Shown here piece after piece: positions 1-64,000 of a stretch of 64,000 nucleotides of DNA; within the stretch, counting starts at the first letter, position 1; every line of letters starts with the position of its first letter. The stretch spans positions 736,001 through 800,000 of the forward strand of contig CAVQNG010000003.1 of assembly GCA_963713825.1 (NCBI GenBank). The letters run 5' to 3'. The position numbers and the translations under genes are program-made. The notes beneath the pieces are model-generated. The model saw nothing but the letters and a program-made list of their open reading frames with translations. It searched no databases and was not told where the DNA came from. Origin of the DNA: an uncultured Acidobacteriota bacterium (lineage in GTDB: Bacteria > Acidobacteriota > Thermoanaerobaculia > Multivoradales > JAHEKO01).

Positions 1-1951
1 CCAATTGCTCCTGCAAGGTCGCGAGGGCGTGAAAGGAGGGGCGCATTTGAAACGAGCTTTCGGCGTCGAGAAAGATCAAGCCATACCCCTTGGCCACCAG
101 TTGCCACCAGTAGGCCCTCTCTACGAGCCCGGTTCCCAGCACCAAAAGGAAGTACCGGACCAGATAGTTGGCCTGTGCCTCTTCGTCGACCGACACGTCG
201 CGGCCGGCCGGAGAGTGGGGACCCTCCCACAGCGGCCAGTTGAACTCCGTCACCCAGGCTGCCGCGCTGCAACTGCGACCGGTCTCGGCAAGGGCTCTGA
301 GTTGCACCGCCTTGTCGACCGTGTCGAAGCCCAGTTGTCGGTTCTCCGGCGCCCCTCGCCGATCCACATAAAGGAGACTCGAGACGATGTCGAAATGCAC
401 GTCGTCCCAAGGGACGTTGAGGACTCCCGCCAGGCGATGAAACTCGTAGTCGATCACCGCCGGGCCCAGGATCCTGACGCCTTCGTGCCGTCGCAGGATT
501 CGGCTGGCATCGGCCACCAGGTCGAGGTACTCCGCGTAGTTCCAAACGCCCCACTTGCTGCGATTGATCGCCTGGCCAATCTGGAAATCTCTGCCAAATG
601 GTGAGAATCGGTCGGCGAGCTGTTCCACTGCCGCTTTCCATCGACCTCGATCCCGCACCAGGTCCCGATTCTGGGGCAGGGCGAAGAGGAGCTCGATGCC
701 CCGACCGTGCAGCTCGCGAGCCAGGCGCTCCTCACGGTCGTGATCCTCTTGCCAGGGGTGCAATCGCAGAAGAACCCGCTTGATCCCCAGCGCTTCGAGG
801 GACACCAATGCCGCCTCGGAATGCTCATTCATCGGTCTCATCCCGACTCCGAGACCATCCCACCGAACAGGCTCCCGATAGAGACCCTCTTTCAACTCTC
901 GATAGCGACGACGCGCCCTGGGCAGCGAACTCAGGGCAGTGCCGACCTCGCGAGCATGGTGTCCCGAATCCCCCAACCTCACCCCCAGGCGTTGCCAGCG
1001 GCCCGCATGCTGATGGGGTTGATCGGAGAGGTGGTCCCAGACCACCAGGTTCCGGTTCGAGGCGCCCTCGGGAGGCGGCGGGATGTGAGCATGGTGCCCC
1101 CTCGAGACGAAGAGTGACTTGACCCAACGCAAAGGGCTGCGCAGGGCGTCTTTGGTCCAGTTCTTGACCAGAAAACCATGGAAATAGAGCCGATAGAGGC
1201 CTCTCTTGAAGGACGAATCCGCATCTACCTTGCCCCAGTAGGATCGCAACAGCACCTCCTGGAGGTGGGGGTCGAAGATCCGCAGGCGGCACAGGTCCCG
1301 GGTTCGACGGTCCGTCGTCAGGGGACGATCGAGCTGCGACCGATTGAGATCGATCAGGTAGACGGTGGGGGGGGCCGACGCCCTATCTCCGGGAACGATC
1401 AGCAAATTGCCTACCGAAACATCCCGGTGCCAGATGCCCGCATCGTGCAGGCGTCGTAGCGTCTGACCAATTGTGCCAATCAGGATGTCAGCTTCGACCT
1501 GCGGAAAAACCTGTCTGTGCTTGCCCTCCTGCAGAGCTCGAAAGAAGTACCTCGCCTCGATGAAGTCCGGGATCTTCTCACTGACGAAGAAGGAGGGCCC
1601 GTCGATGGCCTCGGACTCGATCAGCAGGATTGGCGCTGGGGTCGGCACCCCGGCGTCGACGACGGCTTGCGCCGCCCTCCAGGATCTTGTCGCCTTGCTG
1701 CCCTTCAAGCGGCGCGACCACCGCGAGCGCAGACCCAGATTTCGAAACTGTTTGACGACGACGGCAAGCGGTCCAGAATTTGTCTCCAGCTCCGAGGCGT
1801 AGAGGTAGTTCCTTCCCCAGTGCAGCGTGTCGCCACCTTGGCCCGGATCGACCAGCTTCTCGATGGCGACGGGCAGGTCGATCGGGCGGCAGGCCGACGA
1901 AACCTCGCCATGCAGCCCTGCTAGAGAGAAGCCTTCGAAGCTGCCCTCCAC
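1..1951 (-). CDS. Partial (3' end off-window) fusion of an InaA/Kdo-WaaP-family LPS kinase-like domain and a clan GH-A-like TIM-barrel domain
   Basis: Minus frame translated by hand. It is absent from the ORF track because no stop lies in the window. Kinase motifs VVVKQF, WHRDVSVGNLL (1400-1432) and LIDLN; GH-like FQIGQAINRSKWGVW (542-586) and WVTEFNW (236-256). GTG at 1951 with GTGAGG RBS upstream. Confidence 0.8.
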   Translation of the reverse strand, partial: MEGSFEGFSLAGLHGEVSSACRPIDLPVAIEKLVDPGQGGDTLHWGRNYLYASELETNSGPLAVVVKQFRNLGLRSRWSRRLKGSKATRSWRAAQAVVDAGVPTPAPILLIESEAIDGPSFFVSEKIPDFIEARYFFRALQEGKHRQVFPQVEADILIGTIGQTLRRLHDAGIWHRDVSVGNLLIVPGDRASAPPTVYLIDLNRSQLDRPLTTDRRTRDLCRLRIFDPHLQEVLLRSYWGKVDADSSFKRGLYRLYFHGFLVKNWTKDALRSPLRWVKSLFVSRGHHAHIPPPPEGASNRNLVVWDHLSDQPHQHAGRWQRLGVRLGDSGHHAREVGTALSSLPRARRRYRELKEGLYREPVRWDGLGVGMRPMNEHSEAALVSLEALGIKRVLLRLHPWQEDHDREERLARELHGRGIELLFALPQNRDLVRDRGRWKAAVEQLADRFSPFGRDFQIGQAINRSKWGVWNYAEYLDLVADASRILRRHEGVRILGPAVIDYEFHRLAGVLNVPWDDVHFDIVSSLLYVDRRGAPENRQLGFDTVDKAVQLRALAETGRSCSAAAWVTEFNWPLWEGPHSPAGRDVSVDEEAQANYLVRYFLLVLGTGLVERAYWWQLVAKGYGLIFLDAESSFQMRPSFHALATLQEQL

Positions 1952-1982
1952 CCACGCGGCCTCACTTGCCGGCGACGCTCCA

Positions 1983-3467
1983 CTATCCGCCAAGGATTTC
2001 GTACTCCTCGGTGCGTAGACCGGCGTCGGACTCGACCCGAATTCGGGTTCCGAGCCGCTCCTCGAGCTCTACCAGAATCGCCCGCTGCTCGCCGTCGAGC
2101 GAAGCGGAGACCTCGGGCCTGACCCGCAGTCGCAGCGGTCGGCCACCCAGCTCGGCGATTCTCTCCAACACTTTGCGGCGCAGCTCGAGCAGTACCGTGA
2201 TCTCGCTCTTCACCCTACCGAGACCGCGGCAGGTGGGACAGGGCCGCGTCAACTGGCTCACCAGATCGCTGCGGCTGCGTTTGCGGGTGATCTGCACCAG
2301 CCCGAAGTCCGACAGGCCGCCGATACGGATTCGCGCCCGGTCGTTGGCCAGCTCGCCCTCGAGCGCCGCCATGACCTGGGCCTGATGATCGGGGTTCTCC
2401 ATGTCGATGAAGTCAGCCACCACGATACCGCCGAGGTCCCGGAGCCGAAGCTGGCGAGCGATCTCACGGGTCGCCTCCATATTCGTCTTCAGGGCCGTCT
2501 CTTTCAGATCCACCGCCCCCACGTAGCGACCCGTGTTGACGTCGATCGCTACCAGGGCCTCAGTGGGACTCACCACCAGATAGCCGCCCGACGGCAGCCA
2601 CACTCTGCTACCGAGAGCTCGTTCCAACTCCGACTCGACTCCGAATCGCTCGAACAGCGTGCCTTCGGGAATGTGCAGTTGGACGCGGCCAGCACTGTCA
2701 GGGGCCACCTGTCTCAGGTATCCCAGCACCTGCTCGTAGACCTCGGCTCCGCTGAGCCACAGGACCTCGAAGCGGGCATCGAAGAAGTCCCGCACGGCTC
2801 TCATCGGCAGCTCCAGGTCCCGGTGCAGGAGCGCCGGTGCCTTGACTTGCCGGGAACGTTGATCGATTTCGTCCCACTGGCGGGTGAGGCGCTCGAGGTC
2901 CGCTTCGAGAACGCTGGCCACCGAGCCTGCGGCCACCGTCCGCACGATGAGGCCCCTCTCGGAAGGACGAAGTGCGGTCAGTAACTCTTCCAGACGCTGA
3001 CGCTCCTCACCATCCTCGATCCGCCGCGAGATACCTAGGTCCGTGCTGGCAGGCAGCAGTACCAGATAGCGACCCGGCAAGGTGATGAAGGTCGTGATCC
3101 GCGCTCCTTTGTTGGGCAGGGGCTCCTTGACCACCTGCACCAACACCTCCTGTCCCTCGGCGATGAGCTGGTTGATGGGGCGCTCGAGCACCCCCGGCTC
3201 GACGTCCTGTTCGAGTTCGGCCTCCTCGACCCCTTGCAGCTGGTCTTGGATGTCTCCTGCATACAGAAAGGCGTCCCGTTCCAGGCCTATGTCCACGAAA
3301 GCGGCCTCGATACCGGGCAGCACGCGCGTCACTCGGCCCTTGAAGACCGCACCCACCAGCCTCTCGTCCCGCCGTCGCTCGATGCGGACTTCCATGAGAC
3401 GACCCTCCTCCAGAACGGCGACCCGACTCTGGTGGGCGTCACTTTCGATGAGCAGTTGGTGGCTCAC
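1983..3467 (-). CDS. rng: Ribonuclease G/E family (Rne/Rng)
   Basis: S1 domain (GRVTRVLPGIEAAFVDIG), TEALVAIDVNTG, RLRDLGGIVVADFIDM and Zn-link CPTC; lies downstream of the mre genes. Confidence 0.93.
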   Translation of the reverse strand: MSHQLLIESDAHQSRVAVLEEGRLMEVRIERRRDERLVGAVFKGRVTRVLPGIEAAFVDIGLERDAFLYAGDIQDQLQGVEEAELEQDVEPGVLERPINQLIAEGQEVLVQVVKEPLPNKGARITTFITLPGRYLVLLPASTDLGISRRIEDGEERQRLEELLTALRPSERGLIVRTVAAGSVASVLEADLERLTRQWDEIDQRSRQVKAPALLHRDLELPMRAVRDFFDARFEVLWLSGAEVYEQVLGYLRQVAPDSAGRVQLHIPEGTLFERFGVESELERALGSRVWLPSGGYLVVSPTEALVAIDVNTGRYVGAVDLKETALKTNMEATREIARQLRLRDLGGIVVADFIDMENPDHQAQVMAALEGELANDRARIRIGGLSDFGLVQITRKRSRSDLVSQLTRPCPTCRGLGRVKSEITVLLELRRKVLERIAELGGRPLRLRVRPEVSASLDGEQRAILVELEERLGTRIRVESDAGLRTEEYEILGG

Positions 3468-3472
3468 GGGCC

Positions 3473-3654
3473 TAGCCCGACCCTCTCACCAGCTTCGTGG
3501 CGAAAGGGCGAAGATGTCTGGAGATACAAGGCCTGACAACCGAAGCCCCCGCAGGCGTACTTGAAGTACGTCGAGGAGGGATGAGGGCGGAAAACGTAGT
3601 AGCTTCGGGCATATTCGAACTTGCAGTAGAACTGCTGGTGAGAGGGTCGGGCTA
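3473..3654. mobile_element. MITE-like non-autonomous element of 182 bp with perfect 21-bp terminal inverted repeats ending in TA
   Basis: tagcccgaccctctcaccagc (3473-3493) is the exact reverse complement of 3634-3654. Further internal pairing cgaagatgtctggag/cttcgggcatattcg and apical hairpin cgtact-tga-agtacg. Confidence 0.7.
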
Positions 3655-4794
3655 TCGATTCACGTGTCGCCTGAAGTCTATCCCCAGGATCAGACCTGTG
3701 GCGATGAAGTTGGCCAGTGTGAACGAGCCGCCGTAGGAGAGAAACGGCAAGGGAATGCCGGTAATCGGCACCAGGCCGACCACCATGGCCGTGTTGTAGA
3801 GGACGTGAAACGCGAAGCCCGACAGGAGCCCCACGATCAGTAGTATTCCGACGCGGTCACGGGCTCGCAGCGCCACCTTCGTTCCGTTGAGGATGTAGAG
3901 CGCATACAGGATCAACACCACGGCCACTCCAATGAAGCCCCACTCTTCCGCCAGAACGGCGAAGATGAAGTCGGTGTGGCGGGCGGGCAGAAAGCGCAAT
4001 TGGCTCTGGGTACCCTGCTGATAACCGCGGCCGTAGAGCTGGCCCGAACCGACCGCGATCTTGCTCTGGCGCAGTTGATAGCCGGTGCCTTGAGGATCAC
4101 TGCCGGGTGACATGAAGGTGCGGACCCGGTCCTTCTGATAGTCCAGCATCACCAGATTCCACCCCACCGCCGCCAGCACAATCGCGACAGCGGCACCGAT
4201 CGCGAAATACCGCCATGGCACCCCCGCCACTACCAACATGCCGGCCAGCATGGGTACAAACATGACTGCTCCACCGAGGTCCGACTCCAGAGCTACGAGC
4301 ACCATTGGCAGGGCTACAATCGAGGTTGCCGCCACGATCTGCCCAAAGCTCAAGAATCGCCGGTTGATTCCAGCCAGATAGCGAGCCAGCAGAAGTGCTG
4401 TGGCGATCTTGGCGAACTCCGAAGGCTGTAGGCGGTAGGCACCGACTCCCAGCCAGCTGCGCGCACCACCAGCCTCCTTGCCGACCACCAAAACCAACAC
4501 GAGCAAGACCATTGTGACGACGTAGATGGGTATGGAGAACTTCGTCAGGAATTGATAGTCGAAGCTGAAGGCCACGAAAAAGACCAGCAGACCCAAGCCC
4601 AGCCAGATGGCCTGGCGTGGCAGGTAATCGATCGACAGCTCGGAGCTGGCGCTGTGAACCGTGATCAGGCCAATCGCCGCGATCAGCAACGCCGCGATCA
4701 GCAACGCCCACCGAACAGTGGCCAGTTGCCTCAGGAACGGCCGTTCGTCAGGAAGACTGGCCGTCGTCGAGATAGTCGCGGAAGTAGATCTCAT
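3652..4794 (-). CDS. rodA: Rod shape-determining protein RodA (SEDS family)
   Basis: GARSW, QPSEFAK, DLG, GYQLRQSKIAVGSG, HTDFIF, GIPLPFLSYGGS. Start uncertain (ORF extends to 4839). Confidence 0.95.
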   Translation of the reverse strand: MRSTSATISTTASLPDERPFLRQLATVRWALLIAALLIAAIGLITVHSASSELSIDYLPRQAIWLGLGLLVFFVAFSFDYQFLTKFSIPIYVVTMVLLVLVLVVGKEAGGARSWLGVGAYRLQPSEFAKIATALLLARYLAGINRRFLSFGQIVAATSIVALPMVLVALESDLGGAVMFVPMLAGMLVVAGVPWRYFAIGAAVAIVLAAVGWNLVMLDYQKDRVRTFMSPGSDPQGTGYQLRQSKIAVGSGQLYGRGYQQGTQSQLRFLPARHTDFIFAVLAEEWGFIGVAVVLILYALYILNGTKVALRARDRVGILLIVGLLSGFAFHVLYNTAMVVGLVPITGIPLPFLSYGGSFTLANFIATGLILGIDFRRHVNR

Positions 4795-6559
4795 AGAGCC
4801 GTTTCGCCAAAGGTGCTGCAGCCGTGGAGCCGTGCCCACCGTGCTCCACCAATACGACCACTACCAGTTGTTTGTCCCCCGCAGTTGCGTAGGAGGCAAA
4901 CCAGGCGTGATCTCTTTGCTCGTAGGGCAAGTCCTCATTCTTGATCCAGGTCTTCTGCTGGATGACCTGCACCGTACCGGTCTTGCCCGCTACCTCGATT
5001 CCCTCAACCCTGGCCGCCGAGCCGGTGCCTCGTTGGTCGTTGACGACTGACCATAGCGCCGCCCCGATGCGCTCGAAGACCCAGGGCTCCACCGTCAGCT
5101 GCTCTCTCTCGACTGCAGGGTTCTCGGTGACATGCGGTTTCACCTTGTAGCCGCTGTTGGCGACCGCCGCCATGAGCGAAGCGATCTGCAGCGGTGTCAC
5201 CAGCACTGGCCCCTGTCCGATGGCGACCGAAATGGTCTCACCCGGATACCAGGGCGTGCCCCGCCGTCGCTCACTCCAGTCGGGATCGGGAACCAGTCCT
5301 TCTCGCTCACCCAGCAGGTCGATACCGGTTGGACTCCCCAGGCCCAGTAGCCGCGAGTACTTGGCGATGCGCTCGATCCCGAGTTCCTGACCCAGGTGAT
5401 AAAAGTAGACGTCGCACGACTCCTTGATGGCTCGATGTAGCGCCACGTGGCCGTGGCCTGCCTGCTTCCAGCACCGCCAGCGCCGGTTGTAGATCCTCGT
5501 CGAGCCGCCACACCAGACGGTCTCCTCCGGCTCTACAATGCCCTCGCTCAAGCCCGCCGCGGCCATCACGATCTTGAACACCGACCCGGGCGAATAGGTG
5601 TTCTGGATGACGCGATTCTGGAGCGGATCCTCGGGCGCCTCGATCAAATTGCGCCAGGCGTCTCGGTCCAGCCGCCGGGAGAAGATGTTGGGGTTGTACG
5701 AAGGGGCCGAGACCATCGCCCGGATCTCTCCCGTTGCCGGGTCGAGAGCCACCGCCGCTCCAGCCTTGCCTTCGAAGTATCGAGCCGCTTCCTGCTGCAG
5801 GTCCAGATCCAGGCCAAGATTCAGGCTTTGACCCGACTTCGCCGGATCTCGCCCGTATTCCTCCTTGAATCGACCCCTGGAATCTACGATGACGGCTCGT
5901 TGTCCATCGACACCTCGTAGCCTGTCGTCGAATGCCAGCTCGACACCCTTGCGGCCAATCAGGTCACCCGGTTTGAGGGAGTTCGCCTCGGTCGCCAGGT
6001 CGCGCTCGTTGACCTCCCCGAGATAGCCGAGAGTGTGGGCGGTAATCGGCCCATTTCGATACAGGCGCAGATGGCCGACCTCGATCGCGAACTCCGGAAA
6101 TTCGAGTGCAGCCGCCTCGATTGCCGCCACCTCGGAGAGCGACAGAGCCTCGGCTACGAGAATCGGCCGGAAAGAGCCAGCTCCTCCCCCTTCATCGAGA
6201 GCCTGCGCAAGCTCGCTCGCCGGCTGGTCCAGGCAGCGCTCGGCAAATGCCAGAGCCATCTCCAGGTCCTGGCTGCGAGAGGGATCGAGCACCAGGTTGT
6301 AGGAAGCGACGTTCTCCGCCACCAACCGTCCCTGCCGCTCGTAGATCAGTCCCCGGGGCGCCTTCAAGGGCAGCTCTCTCACCCTGTTGTTTTCGGCTAG
6401 CTCCAGGTAGTAGTCACCGGAGACAACCTGCACGAACCAGAAACGGGCAGCGATCAAGAGGAGGAGGCCAAAGAGCACCAGTTGCAGCCTCGGTAGGCGC
6501 TGGAGAAGGTCCTCTTTGTGTTCGCGAACTTGCCTCATCGAATCTTGGCCTCCAATCAT
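4748..6559 (-). CDS. mrdA: Penicillin-binding protein 2
   Basis: APRGLIYE, PGSVFK (SxxK), SCD (SxN variant), KTGT. Start at 6559 (ATGA overlap with mreD) or 6538 (GGAGG RBS). Confidence 0.95.
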   Translation of the reverse strand: MIGGQDSMRQVREHKEDLLQRLPRLQLVLFGLLLLIAARFWFVQVVSGDYYLELAENNRVRELPLKAPRGLIYERQGRLVAENVASYNLVLDPSRSQDLEMALAFAERCLDQPASELAQALDEGGGAGSFRPILVAEALSLSEVAAIEAAALEFPEFAIEVGHLRLYRNGPITAHTLGYLGEVNERDLATEANSLKPGDLIGRKGVELAFDDRLRGVDGQRAVIVDSRGRFKEEYGRDPAKSGQSLNLGLDLDLQQEAARYFEGKAGAAVALDPATGEIRAMVSAPSYNPNIFSRRLDRDAWRNLIEAPEDPLQNRVIQNTYSPGSVFKIVMAAAGLSEGIVEPEETVWCGGSTRIYNRRWRCWKQAGHGHVALHRAIKESCDVYFYHLGQELGIERIAKYSRLLGLGSPTGIDLLGEREGLVPDPDWSERRRGTPWYPGETISVAIGQGPVLVTPLQIASLMAAVANSGYKVKPHVTENPAVEREQLTVEPWVFERIGAALWSVVNDQRGTGSAARVEGIEVAGKTGTVQVIQQKTWIKNEDLPYEQRDHAWFASYATAGDKQLVVVVLVEHGGHGSTAAAPLAKRLYEIYFRDYLDDGQSS

Positions 6560-7060
6560 CCCTCGAAGCGGATCCTGGTCTTGCGCGTCCGGCGCCACAT
6601 CTCGACCCGCGATCGCATCCGTAGATTGGCCAGGTACAGAGCCCCTCCCAACAATCCGGTCGTGCCGACCTTAACCAGAATCCAAGAATACTGCGGCAGA
6701 TCTGCGTCGGCGAGAAACAGCAATGAGATGCCCAGGAGTATCAGTTGCTGGGCTGCTGCTGCGACGGCGAAGACCAGCAGCGAGCTGGCAGGTCGCTGAA
6801 TCACCAGCCGCTGGGCCGTAATCGCGGTGCCATATCCAATCATCGTATTGGCGATCCCGTAGAGACCGAAGTAGCCCCCTGTCACACCATCCGCAACCAG
6901 GCCAGCCACCATTCCCCCTGTCATACCGGCGACGCTGTTGCCGTCCATCGCGTTGAAGACGACGATCACGAGGAAGAAATCCACCGCCAGAGAGAACTGC
7001 GGAAACAAACTCACTCCCGCCACGTCCAAGAGCGTCGCCACCGCCAGTGCCACCACAAAC

Positions 7061-7074
<14 letters not shown>
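6556..7074 (-). CDS. mreD: Rod shape-determining protein MreD
   Basis: Hydrophobic 172-aa membrane protein between mreC and mrdA. Confidence 0.85.
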
Positions 7075-11052
<3,978 letters not shown>

Positions 11053-11079
11053 TCCAGAGAGACTACAGAGCCGATGGTG

Positions 11080-11107
11080 CCCAGGACCCAAGACCCAGGA
11101 CCCAGGA
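11080..11107 (+). repeat. Heptamer tandem repeat (CCCAGGA)x4, one copy CCCAAGA
   Basis: Seen directly upstream of ruvA; the same heptamer occurs in the 26.5-kb repeat cluster. Confidence 0.8.
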
Positions 11108-11114
11108 CTCTTTG

Positions 11115-11711
11115 ATGATCGGCTTCCTCCACGGCAAGGTTCGGCGCTCGACTCCGGAGCGCGTGATCCTCGACGTCCAAGGGGTCGGCTACGACGTTCA
11201 CATCCCGCTCTCGACCTACTACGAAATCGACAAGCTCGACGCCGATTCCGTTATTGGCCTGTTCGTCCATACCCACGTCCGCGAGGACGCCATCGAGCTC
11301 TTCGGCTTCTGGAGCGAACGGGAGAAGCTGCTCTTCGAGAAGCTGATCGCAGTGAGCGGCATCGGTCCACGGCTGGCTCGTGTCATTCTCTCGGGGATGG
11401 CGCCCGACGACCTTCTCGCCGCCCTGGCGACGGGGGACACTGCTCGACTGGCAACGATTCCGGGTATCGGCAAGAAGACCGCTCAGCGGATGATCGTCGA
11501 TCTCAAGGATCGGGTTCAGGAGCTGGCCGCCGAGCTGCCTCAGGTGACGGCAACGGCGCCGCTCGAAGAGGACCTCGTCCTGGCCCTGGTCAACCTCGGC
11601 TATCGTGAGGGCGAGGCCCAGCGCGCTGTGGCGCAGGCCCGCAGCGAGAGCCCCGACGCCACCTCTCATGAATTGTTGCGCGCCAGCCTGCAGAAGCTGT
11701 CTCGCGTCTAG
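11115..11711 (+). CDS. ruvA: Holliday junction branch migration protein RuvA
   Basis: [39 protein letters not shown]. Confidence 0.97.
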
Positions 11712-11761
11712 GCGTCTTCTCCTTTTCGCGCCCTCCCTCCCAGGGCGGCTACAATTGCACC

Positions 11762-12787
11762 GTGCCCAGCGAGCGCAACATCCTCTCCGGAGCGCCCGAA
11801 CCCGAAGAGCTCGGGATCGAGCAGTCTCTGCGACCCCAGACGCTCGAAGACTATGTCGGGCAGGAACGGATCGTCAGCAAGCTGCGCGTCTTCATGCAGG
11901 CGGCGCGGGAACGCCGAGAAGCGTTGGACCACGTGCTGCTCTTCGGACCGCCCGGCCTGGGCAAGACCACCCTGGCGCACATCGTCGCCCGGGAGATGGG
12001 CACTTCGATTCGTAGCACTTCAGGCCCTGTACTGGAGAGGCCTGGCGATCTCGCCGCCATCCTGACGAATCTCGAGCCTGGTCAGGTGCTCTTCATCGAC
12101 GAGATGCACCGACTTGGTCCGACCATCGAAGAGATTCTCTACCCGGCCCTCGAGGACTACCGGCTCGACCTCGTGATCGGCCAGGGTCCAGGGGCCCGAA
12201 CCATGCAGATCGAGCTGCGCCCCTTTACTCTCGTGGGAGCCACGACCCGAGCCGGACTCATCACCGGTCCCTTGCGAGCTCGATTCGGTATCGTGCATCG
12301 TCTCGACTTCTACGAGCCACCCGAGCTCGCAGAGATCGCCCGACGCTCGGCTCAATTACTGGAGATTCAGATCGAAGACGATGGCGCGGAAGAGATTGCA
12401 CGACGCAGCCGCGGCACTCCGAGAATCGCCAACCGGCTGTTGCGCCGGGTGCGCGATTTCGCTCAGGTCAAAGGGGATGGGGTTATCAACCAGCAGAGTG
12501 CCGCTAGGGCGCTCGAGATGCTGGAAGTCGACGAGCTCGGCTTCGACGAGGTGGACCGCAAGATCCTCACGACCCTGATCGAGCACTACCAGGGCGGACC
12601 AGCCGGGATCGGCGCCATCGCGGCGGCGGTAGGCGAAGACCGGGGCACGATCGAAGACCTCTACGAGCCCTACCTCATTCAGCAGGGTTTTCTGCAACGC
12701 ACCAAACAGGGGCGGATCGCGACACCCCGAGCCTATGAGCACCTCGGCCAGCCACCGCCGTCCGACTCGAACGCCCGTCTCTTCTAG
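11762..12787 (+). CDS. ruvB: Holliday junction helicase RuvB
   Basis: [48 protein letters not shown]. Confidence 0.98.
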
Positions 12788-12814
12788 CCTCACTCGGCTT
12801 CACGTGGTGGCGCT

Positions 12815-13702
12815 GTGAGCTCAGCCTTCTTGATCTTCAACCCCCGGGCTGGGCGGTGGCGTACACCCCAGCTGGTGGACCAGATTCTCGAAGTTCTCGC
12901 TCATCCTGAACAGAGCATCGAACCCTGGCCCACGCGCTCCCCCGGTGACGCGACACGCCTCGCCAGACGGGCTGTGGAGGCGGGCGCGGAGAGGGTGTAT
13001 GCCTTCGGGGGTGACGGAACCCTGCGAGAAACAGCGGCTGGCCTCTTGGGCTCCGCGGTCACACTAGGCACCATCCCTGGCGGCACGGCCAACGTGATCC
13101 CGATCGCACTCGGACTGCCTCCGAGACCCGTCGCGGCAGCCAGACGGCTGAGAGAGGCGACCCCTCTTGAAATGGACGTCGGTCGGTGCGGCTCCGAGAT
13201 CTTCCTCATGCAGGCCTCCGGCGGCTTGGACGCCCGGGCGTTGCACCACCTCGACCCCGTCCAGAAGCGCTATCTCGGCAAGATCGCCGTCGCCTTGGCC
13301 GGTCTTTCTCAATGGCACAAGTACGACTATCCCGAGCTCGAGTTGTCTGCCGACGGCCGGGCACTCAGCGCATCCTTTTTCGCCATCTGTAACCTGCCCT
13401 ATTACGGGGGTCGCTTTCGATTGGCCCCGGCCGCCCGACTCGACGATCACCAGCTGCACCTGGTTCTATTTCACGGCAGGGGCCGGGCGGAGACCCTGGC
13501 CTTCGCGCGTGACCTGGGCCTCGGAAGACACGTAGCCCGAAACGACGTAGAGGTCCTCCGTGTCAAGGAAGTCGAATTGAAGGCACCGCCCGGTCTAGCC
13601 CTGCAGTTGGACGGCGATGCGCTGCGGTCGGAGCTGCCCGTCACTGTTCGCCTGGCCGCGGAGCGGCTCCGTGTTCTGGCGCTGCCGGGTGCTGCGGTCT
13701 GA
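12815..13702 (+). CDS. Diacylglycerol kinase-family (YegS/BmrU) lipid kinase
   Basis: NPRAG, GGDGT, PGGTAN, QLDGD motifs. Confidence 0.9.
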   Translation: MSSAFLIFNPRAGRWRTPQLVDQILEVLAHPEQSIEPWPTRSPGDATRLARRAVEAGAERVYAFGGDGTLRETAAGLLGSAVTLGTIPGGTANVIPIALGLPPRPVAAARRLREATPLEMDVGRCGSEIFLMQASGGLDARALHHLDPVQKRYLGKIAVALAGLSQWHKYDYPELELSADGRALSASFFAICNLPYYGGRFRLAPAARLDDHQLHLVLFHGRGRAETLAFARDLGLGRHVARNDVEVLRVKEVELKAPPGLALQLDGDALRSELPVTVRLAAERLRVLALPGAAV

Positions 13703-13771
13703 CGGACTTCTTCTCGACCCTCGAACCGCACACGGCGTTATGATGCTCGAAGATTGGAGATCCTCTCAAGC

Positions 13772-15889
13772 ATGAAGCACATCGAAACCGTTCAGTCGCT
13801 CAACCCCATCTTTTCGCCTCGCTCCGTGGCGGTGATCGGAGCCTCGCGAAATCGCAACTCGTTGGGCTTTGCCCTGGTCCACAACCTGGTCTTCAGTCAG
13901 TTCAATGGCGCCATCTTCCCGGTCAATCCCCACGCCAGCAACATCCACTCGCTCAAAGCCTACAAGCGTGTGGGGGATATTCCCGACCCGGTGGACCTGG
14001 CGGTCGTCATGGTGCCCAGATCACTGGTCAGGGGCGTGGTCGAGGAGTGCCTGGAGGCGGGAATCAAGGGCCTGGTGATCATCACCGCCGGCTACTCCGA
14101 GACCGGCGCCGAGGGCCTCGAGCTCGAGCGCGAGCTACGAGCCAGGGTCCGCGAGGCCGGAGCCCGGATGATCGGCCCCAACTGCATGGGGGTCATCAAC
14201 ACCGATCCGGAGGTGCGGCTCGACGCCACCTTCTCACCCACGCCTGCACGCAGGGGCTCGATCGGCTTCGTCAGTCAGTCCGGGGCTCTGGGTGTGGCCA
14301 TTCTCAATGCCGCCGCCGACCTGGGGCTGGGGCTCACCCAGTTCGTCTCGATGGGCAACAAGGCCGATGTCTCCGGCAACGATCTGGTCGAGTTCTGGGA
14401 GGACGACCCCAACACCAAGGTCATCTGCATGTACCTCGAATCGTTCGGCAACCCCCGTCGCTTTCCCCAGATCGCCAAACGGGTCAGCCGCAAGAAGCCC
14501 ATCCTGATCGTGAAGTCGGGACGCACGGCCGAGGGGGCCCGGGCTGCCTCCAGCCACACGGGCGCCATCGCCGGCGCCGATGTGCCCGTATCCGCCTTTC
14601 TCGAGCAGTGCGGGGTCTTGCGTGCCAACACCATCGAGGAGCTCTTCGCCATTGCCAAAGCTCTCGACCGGTGCCCGCTGTCGCCGGGCAATCGGGTCGC
14701 GATTCTGACCAACGCCGGCGGTCCGGCGATCATGGCTACCGACGCCTGCGTCAACCTTGGCCTCGAAATCGCCGCGCTGAGCCAGTCGACGCTCGACGCC
14801 CTGTCGGCCTTCCTGCCGCCCGAGGCCAGTATTGCCAACCCCATCGACATGATCGCTTCCGCGACCCCCGAGGGCTACTCCAAGGCGCTGCACGCCATTC
14901 TCGCCGACGAGCAGGTCGACATGGTGATGGTGATCAACGTCCGCCCGCTGCTCACCAACCCCATCGACGTCATGCAGCAGGTCGGCGAGGCCGTCCATGG
15001 CCAGAGTAAACCGGTCGTCGCCGTGATGATGGCCACCGAGGAGTTCCACGACGAAGTTCGGAAGCGCACCGATCTGCCCCCGGTCTACGAGTTCCCCGAA
15101 TCGGCAGCTCGAGCGCTGGCGCAGCTCTACAAGTACTCGGCCTTCCGACAGCGGCCGGCCGACGAGCCCATCCCGGAGTTCGAAGTCGACGATGCAGCCG
15201 TGGCCGAGATCCTGGCGCAGCAGGGTGAGGGATATCTTCCCGATGGTCTCGCATTCAAGGTACTCGAGCTCTACGGAGTACCGGTCGCCAAGTGGAGGGA
15301 GGTAACGGGCAGTGTCGATGCCTCTGTCGCGGCGGAGGGAATCGGCTATCCGGTGGTGGTCAAAGCCGTCGGACCCGCGCTCGTGCACAAGAGCGACCTG
15401 GGAGCGGTGAAGATCGATCTGCGCAGCTCCAGTGAGTTGGAAAAGGCCATGCAGGAGATCCGTACGACGCTCAAGGAAGCTGGCGTCGAGAATGACGGCT
15501 TCCTGCTGCAAGAACTGGGGCGCGGTGGCCACGAGGTCATCTTCGGCATTACGACCGACCCCCGCTTCGGTCCGCTCCTGATGTTTGGCCTGGGAGGTAA
15601 GTACGTCGAGGTGCTGCGCGATGTCCGTTTCGGTGTTCCCCCTCTGACACCGCAAGAGGCCCGCGAGATGATCCGCGGCATTCAGGGGTTCCCTCTGCTG
15701 GAAGGCGTGCGGGGAGAAACCGGGGCAGACCTCGAGCTCCTCGAGGAGATTCTCCTGCGTATCGCCCAGCTCACGGAGCGCCACCCGACGATCCAGGAAC
15801 TGGACATCAATCCCTTCGTCGCCGCCGCTGACCGGGAGAGCGCCAAGGCTCTCGACGTGCGCATTCGCGTCTCTCCGGCAGATGCCTGA
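13772..15889 (+). CDS. ADP-forming acyl/acetate-CoA ligase (alpha-beta fusion, ATP-grasp)
   Basis: PRSVAVIGAS, GPNCMG, SQSG, SHTG (phospho-His), HKSDLG, DPRFGP, ELDINP. Confidence 0.92.
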   Translation: MKHIETVQSLNPIFSPRSVAVIGASRNRNSLGFALVHNLVFSQFNGAIFPVNPHASNIHSLKAYKRVGDIPDPVDLAVVMVPRSLVRGVVEECLEAGIKGLVIITAGYSETGAEGLELERELRARVREAGARMIGPNCMGVINTDPEVRLDATFSPTPARRGSIGFVSQSGALGVAILNAAADLGLGLTQFVSMGNKADVSGNDLVEFWEDDPNTKVICMYLESFGNPRRFPQIAKRVSRKKPILIVKSGRTAEGARAASSHTGAIAGADVPVSAFLEQCGVLRANTIEELFAIAKALDRCPLSPGNRVAILTNAGGPAIMATDACVNLGLEIAALSQSTLDALSAFLPPEASIANPIDMIASATPEGYSKALHAILADEQVDMVMVINVRPLLTNPIDVMQQVGEAVHGQSKPVVAVMMATEEFHDEVRKRTDLPPVYEFPESAARALAQLYKYSAFRQRPADEPIPEFEVDDAAVAEILAQQGEGYLPDGLAFKVLELYGVPVAKWREVTGSVDASVAAEGIGYPVVVKAVGPALVHKSDLGAVKIDLRSSSELEKAMQEIRTTLKEAGVENDGFLLQELGRGGHEVIFGITTDPRFGPLLMFGLGGKYVEVLRDVRFGVPPLTPQEAREMIRGIQGFPLLEGVRGETGADLELLEEILLRIAQLTERHPTIQELDINPFVAAADRESAKALDVRIRVSPADA

Positions 15890-16198
15890 GCTCCCCGACC
15901 TCGAGACCTATCTGACCGCGCTCTAGGCCCGCACTCTCGGAACGCGACTCGAACGGATACGTCTGACCAGCCCTTTTCTCCGGCGCCTTGGAAAGCGGCT
16001 CGTTTTCGACCTTGACGAGGACCTCTTCTTGGTCCTGCACCTCATGATCGCCGGGCGACTCCGCTGGAAGTCACTCGGTACAGCACCTCCCCAGAAGAGT
16101 GGCTTGGCCTCCTTCTGGCCGACCGGGTGCTGTCGCGGCTACTCGAGCAGGGCTGGCCAAAGAGTCTCGACGAGCTCGAACAGCTGAACAATCGTTGA
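15882..16198 (+). pseudogene. Remnant of an Fpg/Nei-family DNA glycosylase
   Basis: MPELPDLETYLTAL* (in-frame TAG), then ARTLG..IRLTSPFL, RRLGKRL..LVLHLMIAGRLRWK, then a frameshift to the C-terminal LLADRVLSRLL..WPKSLDELE. The middle of the protein is absent. Confidence 0.8.
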
Positions 16199-16276
16199 CT
16201 CTTGTGCACCTCGCGAGGTTCTCCCGGCCAAGTGCAGGGGTGGTGCGATTGCTTACCGCGCATTAAGATCTTCCTG

Positions 16277-16534
16277 ATGACAGCATCACCCCGAGGAATG
16301 CTCCCCGCTCTGATTGCCCGCTTCGCCGGTAGCTTGCGCTTTCCCCAACTCTTCCTGTTCACGGGTGCGCTTTTCTTCCTCGATCTAATCATTCCCGACC
16401 TGATTCCCTTCGCCGACGAGGTGCTACTCGGTCTCATCACCTTGCTTTTCGGCATGTGGCGCAAGAACGAACCTCCCTCGGTCGCCACCCCGGGCGACAA
16501 ACCGCCCATGAAGGACGTCACTCCCCAGGACTGA
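16277..16534 (+). CDS. Small membrane protein, DUF6116-like
   Basis: LRFPQLF..LF.LDL.IPD.IPF.DE.LLGL pattern. Confidence 0.7.
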   Translation: MTASPRGMLPALIARFAGSLRFPQLFLFTGALFFLDLIIPDLIPFADEVLLGLITLLFGMWRKNEPPSVATPGDKPPMKDVTPQD

Positions 16535-16540
16535 CGTCCT

Positions 16541-16935
16541 GGGGTTGAGGCGCCGTCGTACCTCCGGCTGGTCTTTGAGGGCTTGGAGGTTAGACCGGCC
16601 GGCACTTCATGCCGGCCGGCCTTTGGGGGCTTGGGACCCGGGTCTTGAGCAGGGAACCGATATCTCGTAGAGGTTCGTTCGGGTGGTTCGAAAGGGGTGC
16701 CACGTCGAGCGCAGCGCCAGGGCCATCAGAAAAGCGGTGACAGGCACCTCATTCCACAACGCCATGGGAGCGCTCTCCGTCGAGCGCAGCGCCAGGGCCA
16801 TCAGTAAATGACCGGTGCGGGCGGGAGGGGGCCCACTGCACAAAGGTCAGCCTGAGGCACGAGGGTCTGGTTCATCCCCCAAGCCCTCAAAGACCGGTCG
16901 GGCATAGCCCGGACCGCCTCAGCCCTCAAGCCCTG
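16541..16935. repeat. Composite palindromic intergenic repeat cluster 1 (REP/BIME-like)
   Basis: Modules gggttgaggc..ctttgagggcttgg (two direct, inverted at far end), gaggttcgttcgggtggt, and two copies of the 27-mer cgtcgagcgcagcgccagggccatcag (16703-16729, 16778-16804). Confidence 0.8.
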
Positions 16936-16943
16936 GGTCCTTG

Positions 16944-18518
16944 TCAGGCGGTTCGCAAGAACTGCCAAGGCAAGGGACCCTGGGGCGACCGAAAGACGAG
17001 CGGGTCGATCTGGGTCCGGAACTCGCGCAGCAGGTTCGCGGTCGTCGCTCCCTGGGCTGCCTTCTCGAGAGCCGCAGCCGCCGTATGGTCCGCCTTGCTC
17101 AGGAAAGCCTGCCAAATCGCCTGTCGCACCGACATGGTCCCGAGGCTGACGTTGTCGAGAGTAGCTACACCACGATTCAGCAGCGAGATCTTCTGTTTCA
17201 GGGAATCCCGAGATTCCATGTTCTCCCGTTGGTACCCCGTGTAGGGCTTCGGGATCAGGATATTGACTCCCAGGTGAATCTGGCCGATGACGCCGGTCGG
17301 AGCGAGCTCTTCGAGCATGATGGCGCGACACTGTGCCGCCACATCGAGAATCGCCCGTACATCTTCATCGGTCTCCTCGGGCAGGCCGATGATGAAGTAG
17401 AGCTTCAGCCCTGTGAAACCTTGACGGAAGATCAATCGCACCTTGTCGAAGAGCACCGCGTTGGGGATCGGCTTGTTCAGCTTGACTCTCAACTCGTCGC
17501 TGCCGGTCTCTGGAGCCAGGGTGATGGAGCGGCCTCCCGAAGCGTGCAGTGCCTCGAGGACCCCAGGGGTAACGGCCGGGATTCGGACCGAAGAGACCGC
17601 ACTGCGAAATCCCATCTCCCCGGCCTGGCGCAGGATGCGCTCGATCCCGGGATGATCCCCCACCGCCGTGGCGACGAAGCCAAGCTGGTCGGTAACTGGC
17701 CGAGCCCTCTCCAAAGAGCCTAGGATCGCCTCCGTCGGGTGCCATCGGAAGCGACCCATTCCAAAGGTCGCCCAGCAGTAGCGGCACTTCTCGGGACAGC
17801 CTCGCGACATCTCGATCAGAAACTTGTTGCTGAACTCGGTCGCCGGCGTGACGATGGCAGTCGTCGGCAGGTTGCCGGGTAACCGCATCTGCTCTTCGGA
17901 CAGCTCCAGCTTCTTGAGCTTGGTTACGGGTACCTCGCCTACTGGAAATGCAGCCGGAACATAGAATCCGTCGGCGCTCGACAATCTCTCCAGAACCGCA
18001 TCACGGGCCGGCTCCTCGGCCAGTGCCGGTAGAAGCGCCGGCAGCAGGTTCTCCGCCGCACCCAGCGCAAAGACGTCGACGAACTGGCTCAACGTCAGGG
18101 GATTGATCATGGCGCAGGAGCCACCGACAACGATGACAGGGTCTCCCGGCCCTCGGTCCTGCCGGCGCAAGGCGATGCCAGCCCGACCCAGCATCTGCAG
18201 CAGATGGACGTAGTCCTCTTCGAAGGAGATGGAGAAGGCGATGGTTCCAAAGCTGTTGAGCGGGGTGGCTGCTTCCACCGACAGAGGCATCCCGGTGCCG
18301 TCGGCAAAGAAGCGCTCACAGCTCCACTCGGGGGTCCTGTGGATGAGCTCGAAGACCCGCTGAAAGGCGAGGCTCGACATACCGATGTGGTAGCTGTTGG
18401 CGTAGGCCAGCGCCATTGTGTAGCGGCTGTGGTGCGAGACTGGCAGTACCGGTCGCTCCAGACTGCGGGTCTCAGCCCAGTACCGCCGGGAGCCAGGATC
18501 TGGGGTTTTGCCCTTCAT
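16944..18518 (-). CDS. Radical SAM protein with B12-binding-like N-terminus (YgiQ/TIGR03960-like)
   Basis: YHIGMSSL, IEMSRGCPEKCRYC (CxxxCxxC), TLAPETGS, KLYFIIGLP. Confidence 0.85.
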   Translation of the reverse strand: MKGKTPDPGSRRYWAETRSLERPVLPVSHHSRYTMALAYANSYHIGMSSLAFQRVFELIHRTPEWSCERFFADGTGMPLSVEAATPLNSFGTIAFSISFEEDYVHLLQMLGRAGIALRRQDRGPGDPVIVVGGSCAMINPLTLSQFVDVFALGAAENLLPALLPALAEEPARDAVLERLSSADGFYVPAAFPVGEVPVTKLKKLELSEEQMRLPGNLPTTAIVTPATEFSNKFLIEMSRGCPEKCRYCWATFGMGRFRWHPTEAILGSLERARPVTDQLGFVATAVGDHPGIERILRQAGEMGFRSAVSSVRIPAVTPGVLEALHASGGRSITLAPETGSDELRVKLNKPIPNAVLFDKVRLIFRQGFTGLKLYFIIGLPEETDEDVRAILDVAAQCRAIMLEELAPTGVIGQIHLGVNILIPKPYTGYQRENMESRDSLKQKISLLNRGVATLDNVSLGTMSVRQAIWQAFLSKADHTAAAALEKAAQGATTANLLREFRTQIDPLVFRSPQGPLPWQFLRTA

Positions 18519-18654
18519 GACTTCACCTGGGGCATCTTCCTGTCGAAGACGATCAGGGAAGGGGCCGTGCGGCTCGAAGGAGCATGGTCGGGTGAGGCCG
18601 CAGAGGCGGAAGGCCCCTTTCTCGATCGGTTCACGAGTCGGGTACGACGACAGG

Positions 18655-19830
18655 TTATCGCAGGTAGATCCTGGGGACCCGGCTCGTGATGGTCGAGACG
18701 ACCTCGTAGTTGATGGTGTCGAGCGTTGTTGCCATCTCGTCCGCGGTGAGCACCTCGTCGCCTTGCCGGCCGAGGATCACCACCTCATCGCCTTCGGTTG
18801 CCCCGGGGACCTCTCCCACGTCGAGCAGGGTCAGGTCCATACAGATCCTGCCGACGATGGGAACCCGCTGGCCCTTGACGAGCATCTCGCCGCGGCAGGA
18901 CAGGCCTCGGTTCAGGCCATCCGCATAGCCCACTGCTACGGTGGCAAGGCGCGTGGGCCGGGGTGTCTCGTAGGTGATGCCATAGCTGACGCCGAAACCG
19001 GCTGGCACCTCCTTGAGCTGGATGATGCGGGCCTTCCACTCCATGACCGGTTTCAACTCGACACGGCTTTGATCGACCTCTGCCGATGGATAGAGCCCGT
19101 AGGTGGCGATTCCGGGTCTGACCATGTCCAGATGAGAGTCCGGCATGTCCAGGAGTGCTGCGCTGTTCGCAGCATGGCTCAACGAAAACTCGATACCCTC
19201 CTGCTTCAGGCGGCCCACCAACTCCTGGAAGCGCTTCAGCTGTCGGTTGGCATAGGTCTTGTCCGAACGGTCAGCAGTGGCGAAGTGCGTAAAGAGCCCC
19301 TCGGCCTCGAGACCGGGCAGACCAGTCACGCCTACGACTTCGCTGTACCGGTGGTGCGCAGCGCTGTCGGTTGCCTCTTCAACCCTTGGCTCATCCGTCA
19401 ACAAGCCGAGTCGGCCCATCCCGGTATCGACCTTGATGTGGACCCGGACTCGCTTGCCTCTCGAAGAGGCCTCCGCTGCCAGGGCCTCGGCCGTTTCCCG
19501 CGTGAAGACGGCCTGAGTCAAGTCGAGGTCCAGAAGGGTGTCGATCTCTTCGGCTGGCGTCAGTCCGAAGATCAGGATGGGGGCTTCAATCCCCGCCTCG
19601 CGAAGCTCGACGGCCTCATGAAGACGTGCCACACCAAGCCAATCCGCGCCAGCCTCGAGAGCCCCTTGCGACACGGCAATCGCACCGTGCCCATACCCGT
19701 TGGCCTTGACCACGGCCATGAACCTAGAATCCGGACGCGTGGCCCGGCGTAGCTCGGCGATGTTGTGGCGGTAGGCGGCGAGATCGATCTCGGCCCACGT
19801 CAGCGCTTCGGACAGGATCTCTTCTCCCAA
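18655..19830 (-). CDS. alr: Alanine racemase
   Basis: VVKANGYGHG (PLP Lys), HIKVDTGMGRLG, VSYG, GYADG, GRICMD. Confidence 0.97.
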   Translation of the reverse strand: MGEEILSEALTWAEIDLAAYRHNIAELRRATRPDSRFMAVVKANGYGHGAIAVSQGALEAGADWLGVARLHEAVELREAGIEAPILIFGLTPAEEIDTLLDLDLTQAVFTRETAEALAAEASSRGKRVRVHIKVDTGMGRLGLLTDEPRVEEATDSAAHHRYSEVVGVTGLPGLEAEGLFTHFATADRSDKTYANRQLKRFQELVGRLKQEGIEFSLSHAANSAALLDMPDSHLDMVRPGIATYGLYPSAEVDQSRVELKPVMEWKARIIQLKEVPAGFGVSYGITYETPRPTRLATVAVGYADGLNRGLSCRGEMLVKGQRVPIVGRICMDLTLLDVGEVPGATEGDEVVILGRQGDEVLTADEMATTLDTINYEVVSTITSRVPRIYLR

Positions 19831-19868
19831 GAAAATCGGCTCCCCCGGGATTATCCCCGGAGGAGCCG
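19831..19868 (-). terminator. Rho-independent terminator after the TonB receptor gene
   Basis: Minus strand CGGCTCCTCCGGGG-ATAA-TCCCGGGGGAGCCG hairpin followed by ATTTTC. Confidence 0.65.
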
Positions 19869-19896
19869 GAAGAGTGAAACAAGTGTACTCAGCTAA

Positions 19897-22785
19897 CTAG
19901 AACTCGAACCCGACAGCCAGCTGCAGTCGGCGTGGATTGAAGAAATCTCTCGGCTCGCCGAACCTGGCACTGTTGACCTTGTTCTGGATGTTGTACCCGG
20001 TCTGGTTGTCGAAGAGGTTGAAGAGATCGGCGGTCAGCCTGATGCGGTATCGACTGCCGAAGTTGAAGAACTGGGTGTAGTTCAAGTCCAGCTGGTAATG
20101 CTCGTCGGTGCGGCGAGACCCGGCTGGCTCGGCGTAACGACTGGTGTCGCTGGTGCTGCCGGTGTACTGCGATGCGATGGCCCGGTAGTCCCAGGCCTCC
20201 CAGGGCTGTCCGTCCTGATAGACAAAGAATCCACCAGTGGTCGCATTCCAGGGCAGGTTGTAGTAACCGAAGACCTTGAACTGGTTGCGCCGATCGCCAC
20301 GCAGGTAGCCATAGCGGTTGTTCCAGAGCTGGCGCCCGGCCCAGTCGGCGATGAAGGACGAGCCGACGAAGATGTTCCCATCGTTCGAGGTCGTCGTGTT
20401 GTCCTGGTCGAAGTTGCCGTAGTACTGACTCCAGGTATACCCCGCTTGCGCGTACCACTTGGCGCTGCGGTACTCGGCCTCGAGGGCGACCTCGTAGTAG
20501 TCGGTAAAGGCATCGTCCAACTGCGCGATGACGTAGGACGAGCCACCGATCTCATCCCGGATGTCATCCAGGTAGGGGATGTAGAGCTCCCGGGGGATGC
20601 CCGCCGGCGGTTCGAGGATGACCCTGTCATCGTTGGCGGTGTCCTCCCAGAAGTTCTTCCCCTTGCGGTAGCGGAAGTGGCTGCGGGCGACCATTCGGCT
20701 CGAGACCTGCCGATCGTAGCCGACCAAGAACTCGTCGATGTAGCGGGGATCCAAGTCGTCGTCGAACCACTTACCCGAAGAGGATCGTACCGGGTCGGTC
20801 GCCAGATAGTCGCCGTTCGCATCGAACTGGATGTCGATCTGGCGTTGCAGGTTGCGATCCCACGAAGCGGCTCTGGGCAGTGAGCTGGCAGCCGGGTTGT
20901 AGCGCGCGTAGCTGGCATAGGCCTTGTCCCTGCCATTCCAGCTCCAGGTGGCACCCAGACGGGGCTGGATCATCTCGCCGAAGCCGATCTTGTACATCTC
21001 GTACTCGTTGCCCGGCGCGTTCTCGAACCCGGAGACACCCTGGCCCGTGTAGCTCAGACCCGAACCGAAATAGGTGTCCTCGGAAAAGAGGAAACCCACA
21101 TTGAAAGTCCAGTTCTTCATCGTGAAGGTATCGTTGATCTCGATGCCCTGGGACTCCATCGAGGAGACGATCTTGGGTACCGACTCCGCCAGGCTCTGTT
21201 GCCAGACGCGGGCCTCGTAGAAGACCGGAGTGCCGTCGGGGAGCTCATCTCGTCCGCCCGTGAATTCAATCTCACCCCAGCCGTTGGAGACTCGTAGCAG
21301 TTCTTCCGAGACGTCGTACATTTGATAGCCGATATGTAGCTGATGCCGGCTTAGAAGGTAGTCGTAGCCGATCGAGAAATCGGTACGGAAGAAATCGATG
21401 CCGTCGATGGTCCCGTCGACGCCGACTTGACCACCACCCCGCGGGACTCCGTCCTCGTTGTAACCGTACTGCTGGATGATCGGTGCGGCCAACAGATTGA
21501 AGGCGGGATCGCCGTCGAGGAAGTTGGGAACGTAGAACTGACCCTGGGTATCCAGGGCCGAGACGTTGATACTCCTGCCTGGACCGATGTCGAGGTTCAG
21601 GAGATTGTCGGGCGTCGTCGAGCCCTTGTTCGCCCAATCGGTGAACTTGAAATTGAGCGAGCTCCTGTCGTTGATGAGCCAGGTCCCTTCGATATAGCCA
21701 GTTTCCTGTGTCGAATCGTCGCCTACCGAGGTGGTCCCTGCACAGGTGTCACAGACACTCTGGCCCTGGGCGTCGGTCTCCGCATCCCTGTAGCTGCCGG
21801 AGAAGAGTAGGCTGGAAGTCGGCGTGAAGGTCAACTTGCCGAAAAACTCGTCCCTGACACTTTCCTCGCCTGGGACTTGGCCATAGAGGTTGACGCGATT
21901 GCTCTGTTCCACCGTCGGCCGATAGTACGAGCCGTAGAAGAAGATCTTGTCCTTCCACAGGGGGCCACCGATGCCGAGCGTCAGCCAATCCTTGTCCTCA
22001 TCGAAAGTCTCGTCAGACTCCTCGGTGACATCGCTGGTCATGTTGGCACCCTGGTATTGGTAGTTCACCAGGCCGCGCCAGGCGTTGGTGCCGGAGCGGG
22101 TGACCGAGTTGACGGTCAAGCCACCCGAGCGGTTGAAATCCACGGCTTTGACGCCGCCGCGGATGAAGGAGACCTGCTCGATGTCGTAGGCGGCCGGCTC
22201 CGTGGTCAGCGAACCGAACAGTGGCAAACCAACATCGACGCCATCGATCTTGTAGACGTTGTCCTGCCCGCTACCGCCGGCGCTGGGTCCACGGATGGTG
22301 TCCTCGGTGTACTGGACGCCCGGGGCCAACTTCAGGAAGTCCCGATACTCCTGGCCCACCGGCAGGGCATCGATGGTCTGGTCAGAGATAGCAGACTGAA
22401 TCGTCGGCGTGGTGAGGTCCAGGCTCTCGGTTGCCGCCACCACTTCGATGACATCTTCGACCGAGGCAGAGGTCATCGTGACGTTGACCACGGTGTTCTT
22501 CTCCAGGAGCACCTCCAGGGAGTACTTCTGGGTGGCCATGCCATCCATTTCGAACGTTAGCTCGTAGTTGCCAGGGGGGAGAAATGGGAATCGATAGAGA
22601 CCTGTTCCCTCGCTGACAACGATACGCGGCTGCGGCAAGACATCGCCGCTCGCGGTGACGGTGACACCCGGCAAGTCCGTGCCGTCGTCCATGGTGATGG
22701 TTCCGGATACGGTACCGGTCTCCTGGGCGAAGGCCGGGACGCAGAGTACCCCGACAGCCAGGAGAATGAATAGATAACGTCTCAT
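19897..22785 (-). CDS. Oar-type TonB-dependent receptor with carboxypeptidase-regulatory-like N-domain
   Basis: Signal peptide MRRYLFILL..AFA, G.LPGVTVT, plug (LAPGV, N.Y.IDG, TRSGTN), C-terminal PRRLQLAVGFEF; AAGGGGG RBS. Confidence 0.92.
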   Translation of the reverse strand: MRRYLFILLAVGVLCVPAFAQETGTVSGTITMDDGTDLPGVTVTASGDVLPQPRIVVSEGTGLYRFPFLPPGNYELTFEMDGMATQKYSLEVLLEKNTVVNVTMTSASVEDVIEVVAATESLDLTTPTIQSAISDQTIDALPVGQEYRDFLKLAPGVQYTEDTIRGPSAGGSGQDNVYKIDGVDVGLPLFGSLTTEPAAYDIEQVSFIRGGVKAVDFNRSGGLTVNSVTRSGTNAWRGLVNYQYQGANMTSDVTEESDETFDEDKDWLTLGIGGPLWKDKIFFYGSYYRPTVEQSNRVNLYGQVPGEESVRDEFFGKLTFTPTSSLLFSGSYRDAETDAQGQSVCDTCAGTTSVGDDSTQETGYIEGTWLINDRSSLNFKFTDWANKGSTTPDNLLNLDIGPGRSINVSALDTQGQFYVPNFLDGDPAFNLLAAPIIQQYGYNEDGVPRGGGQVGVDGTIDGIDFFRTDFSIGYDYLLSRHQLHIGYQMYDVSEELLRVSNGWGEIEFTGGRDELPDGTPVFYEARVWQQSLAESVPKIVSSMESQGIEINDTFTMKNWTFNVGFLFSEDTYFGSGLSYTGQGVSGFENAPGNEYEMYKIGFGEMIQPRLGATWSWNGRDKAYASYARYNPAASSLPRAASWDRNLQRQIDIQFDANGDYLATDPVRSSSGKWFDDDLDPRYIDEFLVGYDRQVSSRMVARSHFRYRKGKNFWEDTANDDRVILEPPAGIPRELYIPYLDDIRDEIGGSSYVIAQLDDAFTDYYEVALEAEYRSAKWYAQAGYTWSQYYGNFDQDNTTTSNDGNIFVGSSFIADWAGRQLWNNRYGYLRGDRRNQFKVFGYYNLPWNATTGGFFVYQDGQPWEAWDYRAIASQYTGSTSDTSRYAEPAGSRRTDEHYQLDLNYTQFFNFGSRYRIRLTADLFNLFDNQTGYNIQNKVNSARFGEPRDFFNPRRLQLAVGFEF

Positions 22786-22915
22786 CTTGTTCCCCCTTCT
22801 TGGGTTGGTGAGGGCCTTGAAGTCGGCAAGACTGCGAATCGTCATACGACCAGATCTCATCTGATTCCAGGGGTCGGCCGGCGCGAGGACGGCCCCGAAT
22901 TGTGCAAGCATTTTC

Positions 22916-22944
22916 AACTTAGCATACGGAATTTCCACTTGCAA
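22916..22944 (-). promoter_or_regulatory. sigma70 promoter for the TonB receptor
   Basis: TTGCAA-N17-TAAGTT with TG extension in an AT-rich island. Confidence 0.6.
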
Positions 22945-23889
22945 TTATTGACTTCTCTCCAAATTTCTAAAGTTCGTCAGAGCTTTTCGAACATGGCCAC
23001 GGGCGGCGCTGAGGCGCTTTCGCGCCTCGTCAGACGAGATCCGGCAGCGCGCCATGACAATGGCGGTCTTGACCTCTCCATCTGCCGCGCGAATCAGGCG
23101 ATCAGCCTCCTGGCGCGAAACCTGTCCTGCACTCTCTACGATACGCACGGCTCGGTCCTGGAGTTTCGCGGAGCCCGGACGTAGATCCACCATCAGGTTC
23201 TCGTAGGCCTTGCCCGCGCGCACCATGGCCGCCGTGGTGATGGCATTGAGAACCGCCTTGGTGGCCGATCCCGCCTTGAGCCGGGTGGAACCGGTGAGAA
23301 TCTCCGGTCCGGTCTCGAGGGCGATGACCAGGTCGGCCTGGTCTTCCAGGCCTTCTGCGGCGGCGCATGTGACGAGAATCGTCCGCGCTCCCTGCTGCCG
23401 AGCTTGCGCCAGTGCACCGCGAGCGTACGGCGTCACCGAGCTCGCCGACAGGCCCACCAGGAGGTCGCCCGGGCCCAGATCGTCGACCGCAGTCTGGCCG
23501 TCGTCGAAGCGATCTTCCGCTCCTTCCTGGGCTCTGAAGACCGCCATCTGTCCACCTGCCATGATGGCGCGAATTCTCTCGGGATCGGTACCGAAGGTCG
23601 GCGGGCACTCCGCCGCCTCCAGGATGCCCAGCCGGCCACTTGTGCCTGCGCCGGCGAAGACCAGGTCGCCTCCAGCCTCCAGAGCCTCGGCAACCCAATC
23701 GGCTGCCTGGGCAATCTTTTCGCACTGCACCAGGGCCGCCTCGATCCCCGTGCGGTCCTCCTCGAGCAGGAGCAAGACGACTTCCTGACTCGACAGGGTG
23801 TCGAGCTCGGTGCTCTTGGGGTGACGACCCTCCGTCAGGAGAGTCTGCCAACTGTCGTGTGCGAGGCTCGGATCGGTAGGGTCGGTCAC
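22945..23889 (-). CDS. murQ: N-acetylmuramic acid 6-phosphate etherase
   Basis: LLTEGRHP, GAGTSGRLGILEAAECPPTFG, EGAED, TGPEILTGSTRLKAGSATK, NLMVD. Confidence 0.96.
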   Translation of the reverse strand: MTDPTDPSLAHDSWQTLLTEGRHPKSTELDTLSSQEVVLLLLEEDRTGIEAALVQCEKIAQAADWVAEALEAGGDLVFAGAGTSGRLGILEAAECPPTFGTDPERIRAIMAGGQMAVFRAQEGAEDRFDDGQTAVDDLGPGDLLVGLSASSVTPYARGALAQARQQGARTILVTCAAAEGLEDQADLVIALETGPEILTGSTRLKAGSATKAVLNAITTAAMVRAGKAYENLMVDLRPGSAKLQDRAVRIVESAGQVSRQEADRLIRAADGEVKTAIVMARCRISSDEARKRLSAARGHVRKALTNFRNLERSQ

Positions 23890-24017
23890 GATTGCCTACC
23901 CGAGTAGAGACGCTTCGTAAGCATTGGGATATTGTTCCGGAACGACGTCGGGCGGGCAAGCGACGTTGCCCTCTCGGGTTGACGCAATCACCTCTCGAGC
24001 CGGCTCACCAACCCATC

Positions 24018-25202
24018 GTGATCACCAACCCGACAGCGATCTTCGTCTATCTGACCTGCCTTCTGGGTGGCATCTTCTGGCTCAGCGGACTGCCCCGACT
24101 GAAGCGCCTCTTCAGTCTGACGCCGGCCGTCGTCTACGCCTACTTCCTGCCAGCGTTGAGCACGAGCTTCGGGGTCCTTCCTTCGAGCTCGACCACCTAC
24201 GACTGGATGGTGCGCTATCTGCTGCCGGTGAGCCTCATGCTCCTGATGACCACCGTCGACGTCAAGGCCATCCTGCGGCTCGGTGGCAAGGCGCTCATCA
24301 TGATGTTGGCGGGCTCGGTCGGGATCATTGTCGGTGGGCCGATTGCCTACGGCCTTCTGGGGCGCTCTCTACCACCCGATACCTGGATGGGGTTGGCGGC
24401 TCTGTCCGGAAGTTGGATCGGCGGCGCCCCCAACATGGTGGCCATCAAGGAAAGCGTCGGCACTCCCGATTCGGTCATGGCCCCGATCATCGTCGTCGAC
24501 ACCGTGGTGGCCTACAGCTGGATGGGCCTGCTGCTCTTCATGACCGCTTGGCAGCAGCGCTTCAACGACTGGGTCAAGGCGGACACCTCCGCGATCGACG
24601 CGTTGAACCAGAAATTGGCCATGACCGACCGTCAGCGACGACCTGCCGAGGTGCGACATCTGGCCATGATCCTGGCCCTTGGGTTCGGTGGAGCTGTCCT
24701 GGCGATCTGGGCTGGCGATCACCTGCCAGCGCTAGGCGACCCGACGATCATCAGCCATACGACCTGGTCAGTGGTCCTGGTGACCACCATGGGGCTCGCG
24801 CTGTCCTTCACCCCGGTCTCATCGGTCGAGACCTTCGGCGCCTCGCGGGTGGGCTACCTGGCGCTCTATCTGATGCTTACTGCCATCGGTGCCCAGGCCG
24901 ATCTCAAGAAGGTTCTGGAGGTGCCGCTGTACCTGGCGGTCGGTGTCTTGTGGATCTCCATCCACATTGCGGTTCTGATTTTGGTGGCCAAGCTCATTCG
25001 GGCGCCGCTGTTCTTCGTGGCCACCGGCAGCATGGCCAACATCGGTGGCCCGGTCTCGGCCCCGGTGGTGGCCTCGGTCTTTCACCCGGCGCTGGCTCCC
25101 GTGGGGGTTCTCATGGGCGTCACAGGGTACATAATAGGCATCTACGGCAGCCTTCTGTGCGCCTGGCTGCTGTCGCTCGTAGCAACCGCTTTGGGCTTCT
25201 AA
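24018..25202 (+). CDS. DUF819-family multi-pass membrane protein (putative transporter)
   Basis: YLLP, GSWIGG.PNMVA, SMANIGGP.SAP motifs; about 11 TM helices. Confidence 0.85.
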   Translation: MITNPTAIFVYLTCLLGGIFWLSGLPRLKRLFSLTPAVVYAYFLPALSTSFGVLPSSSTTYDWMVRYLLPVSLMLLMTTVDVKAILRLGGKALIMMLAGSVGIIVGGPIAYGLLGRSLPPDTWMGLAALSGSWIGGAPNMVAIKESVGTPDSVMAPIIVVDTVVAYSWMGLLLFMTAWQQRFNDWVKADTSAIDALNQKLAMTDRQRRPAEVRHLAMILALGFGGAVLAIWAGDHLPALGDPTIISHTTWSVVLVTTMGLALSFTPVSSVETFGASRVGYLALYLMLTAIGAQADLKKVLEVPLYLAVGVLWISIHIAVLILVAKLIRAPLFFVATGSMANIGGPVSAPVVASVFHPALAPVGVLMGVTGYIIGIYGSLLCAWLLSLVATALGF

Positions 25203-25230
25203 TTCAGCTCTTCAAAAGAGGGTAAGGACA

Positions 25231-26232
25231 ATGACGATTCGCGTGATGCACGTGGGTTTGGGACCGATTGGAGTCGGAGTCTTGAAACAGGTCATGGAAA
25301 GGCCAGGATTCGAGGTCGCCACCGCGGTGGACATCGACCCAGAAAAGGCTGGCAAAGACGTCGGTGAGATTCTGGATCTCGAAGACAAGACCGGTGTCGT
25401 GGTGCAGAGCGACCTCAAAGGCGCTCTTGCAAGCCATGACGCAGATGTCGTGGCCCTTTGCACCGGTTCGACCCTGCCTGGAATCAGATCCCAGCTCGCA
25501 GCGATCCTGGCGGCAAGGCTGCCTGTCGTCTCGACGACCGAGGAGCTCTCCTTCCCGCAGTTTTCAAACGAGACACTCGCTGCGGAGATCGACGAGATGG
25601 CCCGGGAGGCAGGAGTGGCCGTTGTCGGTACCGGTGTCAATCCGGGCTTCGCCATGGACACCCTACCCGTCGTCCTGAGCGCCGCCTGCGAGCGTGTGGA
25701 CTCGGTGACCGTGGACCGGATCCAAGACGCCAGCAGTCGCCGGCTTCCCTTTCAGAGGAAGATCGGGGCCGGGCTCGAGCCGGACGACTTCCGCCAGAAG
25801 GCGGATCGCCTCGAGATCCGACACGTCGGGCTGACCGAGTCCATCGCCATGATCGCCGCCGCCTTCGGATGGGAGCTCGATCGAATCACCGACGTCATCG
25901 AGCCCAAGATCGCCGACGAGCCGGTGGCCAGCAACTTCCTCTCGGTCGAACGGGGACAGGTCGCCGGCCTGATTCAAGACGGAGTCGGGTTCCGGAATGG
26001 AGAGCCGATCATCCGGCTCCATATGGAGGCCTACCTGGGGGCTCCCGAATCCTACGATGCGGTGCGCATCGAGGGTTCGCCAGCGCTGTACTCGAAGATC
26101 GACGGAGGCATTCCAGGGGACATCGCCACGGCCTCGGTGACCGTCAACACCCTGCCCCGAGCCCTGGCGGCCCCACCAGGCCTCCACACCATGAGGGATC
26201 TTCCGATCCCCTCCTGGTGGTCAGGGGCCTAG
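25231..26232 (+). CDS. NAD(P)-dependent amine/diamino-acid dehydrogenase (2,4-diaminopentanoate dehydrogenase / DapB-like family)
   Basis: GLGPIG Rossmann, VVSTTEEL, GTGVNPGF.MD, GGIPGD.ATA. Confidence 0.8.
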   Translation: MTIRVMHVGLGPIGVGVLKQVMERPGFEVATAVDIDPEKAGKDVGEILDLEDKTGVVVQSDLKGALASHDADVVALCTGSTLPGIRSQLAAILAARLPVVSTTEELSFPQFSNETLAAEIDEMAREAGVAVVGTGVNPGFAMDTLPVVLSAACERVDSVTVDRIQDASSRRLPFQRKIGAGLEPDDFRQKADRLEIRHVGLTESIAMIAAAFGWELDRITDVIEPKIADEPVASNFLSVERGQVAGLIQDGVGFRNGEPIIRLHMEAYLGAPESYDAVRIEGSPALYSKIDGGIPGDIATASVTVNTLPRALAAPPGLHTMRDLPIPSWWSGA

Positions 26233-26251
26233 ACGGATGGTCTGGGCCCCT

Positions 26252-26588
26252 GGGGTGGAGGCGTCCGGTCGTACCTCCCGGCTGATCTCTGGGGGCTTGA
26301 GGTTGAGGAGCCCGTCGTTCCTCCGGTCAGCCTTTGAGGGCTTGGGACCTGAGGCCTGGACCACCCCACCCATCCCGGCCGGCAGGGGCGCCGGCCGCTT
26401 CAAGAACTCACGCTTCAGTCTTGCCCCCTTACATCCCTATGCCCTTGAGCCCTCTAGCGGTGCTGAGAGGTTCGTTCGAGTGGTTCGCAGGCGGAAGGGC
26501 CTCTACGAGACATCGGTCCCATACCCAGGACCCAGGTCCCAAGCCCTCAAAGATCGTCCGGCGGCGAGCCGGACGCCTCAACTCCAGG
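26252..26588. repeat. Composite palindromic intergenic repeat cluster 2
   Basis: Same modules as cluster 1 (g.ttgagg..ctttgagggcttggg, gaggttcgttcgagtggttcg, inverted ccaagccctcaaag..gcctcaac). Confidence 0.8.
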
Positions 26589-26610
26589 ACGGGTGGGCGG
26601 GGGGATGGGC

Positions 26611-27840
26611 TCAGCCGAAGAAGAAGTAAGTCACCAGAATGGCGGCGATGGCGCCGGCCAGGTCGGCGGCCAGGCCACAACCGACTGCGTGGCGGGTGTT
26701 GCGGATGCCCACCGAGCCGAAATAGACCGCCAGGACATAGAAGGTCGTCTCGGTGCTGCCCTGGACGACGCTCACCAATCGGCCGGCGAACGAGTCCGGG
26801 CCCATGGCCGTCATCGTCTCCAGCATCATGCCGCGCGCACCGCTACCCGACAGGGGTCGCATGAGGATGGTCGGCAAACCATCCACCCAGCGGGAGTCGA
26901 CACCGATCCCTTCGACTCCCCATCGGACGCCGGCAAGAAGCCAGTCGAGCGCCCCACTGGCCCGAAAGACCCCGATCGCCACGAGCATGGCCACCAGATA
27001 GGGGATGATGCCTACCGCCACTTTGAAGCCATCCTTGGCGCCCTCCACGAAGGTCTCGTAGAGCGGCACCCGGCGACGGGCCGCCAGGAAAAGAAATGTG
27101 ATGATGACCCCGAAGATCGCCAAGTTGGAAATCAGCGACGACTGGCGCTCCATGACCTCGCGTGGAAGGCGGGAAAAGTAGAAGACCAACGAGCCGACCG
27201 CTGCGGTCATCGCTCCCAGGTAGGCCATCACCACCGGATCCAACAGCCGCAGCTTCTGCACCGCAGCCGTGACCACCAGGCCAGCCATCGTCGAGCAGAA
27301 GGTCGCGATGATCAGGGGAATGAAGACATCCGTCGGGTCGGCCGCTCCGAGCTGTGCCCGGTAGACGAAGATCGTGATCGGGATCAAGGTCACTGCCGAG
27401 GTGTTGATCACCAGGAAGAGAATCTGGTCGTTGGTGGCGGTGTCCTTGTCGGGGTTGAGCTCCTGGAGCTCTCCCATGGCTTTGAGGCCCAAGGGAGTCG
27501 CCGCATTGTCCAGGCCCAACATATTGGCGGCCATGTTCATGACGATCGAGCCCATCGCCGGATGACCTTCGGGGATGTCCGGAAACAGCCGGCGCAGCAG
27601 CGGGCCGAAGGCCTTGGCCAGAAGGTCGACCGCCCCCCCCTTCTCCCCCAGCTTCATGATCCCCAGCCAGAGGCACATGACACCGGTCAGCCCCAGGGCG
27701 ATCTCGAAACCCGTCTTGGCCATGTCGAAAGCCGCGGTGACCATCGCCGCCCAGACTTCGTATTCACCCTGCAGTAACCAACGGCCCATGGCCACAAGGA
27801 AGGCCACGAAGAAGAAGCTGCCCCAGATCTTGTTGAGCAT
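26611..27840 (-). CDS. SpmA-SpmB fusion (nucleoside-recognition Gate domain membrane protein)
   Basis: N.AANMLGLDNAATPLGLKAM, RPLSGSGA, GSTETTFYVLAVYFGSVGI..TRH. Confidence 0.9.
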   Translation of the reverse strand: MLNKIWGSFFFVAFLVAMGRWLLQGEYEVWAAMVTAAFDMAKTGFEIALGLTGVMCLWLGIMKLGEKGGAVDLLAKAFGPLLRRLFPDIPEGHPAMGSIVMNMAANMLGLDNAATPLGLKAMGELQELNPDKDTATNDQILFLVINTSAVTLIPITIFVYRAQLGAADPTDVFIPLIIATFCSTMAGLVVTAAVQKLRLLDPVVMAYLGAMTAAVGSLVFYFSRLPREVMERQSSLISNLAIFGVIITFLFLAARRRVPLYETFVEGAKDGFKVAVGIIPYLVAMLVAIGVFRASGALDWLLAGVRWGVEGIGVDSRWVDGLPTILMRPLSGSGARGMMLETMTAMGPDSFAGRLVSVVQGSTETTFYVLAVYFGSVGIRNTRHAVGCGLAADLAGAIAAILVTYFFFG

Positions 27841-27858
27841 CGGTTCTCGCCTACCCGC

Positions 27859-29079
27859 TCATCGGCCGAGCACACTCAGTGCGTTGAGTACCTGCACTGC
27901 GGCGCCATAGGCCATGCATTCTTCGTCTACGTCGAAGCTTGCCTGGTGCACAGTCGCGACGATTCCTGCCGACTCGTTGCGCACGCCGAGGACGAAGAAG
28001 GCACCTGGCACGTGGCTCAAGTAGTAAGCGAAGTCCTCGACCCCCATGTTGGGTGTGGGAAAGACGAAGACGTTCTCCTCGCCGACCAGGTCGCGCGCAT
28101 TCTCACGGACCACGTCTACCATTCGATTGTCGTTGATCAGCGGGTCATAGCTCGGCTCGATGTCCACCTCGGCCCGTCCTCCCATAGCCGCAGCCACTCC
28201 TTCCGCCGTCTCGCGCACCCGCCGCACGACGAGCTCGCGGATCGCTGGATCCAGACATCGCACCGTGCCGACGAGTCCCACGCGGTCGGCCAGGATATTG
28301 CCCTGGCTGCCGCCCTGGATCTTGCCGAAGCTGACTACGGCGCTGTCCCGCGCATCCACATTGCGACTCACCACCGTCTGCAGAGCCGTGACGACCTGGG
28401 CCGCGACGACGATCGCATCGACTCCGCCTGCCGGGTAGGCACCATGGCCCGAACGGCCATGAACGATGATGTCCACGTTGTCGGAGGAGGCATTCCTCTG
28501 ACCGTAGTGCAGTCCGAACGTTCCCACCTCGTGACTGCCATCGACATGCAATCCGAAGATGGCATCCACCGCCGGACTCTCCAGCACCCCCTCTTCGATC
28601 AGCAGCTTGGCTCCACCCACCGTTTCCTCGGCCGGCTGGAAGATGAGCTTCGCTGTGCCGGGCAACGCGTCGGCCATCCCAGAGAGGAGGCGCGCCGCCC
28701 CGAGCAGAACCGCCATGTGAACGTCGTGACCACAGGCGTGCATCTTGCCCGGAACCTGCGACCGATAGGGCACATCCTTGGCGTCCTGCAGCGGCAGGGC
28801 GTCCATGTCCGCTCGCAACGCCACCACAGGACCTTCCGAGCTGCCGCGAATGGTCCCCAGCACCCCGGTGCCACCGAGGCCATCCACATGCTCGATGCCG
28901 AGCTCGTCGAGAAGGGCCTGTATGCGCCCCGCCGTGCGGTGCTCCTCGAGACCGAGCTCAGGGTGTCGATGGAAGTCGCGCCGGATCTCACTCATCCAGG
29001 GAAGGATTTCCCTCGCCGCAGACAACAGCTCCTGCGGCGAGGGAAATGCCTGCCTGGCTGGCCCTTGGGAGGCGGTCAT
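27859..29079 (-). CDS. M20 family amidohydrolase/peptidase
   Basis: RRDFHRHPEL, LRADMDALP, MHACGHD, FQPAEE, EDF. Confidence 0.92.
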   Translation of the reverse strand: MTASQGPARQAFPSPQELLSAAREILPWMSEIRRDFHRHPELGLEEHRTAGRIQALLDELGIEHVDGLGGTGVLGTIRGSSEGPVVALRADMDALPLQDAKDVPYRSQVPGKMHACGHDVHMAVLLGAARLLSGMADALPGTAKLIFQPAEETVGGAKLLIEEGVLESPAVDAIFGLHVDGSHEVGTFGLHYGQRNASSDNVDIIVHGRSGHGAYPAGGVDAIVVAAQVVTALQTVVSRNVDARDSAVVSFGKIQGGSQGNILADRVGLVGTVRCLDPAIRELVVRRVRETAEGVAAAMGGRAEVDIEPSYDPLINDNRMVDVVRENARDLVGEENVFVFPTPNMGVEDFAYYLSHVPGAFFVLGVRNESAGIVATVHQASFDVDEECMAYGAAVQVLNALSVLGR

Positions 29080-29213
29080 GGCCGGCAGCGTACCACGACA
29101 GATTTGCCGTCCGGGCACCCTTTCATGGTCCTGTTGCCTGTCCTTGGCAGGGCTGCGAGAATCAGCCCGTTCGACGAATCCGCTTATCGAAGTCCCACCC
29201 TTTGGGAGTGACA

Positions 29214-30308
29214 ATGCTCTTGGCGAAACGTGCTGTCTCTTGGATCGCAATTGTCTTGTTCGCCGGCACCATCTCTGGCTGCCGTTCGACTGGAACAGTC
29301 ACGGTCCCATCGACTTCTCCCCCGGGTGGGCTATCCATGATCTGGCCCGACAGCCTGCGGCCCGGCGACACCATCATGTTCGTGGCTCCAGCAGGAGATC
29401 TGGCAACAGATCTGAGAGAAGAGAGAATCCTACTGGCCAAGAGTCGGCTAGAAGCGCGCGGCTACAAGGTCGAGATGCGCAAGGACCTGTTCGATAAGGA
29501 GGGCTACCTAGCGGGCACCGACAAGCGACGCGCCAAGGAACTCATGCAAGCGTTCCTCGACCCCAACGTCAAGGCAATCTTCTCGGGACGGGGTGGTTAC
29601 GGCACCATGCGGATTCTCGACCGACTGGACTACAAGAAGATCCGAGCGAATCCCAAGATTCTCGTTGGGTTCTCCGACATCACGGGGCTACATCTGGCGC
29701 TCAACCGTCAGGCCGGCCTCGTCACGTTCCACTCGCCGACCTCCTTCTGGCGATTGGACAACGAAACCGAGGGCATGAGGCCCTTCACCCAGGAGTACCT
29801 GCTGCGCGCAGTGATCGACGACGGAGCTGCGACCAACGATGGCTACACGATCGAGATTCCCGAAGACGCCCCTCGACCGGTCGCCCTCGGTAGGGGTACG
29901 GCCCGAGGCAGACTGGCCGGCGGCAATCTGTCGATGATCTCGGCGCTCGAAGGCACGCCCTTCTCTGTCGACACACGCGACGCGATCCTGCTCCTCGAAG
30001 ACACTCGTGAAGCACCCTATCGGATCGACCGCATGCTGAAGCAGCTCGAGCTCGCCGGCAAGCTCGAGACCCTGCGGGGCGCCGTGCTCGGTCAATTCAC
30101 CCGCAACTACGACCGGGAAGAGGATCAGATGACCGAGGATCCCCGCTTTACGGTGGACGGGGTGCTGCGCCAGTACTTCGAGCCTCTCGGGATCCCTGTT
30201 CTGATGAATTACCCTGTCGGACACAGTCCCTACAACGCCACACTGCCACTCGGCGCCCAGGTCGAGATCGACGCCGACCAGGGCACGCTCCGCATCCTGC
30301 CGCACTAG
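29214..30308 (+). CDS. LD-carboxypeptidase (S66), lipoprotein
   Basis: Lipobox ISGC; RGGYG, GFSDIT (catalytic Ser), GGNL, LED, GH. Confidence 0.92.
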   Translation: MLLAKRAVSWIAIVLFAGTISGCRSTGTVTVPSTSPPGGLSMIWPDSLRPGDTIMFVAPAGDLATDLREERILLAKSRLEARGYKVEMRKDLFDKEGYLAGTDKRRAKELMQAFLDPNVKAIFSGRGGYGTMRILDRLDYKKIRANPKILVGFSDITGLHLALNRQAGLVTFHSPTSFWRLDNETEGMRPFTQEYLLRAVIDDGAATNDGYTIEIPEDAPRPVALGRGTARGRLAGGNLSMISALEGTPFSVDTRDAILLLEDTREAPYRIDRMLKQLELAGKLETLRGAVLGQFTRNYDREEDQMTEDPRFTVDGVLRQYFEPLGIPVLMNYPVGHSPYNATLPLGAQVEIDADQGTLRILPH

Positions 30309-30311
30309 CCA

Positions 30312-30618
30312 GGGTTGAGGCGGCCGTCGTTCCTCCCGGCCGATCTTTGAGGGCTTGGGGGTTGAATCGTCCGTCGCTTGCTCCGGCCGACCTTTGAGGC
30401 CGTGGGGGCCCCCCTCCCATTCCTCTAGACCCCTGGGCCCTTACGCCCCTACTGCCCTAAGCCCCTATTGCCTTCAACGGTGCCAGAGGTTCGTTCGGGT
30501 GGCTCGCCTGTGGGGTGCCGAGTCGAGCGCAGCGCAAGGGCCATCGCAGAGCACAACAGAGGAGGCGCGATGACGAGACAAGGTGGCGGCCCACCTCAAT
30601 GTAGGGGAGGGGCTTCCC
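30312..30618. repeat. Composite repeat cluster 3, left part (interrupted by IS481)
   Basis: Closely similar to the reverse complement of 50830-51105; ends in the GTAG-REP half tgtaggggaggggcttccc. Confidence 0.85.
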
Positions 30619-31916
30619 TGTACGTTCTCACGACATAGGTAACACTCGTGTATCAGGACATCGGTAACACCTGAGGCAAGCTAGTGCCTTTAGTAGAGGA
30701 GGTGCTGGATGCCTTGGAAGGAGACCGATGTGGCGGGAGAGCGGATCGAGTTTGTGGTGCGGGCGTTGGGTGAGTCGGGTAGTTTCAGTGCCTTGTGTCG
30801 GGAGTTTGGGGTCTCTCGCAAGACGGGCTACAAGTGGCTACGGCGCTTCGAGGAGGTGGGCAGCGTGTCACGACTGGCGGAGCGCTCGCGACGGCCGCAT
30901 CACAGCCCAGGCAAGACCCCTGAGGCCCTTGAGCTGCGGGTCGCGGCCTTGCGACAGCGCTATGGCTGGGGTAGCAAGAAGCTGCAGTGCTTGCTGGCCG
31001 AGGAAGGGCTCCATCTGCCGCGGATCACGATCGATCGGATCCTGAAGCGTCGGGGCCTGGTGAGCCGCGAGCGAGCGGCGAAGCCGGCCCTGCAGCGCTT
31101 CGAGCGCTCCCAGCCCAACGAGCTCTGGCAGATGGACTTCAAGGGTGAGTATCGCCGCGGCGGGCGCCCCTGGATCTATCCCCTGAGTCTCCTGGACGAT
31201 CACAGCCGCTACTGTCTAGGGCTGTATGCCCTGAGACATCCCGATCACGACAGCGTGAAAGGCCAATTGGTACGGACCTTTGAGCGCTATGGGGTACCTG
31301 AAGCCATACTGGTCGATCACGGCACACCCTGGTGGTCTCCGGCCAATGGTCATGGCTTGACTCGCCTGAGCGTCTTTCTGGTCCGACAGGACATCCGTCT
31401 GATCTACAGCGGAATCGGTCATCCACAGACCCAGGGCAAGGTAGAGCGGTTTCATCGCACCCTGGGCGAGAGTGTGGGACGAGAGGACAAGCTCTCGAGT
31501 GTCGCGTCCTATCAGAGCCGATTTGACCGCTTTCGCCAGGAGTACAACGAGATCCGGCCCCACGAGGCGCTCGGCATGGAGCGCCCCGCAAAGCGCTACC
31601 GGCCCAGCCGTCAGCCGTACCGGCCCGAGCCATCTGAGTGGGTGTACCCACCAGGTGGTGAGGTGCGGCGGCTGAGTGCGGCCGGAGTCTTGAGCTGGGT
31701 CGGGAGACCCTACTTTGTCTGTGAGGCGCTAGCCCGGTAACCTGTCTGGTGCCGGTGCTACGGGAAACGTCTACTGGTCACCTACCGGAATCTGCAGATC
31801 CGGGATATTGACCTCGACTCAGGTCGGACCACCGCGGTGGTCCGACCTGTGGGAGACTGAAGAAGTGTTACCCATGTGGTGATACACAACCGTTACCTAT
31901 GTCCTGACACAGAACA
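30619..31916 (+). mobile_element. IS481-family insertion sequence (1298 bp)
   Basis: TGT...ACA ends; imperfect 52-bp terminal IRs, each with two ACATnGGTAAC boxes; no target duplication visible. Confidence 0.92.
30709..31860 (+). pseudogene. IS481 transposase with premature stop
   Basis: MPWKE, HTH (LCREFGVSRKTGYKW), WQMDFKG, DDHSR, DHG, QTQGKVERFHRT. TAA at 31738-31740; the same frame continues 39 codons to TGA 31858-31860, just before the right IR. Confidence 0.85.
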
Positions 31917-31980
31917 CGCAAGGGGCTCCCCTACAAAGCCGACGCCGTCCCCCTGCGGACCACCCGGACGGGCCTCAACG
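31917..31980. repeat. Composite repeat cluster 3, right part
   Basis: cgcaaggggctcccctaca REP half, then agccgacgccgtcccc..cggaccaccc matching the reverse complement of 50775-50814. Confidence 0.75.
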
Positions 31981-31989
31981 AGATCGCGG

Positions 31990-33213
31990 CTATTTGCCGG
32001 GCTGCGCCCAGAGCTTGCGGGCGACAGCTTCGCCAAGGTCGGCGAAGAAGGGCAGGGCGATCTCTTCGTATTCGTACTCGTCGTCGTTGAGGATGCCGTC
32101 GGCGTTGGTGTAGATCGTCGCGGCCAGAAAGAAACCCTGGCCGGTCTCGGTATCCACTACCCATGCGTTCTCGGTGCTGAACCCGTAGGCCTGCCCGGTT
32201 TTGTTGTAGATCTGCAAACGCTCTTTGGGGATCACTCTCTCGAGCCCAGGCAGCAGGTCCTTGACATAGGTGTCCGGGTACTCCTCGGGGTCGTAGACCG
32301 GATTCGTCGATTCGCGTGGGTACTGCGACATGGCCTCCAGCATCACCTGCCGGTCTGTCTCGTCGAGCTCGAAGCCAGGGCCCCCACAATCGACGTCGGG
32401 ACGTACCAGCATACATAGACCTCGCTGCAGATCGACCAGAGGGAAATGATTCTTGGGAGTGAAGTCCATCGGCTGGTCGATCCGCTCGTCGCCGGAAAAG
32501 TACCCCTCGCCGACCAGAATCCGCTGCGCCGGCACCGCTGGTGCCAAGGGCTCAGCCGTGCGCTCGGGAAGCGTGTAGGAGAAGTCCTCTCCGAGAAAAT
32601 CGATCCTGGGTGACTGGAGGTTTTCCTCGGCTGTGCGGAATTCCGACAGGCGGTGGACGATGCGCGGCGACTCCAGGCCGGCCCGCCGCATCGCTTCGGT
32701 CAAACCGTCCTGCCCCACGAGCTCGTAGAGATAGTTGAACGCCTGGTTGTCGGAGACGAGAAAGATCTTGCGAATCTGTTGCCGCACCGTAATCGCGCCG
32801 CCCGCGACATTCTCCTCGTCCAGCGACTCCATCTCGCCGTCTTCGAATTGCGGGTGGTATACGAGTGGCGTGTCCAGGTCGATGGGCAACTCGGTCGTTT
32901 CCCGCAGCTCAGCCAATTTCTGGGCCGCCGCTACTGCGGCAAACAGCTTCACCGTGCTGGCTGGATAGAAATACTCGGCTCCAGCCCGGAACTCCTGCTG
33001 ACGCAAGATGGGCGTGCCCTCGGGCCCCTCCTCCACCAGGCCCAAGACGACCTGCAGGCGATAGTCGGCAGCATGATCCACAACTTCGGCTGGGTCCTCA
33101 TGGGAAGCGAGTATCGTTGCAAGCGGTTCTTCTTGGTCCATCCCACAACCTCCCAGGACACCACCGAGTCCAACGACTAGAAGAAGCGAGACAACAAGCC
33201 GGCTTTGCATCAC
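31990..33213 (-). CDS. Class A beta-lactamase-like serine hydrolase, lipoprotein
   Basis: Lipobox LGGC; STVK, SDN, KTG motifs. Confidence 0.85.
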   Translation of the reverse strand: MMQSRLVVSLLLVVGLGGVLGGCGMDQEEPLATILASHEDPAEVVDHAADYRLQVVLGLVEEGPEGTPILRQQEFRAGAEYFYPASTVKLFAAVAAAQKLAELRETTELPIDLDTPLVYHPQFEDGEMESLDEENVAGGAITVRQQIRKIFLVSDNQAFNYLYELVGQDGLTEAMRRAGLESPRIVHRLSEFRTAEENLQSPRIDFLGEDFSYTLPERTAEPLAPAVPAQRILVGEGYFSGDERIDQPMDFTPKNHFPLVDLQRGLCMLVRPDVDCGGPGFELDETDRQVMLEAMSQYPRESTNPVYDPEEYPDTYVKDLLPGLERVIPKERLQIYNKTGQAYGFSTENAWVVDTETGQGFFLAATIYTNADGILNDDEYEYEEIALPFFADLGEAVARKLWAQPGK

Positions 33214-33220
33214 TTCTCTC

Positions 33221-34600
33221 CTACGGACGGTCGAGATCCAACTCTCGGGTCTGTTGCTCCGTCGCCAGCACGGTGGCCAATGGCTGCCGTTCGTTGATCA
33301 CCGTCGCCCCATCCCCATCCACCAGGACCTCAGCCGGCCGGCCGTGATCGTTGTAGTTGGAGACCATGGACATTCCATAGGCACCGGCCGAGAAGATGGT
33401 CACGAGGTCACCCCGCGCCATCGGCGGGAGCTGTCGATTCCTGGCCAAGAAGTCTCCCGTCTCGCAGATGGGTCCCACGACATCACAGGTTTCGAGACCT
33501 GGCAGCCCGGGATCCTCGAGGAGCCTTGGAGCCTCCCCGGTCCAGGCGACTGGCCAGACAAAATGGAAGGCGCGGTAAAGGGCCGGCCGGATCAGGCTGT
33601 GCATACCGGCGTCACAGATCACAAAGGTCTTGCCCCGCCCTTTCTTGACGTGCTGTACGCGGGTGACCAGGACGCCGGAATTGGCCATGATGCAGCGACC
33701 CGGCTCCATCAAGACCTGCAGGCCCTTCTGGGTGCGCTCAGCAAGCAACGGCACGAGTCGCTCCGCATAGTCCTCCAGCGGTGGTACCTCACCCTCGACA
33801 TAGTTGATCGGCCAACCACCGCCGAGATCCAGCACCTCGATCTTGTGTCCGCGGCGCTCGAGCTCGTCGACCAGTTCGAGCAGCACCTCGACAGCTTCGG
33901 CAAAGGGCTCGACTTTCGGTACTGGAGAGCCGATATGGACGTGCAGCCCCACCAGGTCGACGCCTCTGTCCCGGCCCCAGGCATCGAAGATCTCTGGGAT
34001 CTGGTGGGCGTCGATGCCGAATTTGTTCTCTTCCTTCCCCGTTGTCGTGTACTCGTGCGTGTGGGGGTCGACATCGGGGTTGACTCGCAGACAGACCCGG
34101 GGTCTGACGCCGAGCTCGTTGCCCCAGTAGGCGATGCGCTCGAGCTCCGAAGTGGATTCCGCGTTGAGGATGCCAACCGGGCCCCGGCTCTCGGGCTCAC
34201 GCTCCGGCAGTCCGGAAATGCCCTCCAGTGTGTGAAAGCGCCCATCGAGGGCCGAGCGAATCTCTTCGTCGGTCTTACCAACACCGGCGAAGACCATGCC
34301 AGCTGTTGGCGCTCCGGCAAACCAGGCCCGGTCGAGCTCGCCTCCCGAGACCACGTCCATGCCGGCGCCCAGGTCGTGCATGAGGCGACACAAGTGGAGA
34401 TTGGGGCTGGACTTGACTGCATATTGAAAGCGCACTCCCAGAGGGGAAAAAGCCGCCTCCAGCCGGCGATAGGCGGCTCGGATCGCCGTCGCCGAGTAGA
34501 TATAGGTCGGTGTCCCGACCGAATCGACGATCGCTGGGATGGGCACCCCGTCTGCGTGTAGAACTCCGTTCTGATAAACGAATGCCTCGATGTCTTTCAT
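33221..34600 (-). CDS. lysA: Diaminopimelate decarboxylase
   Basis: YAVKS, DVVSGGE, LRVNP, KFG, HVHIGS, EPGR, GPICETGD, GAYG. Confidence 0.93.
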   Translation of the reverse strand: MKDIEAFVYQNGVLHADGVPIPAIVDSVGTPTYIYSATAIRAAYRRLEAAFSPLGVRFQYAVKSSPNLHLCRLMHDLGAGMDVVSGGELDRAWFAGAPTAGMVFAGVGKTDEEIRSALDGRFHTLEGISGLPEREPESRGPVGILNAESTSELERIAYWGNELGVRPRVCLRVNPDVDPHTHEYTTTGKEENKFGIDAHQIPEIFDAWGRDRGVDLVGLHVHIGSPVPKVEPFAEAVEVLLELVDELERRGHKIEVLDLGGGWPINYVEGEVPPLEDYAERLVPLLAERTQKGLQVLMEPGRCIMANSGVLVTRVQHVKKGRGKTFVICDAGMHSLIRPALYRAFHFVWPVAWTGEAPRLLEDPGLPGLETCDVVGPICETGDFLARNRQLPPMARGDLVTIFSAGAYGMSMVSNYNDHGRPAEVLVDGDGATVINERQPLATVLATEQQTRELDLDRP

Positions 34601-34640
34601 GGGATAACCCTACCTCGTGTGCTTGTTGGTCAGTCGCCGG

Positions 34641-36089
34641 TCAGCGCGCTACCGGATACAGATACTCATACCGTCGTCGGATCCGTTCGACGCCGCCCGC
34701 GTCATTCATTTCGAAGACCACCAGCTCGCCGTCCGACATCTTGAAGGTGTTGCCCCCGGCAGGCTCGAGTCGTGTCAGGCCCTCGGTCGCATCATCTTCC
34801 GGCGGATAGTTGTGCGAGTAAAGTGCCAGTCCGTCGTCGAGGATCATGACCTGGTACTCCCAGCCCCACGGATCGGTGTAGACACCCAGGTACCCCTGCC
34901 AGGCGGGATCGACGCGTCTCTCAGCTGGAGCTACTGCTGTGCTCTCGGTAATGGCGTCTCCAACCAGGTCGAGCGCCTGGTAGCTGAACAGATAGGGGCT
35001 TGCATCGTCGGCGTTGACCATGGCGATGATGGCGAGATTCTCATCCGGCGCCAGAAGGAAGTGGGTCCTGTTGCCGCCGATCCACCCTCCGTGGGAGACG
35101 AGAGTCTTCTCGTTTCGCCGGGAGATTCCGAATCCCAGGCCGCGCCCTCCCGTCCAACTGGAGTAGACCCAGTGCGAACGCTGCATCTCATGCAGGGTGC
35201 TGGGCTTGACAACTTCGCTGTCACCGGACTCTGGGGCCGCGCTCAGATGCAGCGTTGCGAAACGAGTCATATCATCTACAGACGAGACAATGTTGGCGGC
35301 CGGCGCCATTGCATTGGTCTCGTAGTACTCCATCTCTCGTCGGCTGCCATCGGCCTGCCGCCGCATGTAGGCCGTCGCCATCCTCTGGCGGTCCTCGTCA
35401 GCGGGAATGACGACGGACTGATTCATCCCCAGGGGCTCGAAGATGTGCTGCTGGATGTACTCCGCATAGCTCTGCCCGGAAGCAGCAACCACGACCTCTC
35501 CCAATAGGGCCATCCCCAGGTTCGAGTACTTATAGGTCTTGTCTGGAGGGTAGATCGCGGATTGCGTGCGAACGGCGGCGATCAACTCTTCGGTCGAAGG
35601 AAACTCGTGCGTCGTCCAGTAGGGAAAAGCAGCCTCCCGCGGCAGGCCCGCCGTGTGGGTCAGCAGGTGCCGCAGAGTGATCTCGGGCGCACCTTCGAAA
35701 GTGCTTCGCAGCTCGAATCCGGGAAGGTGACGAGTCACCGGGTCATCGAGTCGCAGCTTGCCCTGGTCGCGCAGTTGCAGGATCGCCGTGGCGGTGAAGA
35801 GCTTGGTGACCGAGCCGAGCCGAAAGAGCGTCGCCGGAGTCACGGGGTCTTGTGACTCCAGATCTTCGACGCCATAGCCCTTCGACCAGATCACCTCCTG
35901 GTCATGGACGATGCCGATGGCCAGGCCCGGGATCTGTTGGTAGGCCATCTGCTCCTGGATCCAGAGATCCAACAGGCTCACGGCGTCCCGAACCTGTCGG
36001 TGCTCTTCCAGAAAGTCGGCAGCTCGAGCAATCGCCGGCAGCACCAGAAGCAGAAGCGTCAGAAGGACGGGGGATCTTGCTCTCAACAC
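34641..36089 (-). CDS. Class C beta-lactamase-like (AmpH/AmiE) serine hydrolase, secreted
   Basis: Signal peptide; SVTK, LLTHTAG, YSN, HGG. Confidence 0.88.
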   Translation of the reverse strand: MLRARSPVLLTLLLLVLPAIARAADFLEEHRQVRDAVSLLDLWIQEQMAYQQIPGLAIGIVHDQEVIWSKGYGVEDLESQDPVTPATLFRLGSVTKLFTATAILQLRDQGKLRLDDPVTRHLPGFELRSTFEGAPEITLRHLLTHTAGLPREAAFPYWTTHEFPSTEELIAAVRTQSAIYPPDKTYKYSNLGMALLGEVVVAASGQSYAEYIQQHIFEPLGMNQSVVIPADEDRQRMATAYMRRQADGSRREMEYYETNAMAPAANIVSSVDDMTRFATLHLSAAPESGDSEVVKPSTLHEMQRSHWVYSSWTGGRGLGFGISRRNEKTLVSHGGWIGGNRTHFLLAPDENLAIIAMVNADDASPYLFSYQALDLVGDAITESTAVAPAERRVDPAWQGYLGVYTDPWGWEYQVMILDDGLALYSHNYPPEDDATEGLTRLEPAGGNTFKMSDGELVVFEMNDAGGVERIRRRYEYLYPVAR

Positions 36090-36132
36090 AAATGCCGCTC
36101 CTTTCTACGCACTGTCTCGGGCGACCCGGGAC

Positions 36133-37782
36133 TCAATGGCCGCCAACCCATCCGGGGCCCTTGACGAACCGGCCCGGCATGGCCCCGGTGTGTTCACCTT
36201 CCTTCAAAACCTGCTCGCCGTTGACGAAGACATGGATGACACCGGTCGCCAACTGGTGGGGCTCCTCGAAGGTCGCTCGGTCGATCACCGCTGCGGGGTC
36301 GAATACGACCACGTCGGCGAAGGCGTCCGGCGCCAGCTTGCCGCGGCCTTCCAGCTTCAGGTTGCTCGCTGGCAAACCTGTCAGGCGATGGATCGCCTCT
36401 TCGAGCGAGATGACCCCCTCCTCGCGTACGTACTTGCCGAGCAGTCGGGCAAACGAGCCGTAGGCCCGTGGGTGGGGTTGGGAGTTGGTGAAAGGCGGCT
36501 CGGGTGCCAGCGAGGCGGAGTCGGAGCAGAAGCTGACCCATGGCAGCGCGATTTTTCGGCGAATGTTGTCCTCGTTCATCGTGAACCGCACGGTGCCGAT
36601 TCGACTGTCGTCCTCGATGACCAGATCCATCGTCGTGACGACGGGAGAGGTACCCCGCATCGCGGCCACTTCGGCCAGGGTCTTGCCCGTCAGATGGCGC
36701 AGGTCTTCATTGCGAAAGCTCACCAGAAGAATGTCCTCCGGGGGAATCATCTCGGTCTCGGCGATGACACGCTCGCGAACGGCAGGATCTTTGAGGCGCG
36801 CGGTGCGTTCCTCGTGATCGCCCTCCTTCACCCAGGCTGGTAGGTCGTAATTCAGGCCCGTCGAGCTTGCATGGTAGGTGTAGATGTCAGCGGTGACGGC
36901 AAGCCCTTCCTGCCGTGCCGCCTCGATCAGTGCCACAACGTCGTCGAGCTTGTCCCAGTTGCGCTTGTGCGACACCTTCAGGTGGTAGATCTCGCCGCGG
37001 ACGCCAGCCTCCCGGACGATCGTCACGAACTCCTCGAGGGCTGCGAAGATCTCGTCGCCCTCGTTGCGGATATGGGAGATGTACATGCCGTCGTGCTCGG
37101 CCGCCACCCGGGCCAAGGCGATCAACTCCTCCGTCGAAGCGAACGGCGCCGGAATATAGGGCAGCGAGGAGCCCACTCCCACAGCGCCCTCCTCCATGGC
37201 TTCCCGTACGAGTTGCAGCATCGCGTCGAGTTCCTCAGGCGTCGGATCCCGATCCTCGTATCCCATCTCGTGGATCCGCACCGTCGCAGCACCCACGAAT
37301 GACGCAACGTTGGTGGAGATGCCACGAGCCTCCAGGTGCTGCAGATACTCGCCCAGCGTCGTCCAGTCGACGTCGAACTCGATGTCGCTTTGGCGCTCGA
37401 CCATCTCCTGCTTCATGGTCTCGTTGAGCGGCCCCATCGAGTTTCCCTCACCCATGACCTCCAGCGTCACCCCTTGGCGGATGTCGCTCATGGAGCGCCC
37501 ATCCTGGATCAGCGATTCATTGGCCCAGCTCAGCATATTGATGAAGCCGGGCGCGACGGCCAGCCCGCTGGCGTCGATCTCGGCTCGGCCGGCGTGACCC
37601 TTCAAGTCACCGACCGCCACGATACGGTCGCCATCAATGGCCAGATCGCCCACGACGGGCGGCCCTCCGCTGCCGTCATAGAGGGTGCCCCCGCGGATGA
37701 CGACGTCGACTTCCTTCTTGCCACAGGCGCTGATCAGAAGAAGCGCTGACGGAATCACCAGCGCCAGAACGAGACTCTTCAT
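36133..37782 (-). CDS. N-acyl-D-amino-acid deacylase (amidohydrolase), lipoprotein
   Basis: Lipobox ISAC; DGSG, APGFI, HIR, HPRAYG, ADVVVFDP; GAGGGGG RBS before ATG 37782. Confidence 0.88.
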   Translation of the reverse strand: MKSLVLALVIPSALLLISACGKKEVDVVIRGGTLYDGSGGPPVVGDLAIDGDRIVAVGDLKGHAGRAEIDASGLAVAPGFINMLSWANESLIQDGRSMSDIRQGVTLEVMGEGNSMGPLNETMKQEMVERQSDIEFDVDWTTLGEYLQHLEARGISTNVASFVGAATVRIHEMGYEDRDPTPEELDAMLQLVREAMEEGAVGVGSSLPYIPAPFASTEELIALARVAAEHDGMYISHIRNEGDEIFAALEEFVTIVREAGVRGEIYHLKVSHKRNWDKLDDVVALIEAARQEGLAVTADIYTYHASSTGLNYDLPAWVKEGDHEERTARLKDPAVRERVIAETEMIPPEDILLVSFRNEDLRHLTGKTLAEVAAMRGTSPVVTTMDLVIEDDSRIGTVRFTMNEDNIRRKIALPWVSFCSDSASLAPEPPFTNSQPHPRAYGSFARLLGKYVREEGVISLEEAIHRLTGLPASNLKLEGRGKLAPDAFADVVVFDPAAVIDRATFEEPHQLATGVIHVFVNGEQVLKEGEHTGAMPGRFVKGPGWVGGH

Positions 37783-37887
37783 GGTTGGTCCCCCCTCGCT
37801 CGAGAAAGCATAGACTACCAGCCGGGAGGCGCTTCGCGACACCGCCATGCCGCGCAATTCGCACCGTTTTAGATTCCGGAGATTTCC

Positions 37888-39543
37888 TTGGTGATCAGGC
37901 TTTCTACTCTGTTTTTCGCCGCACTGCTGTCTTTCGCAGCGCACGGTTTCACCCCTCAGGAGCTGTGGCAAGACTGGCCGGAGGAACGCTTCGAGACGGC
38001 CGTCGCGCCCTGCCTGCGCCACGCCCAGTTGATGCAGAGCTTGCAAGCTCTGCAGTCCCGGTTTCCGGACAGCCTGCAAATCGAGACAGTCGGAGAGTCC
38101 TTCCTGGGACGCTCCATCCGCATGGTCACCCTGGGGCGGGGAGAGAGGAAGATCCTGCTCTGGTCGCAGATGCACGGCGACGAGCCCTCGGCCACCCCGG
38201 CCCTACTCGACATCGCCCACTATCTTCTCGAGCATCGGCAAGAGCCGGCCTCTCAATCGATCCTCGACAGCTTCACCCTGCTGATGATCCCGATGCTCAA
38301 CCCTGACGGCGCCGAGATCTACCAAAGACGCAATGCTCAGGCGATCGACATCAACCGTGACGCGCTGAATCTGGTCACTCCCGAGGGGAGAATTCTCAAG
38401 CGGGTGCGAGATGAGCACGAGCCCATGCTGGGCTTCAACCTGCACGACCAGAACCGCCGCACTGCCGTCGGTGACACGGGCCTCCTGGCGACCAATGCGG
38501 TCCTGGCTGTGGCCGGTGATCCGGAGAACACGCTGACACCCGGCCGGCTCCGGGCCAAACGTGCCTGCGCGGCAATCGTCGAGGCTCTGGCCCCTTTCAT
38601 GCCTGGCGGGATGGCGCGCTACGACGAAGATTGGAGCCCGCGGGCCTTCGGCGACAACCTGACCGCCTGGGGAACGCCAGTGGTGCTGATCGAGAGTGGC
38701 GGTATACCGTCCGGGCATGATTTCACGGTGCTGACACGTCTCAATTTCGTGGCCATTCTCACCGCTCTCGAAGGTCTGGCCCGAGACGATCTTGCCGGCT
38801 ACGACCCGCGTGTTTACGAGGACCTCCTACGCAACCAATCCAACTCGTGGTCCGACGTCGTCGTTCGCGACGCCTACGTCCTGCAACCTGGCACCACTCG
38901 GGCCTACCGGGCCGATCTCGCTTTCGATCGCCTCCGCAGCGACCGTCAGGATGTCGGCTGCTCCCAAGGTGCCACTGTGCGCTCGCGGATCTCCGAGATC
39001 GGAGATGCTCGCTTCCTGGGGGCAGGAGAGAGCCTGGAGGCCAATGACAGCCTGTTGCTGGCTCCGTTCGAAGTCGGCGTCGAGGGGTGGTCAGCCCGCA
39101 AGTGGCTCGATGAAGCCCGTCTCGCCCGCCTCGCCGACCTTGGGGTCGGAACTCTCTACTGGTCGGTCAACCAGCGTCGCAGCGCGGCGGCGCGTAACCT
39201 CGCCAACCAGTCGAGGGCCAGCGGCCTGCCCAGCATCGAGGTTGTAACAGCACCTTCCCCCTTGCCAACGCTGGTCCTCTCGGGACCGCCAGGAGAAGCG
39301 GCATCGGCATCACTCGCCGCCGTCCTCGAGGCACTGGGAGCCGAAGGATGGAACACCTTGGAACAGCTACAGGCTCTCTGGGTACAGCGGCCCGGTACCG
39401 AGCCCAACCCTCCCCGTCTGCGGCAGGGACTGGCGGCCTCGTTTCTCCTCCTTTCGCCCGCACCCGAGGGTCGCGTCGATTTCACCAAAGCCCGCCTGAC
39501 CGCCGTCTGGCTCGATGGCCACAAGATCGAAGGGACGCCGTGA
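37888..39543 (+). CDS. M14 zinc carboxypeptidase-family protein (MpaA-like), secreted
   Basis: Signal peptide; HGDE, NPDG, DINRD, NLHDQ. Confidence 0.85.
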   Translation: MVIRLSTLFFAALLSFAAHGFTPQELWQDWPEERFETAVAPCLRHAQLMQSLQALQSRFPDSLQIETVGESFLGRSIRMVTLGRGERKILLWSQMHGDEPSATPALLDIAHYLLEHRQEPASQSILDSFTLLMIPMLNPDGAEIYQRRNAQAIDINRDALNLVTPEGRILKRVRDEHEPMLGFNLHDQNRRTAVGDTGLLATNAVLAVAGDPENTLTPGRLRAKRACAAIVEALAPFMPGGMARYDEDWSPRAFGDNLTAWGTPVVLIESGGIPSGHDFTVLTRLNFVAILTALEGLARDDLAGYDPRVYEDLLRNQSNSWSDVVVRDAYVLQPGTTRAYRADLAFDRLRSDRQDVGCSQGATVRSRISEIGDARFLGAGESLEANDSLLLAPFEVGVEGWSARKWLDEARLARLADLGVGTLYWSVNQRRSAAARNLANQSRASGLPSIEVVTAPSPLPTLVLSGPPGEAASASLAAVLEALGAEGWNTLEQLQALWVQRPGTEPNPPRLRQGLAASFLLLSPAPEGRVDFTKARLTAVWLDGHKIEGTP

Positions 39544-42500
39544 TGCGCCGATTCCTCCGCACGACCTGCCTACTCTCGACTCTGCTTGCGGTAGCTCTAG
39601 CGCTGCCTGTCGTCGAGACCGCAGCTGTTCCCGTCTCCGACACCAATACCCAGACGCTCTCACCCCTGCCCCTTTCGAAGTCGGCCCGCAAATGGGTCAA
39701 TTCCACACTTGGGGATTTGAGCCTGGAAGAGAAAGCGGCTCAGTTGGTCATGGTCCGAGCCCATGGCCTCTACCAGAACCCTGCCTCGGAGTCGTCTCGG
39801 GAACTGGTGTCCGAGGTGCGAGATCTCGGTGTTGGTGGCCTGGTTGTCTTCCGCTCGGAGCTGGAGAGCATTCCCCGTCTGCTCAACGAGCTCCAAGCCG
39901 CGGCCACGGTTCCTCTGCTGGTGTCGGCCGACGTCGAAAGGGGCATGGCATTTCGCGTTCCCGAAGGCACCGTTCCCCTGCCGTGGGCCATGGCTGTCGG
40001 GGCGAGCCGCTCGGAGGCTGCGGCGCGCTTCACCGGCGAAGTAACCGCCCGAGAGGGACGTGCCCTGGGAATTCACTGGGCTCTCGCCCCTGTGGCCGAC
40101 GTCAACAACAACCCTGCCAATCCGGTCATCAACATCCGCTCCTACGGTGAAGACCCGGAGCTCGTGTCGCGAATGGTGCGGTCCTACATCGAGGGCGCGC
40201 GACAGGGCGGCATGTTGACAACCGCGAAGCACTTTCCTGGCCATGGGGACACCTCGACGGATAGTCACCACGAACGTCCCGTGGTCGGCGTCGACCGCGA
40301 GCGCCTGGAAGCTGTCGAGTTGCTTCCCTTCCGTGCGGCGGTTGCGGCGGGCGTCGACTCGATCATGACCGCCCATGTGGCGTTGCCTGCCATCGATGCC
40401 TCGGGCGCGCCAGCAACGCTGTCACCAGCCATTTCGCACGCCTTGCTACGTGACGAGCTTGGCTTCACCGGGCTTGTCGTCACCGATGCTCTGGAGATGG
40501 CCGGCATCCGGCCGGCTTGGGCCGGCGAGGCTGCCGTGCGCTCCGTTCTGGCTGGGGCAGATGTCGTTCTCCTGCCTTCCGACGTCCGGGTCGCCATCCA
40601 ATCCCTGGTTCGAGCCATTGAAGAAGGACAACTGACCGAAGAGCGCCTCGACGCTTCGGTGCGACGAATTCTCGAGACGAAAGCGCGACTGGGCCTACAC
40701 AAGAACCGCCTGGTGAACCGAGAGGCACTCGGACAAAGCGTGGCTCGCCCGCAAGATCTGGAGCGCGCCCTCGAGGTAGCCAAAGCCTCCGTCACGGTAG
40801 TTCGCAACGAGAGCGACATCCTGCCTCTCCTGGCCGAGAAGCCCTTGCGGATCCTCCATGTCGTCATCTCCACCGGTCTGCGCGATCGGGCCATCCAGGG
40901 GCTACCCGAAGCCGAGCTCAGGACCCGCGGTATCGAGACCAGGACCTTCACTCTGGGGCGCGAAGTCTCGCCCGAAACGATGGACAGGATCCTCGAGGCG
41001 GCTCCCGACTACACCCACGTGCTGGTTTCCTCCTTCATCTGGGTGCGGTCTTCGGACGACCTGTCTCCCAGCCAGGCCCGTTTGATCCATCGTCTCGGAG
41101 AGACCGGGACGCCGGTCATCGTTCTATCCTTCGGCAGCCCCTACTTCCTCGCCGAAATCCCCGAGGTCCCGGTCTTCGTCACCACGTATGGCTCGGCGGC
41201 TTCGAGTCAGAGGGCGGCGATCGCGGCCCTCTTCGGAGAGTTCGCTGTCCGCGGCAAGCTGCCGGTGACCTTGCCGGACCTCTACCCCTACGGCCACGGC
41301 GTCGAGTTGGCCCAACGCGCGATGACGCTGCCGCAGGCGGTGCCGGATGAAGTTGGCTTTCGACCCGGCGGCTTCGAAGAAGTGGATCGGGTTCTCCAGG
41401 CGTTCCTCGACCAGAAGGCGTTTCCGGGCGGAGTCCTCGCTGTCGGCTACCAGGGAACCCTGGCCTATCTCCAGCCCTTCGGCCGGCTTTCCTACGACGA
41501 CGAAGCGCCGGAGGTCACGGTCGACACCATCTACGACCTTGCCAGCCTGACCAAGGTGGTCGCTACCACGATCATGGCCATGATCCTGGTGGACGAAGGG
41601 GCTTTGGAGCTAGACAAACCGGTCGTGGACTACCTGCCTCTGTTCTTGGGTTCTGGCAAGGAAGACGTCACCGTCCGCCAGTTGCTGACCCACTCCTCGG
41701 GTCTCGTGGCCTACGGAGATCTGTACAACGAGGTGAGCGGTAAGAAGGCCTATCTGGAGCGGATCCAGGGCATGGAACTGGACTACGAGCCGGGTTCCAA
41801 GTCGGTCTACAGCGACTACGGGATGATCCTCCTGGGTGAAATCCTGGAGCGGGTGGCAGGACGGCCCATGGATGTCTTCCTCGAAGAGAGGGTCTACGGG
41901 CCCCTGGGGATGACCGACACCGGTTTCCTACCCGGTGACGACCTGCTCGAACGCATCGCGCCGACAGAGGACGACCCTTGGCGCGGCTACATGGTGCGCG
42001 GAGAGGTGCACGACGAGAACGCCCACGCCTTGGGTGGCATCGCACCACATGCGGGCCTTTTCAGCACGGCCACAGACCTGGCCCGGTACCTCCAGATGAT
42101 CTTGAACGGCGGGGTCTTCGAGCACAAGAGGATCGTCTCGCGCAGGATCGTCGAGGAGTGGACGCAGAGGGCCGAAGTTCCCGACTCGGACCGCGCCATT
42201 GGATGGGACACCAAATCAGCGGAGAACTCCTCTGCTGGGAACCTCTTCTCGCCCAACTCGTTTGGGCATCTCGGCTATACCGGCACCTCGATGTGGGTCG
42301 ACCCCGAGCGCGAGCTTTTTGTCATCCTGCTGACCAATCGGGTGCACCCGACCCGCGAGAACAACCTCATCCGACAGGTCAGACCTGCGGTAGCCGACGC
42401 CGTCGTCAAGGCTCTGGAGGAGCCTGTCGTTGAGGTCGGCCTCGAGCGAGTCGAGGCGGGTGAGCTCGACTCCCTGAAAGGCAAACGTCTCGGCCTCGTC

Positions 42501-43571
42501 GTCCACGCCGCCTCCGTCACGGACAACGGCCGACACGCCATTGACGTGCTGCGCGAGCAGGATCTCGACGTAGTGCGGCTCTTCTCGCCTGAGCACGGAT
42601 TGCGGGGCAGGGCGGCGGCCGGCGAGCACGTCGCGAGCGGTGTCGATGCGGTCAGCGGATTGCCTGTGGTGAGCCTCTACGGCGACCAGAAGCGGCCATC
42701 TCCCGCCTCTCTGGCCGATTTGGATGCGCTGGTGTTCGATCTACAGGGTGCCGGAGTCCGCTTCTACACCTACGTCAGCACCCTGATCCACTGCCTGGAG
42801 GCCGCAGCAGAGGCCGGCCTGGAGCTCATCGTGCTGGACCGCCCCAACCCCTTGGGAGGGGCTCGAATCGAAGGCCCGGTCAGCGCGCCCCGAGACCTGG
42901 TGCCAGCCTCGTTTGTCAATCTGGCGCCAGGGCCATTGGTGCACGGGATGACGCTCGGTGAGATGGCTCGCTTTGTCAATTCCCGTCTCGAGGTTCCGGC
43001 CCGCTTGACCGTCGTTCCCATGCTCGGATGGAACCGCAACATGGTCTGGGCGGACACCGGGCGGGACTGGATCTCTCCGTCACCCAATCTGAGGAGTGCC
43101 GAAGCCGCCCTGGCCTATCCCGGCACCGCGCTGCTGGAAGCGACCAATCTCTCCGAGGGACGCGGGACGCCGGACCCTTTCCTGTTGTTCGGAGCCCCCT
43201 GGCTGAGGCCCGACGAGCTCCAGTTGTCGGTACCGGGCTTCGCCCTCGAAGCCGCTCGCTTCACGCCCGTGGCTTCCAAGGCGGCGCCCCGCCCGAAGTT
43301 TCTTGACCAGTCATGCGTTGGCCGACGGGTTCGAATCATCGATGCCCATGCTGCGGAGCCTTACTCCTTGGGCATAGCCCTACTGCATGCGTCGATGGGT
43401 CGCGCCGAGTTCGAGTGGCTGAAAAACGGCGACAATCTCACTTCGTTGCTGGGAACACCCAGGGTGCTCGAAGACCTGAAGGTTGGAAGATCCATCGAGG
43501 AGATCCTGGCGGCGGATAGCGCCGACCACGACGCCTGGCGCGAGACCCGAAAGGGCGCCCTTCTCTACTAG
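39543..43571 (+). CDS. Triple fusion: GH3 beta-N-acetylglucosaminidase (NagZ) + serine hydrolase (AmiE-like) + DUF1343 exo-beta-N-acetylmuramidase (NamZ)
   Basis: Signal peptide; KHFPGHGDTSTDSH; ASLTK/YSD/HLG; FSPEHG, RFYTY, DRPNP, PSPN, SEGRGT. ATG overlaps the M14 stop. Confidence 0.92.
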   Translation: MRRFLRTTCLLSTLLAVALALPVVETAAVPVSDTNTQTLSPLPLSKSARKWVNSTLGDLSLEEKAAQLVMVRAHGLYQNPASESSRELVSEVRDLGVGGLVVFRSELESIPRLLNELQAAATVPLLVSADVERGMAFRVPEGTVPLPWAMAVGASRSEAAARFTGEVTAREGRALGIHWALAPVADVNNNPANPVINIRSYGEDPELVSRMVRSYIEGARQGGMLTTAKHFPGHGDTSTDSHHERPVVGVDRERLEAVELLPFRAAVAAGVDSIMTAHVALPAIDASGAPATLSPAISHALLRDELGFTGLVVTDALEMAGIRPAWAGEAAVRSVLAGADVVLLPSDVRVAIQSLVRAIEEGQLTEERLDASVRRILETKARLGLHKNRLVNREALGQSVARPQDLERALEVAKASVTVVRNESDILPLLAEKPLRILHVVISTGLRDRAIQGLPEAELRTRGIETRTFTLGREVSPETMDRILEAAPDYTHVLVSSFIWVRSSDDLSPSQARLIHRLGETGTPVIVLSFGSPYFLAEIPEVPVFVTTYGSAASSQRAAIAALFGEFAVRGKLPVTLPDLYPYGHGVELAQRAMTLPQAVPDEVGFRPGGFEEVDRVLQAFLDQKAFPGGVLAVGYQGTLAYLQPFGRLSYDDEAPEVTVDTIYDLASLTKVVATTIMAMILVDEGALELDKPVVDYLPLFLGSGKEDVTVRQLLTHSSGLVAYGDLYNEVSGKKAYLERIQGMELDYEPGSKSVYSDYGMILLGEILERVAGRPMDVFLEERVYGPLGMTDTGFLPGDDLLERIAPTEDDPWRGYMVRGEVHDENAHALGGIAPHAGLFSTATDLARYLQMILNGGVFEHKRIVSRRIVEEWTQRAEVPDSDRAIGWDTKSAENSSAGNLFSPNSFGHLGYTGTSMWVDPERELFVILLTNRVHPTRENNLIRQVRPAVADAVVKALEEPVVEVGLERVEAGELDSLKGKRLGLVVHAASVTDNGRHAIDVLREQDLDVVRLFSPEHGLRGRAAAGEHVASGVDAVSGLPVVSLYGDQKRPSPASLADLDALVFDLQGAGVRFYTYVSTLIHCLEAAAEAGLELIVLDRPNPLGGARIEGPVSAPRDLVPASFVNLAPGPLVHGMTLGEMARFVNSRLEVPARLTVVPMLGWNRNMVWADTGRDWISPSPNLRSAEAALAYPGTALLEATNLSEGRGTPDPFLLFGAPWLRPDELQLSVPGFALEAARFTPVASKAAPRPKFLDQSCVGRRVRIIDAHAAEPYSLGIALLHASMGRAEFEWLKNGDNLTSLLGTPRVLEDLKVGRSIEEILAADSADHDAWRETRKGALLY

Positions 43572-43590
43572 TTATTCCTGCGGGCTCTCA

Positions 43591-45045
43591 CTATGGGCCG
43601 GCTACCAGGCTCTCGCGAGGCCACACATAGCTGGCCGCCAGGCCAACTGCGAACGTCCCCAACGAGCCAACCAGGGCGAACCAGGGCCACGCCAGGGGTG
43701 TGGCGAAGAAGACGATCAACATGCCGACCAGGCCCACGACGAGGCCGACCAGGGCAGCTCGCTGACCGACCCGCTCGGTGAAGATGCCGAGAAAGAAGAC
43801 GCCGAGAACGATCCCCGTGGTGAACGCGGCGATGCCGAGAACGCTCGCCACAACGGTCGATTGGAGCCACTGCCCGGCAATACCGACGCCGATCTGCACC
43901 AGGCCGAAGCAAGCGGTCAGGATGCGGATCACCCGCAGTTTCCGCGCCGGTGTGATCTCGCTCCCGACCAGGGGAAAGTACAGGTCGTTCGCTGCCGCCG
44001 TCGCGCACGAGTTGAGCGAGCTCGACAGCGTCGACATCGCCGCGGCAAAGATGGCGCCCAAGAGCACTCCCAGGACGCCCACCGGTATGTGGTCCAGAAT
44101 GAACCGCGCGAAGACGCGATCGTTGCGCTCGAAGGCGACCTCCGGCGGCAAGAGCTGATAGAAGCAGTAGAGCCCGACGCCGATCAGCAGAAATAGCGCA
44201 AACTGGGCGAGAACGACGAAGCCGCTCGCAATCAGGGCAAGTCGTGCATCGGAGAGATTGCGCGCCGCGAGATAGCGCTGCACCATCATCTGGTCGACGC
44301 CGTGCGACCCGAGGGTGATGAACATCCCTCCGATGAGTCCGGCCCAAAGCCCGTATGGCTCACTCCAATCGAGCGTCGTGTCGAAGACCCGCAGCTTCCC
44401 TGCCGCCTCTCCCATGCTCATCATCTGCTGCCAGCCTCCCGGCAGGTGGTCTAGAAGGAGCCAGAACGCCAGCAGCGCCCCTCCCATGTAGACCATGAAC
44501 TGCAAGAAGTCGGTCCACAGGACGGCTCTCATCCCGCCGAGATAGGTATAGACGATCGTGGCAACGCCAATCACAATCACCGCCCAGACCATGGAGATGC
44601 CCGTCATCTCCTGCAAGACGATGGCCGAGAGAAAGAGTCTCAGGCCGTCCGCCAGGCTGCGGGTGACGATGAAGATCAGCGAGGCCGTCCTCTTGGTGGC
44701 TCCACCAAAGCGCTGGTCGAGAACCTCGTAGGCGGTGAAGAAGTTGCCTTTGAAGTACTGGGGCAACAGCAGGAACGCGACGAGAAAGCGGCCCAGTACG
44801 AAGCCGAAGACAATCTGCAGCCACGACATGTCCCGGCCGTAGGCGAAGCCCGGGATGCTCAAGAAGGTCACCGTGCTGGTTTCGGTGGCGACGATGGAGA
44901 AGAGGATCACCCACCACGGCAAGTCCCGCCCACCAAGCATGAAGTCGGCGGCCGTGCGCGTCGCCCGGCCGACCCACATGCCGAGAAACACGACGCCAGC
45001 CATGTAGGTCAGCAGGATCGCCAGGTCGATGGCTCCGACGCTCAA
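43591..45045 (-). CDS. Sodium:solute symporter (SSS family)
   Basis: SIVATETS..TF, DQMMVQRYL, AAAMSTLSSSLNS. Confidence 0.93.
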   Translation of the reverse strand: MSVGAIDLAILLTYMAGVVFLGMWVGRATRTAADFMLGGRDLPWWVILFSIVATETSTVTFLSIPGFAYGRDMSWLQIVFGFVLGRFLVAFLLLPQYFKGNFFTAYEVLDQRFGGATKRTASLIFIVTRSLADGLRLFLSAIVLQEMTGISMVWAVIVIGVATIVYTYLGGMRAVLWTDFLQFMVYMGGALLAFWLLLDHLPGGWQQMMSMGEAAGKLRVFDTTLDWSEPYGLWAGLIGGMFITLGSHGVDQMMVQRYLAARNLSDARLALIASGFVVLAQFALFLLIGVGLYCFYQLLPPEVAFERNDRVFARFILDHIPVGVLGVLLGAIFAAAMSTLSSSLNSCATAAANDLYFPLVGSEITPARKLRVIRILTACFGLVQIGVGIAGQWLQSTVVASVLGIAAFTTGIVLGVFFLGIFTERVGQRAALVGLVVGLVGMLIVFFATPLAWPWFALVGSLGTFAVGLAASYVWPRESLVAGP

Positions 45046-45097
45046 TCGTCACCTCCCCCGATCGACGCTCGCCAGGCTCGTGCTACGAGAGATTGGG

Positions 45098-45838
45098 TCA
45101 TCCGCGCGGCATTATATGTCTCAACGCCGGCCATTCACCGCCGGCCGCCGCGAGATCGAGGACCACATCGAGCCTGTCGTGGCCGCGGAGCAACGAGCAG
45201 GGCCACGCGGGCGTTTCCGGTCCGTCCAGCAGCGCGTGCACGGCCTTCGCCTTGGCTTCGCCGACCGCCAGCATGACTAGACGACGGGCGGAGAGCAGCG
45301 TTTCCACCCCCATGGTGACAGCCCGCAGGGGTCTCCAGTCCTCGGGTACTTCCAGGGACTCTGCCAAATCCGGGGGAAGCAGCACAGGGTGGGTTGTTGC
45401 CTGTGGTGGTCCAGGTAGGTTGTAGGCCACATGGCCATCCGCTCCAACTCCCAGGAACACCAGGTCCAGGCCTCCCGCCGCCGCCACGGCTTCATCGTAG
45501 CGCGTGCATTCGAGCCCGGGCTCTGCCTCTGCTTTGGGGATGTCGCATCGCTCGGGGTCGAGACCGATGCGCGTCCAAGCGTGGCGCCGCATGAAGCTCT
45601 GAAAGGAGGCCGGATGATCCCCGGGCAGTAGCAACTCGTCGAGGTTGAAAGCCTTGGCCCGGGAGAGATCCAGGTCTCCCTGGGAGTGGAGCCTCGACAA
45701 CTCCTCGTAAACGGGAATCGGCGTGCGGCCCGTAGGTAACCCCAGAACCAGCTCGGGCTCGTCGCTGGCGGCGAGCGCGATCAATGCCGCGACCGATCTC
45801 GCGGCGGCGTGCGCATCGCTGTGGATCAGAAGGTTCAA
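45098..45838 (-). CDS. nagB: Glucosamine-6-phosphate deaminase
   Basis: LGLPTGRTP, FNLDE, LGVGADGHVAYN, AVTMG. Confidence 0.9.
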   Translation of the reverse strand: MNLLIHSDAHAAARSVAALIALAASDEPELVLGLPTGRTPIPVYEELSRLHSQGDLDLSRAKAFNLDELLLPGDHPASFQSFMRRHAWTRIGLDPERCDIPKAEAEPGLECTRYDEAVAAAGGLDLVFLGVGADGHVAYNLPGPPQATTHPVLLPPDLAESLEVPEDWRPLRAVTMGVETLLSARRLVMLAVGEAKAKAVHALLDGPETPAWPCSLLRGHDRLDVVLDLAAAGGEWPALRHIMPRG

Positions 45839-46596
45839 AGCTCTCCAAAATGGGTCAGCAGAATGCCCCCCTCACTGATGGCTCGGAGCGCCTCAGGATG
45901 GGTCAGAACTGCGAGCTCTTGTTCGCGCTCATCGGCATAGCTGCTGTCGAGGCGTAGTGCCTCATCGACCCTGGCCGGATGGCACATCAACTCCGTGACT
46001 CCCGGCGCGAGATTGCCCAGGATCTCCAGAAGAACCTCCAGCCGCGCCTCGGAGCCGAAGAAGCGCTCGACAAAAAAGTCACTGGTCGCGACACCCGCCT
46101 GGCGCAGCCGCTCTCCGACTTCGTCCGAGGCGTTACGGACCGGCAAGCTGTACCTCTCAGCAATCTTGACCAGGGCATCGCAGACCATGGGTAAGCGGTG
46201 AGAGTGGTGGTGGCTGTCGAGATGCGTTGGCAAGCGACCAGCCAGGGCACGGAAGCGCTCGAACTGGGCCTCGACCTCGGCCATCACCTCCTCGGGGCGC
46301 GCCCCCTCGAGGCCCTCTGGCTTGGCGGGAAATCTCCCCTCCCCATCAACCAGACTGGGCACCTCCTCTGATGGCAAGATTGGCCTCCCCCCTGTCAGGG
46401 CGACGTGAAGGCCGATACCGATTTCCGGGGAGCTTGCCCATGCCTCGGTTGCTTCCTTGGCGGGGGTGAATCCCACCATGAGCGTTGCGCTGGTGACCAG
46501 GCCCCGGGCGTGTGCCTCGAAGATCCCGGCATTGATGCCCGGAGTCCGCCCCAGATCGTCGGCATTGACGATGAGTCGCTTCTCTGTTTCAGGCAT
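45835..46596 (-). CDS. ChbG/YdjC/HpnK-family carbohydrate deacetylase
   Basis: LIVNADDLG, GLHV, PTHLDSHHH, ELMCHP; ATG 46596 overlaps the kinase stop. Confidence 0.92.
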   Translation of the reverse strand: MPETEKRLIVNADDLGRTPGINAGIFEAHARGLVTSATLMVGFTPAKEATEAWASSPEIGIGLHVALTGGRPILPSEEVPSLVDGEGRFPAKPEGLEGARPEEVMAEVEAQFERFRALAGRLPTHLDSHHHSHRLPMVCDALVKIAERYSLPVRNASDEVGERLRQAGVATSDFFVERFFGSEARLEVLLEILGNLAPGVTELMCHPARVDEALRLDSSYADEREQELAVLTHPEALRAISEGGILLTHFGEL

Positions 46597-47492
46597 TAGC
46601 TCAACAGCTCGAGGGCTAGCGTCACGGCACCGGTCGCCGGCTCTTTCTCCAGTCGAACAACCTCTGCCTTGGGCAGATCCAGATTGCTCTCGACTCGCTC
46701 GAAGAGACTGGGACAGGCTCGGAAGGCGCCACCGGCGAGTACCAGCGGGTAGTTCTCGGTGAACGTCAGCTTTCGATCGACGGCCCTGGCCGCCCGTGCC
46801 AGATGCTGTGCCGCCTGATCCAAGAGTGAGTTCGCCGCCACGTCGCCGTCGTCGGCCGCCTCCTGGACGACACTGGCCAGCTTGGCCACGCGGTCGCGGG
46901 ACAGCTCCTGGTCGTAGAACCACTTGACGAGACCCTCGGGAACGTCCAGGTCGAGCTTCTGGGAGATGAGATCGAAGAGCGTTGTCGCCGGCCCTCGGCC
47001 GTCCACCGCCCGCACGCCCTGCCGCACCGCCGCGTGACCCAACCAGAAGGCCGACCCTTCGTCACCCAGGAGGTAGCCCCAACCACCAGAGCGAGCCGTC
47101 TCGCCGCTCGGGTCCACCCCGTAGGCGATCGAGCCGGTCCCCGCCGAGACCACGATGCCGATCCCCTCCGGCGCTCCCGCCACCAGGGCGATGAGCGCGT
47201 CGTTGACGATCGAAATATTCTTGCGCAGTCCTAGTCGGCGTAGCAGGCCCTGGATCAAAGCCTTCTCTTCGGGTCTGTCCACACCCGCCATGCCGAGGCA
47301 AATCGTGTCGATCGGACCTGGGGCCTCCAGGTCTTCGATGACCTGATAGAGGACCTTCTCCACGCTCAACTCGCCGTGGATGACGAGATTCGCTCCCCCG
47401 CCGCGGGCCTTGGCGAGAACCTTGCCCGTCTCGTCCGCCAACAGACCTACCGTCTTCGTGCCACCCGAATCGATGCCGACGACATATCGCAA
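46596..47492 (-). CDS. BadF/BadG-type N-acetylglucosamine/N-acetylmuramate kinase (MurK-like)
   Basis: GIDSGGTKT, GMAG, ND, AGTGS, GGWGYLLGDEGS. Confidence 0.9.
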   Translation of the reverse strand: MRYVVGIDSGGTKTVGLLADETGKVLAKARGGGANLVIHGELSVEKVLYQVIEDLEAPGPIDTICLGMAGVDRPEEKALIQGLLRRLGLRKNISIVNDALIALVAGAPEGIGIVVSAGTGSIAYGVDPSGETARSGGWGYLLGDEGSAFWLGHAAVRQGVRAVDGRGPATTLFDLISQKLDLDVPEGLVKWFYDQELSRDRVAKLASVVQEAADDGDVAANSLLDQAAQHLARAARAVDRKLTFTENYPLVLAGGAFRACPSLFERVESNLDLPKAEVVRLEKEPATGAVTLALELLS

Positions 47493-47535
47493 GAGATCAC
47501 CCCTCCTCCAGACGGTTCAGAGAATACAGGACTTC

Positions 47536-48546
47536 CTACCCTTCACGTGGTCGTACTCCCAGTCCCGGTTCCTTCGGCAGGAGGAGTCGGCCGTCCCTGA
47601 CCGTGACACCGACAAAGGGATCGTCCTTGATCAGAAGGTTGCCATCGAGATCGGCATGGTCGACGAGCGGCGACAGGTGGGCAGCGGCAGTGATGGCCAG
47701 GGACGACTCCACCATGCACCCCAGCATGACTTGCATCCCGTGAGCCCGGGCCACGGCGATCATCCGTCGGGCCTCGGCAATACCACCGCACTTCATGAGC
47801 TTGATGTTGATCCCATCGAAGGCTCCAGCCAGGCGGGGAATGTCGGTAGCCCGGTGGACGCTTTCGTCGGCAAACAGAGGCAGGGGGCTGAGCCGACGCA
47901 ACTCGCGCATCTCCTCGATCTGCCCGGCCGGCAGCGGCTGCTCGACCAACTCGACGCCCATGAACTCGAGCCACTCGAGCCTCGCTTGGGCTCCCTCCAG
48001 CGTCCAACCTTCGTTGGCATCGACCCGCAAGGGTCGATCTGTAACCCCTCGAACGGCTTCCAGAATCTGCCGATCATCGTCCGACCCCAGCTTGACCTTG
48101 AGTACCTCGTAGTCGCCGGCCTCCTTGACCTTCGCCTCCACGACCTCCGGCGTGTCCATTCCGATCGTGAAGGAGGTCACCGGCGCCTGCCGTGCATCGA
48201 TCCCCAGCAACTCATAGAGAGGCACCCCCAGCCTCTTGCCCGCCATGTCGCAAAGCGCCATGTCCATCGCGGCCTCGGCGGCAGCTTCGCCAGGGACGGC
48301 GACACTATTCGCCGCCGAGTCGTAAGCCGCAGGGTTGGTCAATCGCTCCGCCATCGACTCTGCGGCCCTGGCTGCCGAATCGCAATCCTGACCATAGCGC
48401 TCGATGGGCGCCGCCTCTCCGAGCCCCACGACTCCGCCCTGCTCCAGTTCCAAGACAAGCGTCTTTCGGGTGTCGCTCGCCCCGCGCGCCAGGCGAAAGG
48501 TGTGGCGCAGCTCGAGGCTCTGTTGAAGGTGTCGTAGCTGGATCAT
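47536..48546 (-). CDS. L-Ala-D/L-Glu dipeptide epimerase (enolase superfamily)
   Basis: TSFTIG, KVKLG, DANEGW, EQP, DES, NIKLMKCGG, GCMVE, DLDG. Confidence 0.92.
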   Translation of the reverse strand: MIQLRHLQQSLELRHTFRLARGASDTRKTLVLELEQGGVVGLGEAAPIERYGQDCDSAARAAESMAERLTNPAAYDSAANSVAVPGEAAAEAAMDMALCDMAGKRLGVPLYELLGIDARQAPVTSFTIGMDTPEVVEAKVKEAGDYEVLKVKLGSDDDRQILEAVRGVTDRPLRVDANEGWTLEGAQARLEWLEFMGVELVEQPLPAGQIEEMRELRRLSPLPLFADESVHRATDIPRLAGAFDGINIKLMKCGGIAEARRMIAVARAHGMQVMLGCMVESSLAITAAAHLSPLVDHADLDGNLLIKDDPFVGVTVRDGRLLLPKEPGLGVRPREG

Positions 48547-48689
48547 GCCTCGCCTTCCCTTGTTTCCCTCGGCCAACCGGAGCATTTTATCTCGGCGACA
48601 GAGCCCCACCTGCGGGCTGGAAGTCCCGCTTGCTGTGTTATACAAAGTCCCTCTCACAACGAATCCGATAACAGAGCTGCCTGCCGACC

Positions 48690-50753
48690 ATGCGCGCTAC
48701 AAACTCCATCCTTGCATCACTCCTGGCGATCGGCTTCACGCTACTGGCCTGCGGCCCCGAGTCTTCGAAACCCGGGTCGGCAGCGAAGTTCGAGTCTCGT
48801 GCCTCGCAACCCCCCTCCATTCTCCTGGTCACCCTCGACACGACAAGGGCCGACGCCCTGGGTTTCGAGACGGACAGCGTCGATACCCCCTCTTTGGATG
48901 CTCTGGCGGCGCGCGGCCAAGTATTTTCGCAGGCCTATGCCACCGCCCCTATGACGCTACCGGCCCACACCTCGATCCTGACCGGTCTCTACCCGTCAGA
49001 GCACGGCATCCATGAGAACGGCAGGAGATTCGCCGATTCCGAAAGCCTGTTGGCAGGCAAGCTCCAACGTCTCGGCTACAGCACTGCAGCCTTCGTCTCC
49101 GCCTTTCCCTTAGCGGCCGAGTTCGGACTGGCCTCGGGCTTCGATCACTACGACGACGGGCTGCCGGCCAATCAATCCGAGCGGCCGGCCAACGAGACCA
49201 CTGCCCGGGCGTTGGATTTCCTGAAGCAGACTTCGGCCACCCCGCTGTTCGTCTGGGTTCACTATTTCGATCCGCATGAACCCTATGAACCTCCGGAGCC
49301 CTTTCGGTCCCAGTACCCGAAGGACCCCTATCTCGGCGAGATCGCCTTCATGGATCGAGAGTTGGGCCGCTTGACGAGCGCCTTCGAAGCGCGGCTCGAA
49401 GGCAAGCCCTACAAGATCGTGGTGGCTGGAGACCATGGTCAGGGTCTCGGGGACCATGGCGAAGCCTTACACGGCAACCTGCTCTACCAGGGTGTGACGC
49501 GGGTTCCACTCATTGTTGCGGGGTCCGCAGTCGCTGCCGGCCGGATCGACGTTGCTGTCAGCACTCGCCGCATCTTCGACACCCTCCTCGGCTGGGCCAG
49601 CAGTGAAGACGCGAGCCCTGGTCTGTTGAGTGCCGCAACCGAATCCGTGCTGGCTGAGGCGTTCAAGCCCTATCTGCAGTACGGCTGGCAACCGCAAGTC
49701 ATGGCGGTCGATGGATCGACGAAGATCATCCTCTCGGGAGAGCTGGAAGTCTTCGACATCATTGCCGACCCGGCGGAAGCGACTGACCTCGCGGGTCGCG
49801 TCCAGGTCGATCCGGAGGTGATGAAGACGGTTCGAGACCACTGGGAGCGAGCCCTCTCTGGCCCCTTGGAGTCCGGTGCCATCTTGGGGCAGGAGGCGAC
49901 GGAGCGGCTGGCAAGCCTCGGCTATATCGGCTCTGAAGGGAACCCGCTGCTGCGCGACGGAGCGCCCAATCCGAAGGACATGGTCGACTTGTTCCACGAT
50001 CTCGATGTCGGCTCGGTGCTTTTCGTCCGCAAGGAGTACGAAAAAGCCTTGCCGCTCTACGAGCGCGTCCTCTCCGCTGATCCCTACAATCGTGCCGTCT
50101 GTCTCCATCTTGCCGTGGCTCATTCCGTGCTCGGTCATGAACAACGCGCTCTCGAGTACTTCGACCGCGCCAGGAAGATCAGTCCCGACTCTGTGGATCT
50201 ACAGCACTACCAGGCTATGCATCACTTTCGTCTTCAGCAGTGGGAGGAGGCCGAGCCCCTCTTCGAGATCGTCCTCGCCGCAACACCCGACAGGCTGCCG
50301 GCGCTAGAGTGTCTGGCTCAGATCCGCGAACGGCAAGGCCGCATCGAGGAAGCGAGCTCACTTCTCGAACGCATCGTGACCCTGAAGAGCGAACCGCAAG
50401 CCGAGTTTGTGAAGTTGGGTGAGATGAGAATGTCGGTCGGCGACACCCAGGAGGCGATCCGAGCTTTCGAGAGCGCTCGGGTACTTCAAGAGCAGGAGTT
50501 TGATCATTCCCTGGAGTTGGGGGTGCTCTATCTGGCCGACCGGCGACTCGTCGAGGCGGCAGCGAGCCTGGACAGGGTGACCCCTACCCACCCGGCCTAC
50601 CCCTTGGCGCTCTTCAAGCGCGCCCAGGTCAGCGTCCTGCTCGGTGAGCCCGACCGCGACCAGCGCATCCAACTGGCGCGCGACAACGCCGATGCCACGA
50701 CCGCACCTCTGATCGCCAACGAAAAACTGTTCAAAGGCCCACCAGCTCCTTAG
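48690..50753 (+). CDS. Sulfatase-like (alkaline phosphatase superfamily) hydrolase with TPR repeats, lipoprotein
   Basis: Lipobox LLAC; DTTRAD, TLPAHTSILTG, HYFDPH, DHG, LGYI, C-terminal TPRs. Confidence 0.88.
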   Translation: MRATNSILASLLAIGFTLLACGPESSKPGSAAKFESRASQPPSILLVTLDTTRADALGFETDSVDTPSLDALAARGQVFSQAYATAPMTLPAHTSILTGLYPSEHGIHENGRRFADSESLLAGKLQRLGYSTAAFVSAFPLAAEFGLASGFDHYDDGLPANQSERPANETTARALDFLKQTSATPLFVWVHYFDPHEPYEPPEPFRSQYPKDPYLGEIAFMDRELGRLTSAFEARLEGKPYKIVVAGDHGQGLGDHGEALHGNLLYQGVTRVPLIVAGSAVAAGRIDVAVSTRRIFDTLLGWASSEDASPGLLSAATESVLAEAFKPYLQYGWQPQVMAVDGSTKIILSGELEVFDIIADPAEATDLAGRVQVDPEVMKTVRDHWERALSGPLESGAILGQEATERLASLGYIGSEGNPLLRDGAPNPKDMVDLFHDLDVGSVLFVRKEYEKALPLYERVLSADPYNRAVCLHLAVAHSVLGHEQRALEYFDRARKISPDSVDLQHYQAMHHFRLQQWEEAEPLFEIVLAATPDRLPALECLAQIRERQGRIEEASSLLERIVTLKSEPQAEFVKLGEMRMSVGDTQEAIRAFESARVLQEQEFDHSLELGVLYLADRRLVEAAASLDRVTPTHPAYPLALFKRAQVSVLLGEPDRDQRIQLARDNADATTAPLIANEKLFKGPPAP

Positions 50754-50774
50754 GGACTCCGGATCGCTGGACTG

Positions 50775-51105
50775 GAGATTCGTTCGGGTGGTCCGACAGG
50801 GGACGGCGTCGGCTACTCAGACTGCAACGGGAGGCCGCCACATCGTCTCGTCATCACGCCCCCTCTCCTGTGCTCTCTCGTGGACCTTGCGCTGCGCTCG
50901 ACTCGGCGCCCCCTGTCGGACCACCCGAATGAACCTCTGGCATCGTTGAAGGCAATAGGGGCTTAGGGCAGTAGGGGCGTAAGGGCCTAGGGGTCTAGAG
51001 GAATGGGAGGGGGGCCACGGCCTCAAAGAACGGCCGGAGGTACAACGGCCGCCTCAACCCCAAGCACCCAAGGAACGGACGGACGTAGTCCGGGCGCCTC
51101 AACCC
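50775..51105. repeat. Composite repeat cluster 4, including a 163-bp element bounded by 28-bp inverted repeats
   Basis: gagattcgttcgggtggtccgacagggg (50775-50802) vs cccctgtcggaccacccgaatgaacctc (50910-50937), 2 mismatches; the rest is an inverted copy of cluster 3. Confidence 0.85.
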
Positions 51106-51106
51106 T

Positions 51107-52027
51107 CTAGGACACGGCTCCTTCGAGGGCGACGAGCGTGCCGTTCGTGGCATCCAGGTGAACCTCGGTGCCGTAGGGTAGGGCCGTGTTGCGGTCTCCG
51201 TGGCCAAAAGTGCCACCGAAAACAACCGGAACAGCGAGCCTCTCGAGGCGCTCAACGAGGACCTCGCGGGTCGTGGGGTGCTGCTCGACCCCTACTTGGA
51301 TGTCGTCACAATCGGTGAAATCGCCAACCACGACTCCCGACACCCGGGACAGCACACCGGCCAGCTCGAAGTGCGTCAACAGTCGATCGACGCGGTAGGG
51401 AAGCTCTCCAACGTCCTCGAGAAACAGCACCGCACCGTCGAACTCGGGCTGCAGGCTTGTGCCCAGAAGTCGCGACAGCACTTCCAGGTTGCCTCCCAGA
51501 AGAGGCCCTCGCGCCACACCCGAAACCACATTCTCGAGCCCAAGCAACAGGATGCCGGGCTCCGGATTCTCGAGCAGTCTGAAGAGGGACTCTCTGTCTT
51601 CACGGGGAAGTCCCGCGAACTGACTGATCATCGGCCCGTGGATCGCTGCCACTCCGGACCGGGCGCATGTCGCGAGCAGCGCCGTGACATCGGAGAAACC
51701 GACGATCGGTTTCGGTCTCTCCAGAAGGGCCCGGCTGTCGATTTGCGCCAGGATTCGCAGCAAGCCGTACCCCCCACGGGCGAGAAAGATGGCTCTGCAC
51801 TCGGGGTCCGCGATGGCGGTGTTGAGCGCCTCCAACCGATGGTCGTCGTCGCCGGCCAGGAAGCCGTGCTTGGAGAAGAGGCTGGCCTCGTCGAAACATA
51901 GATCGTAGCGCCCCTCCAGGGCCTCGAGACCAGCCATGAACCGCTGCCTGTCGACCGGCCCTGAAGCCGCTACGACTCGAACCCGGTCCCCGACTTCCAG
52001 GCGGGGGGGGCGAAGGATCGCGCTCAT
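51107..52027 (-). CDS. ldcA: LD-carboxypeptidase (S66), cytoplasmic
   Basis: RGGYG, GFSDVT, HGP, GGNL, LEDVGE, FGH; no signal peptide. Confidence 0.9.
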   Translation of the reverse strand: MSAILRPPRLEVGDRVRVVAASGPVDRQRFMAGLEALEGRYDLCFDEASLFSKHGFLAGDDDHRLEALNTAIADPECRAIFLARGGYGLLRILAQIDSRALLERPKPIVGFSDVTALLATCARSGVAAIHGPMISQFAGLPREDRESLFRLLENPEPGILLLGLENVVSGVARGPLLGGNLEVLSRLLGTSLQPEFDGAVLFLEDVGELPYRVDRLLTHFELAGVLSRVSGVVVGDFTDCDDIQVGVEQHPTTREVLVERLERLAVPVVFGGTFGHGDRNTALPYGTEVHLDATNGTLVALEGAVS

Positions 52028-52122
52028 CCCCCGATCCTATCCGCTCATCCTCGGAAGCGGGCCGAGCGACGGCCCCGAATACCTTACAATCGAACCCTCT
52101 CGCGCTGCCGGAGTCGACACCA

Positions 52123-52836
52123 ATGCCTCAGAGAACCCGCTTCGCTGATCTCCTCTCTGCCTGTACCGGAATCGTACTTATGGCGGCGTTGGCAGGCTGC
52201 GCCTCCTCGCCGGCGATTCATGATCGACCCGTCTCCTTTTCTGCCGCCCGACAACAGGCAACGCTCGATTACATCGCCAAGCATTACGGTAAAGAACCCT
52301 TGGACATCTCGATCGAGCCCCGAATCATCGTTTTGCATTGGACGGCGATCCCCGACCTCGCCGGCTCTTTTGCTGCCTTCGAGGCCGAGCAGCTGCCGAG
52401 CTCTCGCCCAGACCTGGCAATGGCTGGACAGGTCAACGTCTCGATCCAGTTCCTCGTCGATCGCGACGGCACCGTCTACCGCCTCATGCCCGAGACGTGG
52501 ATGGCGCGGCATACGATCGGACTCAACTACAACTCCATTGGGGTCGAGAATGTCGGCGGTGGCGACAGCGTCGACAACATGACCGCTGCCCAGATCGAGG
52601 CCAACATCCGGCTCGTGCGTTACTTGGCCAAGAAATACCCATCGATCGAGTACCTGATCGGGCACTCGGAGTATCGCGAATTCGAAGGTCACCCCTTGTG
52701 GCTCGAACTGGACGACGACTACCGCACCGAGAAGGTCGATCCCGGAGATCGTTTCATGACGGCGGTCCGCGATGCGGTCGCTACGATCGGCTTGAAAGGT
52801 CCGGACGACGTTCGAGCCGAAAAGGAAGTCGAGTGA
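52123..52836 (+). CDS. N-acetylmuramoyl-L-alanine amidase (Amidase_2/PGRP-like), lipoprotein
   Basis: Lipobox LAGC; IVLHWT, FLVDRDG, ARH..GLN..SIGVEN, GH, K.DPG. Confidence 0.9.
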   Translation: MPQRTRFADLLSACTGIVLMAALAGCASSPAIHDRPVSFSAARQQATLDYIAKHYGKEPLDISIEPRIIVLHWTAIPDLAGSFAAFEAEQLPSSRPDLAMAGQVNVSIQFLVDRDGTVYRLMPETWMARHTIGLNYNSIGVENVGGGDSVDNMTAAQIEANIRLVRYLAKKYPSIEYLIGHSEYREFEGHPLWLELDDDYRTEKVDPGDRFMTAVRDAVATIGLKGPDDVRAEKEVE

Positions 52837-52860
52837 GCAGCCGGGCTTGCTGAATTCCCG

Positions 52861-53988
52861 TCATTTGGACATCGGCCGCAGGAGGCCGACCGTCAATCTC
52901 GCCGCGCCACCGAGGCCGAGGCTTCTCAACGGCTGCTCGCGAGAGTGGATCGCCAGAAGTCGCGAGAACAAGACCGGGCTGTCAGACAGCGTCTCGATCA
53001 GGCGGTGGCGCAGGACGGGGCGCCGCTCGACGAAAAGTAGGCCAGCGATGAGAGCGTTGGGCAGGCGCGCGAGACGAGCTACTCGCCGTTCGTACTCGAG
53101 AAGGTCATCGTTCTCGATGGCTGCCGCCAAGGCCGACGCCTGAAGAAAGGCCATCGACAACCCCTCTCCAGTGATCGCGTCTCGATAGCCAGCCGCGTCA
53201 CCCACCAGGACCACTCTCTCTCTCGCTATCCGGGAGGCTCGGTGACGCAAAGGGCCCGCACCGCGGACCCGACTCGCGGGCTCTGCGCCCTGCAGTCGTC
53301 GTTCCAGAGCGGGAAATCTTGCGAGCAATTGCTCGAAATTGGCCTTCTGCCCACTCCACAGGAGAGCCACGCCAACCTCGCTCGACCCCACCGGCGTCAC
53401 GTAGGCCTCGCATTCAGATCCCCAGTAGACCTCGACCAGGTCGGTCCATGGCTGGCTCCGGAAGTGCCGCCTGACCCCGAAGCGCTGCGGTCCGATCGAC
53501 GATCCCTCGAGCCCAGCCCATCGCCGAACCCGGGACCTGAGGCCATCAGCACCCACAATCCACCGGGCCGAGATCCGCCCGCGCTCGGTCATCACTCCCT
53601 GAGCCGAGACCCCATGCACTTTTTCTCCCCAAACGAGCTCTGCGCCACCGTCCGCGGCCCTTTCCACCATGGCTGTGTGCAGCTCCGTGCGGCGTACTCC
53701 CATCGCACATCGTGAAGGGAACCGAGCCTCTGCAACCGTCTCGCCGTCGATATATCGGATGCCCCTGATCTTGTAGCAGGCTCTCTGATCGAGATCGATC
53801 CCCATCGCCTTCAGTCGCGCCACGCCTTCGGGCATGATCCCCTCACCGCATGCCTTGTCGACCGGGGGTCGCGACCCCTCCAAGACCATGACCTCGATTC
53901 CCCGCTGACGCAGCTCGATCGCCGTGGCCAGACCGGCCGGTCCGCCACCAATCACCACCACCTCGCGATCATGTGCTCTTCCAGCCAC
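52861..53988 (-). CDS. FAD-dependent oxidoreductase/monooxygenase (geranylgeranyl-reductase-like; FtpE/SrsC-like)
   Basis: GGGPAG, DKACGEG, GADG, GDAAGY.D.ITGEG. Confidence 0.85.
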   Translation of the reverse strand: MAGRAHDREVVVIGGGPAGLATAIELRQRGIEVMVLEGSRPPVDKACGEGIMPEGVARLKAMGIDLDQRACYKIRGIRYIDGETVAEARFPSRCAMGVRRTELHTAMVERAADGGAELVWGEKVHGVSAQGVMTERGRISARWIVGADGLRSRVRRWAGLEGSSIGPQRFGVRRHFRSQPWTDLVEVYWGSECEAYVTPVGSSEVGVALLWSGQKANFEQLLARFPALERRLQGAEPASRVRGAGPLRHRASRIARERVVLVGDAAGYRDAITGEGLSMAFLQASALAAAIENDDLLEYERRVARLARLPNALIAGLLFVERRPVLRHRLIETLSDSPVLFSRLLAIHSREQPLRSLGLGGAARLTVGLLRPMSK

Positions 53989-55741
53989 CTCGCCTCCTCC
54001 GTCGCCAACGCTGGAAGGCCCTGGAAGACCGCCACCACGATCTGGTCAACACCAGCGCAGAGACTGGGCCAGCCGGAGTCAGCTCGTCAGCCAAGAATCG
54101 CCGCAGGGTTTCCGCCCGCCGAATCTTGCCCGAAGAGGTTCGCGGCAGGGTCCCCGGCTCCAGCACCACGACCCGGTCAACCGCTATGCCACTCGTCTTG
54201 AGGACTTCTTGGCGGCAACTCTCCTCGATTGCCTCGGGGGTCTGCCGAGAACCACTCGAGCTGCGTTCGACAAAAAGCCACACCGCCTCGGCCTCAGAGC
54301 TCTCTGGGCGATGACTGACCGCTGCCACGCAACCCTTGCGGACGCTCTTCAAGCCCGCTAGGGCAAATTCCAACTCCTCTGGTGCGTGGTTCTGCCCGCG
54401 CACGATCAGGACATCCTTCGCCCTGCCGGTGATGAACAGCTCGCCTTCGACACGAACGCCGAGATCTCCTGTGTCGAGCCACCCGTCCCTGAGCACCGCT
54501 GCAGTGCTGCCGGGACGGTCCAGATACTCCTTCATGAGAGATGGCCCCTGTACCCAGATCCGGCCCACAGAACCGTCTCTGTTCTCCTGTCCAGCCTCGT
54601 CCCGGACCGAGATTCGAAATCCGGGAAGTGGTTGCCCCACGGACACCAGTTCGATGCCATCTGGCTCCGGTATTGCCAAGCCTTGCTCGGACAGGGCTCG
54701 GCGCTCGAATCTCTGACTGAGAAAGCCCCGTTCAATAGGGCTGAAGGTTACAGCCAGAGAAGCCTCCGAAAGACCGTACACCGGCGTCAGTGCCCGCGGT
54801 GAGAATCCCCATCGGGCAAAACGCTCTGCAAACCTCCGCAACACCGCGGGCGCGACCGGCTCCGAGCCGTTCAGGGCCACCTTCCAGCAGGACAGGTCGA
54901 CCCCCTCCATCGCTTCGTCGGACACCTTGTCGACGCAAAGCCCATAGGCGAAGTTGGGGGCCGGAGAAACGGTTGCGCGATAGCGGGAGATGGCTCGCAA
55001 CCAGACCTCGGGGCGCGCCACGAAGACCTCGGGTGGGATCAGGGTCAACACCGATGGCCGCTCCAGTGCCGGGAAGACGCAGCCGATCAATCCCATGTCG
55101 TGGTAGAGCGGCAGCCACGAAGCGCCGGAGTGGCGCACCTCGGCCGTGTCTGGCCAGTATCGATTCAGCGCCTTGACCTGCGCCATCACCGCGCGGTGGG
55201 TAAGCGCTACCGGTTTCGGGTCTACCGTCGTTCCCGACGAGAATTGCACCAGGGCGAGGTCCTCTGGGCTCGCCTCAGGAAGACGGCCATCACCGCTCGG
55301 CAGTTCGTCGAGGACCAGACAACCCAACTCGGGGTCGGCCCGCTCCATGGTCTGGCCGAGAATGCCGCGAACTCGCGACGAAACCAGCACGACCCGCGCT
55401 GAGACTGCCTGTAGAAGGCTTGCTGTTCGAGCGTGGTACTCCTCCAACCTTCCCAGGCGAACCGGCGGGTAGAGCGGTACGGGGATAGCACCGACCAACA
55501 AGGCTCCAAAGAAGGCGAAAAAGAAGCCCTTTTCAGTGGGGAACACCAGCGCGACCCTGTCACCACGACTCACCCCGAGCCGACGAAGCCCCGAGGCCAC
55601 CCTGAGCGACTCTTCGAAGACGTCCGACCAACTCAGCCACTCGGGTTGCTCTCTTCTGTCGAGCAGGCGAAGACCCGCGTCTGGAAACTCCACCGCTCTC
55701 TCCAGGGCCTTCTGCAGCGTGGTGGCTTTCGCTCTCTGCAT
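53969..55741 (-). CDS. Fatty acyl-AMP ligase (FAAL)
   Basis: QFSSGTT.PK, SWLPLYHDMGLIG, PNFAY, YGLSE, TGDLG, GRAKD, PRTSSGK. Start uncertain (ORF to 55816). Confidence 0.92.
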   Translation of the reverse strand: MQRAKATTLQKALERAVEFPDAGLRLLDRREQPEWLSWSDVFEESLRVASGLRRLGVSRGDRVALVFPTEKGFFFAFFGALLVGAIPVPLYPPVRLGRLEEYHARTASLLQAVSARVVLVSSRVRGILGQTMERADPELGCLVLDELPSGDGRLPEASPEDLALVQFSSGTTVDPKPVALTHRAVMAQVKALNRYWPDTAEVRHSGASWLPLYHDMGLIGCVFPALERPSVLTLIPPEVFVARPEVWLRAISRYRATVSPAPNFAYGLCVDKVSDEAMEGVDLSCWKVALNGSEPVAPAVLRRFAERFARWGFSPRALTPVYGLSEASLAVTFSPIERGFLSQRFERRALSEQGLAIPEPDGIELVSVGQPLPGFRISVRDEAGQENRDGSVGRIWVQGPSLMKEYLDRPGSTAAVLRDGWLDTGDLGVRVEGELFITGRAKDVLIVRGQNHAPEELEFALAGLKSVRKGCVAAVSHRPESSEAEAVWLFVERSSSGSRQTPEAIEESCRQEVLKTSGIAVDRVVVLEPGTLPRTSSGKIRRAETLRRFLADELTPAGPVSALVLTRSWWRSSRAFQRWRRRRRGGWKST

Positions 55742-55748
55742 CACAGCT

Positions 55749-55991
55749 TCAACCGACGCTCTTCTGCTCAATGACTCGCACCAGGTCTCCGACGGTCTCG
55801 ATTCCCGCCTCGTCATCCTCGTCCAAGCAAATCCGAAAGTGGTTCTCTACCTCGACCGCCAGTGTCAGGAGCTTCAAGGAGTCGAGCTCCAGGTCCTCGA
55901 TCAGGTGCATATCCGGGCGCAGCTCCCCCTTCCAGCCCAGATGCCTCTGCGCTACCAGAGCCACACCTTCCAAGGTCGACTCCTGTTTCAT
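55749..55991 (-). CDS. Acyl carrier protein
   Basis: 80 aa, acidic, DLELDSL phosphopantetheine motif. Confidence 0.9.
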   Translation of the reverse strand: MKQESTLEGVALVAQRHLGWKGELRPDMHLIEDLELDSLKLLTLAVEVENHFRICLDEDDEAGIETVGDLVRVIEQKSVG

Positions 55992-56518
55992 TCAACCACC
56001 TCGGCTCCCTCTCGCAGCGCCGTCTCTTCCACTCTGATGCGCGTCCTCAGGAGACTGGCGTTGAGAATGCTGTAGATCAGAGCGGTAAGCCAAGCGGTGT
56101 GGACCAAGGGAAGAGCTGCGATCTCCAAGACAACGGCCAGATAGTTCGGATGGTCGAGGAAACGAAATGGGCCCGCTGTGATCCTGGATTCTTTGGCCCG
56201 CAGCACCCGCGTCGTCCAGCGCCGGCCCAAGGTCACGACCACCCAATAGCGCAGAGCCATCGCCACCATCAAGAGCAGCAGCATCGCCAGCGCCAGCGGT
56301 GGAATCAGTGGCCGCTCCAGGAACCATACTTCCATGGGGGCCGCCAACAGAAAGGTCGAGTGGAGCATGACCATCCAAGGATAGTGGGACTCGCCCACCT
56401 CGACGGCGCCACGAGCCAGCAACCAGCGCCGGTTGCGACTCGCCAGCCGCAACTCCACGAGCCGCTCCAGACCAACCAATGCGATCAGGGCGGTAAAAAG
56501 CCACCGACTGTCTACCAT
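55988..56518 (-). CDS. Isoprenylcysteine carboxyl methyltransferase-family membrane methyltransferase (SrsB/BpsB-like)
   Basis: ERLVEL...RN, LG.RWTTR, GPFRFL.HPNY, RI..EE.AL. Confidence 0.9.
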   Translation of the reverse strand: MVDSRWLFTALIALVGLERLVELRLASRNRRWLLARGAVEVGESHYPWMVMLHSTFLLAAPMEVWFLERPLIPPLALAMLLLLMVAMALRYWVVVTLGRRWTTRVLRAKESRITAGPFRFLDHPNYLAVVLEIAALPLVHTAWLTALIYSILNASLLRTRIRVEETALREGAEVVE

Positions 56519-57561
56519 TCCAACAGCACCAGCTCGGAGCAGAAGCCCGGCCCCATGGCCAGCAGCATTCCATAGCTGCCCGGTTCGGGTGGTCGAGATC
56601 TCATCGTCTCTTGCAGCACGAGAAGGACAGATGTCGAGGAGAGATTTCCAACCGTCTCGAGGCTCTCTCTGGTCAAGTCCAACGCGTCGGGCTGGAGCTC
56701 GAGGGCGGTCTCGAGGGCGCTCACGACCTTCGGTCCGCCAGGATGAGCCACCCAGGAGACGATATCGCTGCGGCTCAGCCCCTGTGCGCCGAGAAAAGCG
56801 TCGACGTCTTGTCGCAGGTTCCGCCGGGCCATCTCCGGGACGTCGGCCGAGAGAACGACCTGGAAACCCTTCTCGGAGATGTCCCAGCCCATGACCCTCT
56901 CGGTATCTGGATAAAAGACCGAGCGAGTGGCCACAATGCGCGGACCTGATGCCGGCCGCTCCTCACCCACCACGATTACGGCCGCTGCACCATCGCCGAA
57001 CAGGCCTGATGAAATGAGGTTGGGAATCGATAGATCCTGAAGCTGCAATGTCAGAGAACAAAGCTCCACCGAGAGCAGCACCGCAACCTCATCGGGGTAG
57101 GCCTTCACATAGTCGGCTGCCCTGGAGATCCCCGCCGCTCCGCCGACGCATCCCAGGCCGAAGATCGGCAGACGCTTGACTCTCGGCGACAGATCCAGCC
57201 GATTGACCAGACGCGCATCGATGGACGGTGTCGCCACGCCCGTCACCGAAACAAAAATAAGGCAGTCGACGTCGGCAGGTTCGAGCCTGGCCTGGGCGAG
57301 GGCTTCGCGAACGGCCTGCTCGCCGACATCCTGGGCGACTCGTATCCAAGCGTCATTGGACTGCCCCCAGCCCTCGAGCTGCGAATACTCTTCGATGGGA
57401 AGGGCCAGGTGTCTTCCACCAACCAACACATTCTTGTGCAGGGCCTCGAGACGGCCCTGGTTGTAGAGCTGCCGAGACCAGGTCCGTTTGAACTCCTCCA
57501 GCAACCGCTCTTGAGAGTAGTAATGGGGAGGAAACGCCGCACCCACGGATGCGATCTTCAT
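56512..57561 (-). CDS. Type III polyketide synthase
   Basis: Catalytic GLGC, VELCS, LFGDGA, HPGG, GNLSS, GPGF. Confidence 0.95.
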   Translation of the reverse strand: MKIASVGAAFPPHYYSQERLLEEFKRTWSRQLYNQGRLEALHKNVLVGGRHLALPIEEYSQLEGWGQSNDAWIRVAQDVGEQAVREALAQARLEPADVDCLIFVSVTGVATPSIDARLVNRLDLSPRVKRLPIFGLGCVGGAAGISRAADYVKAYPDEVAVLLSVELCSLTLQLQDLSIPNLISSGLFGDGAAAVIVVGEERPASGPRIVATRSVFYPDTERVMGWDISEKGFQVVLSADVPEMARRNLRQDVDAFLGAQGLSRSDIVSWVAHPGGPKVVSALETALELQPDALDLTRESLETVGNLSSTSVLLVLQETMRSRPPEPGSYGMLLAMGPGFCSELVLLEW

Positions 57562-57802
57562 TGCTTGAACACCTCGATCTTCCGCCCGGTCAAGACTCGT
57601 ACTCCGAGAGTTGGACTACTGCCCATTGTACGGGTTCGCGCGCGGGCTGGATCCGGTTCATTCGACCCCCTTGGGGTGGTCGATCATAGACCACGCGACT
57701 CCTTCGCGGTTCCCTCGAGCATGGGCTGGCTGTAGACTCGTCCACGCTCTACCCCTGGGTGATCCGAAACTCGCTGCATTTCGTATAGGCCCAGTAGACG
57801 TC

Positions 57803-58558
57803 ATGCGCCCGCTTCAGCCACAGCCTCTGCTCCTCGTCTTCACTCTCGGGCCGCACCGTGAGCAGCGACGCCGCAGTCTGCTGCCCGCGTGGCTACAGGG
57901 TGCCGAGCGGCGGCTCCACGAACAAAGCCTGGAATCGATTCTCGCCGCAGGGCGTTCTGCTGGCTGTGATTGCCGAGTGGCGGCACCATCGCCTCTCGAC
58001 CTGACCCCGAACTCGAAGCAGATCGAACAAACAGGCCGGTCCTTCGGAGAGCGACTCCGGGGCTCCATCCGGTCGGTCGAGTCGGACTCTGCGGGGCGGC
58101 CTACGATCGTCGTGGGGTCCGACTGCCCAGAGCTCTCGGCGGATCATCTGCGCGAGACCCTGCGCCATCTCGCCGACAATCCAGACCGCGTCGTGATCGG
58201 CCCAGCATCCGATGGCGGCTTTTATCTCTTGGCCTTCAATCGCCCTGTCGATACCGAGCTGTCCCGCGTCCGCTGGTGCCGGGAGGACACACTGAAGTGC
58301 CTGCTGGCGGCTCTACAGGAGAGCGGGCGCCCTGTCACCCTTCTCGAAGCGCTCGCAGATCTCGACACCACGAACGATCTCGAAAGATGGCTGGCGGCCA
58401 AGGTTCCAGCTCTCTCCGCATGGCGCCAGCTTCACCACTACCTCCGGCGCCTACTGTCTGGTCTCCGGCGCCCTTCAGTTCCCGCCGTGATGGGGACACC
58501 GATACCGGTCTCTGCCCATCCCCGCCGGGGACGCTCTCCTCCAGCCCGTCGACACTGA
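57803..58558 (+). CDS. DUF2064 / TIGR04282-like (CofC/GT-A fold) transferase
   Basis: Q.G.SFGERL, VGSDCP, IGPA.DGGFYL, DLD...DL; C-terminal tail ending RGRSPPARRH. Confidence 0.85.
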   Translation: MRPLQPQPLLLVFTLGPHREQRRRSLLPAWLQGAERRLHEQSLESILAAGRSAGCDCRVAAPSPLDLTPNSKQIEQTGRSFGERLRGSIRSVESDSAGRPTIVVGSDCPELSADHLRETLRHLADNPDRVVIGPASDGGFYLLAFNRPVDTELSRVRWCREDTLKCLLAALQESGRPVTLLEALADLDTTNDLERWLAAKVPALSAWRQLHHYLRRLLSGLRRPSVPAVMGTPIPVSAHPRRGRSPPARRH

Positions 58559-58658
58559 GAGCCGATCATCTCCTGCCGCCGTCGAAACAGTCGGCTGGCC
58601 GAAAACCCTGTCGTCCGACCCGGAGATTCGCGTCTCCCTTTCGAGGTAGTTAGACATC

Positions 58659-59816
58659 ATGACAACAGTCAGTGTGGAGCAAGTGGTCAGGGACCGCTAC
58701 AGCCTGGGTGCCGAAACGCGAGTGGCAGCGCTGTGCTGCCCAACGGACTATGACCCGCGGTACCTCGAGGTGATCCCGCAGGAAGTCCTCGAGCGCGACT
58801 ATGGTTGCGGCGACCCCAGCCAATACCTCAAAGAGGGCGAGACGGTCCTCGACCTGGGCAGCGGCACGGGGAAGATCTGCTTCATCGCCGCTCAGGTCGT
58901 GGGGGAGACGGGGCGCGTTATCGGCATCGACATGACTCCGGAGATGCTGACCGTGGCGCGCCAGGCAGCACCAGCGGTCGCCTCGCAGCTCGGCTTTTCC
59001 AACGTCGAGTTTCGACGTGGCCGAATCCAGGACTTGAGGCTCGACCTCGACCTGTTGGAGGAAGTCATGGTCGAGAATCCGGTGGGCGACGTGGAAGGCC
59101 TGCTAGAGATTCAGGGACGCAGCGACGAGTTACGTGCCAACCAACCTCTCGTAGACAATGACTCGGTCGATGTCGTGGTTTCCAACTGCGTCCTCAACCT
59201 GGTGGACAATCGCCAGAAGGAGGTGCTATTCGAGGAGATCTATCGCGTCCTGCGGCGCGGCGGGCGCGCCGTTATCTCCGACATCGTCAGTGACGAACCG
59301 GTTCCAGATGCGATGCAGAACGACCCCGATCTTTGGAGCGGCTGTCTCTCTGGAGCGCTGACGGAAGAGGGGTTCTTGGCCGCCTTCGAAGAGGCCGGGT
59401 TTCACGGTGTCCGCATCCTGATTCGCCAGCAGGAGCCCTGGCAAACGGTGAGTGGCATCGAGTTCCGCTCGGTGACCGTGGAGGCCTTTAAGGGCAAAGA
59501 GGGACCCTGTTGGGAGCGCAATCAGGCCGTCATCTACAGGGGCCCGTTCAAGGAGGTTCTGGACGACGACGACCACCGACTAGAGCGCGGCCGACGCTAC
59601 GCGGTCTGTGACAAGACCTACAACCTCTACCGTCAGGAGCCCTATCGCGACTCCTTCGAGTTCGTGGAGCCGCTGGAGGAGATTGCCCTCGAGGAGGCCC
59701 AGCCCTTCGACTGTTCTAGAACTCCTCTGCGTCAGCCCAAGGAAACCAAGGGGCGGGACTACGATCTGACGTCTACAGCGGCCGAATCCTGCTGCGGCCC
59801 GGAGGGCTGCTGTTAG
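58659..59816 (+). CDS. arsM: Arsenite S-adenosylmethionine methyltransferase-like protein
   Basis: Four AS3MT-type Cys motifs (LCCP, YGCGDP, SNCVLNL, WSGCLSGAL); LDLGSGTG; C-terminal CC..CC. Confidence 0.82.
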   Translation: MTTVSVEQVVRDRYSLGAETRVAALCCPTDYDPRYLEVIPQEVLERDYGCGDPSQYLKEGETVLDLGSGTGKICFIAAQVVGETGRVIGIDMTPEMLTVARQAAPAVASQLGFSNVEFRRGRIQDLRLDLDLLEEVMVENPVGDVEGLLEIQGRSDELRANQPLVDNDSVDVVVSNCVLNLVDNRQKEVLFEEIYRVLRRGGRAVISDIVSDEPVPDAMQNDPDLWSGCLSGALTEEGFLAAFEEAGFHGVRILIRQQEPWQTVSGIEFRSVTVEAFKGKEGPCWERNQAVIYRGPFKEVLDDDDHRLERGRRYAVCDKTYNLYRQEPYRDSFEFVEPLEEIALEEAQPFDCSRTPLRQPKETKGRDYDLTSTAAESCCGPEGCC

Positions 59817-60700
59817 TGCCGACCCTCGAGGCCTCTGAGGCCCCGGCGCCGCGAGTCGCCCTGAGCGCACTCGACACACTCTGGTTCCAGGTGGCCGGCA
59901 CGGTGTGCAACCTGGCTTGCACCCACTGCTTCGTTTCCAGCTCTCCCACCAACAGGACCCACGACTTCCTCTCCTTGAAAGCGATCCTCCCTTATCTCGA
60001 AGAAGCCTCGAAGCTCGGGGTCAAGGAGCTCTACTTCACTGGCGGCGAGCCCTTCTTGAACCCGGAGTTGGAATCGATTCTCGTTAGAGCTCTCGACGTC
60101 GGCCCCGTAACGGTGTTGACGAACGGCCTGCTGTTGGACCCGCCTCGCTGCCGCCGGCTGAGCAGGTTCGCCGAGCAGACCGACTACTCTCTCGATTTTC
60201 GGATCTCTCTGGATGGCTACGCTGCCGAGACCAACGACCCCATTCGCGGTGAGGGCACCTTTGAGAGAATCCTCCAGGGCGTGTCGAACCTGGTTGCGGC
60301 GGGCTTGAATCCTGTCATTACGGTCACCGAAGTCTACGAGGAGAACGGCTCCGTGCATGGCAAGGAGCGCTTTTTCGACCTCCTGCGAAGCCTGGGGGTG
60401 GCCAAGCCGCGGCTCAAGATGCTACCTGTTTTTCAGATCGGGGCCGAAGCAGAGCGCACCGGTGCCTACGAGACTTGGCAACGACTGCGAGACTCGGACA
60501 CCCCGGATGAGGGTTGGAGCCATCTCCAGTGCAGCTCTTGCCGGATGGTGACGGACCAGGGTGTGTGGGTCTGTCCCATTCTCGTCAACGAGCCACAAGG
60601 CAAGATGGGACAGACCCTGTCCGACACACTCGCGCCGTTCGCCCTGGATCACCCTGCCTGTTGGACATGCCACGTCTACGGAGTCTCCTGCAAGACATGA
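59816..60700 (+). CDS. Radical SAM protein, ArsS-related
   Basis: LDTLWFQV.G..CNLACTHC..SSP, TGGEP, ISLDG, RG.GTF, C-terminal CSSCRM..CP..C..C...SC. Confidence 0.8.
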   Translation: MPTLEASEAPAPRVALSALDTLWFQVAGTVCNLACTHCFVSSSPTNRTHDFLSLKAILPYLEEASKLGVKELYFTGGEPFLNPELESILVRALDVGPVTVLTNGLLLDPPRCRRLSRFAEQTDYSLDFRISLDGYAAETNDPIRGEGTFERILQGVSNLVAAGLNPVITVTEVYEENGSVHGKERFFDLLRSLGVAKPRLKMLPVFQIGAEAERTGAYETWQRLRDSDTPDEGWSHLQCSSCRMVTDQGVWVCPILVNEPQGKMGQTLSDTLAPFALDHPACWTCHVYGVSCKT

Positions 60701-61674
60701 GCGACGACACGGACCACGGCAAGCTGACCGCCCATAGAGGTCTGGCCACCTGGGGCGAGCGGCTGGTTCCTCTCGACAGGTTTCGCCAGGCAACCGAGAG
60801 TGCGGGCCGCCGATTGTCCGAGGTCGAACGCGTGGCGGAGCGAGGCGATTTTCTCGCCCGAGAGCAAGACGCCCTTCCGCACGAGGGCCCCTACTCGAAG
60901 ATCGCGGTCTTCGGTGGCGTCTACAACAACCATCGCGCCTTGGAGGCGGTCTTGGCGGCTGCCCAGAGGAGCGGCGCCGAAGCCGTCTACTGCCTCGGTG
61001 ACCTCGGAGGGTTCGGACCTTCGCCGGAAAAAGTCTGGCCACTGCTGCTCGACGGTGGGGTCGAGACGATCCAAGGCAACTACGAGGCATCGTTGTCCAG
61101 TGGCCGAGAGGACTGCAACTGCGGCTATACCGACCCCAGGGACAACCACTTCGCAACACTGTCCTACCGCTACACCGCCGAGAACTGCTCCTCCGAATTC
61201 AAACGCTGGATGGGCGAGTTACCGCTCCGGCGGCGTGTCCGCGTCGGCCAGCGCAAACTTCTCCTGGTGCACGGGTCACCCCGCCGGATCAACGAATTCT
61301 TGTTTCATTCCACCTCGCCCGTGGCCTTTCTCGAGGTGCTCCTGGACCAGGAATGCTGCGACGGCCTGCTCTGCACCCACACCGGCCTCCAGTGGCACCG
61401 CCGCCTGCCCTCGGGCCGCGATGTGGTGAACGTGGGCGTCATCGGCAGGCCATCCAACAACGGCCAGACCGAGGTCTGGTACTCCCTGCTCGAAGATCGG
61501 GACGGCGTTCTGGGAGTGCAATTGCTTCCCCTCGAGTACGATCATGTCTCTCTGGCGGCCGAGATGCAGCAGCAGGGTCTGCCGCAGGAGTTCATCGACA
61601 CTATCCTCCAGGGCTGGTGGACGACCTGCCTGGAGATCCTGCCCGCTCGCGAACGCGCCAGGTCGCGTTACTAG
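60697..61674 (+). CDS. Atypical Cys-rich metallophosphoesterase-fold protein
   Basis: CLGD, GNYE and HGSP retained; DxH replaced by GVY and GHTH by THTG; DCNCGY. ATGA overlap with the radical SAM gene. Confidence 0.82.
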   Translation: MSDDTDHGKLTAHRGLATWGERLVPLDRFRQATESAGRRLSEVERVAERGDFLAREQDALPHEGPYSKIAVFGGVYNNHRALEAVLAAAQRSGAEAVYCLGDLGGFGPSPEKVWPLLLDGGVETIQGNYEASLSSGREDCNCGYTDPRDNHFATLSYRYTAENCSSEFKRWMGELPLRRRVRVGQRKLLLVHGSPRRINEFLFHSTSPVAFLEVLLDQECCDGLLCTHTGLQWHRRLPSGRDVVNVGVIGRPSNNGQTEVWYSLLEDRDGVLGVQLLPLEYDHVSLAAEMQQQGLPQEFIDTILQGWWTTCLEILPARERARSRY

Positions 61675-61721
61675 GGCCCCAGAATCTTGGAAGAAGAGTC
61701 CATTCCCCTCGGAGACCCCTT

Positions 61722-62930
61722 GTGAGCTCGAATCCTCGACGTATCGCCATCATCGGAGCCGGCCCGACCGGACTCGAAGCCGCCCTGGCCGCCGCCGAGG
61801 CGAACCTGTCTTTCACTCTCTACGAAGCAGGCCCCACGACGGCCGCCTTCCTGCGAATGTGGGGCCACGTCAGGCTCTTCTCCCCCTGGGACTTGAGTGT
61901 CTCCCCCCGGGCTCGCAAAGCGCTGGAGACAGCAGGCCACGACGTACCCTCGGGCCCCGACTGTCCGACGGCCGAGGAGTTGGCTGATGCGGTCTTCGAG
62001 CCACTGGCGAAGCTGCCCCTTCTCGAGGACAACCTCCGCTTGCGCACCCCTGTTCTGGCCGTGAGTCGGGAGGGCCTTCTCAAACACGAGGAGATCGGTA
62101 CTCCAGGACGGGCCCAGCACCCCTTCCGGCTTCTTCTCACCGATTCTCAGGATCGTGAGTGGACCGAGCAGGCCGAGATCGTGATCGACTGCACCGGCAA
62201 CTACGGCACCCCCAACTCCCTGGGCGATGGCGGTATCCCGGCCCCAGGTGAAGAAAACCTGGAGGATGTCATCGTGCGGTGGGTCCCCAACTTCGCGATC
62301 CAGGAGGGTGTCTGGGCCGGCAAGGAGATCCTGCTGGTCGGCGCCGGTCATTCGGCGAAGACCGCTGCGGTGGAGCTGGCGGCTCTGGCGCAGCGACACC
62401 CCAGTACCCGGATTCTCTGGGCTGTCCGACGAGCCGAGCCGAGCTGGGAAGTCCAACAGGACGACCCGCTTCCAGAGCGTGCCCACCTCATTCGTCAGGC
62501 GCAAGCGATCGCCACCGGAGGCTCGGCCAATGTCGAGATGATCACCGGTGTGGTGGTGGACGCACTCGAGAGAAAGGGTCAAAGGGTGGGCGTCACCTTC
62601 AGGGATCAGCAAGGCGAGCACTGCAGTGTAGAGGTCGACCGAGTTCTCTCCCTGACGGGCTTTGTCGGCGATCACCAGCTCTACCGTCAACTCCAGGTCC
62701 ACGAGTGCTATGCGACCTGCGGTCCCATGAAGCTGGCCGCCTCGCTGCTCTCGTCGAGCTCCGATTGTCTTACTCAGACCAGCCAGGGCATCGAAACCCT
62801 GACCAACCCCGAGCCCGACTTCTACATCCTGGGATCCAAGTCTTACGGCAGAAATAGCTCGTTCTTGATGCGCCTGGGCTGGCAACAAGTGGACGATGTT
62901 TTCGACTTCGTCACCACCGGAGTCGCCTAG
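61722..62930 (+). CDS. FAD/NAD(P)-dependent flavoprotein oxidoreductase (FMO/ArsO-like)
   Basis: IIGAGPTG, W.HV.LFSPW, DCTG, VGAGHSA, ECYA..GPMKLAA, G.KSYGR; GGAGA RBS before GTG. Confidence 0.85.
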   Translation: MSSNPRRIAIIGAGPTGLEAALAAAEANLSFTLYEAGPTTAAFLRMWGHVRLFSPWDLSVSPRARKALETAGHDVPSGPDCPTAEELADAVFEPLAKLPLLEDNLRLRTPVLAVSREGLLKHEEIGTPGRAQHPFRLLLTDSQDREWTEQAEIVIDCTGNYGTPNSLGDGGIPAPGEENLEDVIVRWVPNFAIQEGVWAGKEILLVGAGHSAKTAAVELAALAQRHPSTRILWAVRRAEPSWEVQQDDPLPERAHLIRQAQAIATGGSANVEMITGVVVDALERKGQRVGVTFRDQQGEHCSVEVDRVLSLTGFVGDHQLYRQLQVHECYATCGPMKLAASLLSSSSDCLTQTSQGIETLTNPEPDFYILGSKSYGRNSSFLMRLGWQQVDDVFDFVTTGVA

Positions 62931-62980
62931 TCCATCCCTGCGCCGGCGGGAATCTCCTCGGAGCCCTTAATCCCTTCTTC

Positions 62981-63415
62981 TCACGCCGCCTCGTCTCCCC
63001 CTTCTCTGGGGAACTGGGCCCTGAGACACTCCGCAAAGCTACGGCAGGCATCGGTGACGGTGAAAATACCGGCCAGCCTGCCCTCCTTGACCACCAGGAC
63101 GGAGCCGGTTTGGCGTCGAGCCATCTTCGCGAGGACCTGGTCCAGTGGCTCCGACAAGTCGACCTCGAAGGTTTCCTGGTGAGCAACGTCGGCGACTTTG
63201 AGGGCCCCGCCGCCAGCTCTCTCGGCACGCCGAAGATCCGACTCGCCAACGACGCCAATGAGTTCTCCGTGATCCATCACGGGAAGATGATGGAAGCCGA
63301 ACCCCACCATCATCTCCTTGGCCTCCGTCGTCGACGCAGTCGCCTCGATGGAGTGCGGGAAGGGGGTCATTACGGCCTTTACCGGTGGAATGCTCTTCGC
63401 TGTGCGGGGCCACAT
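62981..63415 (-). CDS. CBS domain protein
   Basis: Tandem CBS motifs (HHLPV..GELIGVV, LVV..GRLAGIFT..D). Confidence 0.88.
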   Translation of the reverse strand: MWPRTAKSIPPVKAVMTPFPHSIEATASTTEAKEMMVGFGFHHLPVMDHGELIGVVGESDLRRAERAGGGALKVADVAHQETFEVDLSEPLDQVLAKMARRQTGSVLVVKEGRLAGIFTVTDACRSFAECLRAQFPREGGDEAA

Positions 63416-63418
63416 GAT

Positions 63419-64000
63419 TCATCCTCCCTCAGGAGACAGCCAGGCGGGCAGCTGTGTCGCCCTGTCGAGGCAGATCAAGGGTTCTGCCTTCTCGAGGACG
63501 CTGCGGCTCTCTGAGCCGCTACAGACGGCGACCACGCCCGTGCTGGCGTTGTGGGCCATCTGCAAATCGTGAATCGTGTCGCCGATCATCAGGGTTCGAT
63601 CGGTCTTCACGCCCAACTCGTCCGAAATATCGAGAATCATCTGTGGGTCGGGCTTGCTGCGGGCCTCGTCCACCGTCCGGGTAGCCAGGAAGAACTCCCC
63701 CATCCCTGTCGCTTCGAGATCCCGGCTCAGACCCTTGCGACCCTTGGCGGTAGCCAGGCCCAGAAGATACCCCTCTTCTCGCAGGTCCTCCAGAAGAGAG
63801 GGTACGCCAGGAAAGAGTCGTGGCTGATGAGAATAGGTCTCGAGCCAATGCCGACCGTAGGTTTCCACGATGGCGTGAAACATCGCCTCGTCACACCCGG
63901 GAGCAAAGCGTTCCACGGTCTCTCGCAAACCCAAACCGATGGCGCTGCGAATCTGCTCGTCAGGGACCGGTGGTTGATCGAGGTCCCGCAAAGCCTCCTG
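63419..64000 (-). CDS. HAD-IA family hydrolase (phosphoglycolate phosphatase-like), 5' end off-window
   Basis: IGLGL, LFPG, AT.K, SKPDP, MIGDT..DL.MA. Confidence 0.88.
   Translation of the reverse strand, partial: QEALRDLDQPPVPDEQIRSAIGLGLRETVERFAPGCDEAMFHAIVETYGRHWLETYSHQPRLFPGVPSLLEDLREEGYLLGLATAKGRKGLSRDLEATGMGEFFLATRTVDEARSKPDPQMILDISDELGVKTDRTLMIGDTIHDLQMAHNASTGVVAVCSGSESRSVLEKAEPLICLDRATQLPAWLSPEGG

Follow-up and report, generated by a model that had tools for sequence, protein, structure and literature searches.

The muropeptide rescue enzymes of Bacillus subtilis have been described to act outside the cytoplasm and from the non-reducing end (PMC8054146; 10.1101/2021.12.02.470905). 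The salvage cluster of Tannerella forsythia and Bacteroides fragilis comprises MurT-MurK-MurQ, AmpG, and NamZ1, and T. forsythia takes up exogenous peptidoglycan fragments (10.1101/2021.12.02.470905; PMC10465942); in the T. forsythia preprint (10.1101/2021.12.02.470905), a TonB-dependent transporter is not mentioned and the terms TonB, SusC, and outer membrane have 0 occurrences. A Xanthomonas system centred on GlcNAc, NagA, AmpG, and glycoside hydrolases that target chitin and N-glycans includes NixC, for which the authors propose uptake of peptidoglycan degradation products and claim the "first evidence" for such an outer-membrane transporter (PMC4173781). RmNag3 of Rhodothermus marinus is, according to PMC6987092, the only characterised enzyme of NagZ-beta-lactamase architecture, and the activity assayed in the available part of that paper is GlcNAcase only.

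Here, we analyzed a 34-kb locus (positions 18655-52836) in a window of 64,000 nt, i.e., the whole stretch of DNA under study, from an uncultured sediment Acidobacteriota bacterium (GCA_963713825.1, contig CAVQNG010000003.1, 736,001-800,000 of the forward strand). This locus probably encodes a conserved pathway for peptidoglycan-fragment use that leads from the outer membrane to the cytoplasm, whose substrates, flux direction, and dependence on foreign material we infer from its genes. Through such a pathway, the remains of dead bacteria could plausibly be recycled, with their wall fragments broken down to sugars and amino acids.

Gene content of the cluster

Pfam was searched with 34 ORF translations spanning 16947-55816, and NCBIfam with the 23 genes of the cluster. 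Family matches were found by Pfam in 26 of the 34 ORFs, and none for eight opposite-strand alternative ORFs. The cluster consists of 22 cellular genes and one IS481 element (Table 1); 16 genes belong to families of murein or amino-sugar breakdown and four are transporters, and the MurQ and NamZ domains scored above curated cut-offs. This annotation placed every activity listed in the original prediction at its predicted position and added two items that had been missed, namely a sulfatase-fold lipoprotein, which is a conserved cluster member, and the IS481 element, which is a recent passenger outside the system (its ends carry 71-nt imperfect terminal inverted repeats and it is absent from the equivalent site of G003, a genome of the same genus). 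The sulfatase-fold protein carries Thr where the formylglycine Cys/Ser would be expected (TLPAH aligned to the (C/S)xPxR motif of choline sulfatase); this variant is retained in G003, in G023 (another genus), and in G036 (another family), and the gene adjoins that of the transporter in the latter two.

The left flank holds a radical SAM gene, an acyl-CoA synthetase gene, ruvB, mreB, PBP2, and rodA, and the right flank an FAD monooxygenase gene, an AMP-binding gene, and a type III PKS gene. Since these are unrelated, the proposed boundaries of the locus are considered right, except at the left edge, where the membership of alr (the sole copy in the genome, not found in the G023 or G036 cluster regions) is doubtful. 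Judged by eye, with no predictor, signal peptides or lipoboxes are carried by ten proteins, including the barrel, S66a, class-A-like, S12, D-aminoacylase-like, M14, fusion, sulfatase-fold, and Amidase_2 proteins, and five of the exported proteins are lipoproteins. In one metatranscriptome run, short contigs with 0-12 differences map to lysA and to the S12, fusion, epimerase, and LdcA genes, which is a weak hint that the cluster is transcribed; these contigs may also stem from DNA carry-over.

Table 1. Features of the cluster, with positions in the window
Feature	Position	Strand	Evidence
Alanine racemase, alr (left-edge gene)	18658..19830	-	TIGR00492, 394 bits (cut-off 168)
TonB-dependent outer-membrane transporter (by predicted fold), N-terminal CarboxypepD_reg	19900..22788	-	963 aa from internal Met
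MurNAc-6-phosphate etherase, MurQ	22948..23889	-	TIGR00274, 305.8 bits (cut-off 302)
DUF819 inner-membrane transporter, putative	23892..25199	+	PF05684, 303 bits
2,4-Diaminopentanoate-dehydrogenase-like amine dehydrogenase, putative	25231..26229	+	PF19328, 132 bits
Inner-membrane double-Gate protein (SpmA/SpmB-like)	26614..27840	-	PF07670 twice
Cytoplasmic M20 amidohydrolase/carboxypeptidase	27862..29250	-	TIGR01891, 383 bits (cut-off 154)
S66 LD-carboxypeptidase, lipoprotein	29214..30305	+	PF02016, PF17676; lipobox ISGC by eye
IS481-family insertion sequence	30600..31935 (transposase 30709-31737)	+	NF033577, 241 bits (cut-off 224)
Class-A-like SxxK/SxN/KTG serine hydrolase, lipoprotein	31993..33213	-	PF13354
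Diaminopimelate decarboxylase, LysA	33224..34600	-	TIGR01048, 415 bits (cut-off 298)
Exported S12 (AmpH-like) serine DD-peptidase	34644..36089	-	PF00144, 270 bits
D-aminoacylase/N-acyl-D-glutamate-deacylase-like amidohydrolase, lipoprotein	36136..37782	-	PDB matches; lipobox LISAC
Exported M14-like zinc carboxypeptidase, candidate	37888..39540	+	PF00246, 71.5 bits, N-terminal part of profile only
Exported three-enzyme fusion, GH3 NagZ/beta-lactamase-fold AmiE-like/GH171 NamZ	39543..43568	+	1342 aa
Sodium:solute symporter (SSS)	43594..45045	-	TIGR00813, 220 bits (cut-off 184)
Glucosamine-6-phosphate deaminase, NagB-like	45101..45838	-	PF01182, 95 bits
YdjC-family sugar deacetylase	45838..46596	-	PF04794, 218 bits
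BadF-type sugar kinase, MurK-like	46599..47492	-	PF01869, 135 bits
MR/MLE epimerase (L-Ala-D/L-Glu epimerase or DgcA-like; dipeptide or N-acyl-amino-acid)	47539..48657	-	PF13378, PF02746
Sulfatase-fold + TPR lipoprotein	48690..50750	+	PF00884, 120 bits; TPR repeats
Cytoplasmic S66 LD-carboxypeptidase, LdcA-like	51110..52027	-	PF17676, PF02016
Amidase_2 MurNAc-L-alanine amidase, lipoprotein	52123..52833	+	PF01510, 78.5 bits; lipobox LAGC

Outer-membrane transporter and exported hydrolases

The protein proposed to be a TonB receptor matched only the CarboxypepD_reg and OMP_b-brl_4 models of Pfam, fell below the Plug and TonB_dep_Rec models, and had no PDB sequence match. However, a Foldseek search with its AF2 (AlphaFold) model (pLDDT 76.8, pTM 0.79) returned TonB-dependent transporters as all of the best 50 matches, headed by FusA (4zgv, E 4.5e-26), supporting, at the level of predicted fold only, the proposed identity. 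Weak Plug matches are present in 19 of 41 transporter orthologues. Downstream of the N-terminal domain lies a TonB-box-like DVIEVVA motif, and seven TonB C-terminal domains above cut-off were detected genome-wide.

The exported fusion contains PF00933 (288 bits), PF00144 (241), PF07075 (243), and PF20732 (107) domains, with the motifs KHFPGHGDTSTDSH at 294 and SLTK at 733, and the record for the window lists a 1342-aa product (P0121). The order of its domains is that of the proposed reactions. The predicted NagZ-AmiE-NamZ assembly is thus in place, although the AmiE assignment reflects a beta-lactamase fold and its position rather than a family model. The class-A-like hydrolase (motifs STVK86, SDN154, and KTG338; lipobox LGGC) is probably a DD-peptidase. 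The S12 protein (motifs SVTK93 and YSN188) scored 134 bits against the AmpH model NF007943, below its cut-off of 266. The amidohydrolase matched D-aminoacylase (1m7j, E 1.7e-75) and N-acyl-D-glutamate deacylase (3gip, E 4.5e-70) in PDB, and the PDB matches of the M14-like protein were weak.

Inner-membrane transport and cytoplasmic catabolism

The SSS symporter is a candidate MurNAc/GlcNAc importer, and its adjacency to the kinase is retained in Acidobacteriota and Gemmatimonadota loci. The DUF819 protein has nine hydrophobic segments by a crude hydropathy count, and the double-Gate protein is encoded by the best-conserved gene of the cluster (78% identity in G023, 78% in G036, and 96% in G003). 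The predicted MurK-like kinase has as its best PDB match, and hence nearest solved relative, the MurNAc/GlcNAc kinase 8zo3 (E 1.3e-49, full length), in agreement with its designation; murQ is present once in the genome. The NagB-like protein scored 150 bits against TIGR00502 (cut-off 237), and the best NCBIfam match of YdjC was chitin disaccharide deacetylase (209.5 bits, below the cut-off of 227). Considering that NagA was found in none of the 41 genomes of the order and that the YdjC gene neighbours that of the transporter orthologue in six genomes (G006, G011, G022, G023, G033, and G036), we propose that YdjC substitutes for the missing NagA. A Gemmatimonadota locus has a homologous core module of NamZ, NagZ-AmiE, SSS, kinase, and a NagB fused to a PIG-L deacetylase, and this fusion supports a deacetylase in the role of NagA.

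All genes of the predicted stem-peptide catabolism are in place; however, alr and lysA (the latter being the sole genomic copy above cut-off, and within the cluster in G003, G023, and G036) are housekeeping genes, each being single in the genome, so part of this set is housekeeping rather than dedicated to catabolism. Signal peptides were not seen by eye in the M20 protein, whose true start is probably a Met at approximately 29079, or in the LdcA-like S66 enzyme. The MR/MLE epimerase, whose true start is probably internal, matched DgcA (259 bits) and YcjG-type epimerase (180 bits) models, both below cut-offs, and the amine dehydrogenase scored 271 bits against NF040740 (cut-off 400).

Conservation across relatives

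The corresponding regions of eight relatives were examined for synteny. In G003, 21 of the 22 genes are colinear; 14 of 22 are kept in both G023 and G036, and G006 has eight cluster genes on a single 16-kb contig. Gene order is rearranged in the other genera and family while the genes stay grouped. The original prediction had made conservation of the clustering its own test, and this recurrence across genera and families implies clustering beyond chance. Fifteen of the 41 genomes of the order carry a single copy of the transporter orthologue, and in 11 it co-occurs with NagZ-AmiE, lying on the same contig less than 17 kb away in six and on a separate contig in five; it occurs without a NagZ-AmiE orthologue in G027, G030, and G031, as well as in G022 (only 61% complete).

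Proposed pathway and alternative explanations

In the proposed pathway, the material crossing the outer membrane via the TonB-dependent transporter would be soluble muropeptides or short glycan strands, which hydrolases would for the most part have set free from other cells. The periplasmic fusion would then remove the terminal GlcNAc, the stem peptide, and the terminal MurNAc in turn, while peptides may be trimmed by the Amidase_2 lipoprotein, the two SxxK DD-peptidases, the LD-carboxypeptidase, the M14 carboxypeptidase, and the D-aminoacylase-like lipoprotein. Sugars would be imported by the symporter, and peptides or amino acids by the DUF819 and double-Gate proteins. In the cytoplasm, MurNAc would be converted to GlcNAc-6-P by the MurK-like kinase and MurQ, and GlcNAc-6-P to fructose-6-P by YdjC (for the absent NagA) and NagB, whereas the stem peptide would pass to LdcA, the epimerase, M20, LysA, and Alr, with catabolism or delivery to an Mpl-like ligase as its possible fates. 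Because no endo-acting muramidase or lysozyme family was detected among the 23 cluster genes by Pfam/NCBIfam, the substrate is likely to be soluble muropeptides or glycan strands and not sacculi.

The same enzymes might instead recycle the turnover products of the cell's own wall, as in the extracytoplasmic muropeptide rescue of B. subtilis, with the transporter recapturing leaked fragments. NagZ, AmiE-like, NamZ, and MurQ are the set of the B. subtilis recycling operon (PMC8054146; 10.1101/2021.12.02.470905), alr and lysA are housekeeping genes, and mreB, PBP2, and rodA lie 9-15 kb leftward. In addition, a probable Mpl-like ligase, assigned from a score of 334.8 bits (below the 388.7 cut-off), is encoded elsewhere in the genome and, together with cytoplasmic LdcA, would allow tripeptide salvage into the wall, making catabolism and recycling inseparable. 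However, AnmK and AmpG, noted in the original prediction as absent from the window, were found nowhere in the 96.4%-complete genome, and the search for NagA was likewise empty, whereas eight SLT lytic-transglycosylase domains are present. Anhydro-muropeptides from the cell's own turnover would thus not be fully usable, as their anhydro-MurNAc ends have no known route, and these features fit the use of hydrolase-cut, probably foreign, fragments; having MurB, the organism is not auxotrophic for MurNAc. Moreover, an energised outer-membrane importer, unnecessary for fragments born in the periplasm, is retained across genera and families, and the cluster is patchy (NagZ-AmiE orthologue in 13 of 41 genomes), whereas another NamZ paralogue, located apart among housekeeping genes, occurs in 41 of 41. 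We therefore consider recycling of the own wall rather unlikely.

It is quite improbable that the locus serves amino sugars and D-amino-acid peptides in general, whether from chitin oligomers, from glycoproteins, or from necromass of other kinds, and that peptidoglycan is just one among several substrates. GH3 NagZ, YdjC, NagB, and the kinase could serve chitin oligomers, and the Rhodothermus enzyme with NagZ and beta-lactamase domains is active on chito-oligosaccharides (PMC6987092). The amidohydrolase also resembles the sugar de-N-acetylases 9kb1 and 9kb3. However, no chitinase family was found by Pfam among the 23 genes, and the cluster holds MurQ, NamZ, Amidase_2, and two LD-carboxypeptidases, which have no known role outside murein. 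An accidental grouping of unrelated cell-wall and amino-acid genes that lack a joint function might be suspected from the ten transcription units on both strands, the lack of a regulator among the 23 genes (Pfam/NCBIfam) and of a common operator motif across five divergent promoter regions, and the IS element in mid-cluster, but the same genes are grouped in other genera and another family despite rearranged order, and the single-copy transporter gene as well as the genes for YdjC and the sulfatase-fold protein travel with the cluster, which renders this explanation highly implausible. Use of peptidoglycan fragments, probably mostly from other cells, is the reading that we prefer.

Comparison with known systems

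As in Bacteroidota PULs (SusC/SusD), a TonB-dependent importer with an N-terminal carboxypeptidase-regulatory-like domain is co-localised here with lipoprotein or periplasmic exo-hydrolases, inner-membrane transporters, and cytoplasmic catabolism. The predicted likeness to a PUL does not hold strictly, because the 23 genes include no SusD-like gene (Pfam/NCBIfam), no hybrid two-component/ECF regulator, and no endo-acting surface enzyme such as a muramidase. TonB-dependent-transporter-linked use of amino sugars without SusD is shared with the GlcNAc CUT system of Xanthomonas campestris (Nix transporters), which, as described in the available part of PMC4173781, differs in having no NamZ, MurQ, or stem-peptide module and for which the evidence of muropeptide uptake is indirect. 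RmNag3 resembles the fusion in its signal peptide and its NagZ with a C-terminal beta-lactamase domain, but, in the available part of PMC6987092, has neither a NamZ domain nor related neighbours.

T. forsythia is likewise diderm and combines an exported periplasmic NamZ, MurNAc import, and a MurK kinase acting before MurQ (10.1101/2021.12.02.470905; PMC10465942); however, it is described as a MurNAc auxotroph using AmpG, whereas the present genome has MurB and no AmpG, and the kinase here is nearest to the clostridial-type 8zo3, with T. forsythia MurK structures absent from the matches at E <= 0.001. With the murQ-murR-murP-amiE-nagZ-namZ operon of B. subtilis, the cluster shares NagZ, a beta-lactamase-fold MurNAc-L-Ala amidase, NamZ (GH171), and MurQ (PMC8054146; 10.1101/2021.12.02.470905). 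It differs in having no MurR and in that, for uptake, a symporter and an ATP kinase replace the MurP PTS; furthermore, its three exported enzymes form one 1342-aa polypeptide, and the system operates inside an outer membrane that is equipped with a TonB-dependent transporter, and includes approximately ten extra peptide-handling genes.

Gene content and boundaries of the cluster

Many long spurious open reading frames (ORFs) are present in the window because its G+C content is 62-65% throughout. Pfam searches of 34 candidate translations spanning positions 16947-55816 gave family matches for 26, the other 8 being opposite-strand alternatives without any match. The cluster contains 23 genes, all of which were also searched against NCBIfam. 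Five belong to families exclusive to murein metabolism (MurQ, the NamZ-containing fusion, Amidase_2, and two S66 LD-carboxypeptidases), and 11 are compatible with the breakdown of murein or amino sugars (S12, a class-A-like SxxK hydrolase, M14, a D-aminoacylase-like amidohydrolase, M20, an MR/MLE epimerase, a BadF-type kinase, YdjC, NagB, LysA, and Alr). Four genes encode transporters (the outer-membrane barrel, SSS, DUF819, and a double-Gate protein), two have no evident link to murein (a 2,4-diaminopentanoate-dehydrogenase-like protein and a sulfatase-fold protein with TPR), and the remaining one is an IS481 transposase. From these families and from flanking genes unrelated to the cluster content, we conclude that the original prediction, which had described a 34-kb peptidoglycan utilization locus from sequence alone, was correct in its gene list and coordinates, except that the IS481 element and the sulfatase-fold gene were missing from its list. 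Among the papers listed for DUF819, only its placement in the CPA/AT superfamily is given, without a function. The edge gene alr is not conserved within the cluster, and both alr and lysA are the sole copies in the source genome; lysA, like alr, is a housekeeping gene.

Coordinates of the cluster and other features (window positions unless a locus is named)
Feature	Coordinates	Strand	Remarks
rodA, PBP2, mreB	3655-9351		cell elongation; 9-15 kb left of the cluster
Cluster	18655-52836		23 genes
Outer-membrane transporter	19900-22788	-	
S66a	29214-30305	+	lipoprotein
Short repeat	30512-30618		about 85-107 nt
IS481-family element	30600-31935		71-nt imperfect terminal inverted repeats
NagZ/AmiE-like/NamZ fusion	39543-43568	+	1342 aa
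Intergenic stretch	about 50800-51030		depth spike in DNA and RNA contigs
S66b (LdcA)	51110-52027	-	
Right flank	52864-62927		FAD monooxygenase, AMP-binding enzyme, type III polyketide synthase, DUF2064, methyltransferase, radical SAM
Second NamZ	G000:C25:548015-549109 (L120:10012-11190)		source genome
Long frame ending in NagZ-AmiE	L075:4679-10528		Gemmatimonadota; 1950 aa
NagB-PIG-L (LmbE-like) fusion	L058:13421-15352		Gemmatimonadota

Judging by its gene families, the right flank resembles a cluster for small-molecule biosynthesis. On the other side, the listed mreB ORF is extended by 150 aa at its N-terminus, probably through over-calling. The IS481 element separates two cluster genes whose 3' ends converge; a genome of the same genus (G003) lacks it at this position, and two 68%-identical relatives of it occur elsewhere in the source genome. 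The short repeat, probably a REP/MITE-like element, has at least 35 genomic copies with 85-95% identity.

Murein and amino-sugar enzymes

MurQ, which is single-copy in the source genome, scored 305.8 bits against TIGR00274 (cut-off 302) and 347.8 bits against NF003915 (cut-off 168), and the SxxK hydrolases of the cluster carry the expected catalytic motifs. Both S66 proteins exceed the cut-offs for both Pfam domains, and they reach 163 and 154 bits against the E. coli LdcA equivalog, below its cut-off of 378. The best solved relative of the BadF-type kinase (PF01869, 135 bits), a candidate MurK, is the MurNAc/GlcNAc kinase 8zo3 (E 1.3e-49, full length), and the D-aminoacylase-like amidohydrolase has D-aminoacylase (1m7j) and N-acyl-D-glutamate deacylase (3gip) as its closest solved relatives. 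The M14 protein was considered as a possible MpaA-type murein peptide amidase, and no PDB match of this type was found at E <= 0.001. Pfam and NCBIfam detected no endo-muramidase among the 23 genes.

The C-terminal part of the fusion (ORF residues 1049-1407) matched PF07075 (243.5 bits) and PF20732 (107 bits), both over the cut-offs, and its domain content points to a GH171 exo-beta-N-acetylmuramidase, NamZ. The GH3 domain (PF00933, 288 bits) contains KHFPGHGDTSTDSH at residue 294, and NagZ-type enzymes carry the motif KH(F/I)PG(H/L)GxxxxD(S/T)H. Based on this motif and the GH3 domain, this part is a predicted NagZ, with the fusion scoring 161 bits against the NCBIfam NagZ equivalog, below the cut-off of 207. 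The middle domain has a beta-lactamase fold (PF00144, 241 bits) with SLTK733; its nearest NCBIfam model is PBP4B (179 bits, below the cut-off of 385), its PDB neighbours are generic esterases and beta-lactamase-family proteins, and the putative label AmiE follows from fold and position.

Signal peptides and lipoboxes were assigned by inspecting the N-termini by eye rather than with a predictor. Sec-type signal peptides were seen, given internal starts, in the barrel, S12, M14, and the fusion, whose internal start is confirmed by the recorded 1342-aa product for the window (database record P0121). Lipoboxes were observed in S66a, the class-A-like hydrolase, the D-aminoacylase-like protein, the sulfatase-fold protein, and Amidase_2, and no signal was seen in LdcA (S66b), M20, the epimerase, YdjC, the kinase, MurQ, NagB, LysA, and Alr.

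The outer-membrane transporter

The original prediction of a TonB receptor is accepted at the level of the modelled fold, although the Pfam models for such receptors failed. An AF2 model built on a 41-sequence orthologue alignment (pLDDT 76.8, pTM 0.79) is predicted to form, at fold level, a 22-stranded barrel with an N-terminal plug, and all listed Foldseek matches in the PDB are TonB-dependent transporters with a probability of 1.00, the best being the ferredoxin importer FusA (4zgv, E 4.5e-26) and YddB (E 2.0e-24). The window protein matched neither Plug (PF07715) nor TonB_dep_Rec (PF00593) even at E <= 1, its only Pfam matches being CarboxypepD_reg and OMP_b-brl_4; among the 41 orthologues, matches were weak, with Plug found at E <= 0.01 in 19 (best 1.1e-5) and the barrel in 3. 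Sequence comparison with solved structures, by the single protein or the 41-sequence profile, related only the N-terminal beta-sandwich to NOMO. The N-terminal carboxypeptidase-regulatory-like domain is followed by DVIEVVA, which resembles a TonB box by the general pattern D-x-I/L-x-V-x-A of BtuB, FhuA, and FepA, and seven TonB_C domains over the cut-off are present in the source genome. The SusD family is absent from the Pfam matches of the 23 genes, and the neighbours of the transporter gene are murQ and alr.

The sulfatase-fold lipoprotein

Alignment with choline sulfatases 7oz8 and 7pth places T-L-P-A-H at the position of the nucleophile motif (C/S)-x-P-x-R in the sulfatase-fold protein. 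The variant TLP(A/S)H is kept in three orthologues, and the protein is therefore unlikely to be a formylglycine-dependent sulfatase. Threonine nucleophiles occur in the alkaline-phosphatase superfamily, and our guess is that the protein may be a Thr-nucleophile phosphoesterase; that it might strip phosphodiester-linked wall polymers is speculation. Its gene adjoins the transporter gene in a genome of another genus (G023) and one of another family (G036).

Conservation and distribution

We examined 41 genomes of the order, comprising the source genome, 5 others from its genus, 19 from other genera of the family, and 16 from other families. Orthologues of NagZ-AmiE (at least 55% identity) were detected in 13, as a single three-domain frame in six (G000, the source genome, and G003, G004, G005, G023, G033), split or interrupted ahead of NamZ in four (G006, G011, G035, G036), and cut by a contig end in three. 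The transporter orthologue is single-copy in 15 of the 41 genomes, 11 of which also have NagZ-AmiE (on the same contig within 17 kb in six and on separate contigs in five); in G022, G027, G030, and G031 it occurs without the fusion. YdjC adjoins the transporter orthologue in G006, G011, G022, G023, G033, and G036.

When regions of eight relatives were compared with all cluster proteins, G003 proved colinear for 21 of the 22 cellular genes, without the IS element and up to a contig end inside the transporter gene, and G023 and G036 each retained 14 of the 22 in rearranged order. Eight cluster genes are present on one 16-kb contig of G006 (an unpublished genome), part of the cluster up to the contig end was found in G033 and G011, and no cluster was found at the fetched place in G027 and G031. 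Clustering is thus conserved in relatives, an expectation of the original prediction that could have failed. The named relatives are MAGs labelled Thermoanaerobaculia, Vicinamibacteria, or Acidobacteriota, and DNA of the lineage was detected in sediment metagenomes of at least 12 studies.

Of 80 fetched loci with the fusion, 16 also contain the symporter and kinase, many of them in Gemmatimonadota at about 40% identity, and only two contain the transporter orthologue; Bacteroidota loci have the two-domain NagZ-AmiE gene alone in common. One Gemmatimonadota frame (in L075) carries NagZ-AmiE at its end, its first ~1000 residues having no Pfam match, and could either be over-called or represent a larger fusion. 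In metagenomes, the three-domain fusion is common, with GH3, beta-lactamase, and NamZ domains in 100 of the best 120 NamZ-containing clusters (90%-identity clusters, 773-2463 aa) and beta-lactamase and NamZ domains only in the other 20; protein names are generic.

Genome-wide recycling genes and expression

The original prediction had found no anmK or ampG in the window, and a genome-wide search of the source genome (96.4% complete, 38 contigs) likewise detected neither AnmK nor AmpG. The search for nagA that it had proposed also found none: the best TIGR00221 match in the source genome was 27 bits (cut-off 226), and NagA was detected in 0 of the 41 genomes at E <= 1e-20, the same search detecting it in 9 of 14 control genomes. 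The source genome encodes eight SLT lytic-transglycosylase domains, MurB, and, apart from the dcw-cluster MurC, a Mur ligase scoring 334.8 bits against the Mpl model (cut-off 388.7). A second NamZ, 40% identical and with no evident signal peptide region before the domain, lies in a housekeeping neighbourhood (ftsK, fmt, rsmB, and ddl) and has a counterpart in 41 of 41 genomes.

We infer that YdjC may replace NagA, and a Gemmatimonadota locus (L058) with the order NamZ, NagZ-AmiE, NagB fused to a PIG-L deacetylase, SSS, and kinase supports this by analogy, its PIG-L domain being a second, different candidate replacement. None of the 20 best-ranked papers on YdjC together with NagA mentioned YdjC.

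A crude test for a shared operator motif in at least four of the five divergent promoter regions (12-mers with 2 mismatches, 10-mers with 1, and 14-mers with 3) found none, and no regulator is present among the 23 genes. As a weak hint of transcription, short RNA contigs from one metatranscriptome run (X20) map to five cluster genes; two other runs (X21 and X22) gave only 2-3 short, partly fitting contigs, which are uninformative about expression.

Proposed route and interpretation

In the proposed route, hydrolase-cut fragments with reducing MurNAc ends would enter via the transporter, and the fusion would remove GlcNAc, then the peptide, and then MurNAc, its domains being in the same order; NagZ, AmiE, and NamZ of B. 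subtilis are described as acting in that sequence (PMC8054146; 10.1101/2021.12.02.470905). The other exported hydrolases would de-crosslink and trim peptides. The symporter would import the sugars, the kinase and MurQ would yield GlcNAc-6-P, and YdjC in the place of NagA, followed by NagB, would complete the route. LdcA would yield tripeptide for possible reuse by the Mpl-like ligase; in the other scenario, the peptide might be degraded by the M14, epimerase, M20, and D-aminoacylase-like enzymes, and LysA would turn diaminopimelate into lysine.

The lack of AnmK and AmpG despite lytic transglycosylases, together with the conserved energised importer, points to foreign fragments as the substrates, by argument rather than demonstration. 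Because neither an endo-muramidase nor SusD is present, intact sacculi are unlikely substrates and the analogy with a PUL is loose; in the strict sense, the PUL-like locus of the original prediction does not hold for these 23 genes. Its wider interpretation, the scavenging of foreign peptidoglycan, is supported in part: it is favoured by the receptor fold, conserved clustering, and lack of AnmK and AmpG, and is weakened by the loose analogy, by the housekeeping nature of alr and lysA, by the lack of a regulator and of a common promoter motif, by the tentative assignments of the AmiE-like domain and the M14 protein, and by the slight expression evidence.

A more far-reaching reading, which we regard as improbable when all its parts are taken jointly, would make the cluster a "murein utilisation locus" dedicated to this purpose in sediment Acidobacteriota, combining four features not previously described together: a TonB-dependent transporter that lacks a SusD partner and is specific for the muropeptides or glycan strands of dead cells; a single exported polypeptide working as an assembly line from GlcNAc to stem peptide to MurNAc; a YdjC deacetylase replacing NagA in an order in which NagA was detected in none of the 41 genomes; and, encoded next to the transporter, a conserved sulfatase-fold TPR lipoprotein with a Thr nucleophile, which would remove wall polymers attached by phosphodiester bonds. 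If this last part were true, teichoic-acid linkage units on MurNAc O6, for example, would be removed and Gram-positive walls would become digestible.

Comparison with known systems

Peptidoglycan makes up a large, nitrogen-rich share of microbial necromass, and to our knowledge its uptake across the outer membrane by diderms of soils and sediments is hardly known. The cluster offers a concrete candidate outer-membrane importer with a whole downstream route, a widespread but generically annotated three-enzyme fusion, and a testable case of non-orthologous NagA replacement. Its genes would serve as metagenomic markers of murein scavenging, and its enzymes could be used to analyse muropeptides.

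A search of 8.1 million PMC papers and 0.36 million preprints found no use of the phrase "peptidoglycan utilization locus", and searches on necromass, Acidobacteriota, and TonB-dependent muropeptide uptake, judged by titles and abstracts, revealed no description of such a cluster. The closest precedents comprise the B. subtilis operon, the salvage clusters of T. forsythia and B. fragilis, and the Nix system of Xanthomonas; for its TonB-dependent NixC, the only precedent for outer-membrane uptake that we found, import of peptidoglycan products has been proposed from indirect evidence (PMC4173781). One two-domain NagZ-beta-lactamase enzyme has been characterised, the work covering its GlcNAcase activity alone (PMC6987092). 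Among known peptidoglycan salvage and catabolic systems, the cluster is a new variant that stands out for its conserved link to a transporter, the fusion of three enzymes, a route that lacks NagA, and an unusual sulfatase-fold partner.

Follow-up and report, generated by a model that had tools for sequence, protein, structure and literature searches.

In Bacillus subtilis, NagZ, AmiE and NamZ act in this order from the non-reducing end, removing GlcNAc, then the stem peptide and then MurNAc. They are three separate, exported proteins tied to MurQ-based MurNAc catabolism and encoded in an operon, murQ-murR-murP-amiE-nagZ-namZ, with PTS (MurP) uptake (PMC8054146). NamZ enzymes act only where the lactyl carboxylate is free (preprint 10.1101/2021.12.02.470905), and an amidase step is therefore required between NagZ and NamZ. 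AmiE of B. subtilis is a PF00144 protein; both it and NagZ reportedly leave intact peptidoglycan untouched (PMC10653849, Table 1), and all three enzymes combined yield only low release from this substrate (PMC8054146). Among fused relatives, the literature searched gave one characterised enzyme, the two-part RmNag3 of Rhodothermus marinus, and no description of a NagZ-AmiE-NamZ triple fusion, in agreement with a first-pass annotation of the DNA analysed here. RmNag3 harbors a signal peptide followed by GH3, GH3_C and beta-lactamase domains. PMC6987092 calls it the sole characterised enzyme of this architecture and reports GlcNAcase activity on pNP-GlcNAc and chito-oligosaccharides, RmNag3 having been assayed for GlcNAcase only. 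Two-part beta-lactamase-DUF1343 proteins appear in a 2008 survey (PMC2605481); we found no characterised member. Stand-alone relatives are E. coli YfeW (PBP4B), whose gene closes the row murQ-murP-yfeW and whose annotation is that of a penicillin-binding protein instead of an amidase, as well as the GH171 proteins BF0371 (4k05) and BF0379 (4jja) of Bacteroides fragilis and NamZ1 and NamZ2 of Tannerella forsythia, which share a two-domain fold, a conserved PEHG and the motif DxQDxG.

We analyzed a 64,000-nucleotide stretch (the window) of a contig from an uncultured Acidobacteriota bacterium, in which all three families are joined in one polypeptide. The gene is a single uninterrupted ORF at 39543..43571 on the forward strand, encoding 1342 aa plus a stop. 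The longest ORF spans 39348..43571 (1407 aa); the ATG at 39543, which overlaps the TGA that closes the M14 peptidase ORF upstream of it (TGATG), is supported as the start because the five closest full-length homologues among the matches listed are likewise 1342 aa long, at 100% coverage. The N-terminus, MRRFLRTTCLLSTLLAVALALPVVETAAV, is hydrophobic and poorly conserved among homologues, and reads by inspection as a putative Sec signal peptide devoid of a lipobox. It is followed by a NagZ module (GH3, N- and C-terminal domains), a PF00144 serine hydrolase and a NamZ module (GH171, N- and C-terminal domains). The first two modules recur in this order in RmNag3, which lacks NamZ, and the last two, likewise in this order, in the beta-lactamase-DUF1343 proteins, which lack NagZ; the order of the window domains follows the B. 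subtilis reaction order (PMC8054146). Linkers are nearly nil, with GH3 ending in LYPYGHGV, the AmiE-like part in VVKALEE and NamZ starting at PVVEVGLE; the AmiE-like part aligns with YfeW from just past the YfeW N-terminus. A Pfam scan of the 1342-aa protein revealed no carbohydrate- or wall-binding module. Pfam and PDB alignments thus bear out the ORF, the domain identities and the three-part architecture described in the first-pass annotation, and KHFPGHGDTSTDSH, SLTK and DLQGAGVRFYTY lie where it had placed them.

Table 1 Features of the fusion gene and of its surroundings; positions are those of the window, residue numbers those of the 1342-aa protein
Feature	Position	Strand	Evidence or remark
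MurQ, MurNAc-6-phosphate etherase	22945..23889	-	NF003915 347.8 bits (cut-off 168); TIGR00274 305.8 (cut-off 302)
M14 zinc carboxypeptidase, own signal peptide (putative)	37888..39543	+	stop overlaps fusion start
Probable Sec signal peptide, ~aa 1-29 (cleavage site approximate)	39543..39629	+	direct reading of sequence
GH3 N-terminal catalytic domain, NagZ type, aa 61-378	39723..40676	+	Pfam Glyco_hydro_3 PF00933 1.3e-85
KHFPGHGDTSTDSH, aa 229-242, Asp-His dyad motif of GH3 N-acetylglucosaminidases (D240, H242)	40227..40268	+	PDB alignment
VVTDALEM with D315	40476..40499	+	D315 aligned to the Asp of TDAL in B. subtilis NagZ
GH3 C-terminal domain, aa 419-579	40797..41279	+	Pfam Glyco_hydro_3_C PF01915 2.4e-8, 34.6 bits (cut-off 31); aligned to YbbD end
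Beta-lactamase PF00144 serine-hydrolase domain, aa 614-941	41382..42365	+	Pfam 3.1e-71
SLTK (S668, K671), SxxK active-site motif, aa 668-671	41544..41555	+	sequence reading
NamZ_N, GH171 Rossmann-like catalytic domain, aa 984-1186	42492..43100	+	Pfam 1.5e-72; PDB 4k05 4.4e-57, 4jja 8.3e-54
SPEHG with E1017, just past beta-strand	42585..42599	+	PDB alignment and model (model numbering: strand 422-428, E 430)
DLQGAGVRFYTY, aa 1066-1077, G1069 replacing the D of most NamZ	42738..42773	+	PDB alignment and family motif counts
NamZ_C auxiliary domain, aa 1191-1342, with EGRGT (R1207)	43113..43568	+	Pfam 1.9e-30
Sodium:solute symporter	43591..45045	-	Pfam SSF 3.4e-44; TIGR00813 above cut-off
NagB-like deaminase	45098-45838	-	NCBIfam, below equivalog cut-off
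YdjC-like deacetylase	45835-about 46596	-	NCBIfam, below equivalog cut-off
BadF-type sugar kinase	46596-47492	-	NCBIfam, below equivalog cut-off
Enolase-superfamily epimerase/racemase	47536-48657	-	NCBIfam, below equivalog cut-off

Domain content and motifs predict the first module to be a NagZ-type, two-domain (YbbD-like) GH3 enzyme. Its closest PDB matches comprise the GlcNAcase 6k5j (1.2e-88) and B. subtilis YbbD/NagZ (1.2e-70), the latter aligned end to end. The NCBIfam beta-N-acetylhexosaminidase equivalog NF003740 matches at 161.2 bits, below its cut-off of 207, over aa 92-376 only with a profile of 340 positions. Across 38 aligned fusions K229-T237, S241, H242, T314 and D315 never vary, and D240 is kept in at least 90%. 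KHFPGHGDTSTDSH agrees with the dyad consensus, KH(F/I)PG(H/L)Gx4D(S/T)H, and D315 is presumably the nucleophile. The Asp-His dyad of GH3 N-acetylglucosaminidases is described in PMC6403190.

All three motifs of the PF00144 fold, SxxK, Yx(N/D) and (H/K)xG, are present in the middle domain, the latter two as YSD (aa 756-758) and HLG (aa 909-911), and S668, T670, K671, Y756, S757, D758, H909 and G911 are invariant in the 38 fusions. The domain is nearer to PF00144 genes of MurNAc operons than to the PF00144 paralogue of the same window: identity amounts to 37% with the gene that nagZ and namZ flank in a MurNAc operon of Bacillales (Jeotgalibacillus, L066) and to 32% with E. coli YfeW (422 aligned positions across the whole domain), compared with only 25% for the paralogue. 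YSD is common to the middle domain, YfeW and the Jeotgalibacillus gene, whereas the paralogue reads YSN; VHDE.A, HAGLFS and GH.G.TGT are further shared with YfeW. The middle domain probably belongs to the AmiE/PBP4B branch of PF00144 and would then act as an exo-MurNAc-L-Ala amidase; the fusion supports PF00144 proteins beside MurNAc genes as the amidase step of a NagZ/AmiE/NamZ unit.

For the third module, Foldseek confirmed the two-domain NamZ_N and NamZ_C fold (TM 0.87 on the target). E1017 and R1207 (GRGT) are the likely equivalents of the proposed catalytic Glu92 and the exposed Arg279 of B. subtilis NamZ, both matched via the published description of that enzyme (PMC8054146) and not by alignment. 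E1017 is kept in 104 of 104 full-length fusions and R1207 in 103, and the GRGT arginine is also found in BF0379. Unlike the stand-alone B. fragilis and T. forsythia proteins, the window protein reads DLQGAG instead of DxQDxG.

The same three parts occur in 109 of the 120 database clusters among the matches listed (55-86% identity; sources NCBI, JGI, ENA and Logan), many of them 1320-1380 aa long. With at least 109 clusters, the triple fusion is common in environmental Acidobacteria and not rare as a sequence. The closest named homologues among these matches are Thermoanaerobaculia metagenome-assembled genomes, and the host is therefore very probably a diderm Acidobacteriota, unlike B. subtilis. 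Averaged across 103 homologues, identity to the query reaches 0.68 for GH3_N, 0.68 for PF00144 and 0.74 for NamZ_N, the best-conserved domain among the 104 fusions, and all three modules are under constraint. NamZ is most often fused to PF00144 in the 53 long NamZ representatives scanned, 35 of which carry PF00144 without GH3 (27 with the whole domain) and one of which is a triple fusion; P0242, P0170, P0211 and about 30 others exemplify the beta-lactamase-DUF1343 type. The order nagZ, amiE-like, namZ is seen again in other phyla. It occurs as separate ORFs in the Jeotgalibacillus operon (nagZ, PF00144, namZ, murQ, murP, mupG, rpiR) and, by Pfam, as NagZ next to an AmiE-NamZ fusion in L029, while for L040, L046, L064 and L069 it is read from colinear tblastn matches and ORF lengths only, with a Pfam match in the first ORF only of L046. 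The enzymes joined here and their pathway are known already; the fusion provides independent genomic evidence, from a different phylum, for NagZ, AmiE and NamZ as one functional unit.

While architecture, motif conservation in all three modules, subfamily placement and genomic context are observed, we infer the activities of the fusion, their order, its localisation and its substrate range. We consider it likely that the protein is an exported, probably periplasmic, trifunctional exo-hydrolase that reduces peptidoglycan fragments to monomers. The NagZ module would take the terminal GlcNAc off the non-reducing end, the AmiE-like hydrolase would free the stem peptide from the terminal MurNAc thus exposed, and the NamZ module would release this MurNAc, now peptide-free, after which the cycle could be repeated on the next disaccharide. 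This sequence of GlcNAc, stem peptide and MurNAc and the need for all three enzymes are carried over from B. subtilis (PMC8054146), whose pathway the first-pass annotation had described correctly. The term “glycan-strand disassembler” of that annotation probably overstates the substrate, given the poor action of the B. subtilis enzymes on intact peptidoglycan (PMC10653849, PMC8054146). A single protein taking muropeptides to monomers could be a handy reagent for cell-wall analysis.

Several other readings have to be weighed against this proposal. That a misassembly, missed stop or frameshift joined two or three genes can practically be dismissed: the continuous architecture is shared by at least 109 of the 120 clusters from several independent sources, invariant residues cross both module junctions in the 38 aligned fusions, and GC is even along the ORF (0.61-0.67). 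The three-part fusion is real. The enzyme could also be truly processive, as the first-pass annotation had it, holding the strand and passing its non-reducing end from site to site, such that fusion would be essential for intact strands. Nearly linker-free modules, an AmiE-NamZ junction with 12 of 42 columns at least 95% conserved and an AlphaFold model of NagZ with AmiE (pTM 0.86, pLDDT 91.2) that would fit a defined arrangement of these two modules speak for it, whereas the AmiE-NamZ model reaches a pTM of only 0.66 (pLDDT 93.4). On the AmiE-domain tree, however, architecture changes at least 12 times. Close relatives there carry the modules singly (84 rows), as NagZ with AmiE (10) or as AmiE with NamZ (25), and 958-aa NagZ-AmiE forms nest within the nearest triple fusions of the window with 98% support. 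Covalent linkage is thus not required, since the modules occur singly and in pairs in close relatives. The lack of a binding module and the separate B. subtilis enzymes, which do the same job and are inefficient on intact peptidoglycan (PMC8054146 and PMC10653849), also argue against a processive machine, and we regard it as unlikely. A slightly less probable variant is a periplasmic assembly line in which NagZ and AmiE would form a fixed pair, as the pTM of 0.86 might suggest, with NamZ swinging on a short conserved hinge and a D/G switch at residue 1069 tuning the chain ends that NamZ accepts. Rather than with an obligate processive machine, we are most likely dealing with pathway partners whose genes have fused; the most likely benefit is that three consecutive activities are exported together in equimolar amounts and kept close to each other. 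Stand-alone, two-part and three-part proteins form a natural series at 60-85% identity, providing material for testing what fusion contributes.

The remaining alternatives concern single modules. Instead of cleaving MurNAc-L-Ala, the middle domain could be a DD-carboxy- or endopeptidase comparable to PBP4B, or an esterase comparable to EstG, trimming peptides or removing another substituent. Its top NCBIfam match is PBP4B (179.4 bits, below the cut-off of 385), AmpH, esterase and class C beta-lactamase models (the last at 69 bits) match as well, and the closest solved structures by sequence or fold are EstG (Foldseek E 6.5e-27, 26% identity; phmmer 7.8e-26) and family VIII esterases, so that the fold alone does not fix the reaction. 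Nevertheless, AmiE of B. subtilis falls into PF00144 as well (PMC10653849, Table 1), the domain comes after NagZ and before NamZ, which is its place in the pathway order, its relatives reside in the MurNAc operons of E. coli and Bacillales, and neither Amidase_2 nor Amidase_3 was detected among the 44 neighbouring window ORFs scanned. A non-amidase role thus appears improbable. With respect to NamZ, the first-pass annotation had suspected a different activity from DLQGAG: D1069G might have changed or abolished catalysis, yielding an exo-disaccharidase like TfNamZ1, acceptance of another end group or a mere binding module. Aspartate is indeed the norm at motif position 4 (D 125, G 6, E 3, T 2, S 2, N 1 in 139 occurrences among 150 diverse representatives) and is present in both solved B. 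fragilis homologues; residue 1069 follows a beta-strand in the model and should lie near the active site of the Rossmann-like fold, and the family includes differing modes of action (preprint 10.1101/2021.12.02.470905). Within the clade, however, the position is polymorphic (67 G and 37 D among the 104 full-length fusions, with at least five switches on the tree), and the DLQGAG domain shows no sign of decay. NamZ_N is the most conserved part of the G group (mean pairwise identity 0.765 versus 0.686 for GH3_N), with E1017, D1066, Q1068, R1073 and R1100 kept in 67 of 67 G sequences and D1099 and R1207 in 66. A changed NamZ activity is therefore doubtful, and the D/G polymorphism gives an easy way to probe the GH171 mechanism.

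The fusion gene sits in a ~35-kb island of cell-wall catabolism with MurQ and a sodium symporter. The M14 stop overlaps the start of the fusion, and the two genes are therefore probably translationally coupled; M14 adjacency was found in 0 of 77 other loci. In place of the B. subtilis PTS, the single polypeptide is neighboured by the symporter and a BadF-type kinase. In the proposed pathway, sugar products would pass to the symporter, the sugar kinase, MurQ, the deacetylase and the deaminase, and peptide products to the peptide-side genes of the island, namely M14, LdcA, M20, the epimerase, alanine racemase and diaminopimelate decarboxylase. The fusion points to Thermoanaerobaculia and related Acidobacteriota as peptidoglycan consumers, and the island, nearly complete for sugar and peptide catabolism, is relevant to how bacterial necromass is turned over in soils and sediments. 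Relatives of the sugar kinase occur in 11 of the 77 loci, and MurQ adjoins related genes in eight. The symporter is a candidate importer of the released amino sugars, and orthologues with 39-45% identity adjoin nagZ, amiE or namZ genes in 13 of the 77 loci. Separately, a fusion of SSF with NamZ was found (P0266).

From its ATG at 39543, which shares bases with the upstream gene's TGA stop codon (TGATG), the fusion begins with a typical signal peptide, and Pfam finds all five expected domains in order above their gathering scores, in agreement with the one-chain NagZ/serine hydrolase/NamZ architecture proposed in the first-pass annotation. No further module, wall-binding ones included, was detected by Pfam. 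The coordinates (39543..43571) and the length of 1342 aa assigned at that stage were accepted because the five nearest full-length homologues among the clusters listed are likewise 1342 aa long and align at 100% coverage. The longest ORF in this frame spans 39348..43571; the longer start was rejected, as its extra 65 residues overlap the adjoining M14 gene and the homologues begin at the signal peptide. A lipoprotein reading was discarded on inspection, since no lipobox precedes C9, and a promoter/terminator scan of 37400-45400 yielded nothing beyond shuffled expectation. The stretches that join the modules are very short: alignment of the GH3 part reaches the last residues of B. subtilis NagZ (YbbD), that of the PF00144 part extends from just past the N-terminus to the last residues of E. 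coli YfeW (PBP4B), and the B. fragilis NamZ-type structures are matched by the NamZ part from their residues 8-13 onward. Judged by these alignment limits, the chain resembles three mature proteins strung head to tail and stripped of internal signal peptides.

Modules of the fusion and features of the window around it
Feature	Position	Strand	Remark
Cell-shape housekeeping cluster (RNase E/G, RodA, PBP2, MreB)	1983-9351		upstream; unrelated to the fusion
Island for cell-wall sugars and peptides	18655-52027		
CarboxypepD_reg + outer-membrane beta-barrel protein, 1015 aa	19897-22944	-	directly adjoins MurQ
433-aa ORF	23924-25225	+	divergent from MurQ; overlapped by a 436-aa ORF in another frame
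IS481-type transposase (rve, HTH, LZ_Tnp_IS481)	30709-31740	+	inside the island, between LdcA-like and Beta-lactamase2 genes
Two further beta-lactamase-fold proteins	34641-36089, 31990-33213	-	one PF00144, one Beta-lactamase2
M14 peptidase	37888..39543	+	predicted exported; adjoins the fusion, probably translationally coupled to it
GH3_N	aa 61-378		fusion, Pfam
GH3_C	aa 419-579		fusion, Pfam
Beta-lactamase PF00144	aa 614-941		fusion, Pfam
NamZ_N	aa 984-1186		fusion, Pfam
NamZ_C	aa 1191-1342		fusion, Pfam
YdjC-like gene and kinase	45835-47492	-	longest-ORF calls overlap by ~330 nt

Misassembly appears very unlikely as the origin of the fusion, because GH3, PF00144 and NamZ_N occur together in 109 of the 120 clusters listed (query counted, 55-86% identity), invariant residues traverse both junctions in the aligned homologues, and base composition is even across the ORF. 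Clusters with the triple architecture come from several independent sources; the remaining 11 comprise ten NagZ+PF00144 forms of 938-982 aa and one probable fragment. Source-given names among the listed clusters are Thermoanaerobaculia (five), Acidobacteriota, Kofleriaceae and Luteimonas (one each), the nearest named relative there being from Thermoanaerobaculia (84% identity), which makes a genome of that class the most likely source of the window. In a representative search run with the NamZ part alone, the best 150 NamZ relatives, clustered at 50%, include the whole fusion clade as just one representative (P0067). Public protein sets already contain the architecture under generic names. No description of a GH3-PF00144-NamZ protein was found in the full-text literature covered, which includes few subscription journals; this agrees with the earlier remark that no characterised triple fusion was known. 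A 2008 survey has two-part forms only (PMC2605481), and the NamZ paper (PMC8054146) lacks the terms 'fused', 'multidomain' and 'domain architecture', its sole 'fusion' match being a His-tag. RmNag3 has a GH3+GH3_C+beta-lactamase architecture and was assayed as a GlcNAcase only (PMC6987092). We conclude that the triple fusion is real and uncharacterised, useful as comparative evidence and experimental material, and of little surprise to the specialist.

The best solved relatives of the NagZ module are GH3 N-acetylglucosaminidases (6k5j, 1.2e-88; B. subtilis YbbD, 1.2e-70), and the module keeps KHFPGHGDTSTDSH, the motif of the Asp-His dyad, as well as the aspartate of TDAL, both conserved in the aligned fusions. 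SxxK, YSD and HxG of the middle domain are invariant in the same proteins. Table 1 of PMC10653849 assigns AmiE of B. subtilis (YbbE, O05213) itself to PF00144. The top NCBIfam match of the middle domain is PBP4B (179 bits, below cut-off), with class C beta-lactamase at 69 bits. Identity is 32% across the whole domain to E. coli YfeW, encoded by the last gene in murQ-murP-yfeW, 37% over 242 residues to a PF00144 gene of Jeotgalibacillus marinus (locus L066) and only 25% to the second PF00144 gene of the window. The J. marinus gene is flanked by nagZ and namZ, after which come murQ, PTS EIIBC, mupG and an RpiR regulator. Protein Atlas returned 'Beta-lactamase domain-containing protein' clusters only, without a functional name, and the stand-alone relatives carry generic labels ('serine hydrolase', 'CubicO group peptidase'), none being named AmiE. 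Within L066 (11691-13002), the PF00144 gene, a 308-aa ORF, spans profile positions 1-213 only, and the following 148-aa ORF matches an InhA-like MAM domain; the amiE-like gene of this strain may be interrupted or rearranged.

The secreted B. subtilis trio is described as attacking the non-reducing end first with NagZ, next with AmiE and last with NamZ, all three being required (PMC8054146), and NamZ enzymes require peptide-free MurNAc according to a preprint (10.1101/2021.12.02.470905). As the module order in the fusion equals this reaction order, we infer by analogy an exported trifunctional exo-hydrolase, in its activities, their order and its localisation alike. Such an enzyme would release GlcNAc, MurNAc and peptides from muropeptides and short strands, and these products would pass to the neighbouring uptake and catabolic genes. 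Soluble fragments are the more likely substrate compared with intact peptidoglycan, since AmiE and NagZ are tabulated as not hydrolysing the latter (PMC10653849) and sacculi digested with all three B. subtilis enzymes gave low yields (PMC8054146).

Solved relatives of the NamZ module are 4k05 (4.4e-57) and 4jja (8.3e-54). Its PEHG glutamate (E1017) directly follows a strand in the predicted model, matching the description of Glu92, the proposed catalytic residue of B. subtilis NamZ (PMC8054146), and the GRGT arginine (R1207) is retained. The first-pass annotation had taken DxQDxG as the NamZ norm, and position 4 (residue 1069 here) is indeed D in 125 of 139 occurrences among 150 diverse NamZ representatives, with G in six. 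It had further suggested that DLQGAG might alter activity. The deviation from the norm stands, but the position is polymorphic inside the fusion clade: of 104 full-length proteins, 67 have G and 37 have D, and their FastTree tree requires five or more switches between the two. The domain shows no decay. A dead domain is argued against because no module of the G group is as well conserved as NamZ_N (0.765 mean pairwise identity) and the remaining conserved acidic and basic positions are kept; over all 104 fusions, too, NamZ_N ranks first in conservation. DLQGAG may still change specificity, conceivable by analogy since the family already has a disaccharide-releasing member (preprint 10.1101/2021.12.02.470905).

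Whether the chain acts as a processive machine, as had been proposed, or simply tethers partners can be weighed on the phylogeny of the AmiE domain (FastTree only; 223 rows, 37 partial rows left out), which holds 104 triple fusions, 84 PF00144-only proteins, 25 PF00144+NamZ and 10 NagZ+PF00144 forms. At least 12 architecture changes are required on this tree, in which contig ends may have truncated some of the short forms; the stand-alone forms P0128, P0193 and P0208 are found on long contigs. The NagZ+PF00144 forms nest among the nearest triple fusions of the window protein (98% local support). NamZ also has other partners, namely AnmK, a MurQ-like SIS domain, a symporter, a C26 peptidase and GH3 without PF00144, and is in other proteins repeated in tandem alongside SLH, LysM or Ig-like domains (together P0266, P0309, P0325, P0300, P0277, P0243/P0244/P0252/P0366). 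With the same modules alone, paired and tripled in close relatives, the processive reading is not upheld; given these forms and the varied NamZ partners, fusion seems to be a means of holding pathway partners together that arises repeatedly and can be reversed. Fold predictions of two overlapping halves (NagZ+AmiE, pTM 0.86; AmiE+NamZ, pTM 0.66; pLDDT > 91 in both) would fit a fixed NagZ-AmiE pair with a less defined NamZ position, judged without pairwise errors. Two Gemmatimonadota frames, L018 (9437-14986) and L039 (10564-15219), measure 1850 and 1552 aa from stop to stop, the former with two GH3_N matches and a PF00144 domain; these putative reading frames may be even larger fusions.

The fusion sits in an island of ~35 kb. 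Its upstream part encodes an alanine racemase, the CarboxypepD_reg/beta-barrel outer-membrane protein and MurQ (above curated cut-offs), and its peptide and amino-acid genes comprise a 2,4-diaminopentanoate-dehydrogenase-like protein, an M20 peptidase, two LdcA-like S66 peptidases, the Beta-lactamase2 protein, diaminopimelate decarboxylase (above cut-off), the other PF00144 protein and an Amidohydro_3 protein. Downstream, on the opposite strand, lie a sodium:solute symporter, NagB-like and YdjC-like proteins, a sugar kinase of the BadF type and an enolase-superfamily epimerase; in NCBIfam the epimerase scores highest against the N-acetyl-D-Glu racemase DgcA, without reaching the cut-off. A genome scan returned at least 77 loci from other species (at least 629 matching stretches, ≤60% identity to the query), with neither close triple fusions nor the genome of the window itself among those listed. 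In the 77 listed loci, nagZ/amiE/namZ-type genes are adjoined by a relative of the symporter in 13, of the kinase in 11 and of MurQ in 8, and an SSF-NamZ fusion protein exists (P0266). In T. forsythia, MurT is of the sodium-symporter type and MurK of the BadF type. Its ybbC-murT-murK-murQ genes are contiguous (PMC5388701). Adjacency of the M14 gene was dismissed as a conserved feature (0 of the 77 listed loci).

The 1015-aa beta-barrel protein, without an NCBIfam match, is a candidate outer-membrane importer of wall fragments. The 433-aa ORF by MurQ has no Pfam or NCBIfam match; its Protein Atlas neighbours are DUF819 membrane proteins (score 0.96), a lead only towards a DUF819-like membrane protein. 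By sequence, the two extra beta-lactamase-fold proteins look like peptide trimmers, not resistance genes; the PF00144 member scores best in NCBIfam against AmpH and class C beta-lactamase, in every case far short of the cut-off. The longest YdjC-like ORF is 362 aa and its domain begins at aa 116; a gene start near 46596 is probable.

Follow-up and report, generated by a model that had tools for sequence, protein, structure and literature searches.

We analysed a 64,000-nucleotide stretch of DNA (the window) from an uncultured Acidobacteriota bacterium. Five open reading frames, all on the plus strand, occupy 57803..62930, where the first-pass annotation had placed them, downstream of a short divergent spacer:

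57562..57802, no strand assigned: presumed promoter region of the five-gene operon, by position only (sequence read directly)
57803..58558, + strand: DUF2064 protein, 251 aa (PF09837 and TIGR04282 profile scores)
58659..59816, + strand: ArsM/AS3MT-type As(III) SAM methyltransferase, 385 aa, with a C-terminal CC..CC tail (NF040538, NF008823 and solved-structure matches)
59816..60700, + strand: radical SAM enzyme, 294 aa, of an unmodelled twitch/SPASM-type family (PF04055, Cys conservation, fold model)
60697..61674, + strand: metallophosphoesterase-fold protein, 325 aa, related to Car1-type arsenate reductases (PF12850, fold model, alignments)
61722..62930, + strand: two-dinucleotide-binding flavoprotein (TrxR/FNR-like), ~402 aa (Pyr_redox_3/Pyr_redox_2; start from sequence)

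The spacer at 57562..57802 separates a type III PKS operon on the minus strand from the DUF2064 gene; searches of it for a sigma-70-like promoter, a terminator and Rfam families gave no match. The overlapping junctions annotated from the ArsM gene through the phosphoesterase gene could be read directly: the ArsM stop and the GTG start of the radical SAM gene have one base in common (TAGTG), and an ATGA overlap joins the radical SAM and phosphoesterase genes. The flavoprotein gene lies outside this overlapping set, as the annotation had implied, because its first usable start, the first in frame past the phosphoesterase stop, is the GTG at 61722; a start at 61671 was ruled out, the codon there being CTA. 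A Pfam scan took in the five genes, 9 flanking ORFs and 38 ORFs from a heuristic call (minimum length 90 aa, start before 52000); one of the 38 (52123-52836) replaced a call at 51107-52027, which the flanking-ORF scan covered. No ArsR, ArsC, ACR3 or ArsB domain was found in this set, which agrees, for scanned ORFs of at least 90 aa, with the earlier statement that no arsR, arsC, acr3 or arsB lies nearby. That the scanned ORFs of the window include no arsenic regulator or exporter counts against an arsenic reading of the cluster, as does the finding that every window protein falls below the curated cut-off of the arsenic-named NCBIfam models.

The radical SAM protein matched PF04055 with 81 bits and carries its CX3CX2C motif at residues 31-38. 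Five further cysteines in its C-terminal part (239, 253, 282, 285 and 292) are conserved over 89 sequences. We rejected an assignment to ArsS, as the protein reached 58.4 bits on TIGR04167, the model for ArsS (cut-off 300), and to ArsL, as it lacks both the ArsL architecture and the RCCLKC tail; the claim that the cluster differs from the ArsM/ArsS pair therefore stands. Its best NCBIfam match was the Rv1681 family (NF049973), at 106 bits against a cut-off of 380. The predicted structure (pLDDT 85) was nearest to BlsE, the top match, and to SkfB, anSME, CteB and SuiB. These enzymes abstract hydrogen from peptides or sugars and are not known arsenic enzymes, which counts against a role in C-As chemistry.

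For the methyltransferase, the best model was that of arsinothricin-type ArsM, NF040538, with 346.8 bits (model positions 21-340 of 356; cut-off 500), followed by 205.4 bits on NF008823 (cut-off 263). The AS3MT-type Cys motifs and the CC..CC tail of the first-pass annotation were located at C26/C27, C50, C177 and C229 and at C378 C379 and C384 C385, and the YGCG, SNCV and C-L-x-G-A-L motifs aligned with the solved arsenic methyltransferases 4kw7/4fr0 (HMMER, E ~3e-36). C26, C27, C50, C177 and C229 were kept in 37/37 ArsM homologues from clusters and fusions. An ArsM-type domain is present in 11 of 16 long radical SAM homologues, and 10 of these fusion proteins are intact; the ArsM CC tail forms the end in nine of the ten and the domain order is opposite in one. 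All these fusions retain the ArsM Cys residues and reach 243-245 bits on the model for arsenite methyltransferase, whose cut-off is 263. As judged from synteny at 28/80 loci and the 10 intact natural fusions, ArsM is functionally tied to the radical SAM family, and an arsenic link for the cluster is supported by these sequence features.

The phosphoesterase-fold protein (PF12850, 31 bits) gave a predicted structure with pLDDT 87 and SapH 3qfm as best fold match (TM 0.80 on target). Over 43 sequences, a D139-C140-x-C142-G-Y motif and C311 are invariant. GNYE replaces GNH[DE] and one metal site is lost (HMM alignment to 3rqz); the motif I Asp and His and the second His of motif V are likewise lost, whereas ars-operon relatives keep them. 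Pairwise identity of the window protein is 30% with an ars-operon phosphoesterase from Hymenobacter (E 5e-37) and 27% with one from Paraclostridium (E 2e-34), and its C140/C142 align with C74/C76 of both. Such an ars-operon phosphoesterase is reported to resemble Car1, an As(V) reductase that needs Cys74 and Cys76 (PMC12124457). Homologues of 27-34% identity were found on 29 plasmids; three of the four contexts opened were ArsR-headed ars operons with ACR3 or arsM, and the Paraclostridium operon (arsR, phosphoesterase, arsM) is a plain resistance operon. In the phosphoesterase tree the window family forms a separate clade outside the ars-operon clade, on a branch of 1.58 changes per column that carries long-branch warnings; this separation and the lost residues count against the arsenic route proposed below. 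On the alignments, the protein is better read as a relative of Car1-type arsenate reductases than as a generic tailoring enzyme.

The flavoprotein scored 49.5 bits on Pyr_redox_3, 41.1 bits on Pyr_redox_2 and 47.6 bits on the YpdA model (cut-off 340). Because no conserved redox Cys pair was found across 49 homologues and three flavoprotein/radical-SAM fusion proteins exist, it is probably an NAD(P)H-dependent electron donor. The first-pass annotation had counted "two extra tailoring enzymes"; we would read both differently, the phosphoesterase as a Car1-type relative that keeps the essential Cys pair and the flavoprotein as the probable electron donor. It had also called the cluster biosynthetic rather than detoxifying, which the sequence does not settle: the nearest relatives of its phosphoesterase are part of resistance operons under ArsR control.

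The DUF2064 protein exceeded the PF09837 cut-off (78.9 bits; cut-off 25.8) and stayed below that of TIGR04282 (96.9 bits; cut-off 134), a family with a CofC/MobA-like nucleotidyltransferase fold. TIGR04282, TIGR04283 and TIGR04169 are families that NCBI names "arsenosugar biosynthesis", and relatives of all three travel with the radical SAM gene: a TIGR04282-like copy in locus L070 passes with 147.2 bits, TIGR04283 reaches 224.7 bits in L063 (cut-off 182), and 12/80 loci have TIGR04169-like genes, the highest score being 107.8 bits (cut-off 120). Transporter genes were also found. PstS/C/A occur in 9-10/80 loci, in L048 ArsM is directly followed, on the same strand, by genes for a PHO4 transporter and a MIP channel, a phosphate porin accompanies a PhnS-like ABC system in L057 and L080, and a Roseomonas plasmid carries a PhnD-type system with the cluster. 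These transporters and the channel would be entry routes for oxyanions and As(III).

Synteny was counted over 80 related loci; most of their hosts belong to Thermoanaerobaculia or to further lineages known through metagenome-assembled genomes. The complete five-gene set is present in 14/80, and the arrangement is thus not due to chance. The co-occurrence behind the annotated five-gene operon is real; the conserved unit, however, is the radical SAM/phosphoesterase pair. In 75/80 loci the radical SAM gene comes with a phosphoesterase-fold gene, which starts within 400 nt of it in 72 of these 75, and of the five loci that lack it, two end 2 and 9 nt past the radical SAM gene. Among 120 long phosphoesterase-fold homologues, 117 are phosphoesterase/radical-SAM fusions and one more has the reverse order (118/120). 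With the flavoprotein gene present in 61/80 loci, the conserved core is the radical SAM/phosphoesterase-fold pair, usually with the flavoprotein; the accessory genes are those for DUF2064 (29/80) and ArsM (28/80, at three different positions). ArsM is missing from 52/80 loci, a count of the DNA around the locus and not of whole genomes, and this counts against an ArsM-coupled route; where at least 7 kb is available on both sides, it is missing in 24/43, and 13/43 have none of ArsM, DUF2064 and an AhpD-like gene.

A methyltransferase, an uncharacterised radical SAM enzyme and a protein related to a recently discovered arsenate reductase in one operon point to an undescribed C-As route. We consider it about an even bet (probability roughly 0.5) that the window contains the complete, five-gene version of a conserved system for transforming arsenic, which would be a third radical SAM route coupled to ArsM. 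From the gene content, motifs, predicted folds, synteny and fusions observed, we infer an arsenic substrate, a reductase role, an electron-donor role, C-As bond formation and the following order of steps. The core would be a two-protein enzyme, made of the twitch/SPASM-type radical SAM protein and a phosphoesterase-fold protein of common stock with Car1-type reductases, served by a dedicated flavoprotein. Arsenate would enter the cell, several related loci having their own Pst, Pit or Phn-type importers, and Cys140-x-Cys142 of the phosphoesterase-fold protein would reduce it and/or hold the arsenic as As(III). NAD(P)H electrons would pass via the flavoprotein to the iron-sulfur clusters of the radical SAM enzyme, which would put a carbon substituent on the thiol-bound As(III). 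Next, the arsenic would be methylated by the ArsM-type enzyme, which is coupled in translation to the radical SAM protein in the window and forms fusions with it in other organisms, and the TIGR04282-like DUF2064 protein may further elaborate the product, for which the accessory genes favour an arsenosugar-like riboside.

The same genes could also run in the opposite chemical direction, in anaerobic organoarsenical breakdown. Here an arsonate or other organoarsenical would be imported by phosphate/phosphonate-type ABC transporters and reduced to the trivalent form by the Car1-like protein, the radical SAM enzyme would cut the C-As bond, and ArsM would methylate the released As(III). The radical SAM protein would then be an oxygen-independent counterpart of the ArsI lyase, analogous to the radical SAM C-P lyase PhnJ, to which it has no similarity. 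ArsI acts on trivalent substrates, a need that the reductase-like partner would suit, and the PhnD-type, PhnS-like and PstS-like binding-protein transporters inside or beside the cluster, as well as the host lineages, are consistent with such a pathway. However, the ArsM/radical-SAM fusions would awkwardly join methylating and demethylating activities, and the nucleotidyltransferase-like TIGR04282 and glycosyltransferase-like TIGR04283 proteins point to product building, so that we regard breakdown as unlikely.

The obligate pairing and frequent fusion of radical SAM and phosphoesterase, together with the fold matches to SkfB, anSME, CteB and SuiB, which are protein- or peptide-modifying twitch/SPASM enzymes, would also suit a maturase that modifies its phosphoesterase-fold partner post-translationally, as anSME does sulfatases. 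Modification could rebuild the degenerate catalytic site of the partner, and the matured enzyme would act when phosphate is limiting, in scavenging phosphate or in handling arsenate, in line with the Pst, Pit and porin-P genes alongside, with ArsM only detoxifying co-imported arsenate. We find this improbable: the radical SAM domain is also fused to ArsM or to the flavoprotein with no phosphoesterase domain present, which is more in keeping with successive small-molecule steps, inspection by eye showed no C/S-x-P-x-R-type target motif around C140/C142, and BlsE, the top fold match, acts on a nucleoside.

Equally improbable, in our view, is ordinary arsenic detoxification, with a Car1-like reductase and ArsM lying by chance beside an unrelated radical SAM/flavoprotein pair, or membership of the cluster in the neighbouring type III PKS lipid pathway. 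The Paraclostridium operon is a precedent for the former, and the divergent type III PKS operon is a neighbour in 37/80 loci. However, the phosphoesterase pairs with the radical SAM gene and not with ArsM (75/80 versus 28/80 loci; 118 fusions), ArsM is itself fused to a radical SAM domain, and the PKS operon is found in 0/17 loci whose radical SAM is less than 56% identical to that of the window and is missing from the Gemmatimonadota and Mor1 loci. Least probable is the proposed chemistry acting on antimony, selenium or tellurium: Cys-rich sites alone do not discriminate between As(III) and Sb(III), both ArsM-type enzymes and MIP channels accept Sb(III) as well, and several neighbouring NCBIfam models for the gene neighbourhood are selenoprotein families, but the phosphate-type importers match arsenate and not Se, Te or Sb, and the phosphoesterase relatives sit in operons with ArsC, ACR3 and arsM.

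If the ArsM-coupled radical SAM route proposed here is real, it would be the third, beside ArsS (arsenosugars) and ArsL (arsinothricin); no published description of it was found in the literature library searched. Cyanobacterial arsenosugar biosynthesis (ArsM and ArsS) likewise places an ArsM-type methyltransferase beside a radical SAM enzyme and, going by the NCBIfam names, has TIGR04282, TIGR04283 and TIGR04169 around it. The window protein differs from ArsS in its score on TIGR04167, its twitch/SPASM fold neighbours, its obligate phosphoesterase-fold partner and its flavoprotein, and we know of neither partner for ArsS. The Rv1681 family provides the best NCBIfam model for the window radical SAM, albeit below cut-off. 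In Actinomycetota, among them three named Streptomyces species, domains of the Rv1681 family (258-270 bits) form fusions with the same Cys-x-Cys phosphoesterase family; the actinobacterial domain matches the window protein with 36% identity over the core only and has no counterpart of its C-terminal Cys-rich domain.

With the arsQML system of Burkholderia gladioli, which makes arsinothricin, the window shares the logic of a radical SAM enzyme followed by ArsM, an ArsM that scores best on NF040538, yet below its cut-off, and a Cys-rich tail on the radical SAM protein. BgArsL is reported to have 428 aa, with its CX3CX2C motif at residues 194-201 and a tail, RCCLKC, that binds As(III) (PMC8552651; bioRxiv 10.1101/2024.02.01.577332), whereas the window protein has 294 aa, CX3CX2C at 31-38 and the tail A-C-W-T-C-H-V-Y-G-V-S-C-K-T, and the window has no ArsQ permease. 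With the Car1-type reductase of Rufibacter tibetensis, as described in PMC12124457, and its ars-operon homologues, the window phosphoesterase shares the fold, GNY[DE] in place of GNH[DE], a Cys-x-Cys aligned with the essential Cys74/Cys76 (best pairwise identity 27-30%, E 2e-34 to 5e-37) and an association with arsM. Unlike them, the window family has lost the motif I Asp and His and the motif V second His, has acquired ~65 extra residues at the N-terminus together with a W-W-T-T-C tail, and forms a separate clade coupled to radical SAM rather than to ArsR and ACR3.

All five genes that the first-pass annotation had read as a putative organoarsenic biosynthesis operon are present at window positions 57803-62930, on the + strand:

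57803-58558, + strand: DUF2064 gene (PF09837, 78.9 bits; TIGR04282, 96.9 bits, cut-off 134)
58659-59816, + strand: ArsM-type methyltransferase gene (NF040538, 346.8 bits, cut-off 500; NF008823, 205.4 bits, cut-off 263)
59816-60700, + strand: radical SAM gene (PF04055, 81 bits)
60697-61674, + strand: phosphoesterase-fold gene (PF12850, 31 bits; no NCBIfam match)
61722-62930, + strand: flavoprotein gene (Pyr_redox_3, 49.5 bits; Pyr_redox_2, 41.1 bits)

Read directly from the sequence, the ArsM stop and the GTG start of the radical SAM gene have one base in common, and an ATGA at the next junction is shared by the radical SAM gene and the phosphoesterase gene. The earliest possible flavoprotein start 3' of the phosphoesterase stop is the GTG at 61722, which has GGAG ahead of it; a start at 61671 was ruled out because this position reads CTA. 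ArsR, ArsC, ACR3 and ArsB domains were not found in the window ORFs scanned, in line with the first-pass annotation, which had reported none of the corresponding genes nearby. A promoter and terminator scan of 57400-63500 returned no sites and Rfam gave no matches at gathering level in the whole window, nor any at E ≤ 1 over 57300-58800; these scans therefore provided no riboswitch or regulatory lead. Upstream of the cluster, and divergent from it, lies an alkylresorcinol-type, Srs-like operon on the - strand (52861-57561):

56512-57561, - strand: type III PKS
55988-56518, - strand: ICMT-type methyltransferase
53969-55816, - strand: acyl-AMP ligase
52861-53988, - strand: FAD monooxygenase

Downstream of the cluster are genes for a CBS-pair protein and a HAD hydrolase, both on the - strand, and the remaining window holds chromosomal housekeeping genes and a peptidoglycan-recycling cluster. 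A single 1407-aa ORF in the latter (39348-43571, + strand) combines a GH3 glycosidase, a beta-lactamase-fold domain and a NamZ exo-muramidase, and is surrounded (~23-52 kb) by genes for two LD-carboxypeptidases, an amidase, a SIS-domain protein, a sodium:solute symporter and a BadF-type ATPase. The window also carries an IS481-type transposase with rve, HTH_32 and LZ_Tnp_IS481 domains (30709-31740, + strand). At 16944-18518 (- strand), 40 kb from the cluster, the window encodes another radical SAM protein, this one carrying a Radical_SAM_N2 domain. It has homologues in 11 related loci, among them L053 (5394-7043), L055 (6061-7677) and L007 (256-2514), and in L053 and L055 its gene is directly upstream of the radical SAM/phosphoesterase pair.

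We scanned one genome per species with an alignment of 18 radical SAM sequences. At least 600 stretches matched, at least 585 of them encoding a relative, and we retained the 80 best loci. Neighbors were counted by tblastn with the window proteins and extra neighbors; heuristic gene calls, some of which are wrong (the caller chose an antisense ORF over the flavoprotein gene), were not counted.

Table. Neighbors of the radical SAM gene in the best 80 loci and in the 43 loci flanked by 7 kb or more on each side.
Phosphoesterase fold: 75/80; 41/43
Flavoprotein: 61/80; 40/43
ArsM: 28/80; 19/43
DUF2064: 29/80; 20/43
AhpD-like (CMD): 12/80; 6/43
PstS: 9/80; 8/43
Type III PKS: 37/80; 25/43

In 72 of the 75 loci that have it, the phosphoesterase gene starts at most 400 nt from the radical SAM gene, and in two of the five loci without this partner the DNA ends 2 and 9 nt past the radical SAM gene. 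ArsM, DUF2064 and CMD are all absent from 13 of the 43 full-flank loci, and the complete set of five is found in 14 of the 80 loci, in four different arrangements. From these counts we concluded that the core is the radical SAM protein with the phosphoesterase-fold protein, usually joined by the flavoprotein, and that ArsM and DUF2064 are mobile accessories. The proposal that the five genes form the unit was thus abandoned in favor of this smaller core. The type III PKS gene is a divergent neighbor in closer relatives only, and its operon is found in none of the 17 loci with a radical SAM protein less than 56% identical to that of the window; we therefore treated the operon as lineage synteny, its functional link being unproven.

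We then compared the radical SAM protein with ArsS and ArsL, the known radical SAM partners of ArsM. The first-pass annotation held that the operon differs from the ArsM/ArsS pair, and the ArsS model TIGR04167 bears this out: the window protein scores 58.4 bits (cut-off 300) and aligns over the core only, not the full length (model positions 6-147 of 303), which led us to reject its identity as ArsS. ArsL has a C-terminal RCCLKC, a long N-terminal region and a CX3CX2C motif near residue 194, according to the available text of two reports (PMC8552651; bioRxiv 10.1101/2024.02.01.577332), whereas the window protein has 294 aa, CX3CX2C at 31-38 and the tail A-C-W-T-C-H-V-Y-G-V-S-C-K-T. The ArsL model NF040542 was not among the best 25 of its 61 NCBIfam matches. 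We rejected ArsL as well, since architecture and tail differ; the comparison with the two enzymes was made through NCBIfam models and published ArsL features. The family passes no curated NCBIfam model. Of 7195 candidates, 5233 are homologous to the window protein at E ≤ 1e-3, and the best 120 are all at least 72% identical, the named ones coming mostly from Thermoanaerobaculia.

Across 89 family members and fusions, C31, C35, C38, C239 and C253 are kept in every sequence, C282 and C285 in 88 and C292 in 87. Only 63 sequences have C242, and a MoaA-like CX2CX10C motif was rejected on this count. The structural model (pLDDT 85) has a C-terminal beta-hairpin (242-251) and a helix (280-288), and its top Foldseek matches are BlsE, SkfB, anSME, CteB and SuiB. 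The conserved C-terminal cysteines, the modeled hairpin and helix and the nearest solved folds together identify the protein as a twitch/SPASM-type enzyme with a probable auxiliary Fe-S cluster. An ArsL-like As(III)-binding tail formed by the last three cysteines was considered and downgraded, because C239, C253, C282 and C285 are spaced as in a twitch auxiliary cluster, in agreement with the fold search; C292 is the only conserved C-terminal cysteine outside this spacing.

The phosphoesterase-fold protein, modeled by AlphaFold from 43 sequences (pLDDT 87), has as its best fold match the Ap4A hydrolase SapH (3qfm, TM 0.80 on target), followed by 3rqz and 1nnw. The survival of the phosphoesterase motifs was read from a profile alignment to 3rqz.

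Table. Phosphoesterase motifs in the canonical form and in the window family.
Motif I: canonical SDVHAN; window family GGxYxN; D replaced by G74, H by Y76
Motif II: canonical GD; kept (D102)
Motif III: canonical GNHD; window family GNYE; N128 kept, H replaced by Y129
Motif IV: canonical H; kept (H192)
Motif V: canonical GHTH; window family THTG; H228 kept, second His replaced by G230

The full dinuclear metallophosphoesterase set (DxH, GD, GNH[DE], H, GHxH) is therefore incomplete, with D102, N128, H192 and H228 remaining, and because ligands in motifs I, III and V are replaced, one of the two metal sites has been lost. Invariant in the 43 sequences are D139-C140-x-C142-G-Y, P147, D149, N150 and C311. 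A profile search yielded 359 clusters at 50% identity (E ≤ 1e-30); among their best 150 representatives, DCxCG is present in 44 of the 85 with at least 240 aa. An ESM Atlas search with the protein returned 'metallophosphoesterase family' clusters only, mostly from Acidobacteriota.

Searching plasmids with the window protein (tblastn) gave 29 records at 27-34% identity, and four of their contexts were opened. Three are ars operons: arsR, DUF6428, GNAT, arsC, hypothetical, ACR3, phosphoesterase, phosphoesterase in Mucilaginibacter robiniae; arsR, DUF6428, phosphoesterase, GNAT, ACR3 in Hymenobacter sublimis; and arsR, phosphoesterase, arsM in Paraclostridium bifermentans. The fourth, from Roseomonas haemaphysalidis, is not. 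In the tandem pair that ends the Mucilaginibacter operon (plasmid context L081, 7001-8493), the first phosphoesterase has GNYD and a Cys-x-Cys pair and the second has canonical GNHD without the pair. According to the available text of PMC12124457, the Paraclostridium protein is ~40% identical to Car1, the As(V) reductase of Rufibacter tibetensis, in which Cys74 and Cys76 are essential (citing Shen et al. 2024). C140/C142 and GNYE of the window protein align with C74/C76 and GNYD of the Hymenobacter and Paraclostridium ars-operon proteins; it shares fold and Cys-x-Cys pair with Car1-type reductases and is a putative As(V) reductase. It differs from the ars-operon proteins in falling into a clade apart (support 100/100; branch 1.58, subject to long-branch caveats) and in motifs I and V, where their SDxHxN and GHTH have become GGxYxN and THTG. 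Because the Cys pair aligns, the tree separates the clades and the ars-operon proteins keep motifs I and V, the window protein appears to work from the same template while standing outside their clade.

The ArsM-type protein has a class I SAM methyltransferase domain (PF13847, 106.7 bits, plus other methyltransferase models). The solved ArsM chains 4kw7/4fr0 match it at YGC50G, SNC177V and C229-L-S-G-A-L (HMMER, E ~3e-36), and C26/C27 stand just ahead of the aligned block, at the expected place of the first cysteine. C26, C27, C50, C177 and C229 are kept in 37 of 37 homologues, and the window protein also has a CC..CC tail. Its scores lie under every curated NCBIfam cut-off (NF040538, 346.8 against 500; NF008823, 205.4 against 263; NF038099, 122.2 against 400). 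Having the domain and the four cysteine positions of ArsM/AS3MT, it is predicted to methylate As(III). The product of the first gene matches PF09837 at 78.9 bits; on TIGR04282 it falls short of the cut-off of 134 with 96.9 bits, over a full-length alignment (model positions 1-189 of 189).

Both dinucleotide-binding motifs are present in the flavoprotein and a conserved Cys pair is absent in 49 sequences; its best matches, the TrxR-like protein 2zbw and a YpdA model, are weak. We rejected a disulfide reductase for want of the Cys pair, and an ArsO-like monooxygenase on a score of 22 bits (cut-off 425). Given the missing pair, the dinucleotide motifs and the fusion to a radical SAM domain described below, the most economical role would be that of an NAD(P)H-dependent electron donor.

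Natural fusions link these proteins further. Among proteins longer than 515 aa, the radical SAM sequence found 16 matches at E ≤ 1e-30, 11 with an ArsM-type domain, three with a flavoprotein and two of other kinds. One ArsM fusion (P0121, from locus L033) was discounted for a frameshift-like linker and a lost ArsM tail. The ten intact ones all keep C26, C27, C50, C177 and C229, and nine have the radical SAM domain first and the ArsM CC tail at the end, P0122 showing the opposite order; sources include Candidatus Kuenenia and Thermodesulfobacteriota, and three that were scanned reach 238-245 bits against NF008823, a model of arsenite methyltransferases with a cut-off of 263. The phosphoesterase-fold sequence found 122 matches at E ≤ 1e-20 among proteins longer than 569 aa. 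The best 120 of these comprise 117 with the order phosphoesterase to radical SAM, one reverse (P0138) and two unclassified, and contain GNY[DE] in 120, DCxCGY in 119 and WW[TS][TS]C in 117. Two further candidates, P0133 (radical SAM/phosphoesterase) and P0137 (phosphoesterase/flavoprotein), were discounted because their linkers read like frameshifted sequence.

The named sources of phosphoesterase/radical SAM fusions are Actinomycetota, for example Streptomyces peucetius, S. oryzae and S. apocyni. In these fusions the radical SAM domain falls in the Rv1681 family, with 258-270 bits (cut-off 380); it shows 36% identity to the window protein over the core only and lacks the Cys-rich C-terminus. 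Third domains occur in three actinobacterial fusions, methylthioadenosine-phosphorylase-like in P0180 (TIGR01694, 151.8 bits) and an MFS transporter in P0188 and P0208. As sequence evidence, the fusions are the strongest we have that the radical SAM and phosphoesterase-fold proteins may act as one enzyme, and they show ArsM and the flavoprotein as apparently working directly with it.

The related loci also place the pair among arsenic-related genes. TIGR04282, TIGR04283 and TIGR04169 are accessory families that NCBI names 'arsenosugar biosynthesis'; a TIGR04283 glycosyltransferase in L063 (224.7 bits, cut-off 182) and a TIGR04282 protein in L070 (147.2 bits, cut-off 134) exceed their thresholds, and the AhpD-like gene reaches 107.8 bits on TIGR04169, short of the cut-off of 120. 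Eight loci have PstSCAB-like genes after ArsM, and in L024, which is without ArsM, such genes stand directly ahead of the radical SAM gene; their binding protein reaches 153-162 bits against the PstS-family model, whose cut-off is 206.6. In Acidobacteria bacterium Mor1 (L048, 2768-7814), the - strand carries, one after another, the DUF2064, flavoprotein, ArsM, MIP channel and PHO4 transporter genes, and the radical SAM and phosphoesterase genes are transcribed divergently from them; the channel scores best as AqpZ-like and is at most a candidate aquaglyceroporin. L057 and L080 have a phosphate-selective porin and a PhnS-like ABC system. Plasmid p546-1 of the cultured isolate Roseomonas haemaphysalidis (L083, 880-7840) carries, in order, TIGR04282 (so named by PGAP), DUF547, two radical SAM genes (459 aa, then 315 aa), a PhnD-type ABC transporter and a Cys-x-Cys-type phosphoesterase, with a MerA/Lpd-like flavoprotein and a TIGR04283-like glycosyltransferase nearby. 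One radical SAM protein resembles TrsS/Tes, and the 315-aa one is a homologue of the window protein (33% identity over full length, E 3e-40). Elsewhere, a GNAT acetyltransferase gene lies between the radical SAM and phosphoesterase genes (L066, 9271-9771; L067, 3644-4087), weakly similar to the arsinothricin-resistance acetyltransferase ArsN1 (30 bits, cut-off 170), and L058 and L059 have a thioredoxin gene just upstream of the cluster (6768-7100 and 1872-2207) and MacA/MacB-like exporter genes downstream.

The evidence fits a pathway of five steps. Arsenate would be taken up; it would be reduced and/or held as As(III) by the Cys pair of the phosphoesterase-fold subunit; the radical SAM enzyme would add a carbon substituent to the arsenic with electrons from the flavoprotein; ArsM would methylate the arsenic; and the DUF2064 protein would elaborate the product. 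The C-As bond might arise by 5'-deoxyadenosyl addition, as in ArsS, a route favored by the arsenosugar-type accessory genes and the one methylthioadenosine-phosphorylase-like fusion domain. Alternatively, hydrogen might be abstracted from a co-substrate and the carbon radical coupled to thiol-bound arsenic, analogous to C-S bond formation by sactisynthases; the fold neighbors of the radical SAM protein favor this route.

Four other explanations appear less probable. The same proteins could serve anaerobic C-As cleavage instead of synthesis, a reading to be set against the arsenosugar-type accessory genes. The radical SAM protein could be a maturase of the phosphoesterase-fold protein, its neighbor within 400 nt in most loci; this reading would have to accommodate the fusions with ArsM and with the flavoprotein as well. 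The substrate could be another metalloid; against this stand the phosphate-type importers of related loci and the phosphoesterase relatives in ars operons. Plain detoxification genes might simply lie beside unrelated genes; the fusions speak against this.

We give about one chance in four to the reading that the radical SAM/Cys-x-Cys phosphoesterase pair is a widespread, unrecognized C-As-bond-making enzyme, in which a reductase-derived subunit hands thiol-bound As(III) directly to radical chemistry, and whose product is a new organoarsenical class or the missing bacterial entry to arsenolipid- or arsenobetaine-type compounds. The pair is present in Acidobacteriota, Gemmatimonadota, Myxococcota, Fibrobacterota, Elusimicrobiota and on an alphaproteobacterial plasmid; in Actinomycetota, Streptomyces among them, the two are fused into one protein. 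A relative of the radical SAM protein is encoded by at least 585 matches in the one-genome-per-species set, and the phosphoesterase partner is contained in ~359 clusters at 50% identity. If this C-As-bond-making reading is true, a third ArsM-coupled radical SAM family would supply candidate genes for how arsenolipids, arsenobetaine and many organoarsenicals of soils arise, the recently described arsenate reductases of the phosphoesterase type would have a wider role, and the actinobacterial Rv1681-family fusions would gain a first functional lead. In Thermoanaerobaculia the product might pass to the divergent fatty-acyl-AMP ligase/type III PKS operon to give arsenic-bearing phenolic lipids. 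Cultured carriers are R. haemaphysalidis, with plasmid p546-1, and the three Streptomyces species named above; another may be Acidobacteria bacterium Mor1, which has no MAG label in its record.

Our literature search, to which most subscription journals were closed, found no description of an ArsM/radical SAM/metallophosphoesterase system, and nothing on DUF2064 or on Rv1681 as a radical SAM protein. For arsenite methyltransferases fused to radical SAM enzymes it gave a selenoproteome review, in whose available text the present system does not figure; judged by title and abstract, no work on arsenolipid biosynthesis with radical SAM enzymes concerned the present system. To our knowledge, only ArsS and ArsL form non-methyl C-As bonds, and both are radical SAM enzymes with an ArsM partner. 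An ArsM with a radical SAM enzyme is a kind of system already known, whereas an obligate reductase-like partner and a flavoprotein lie outside both the ArsS and the ArsL systems.
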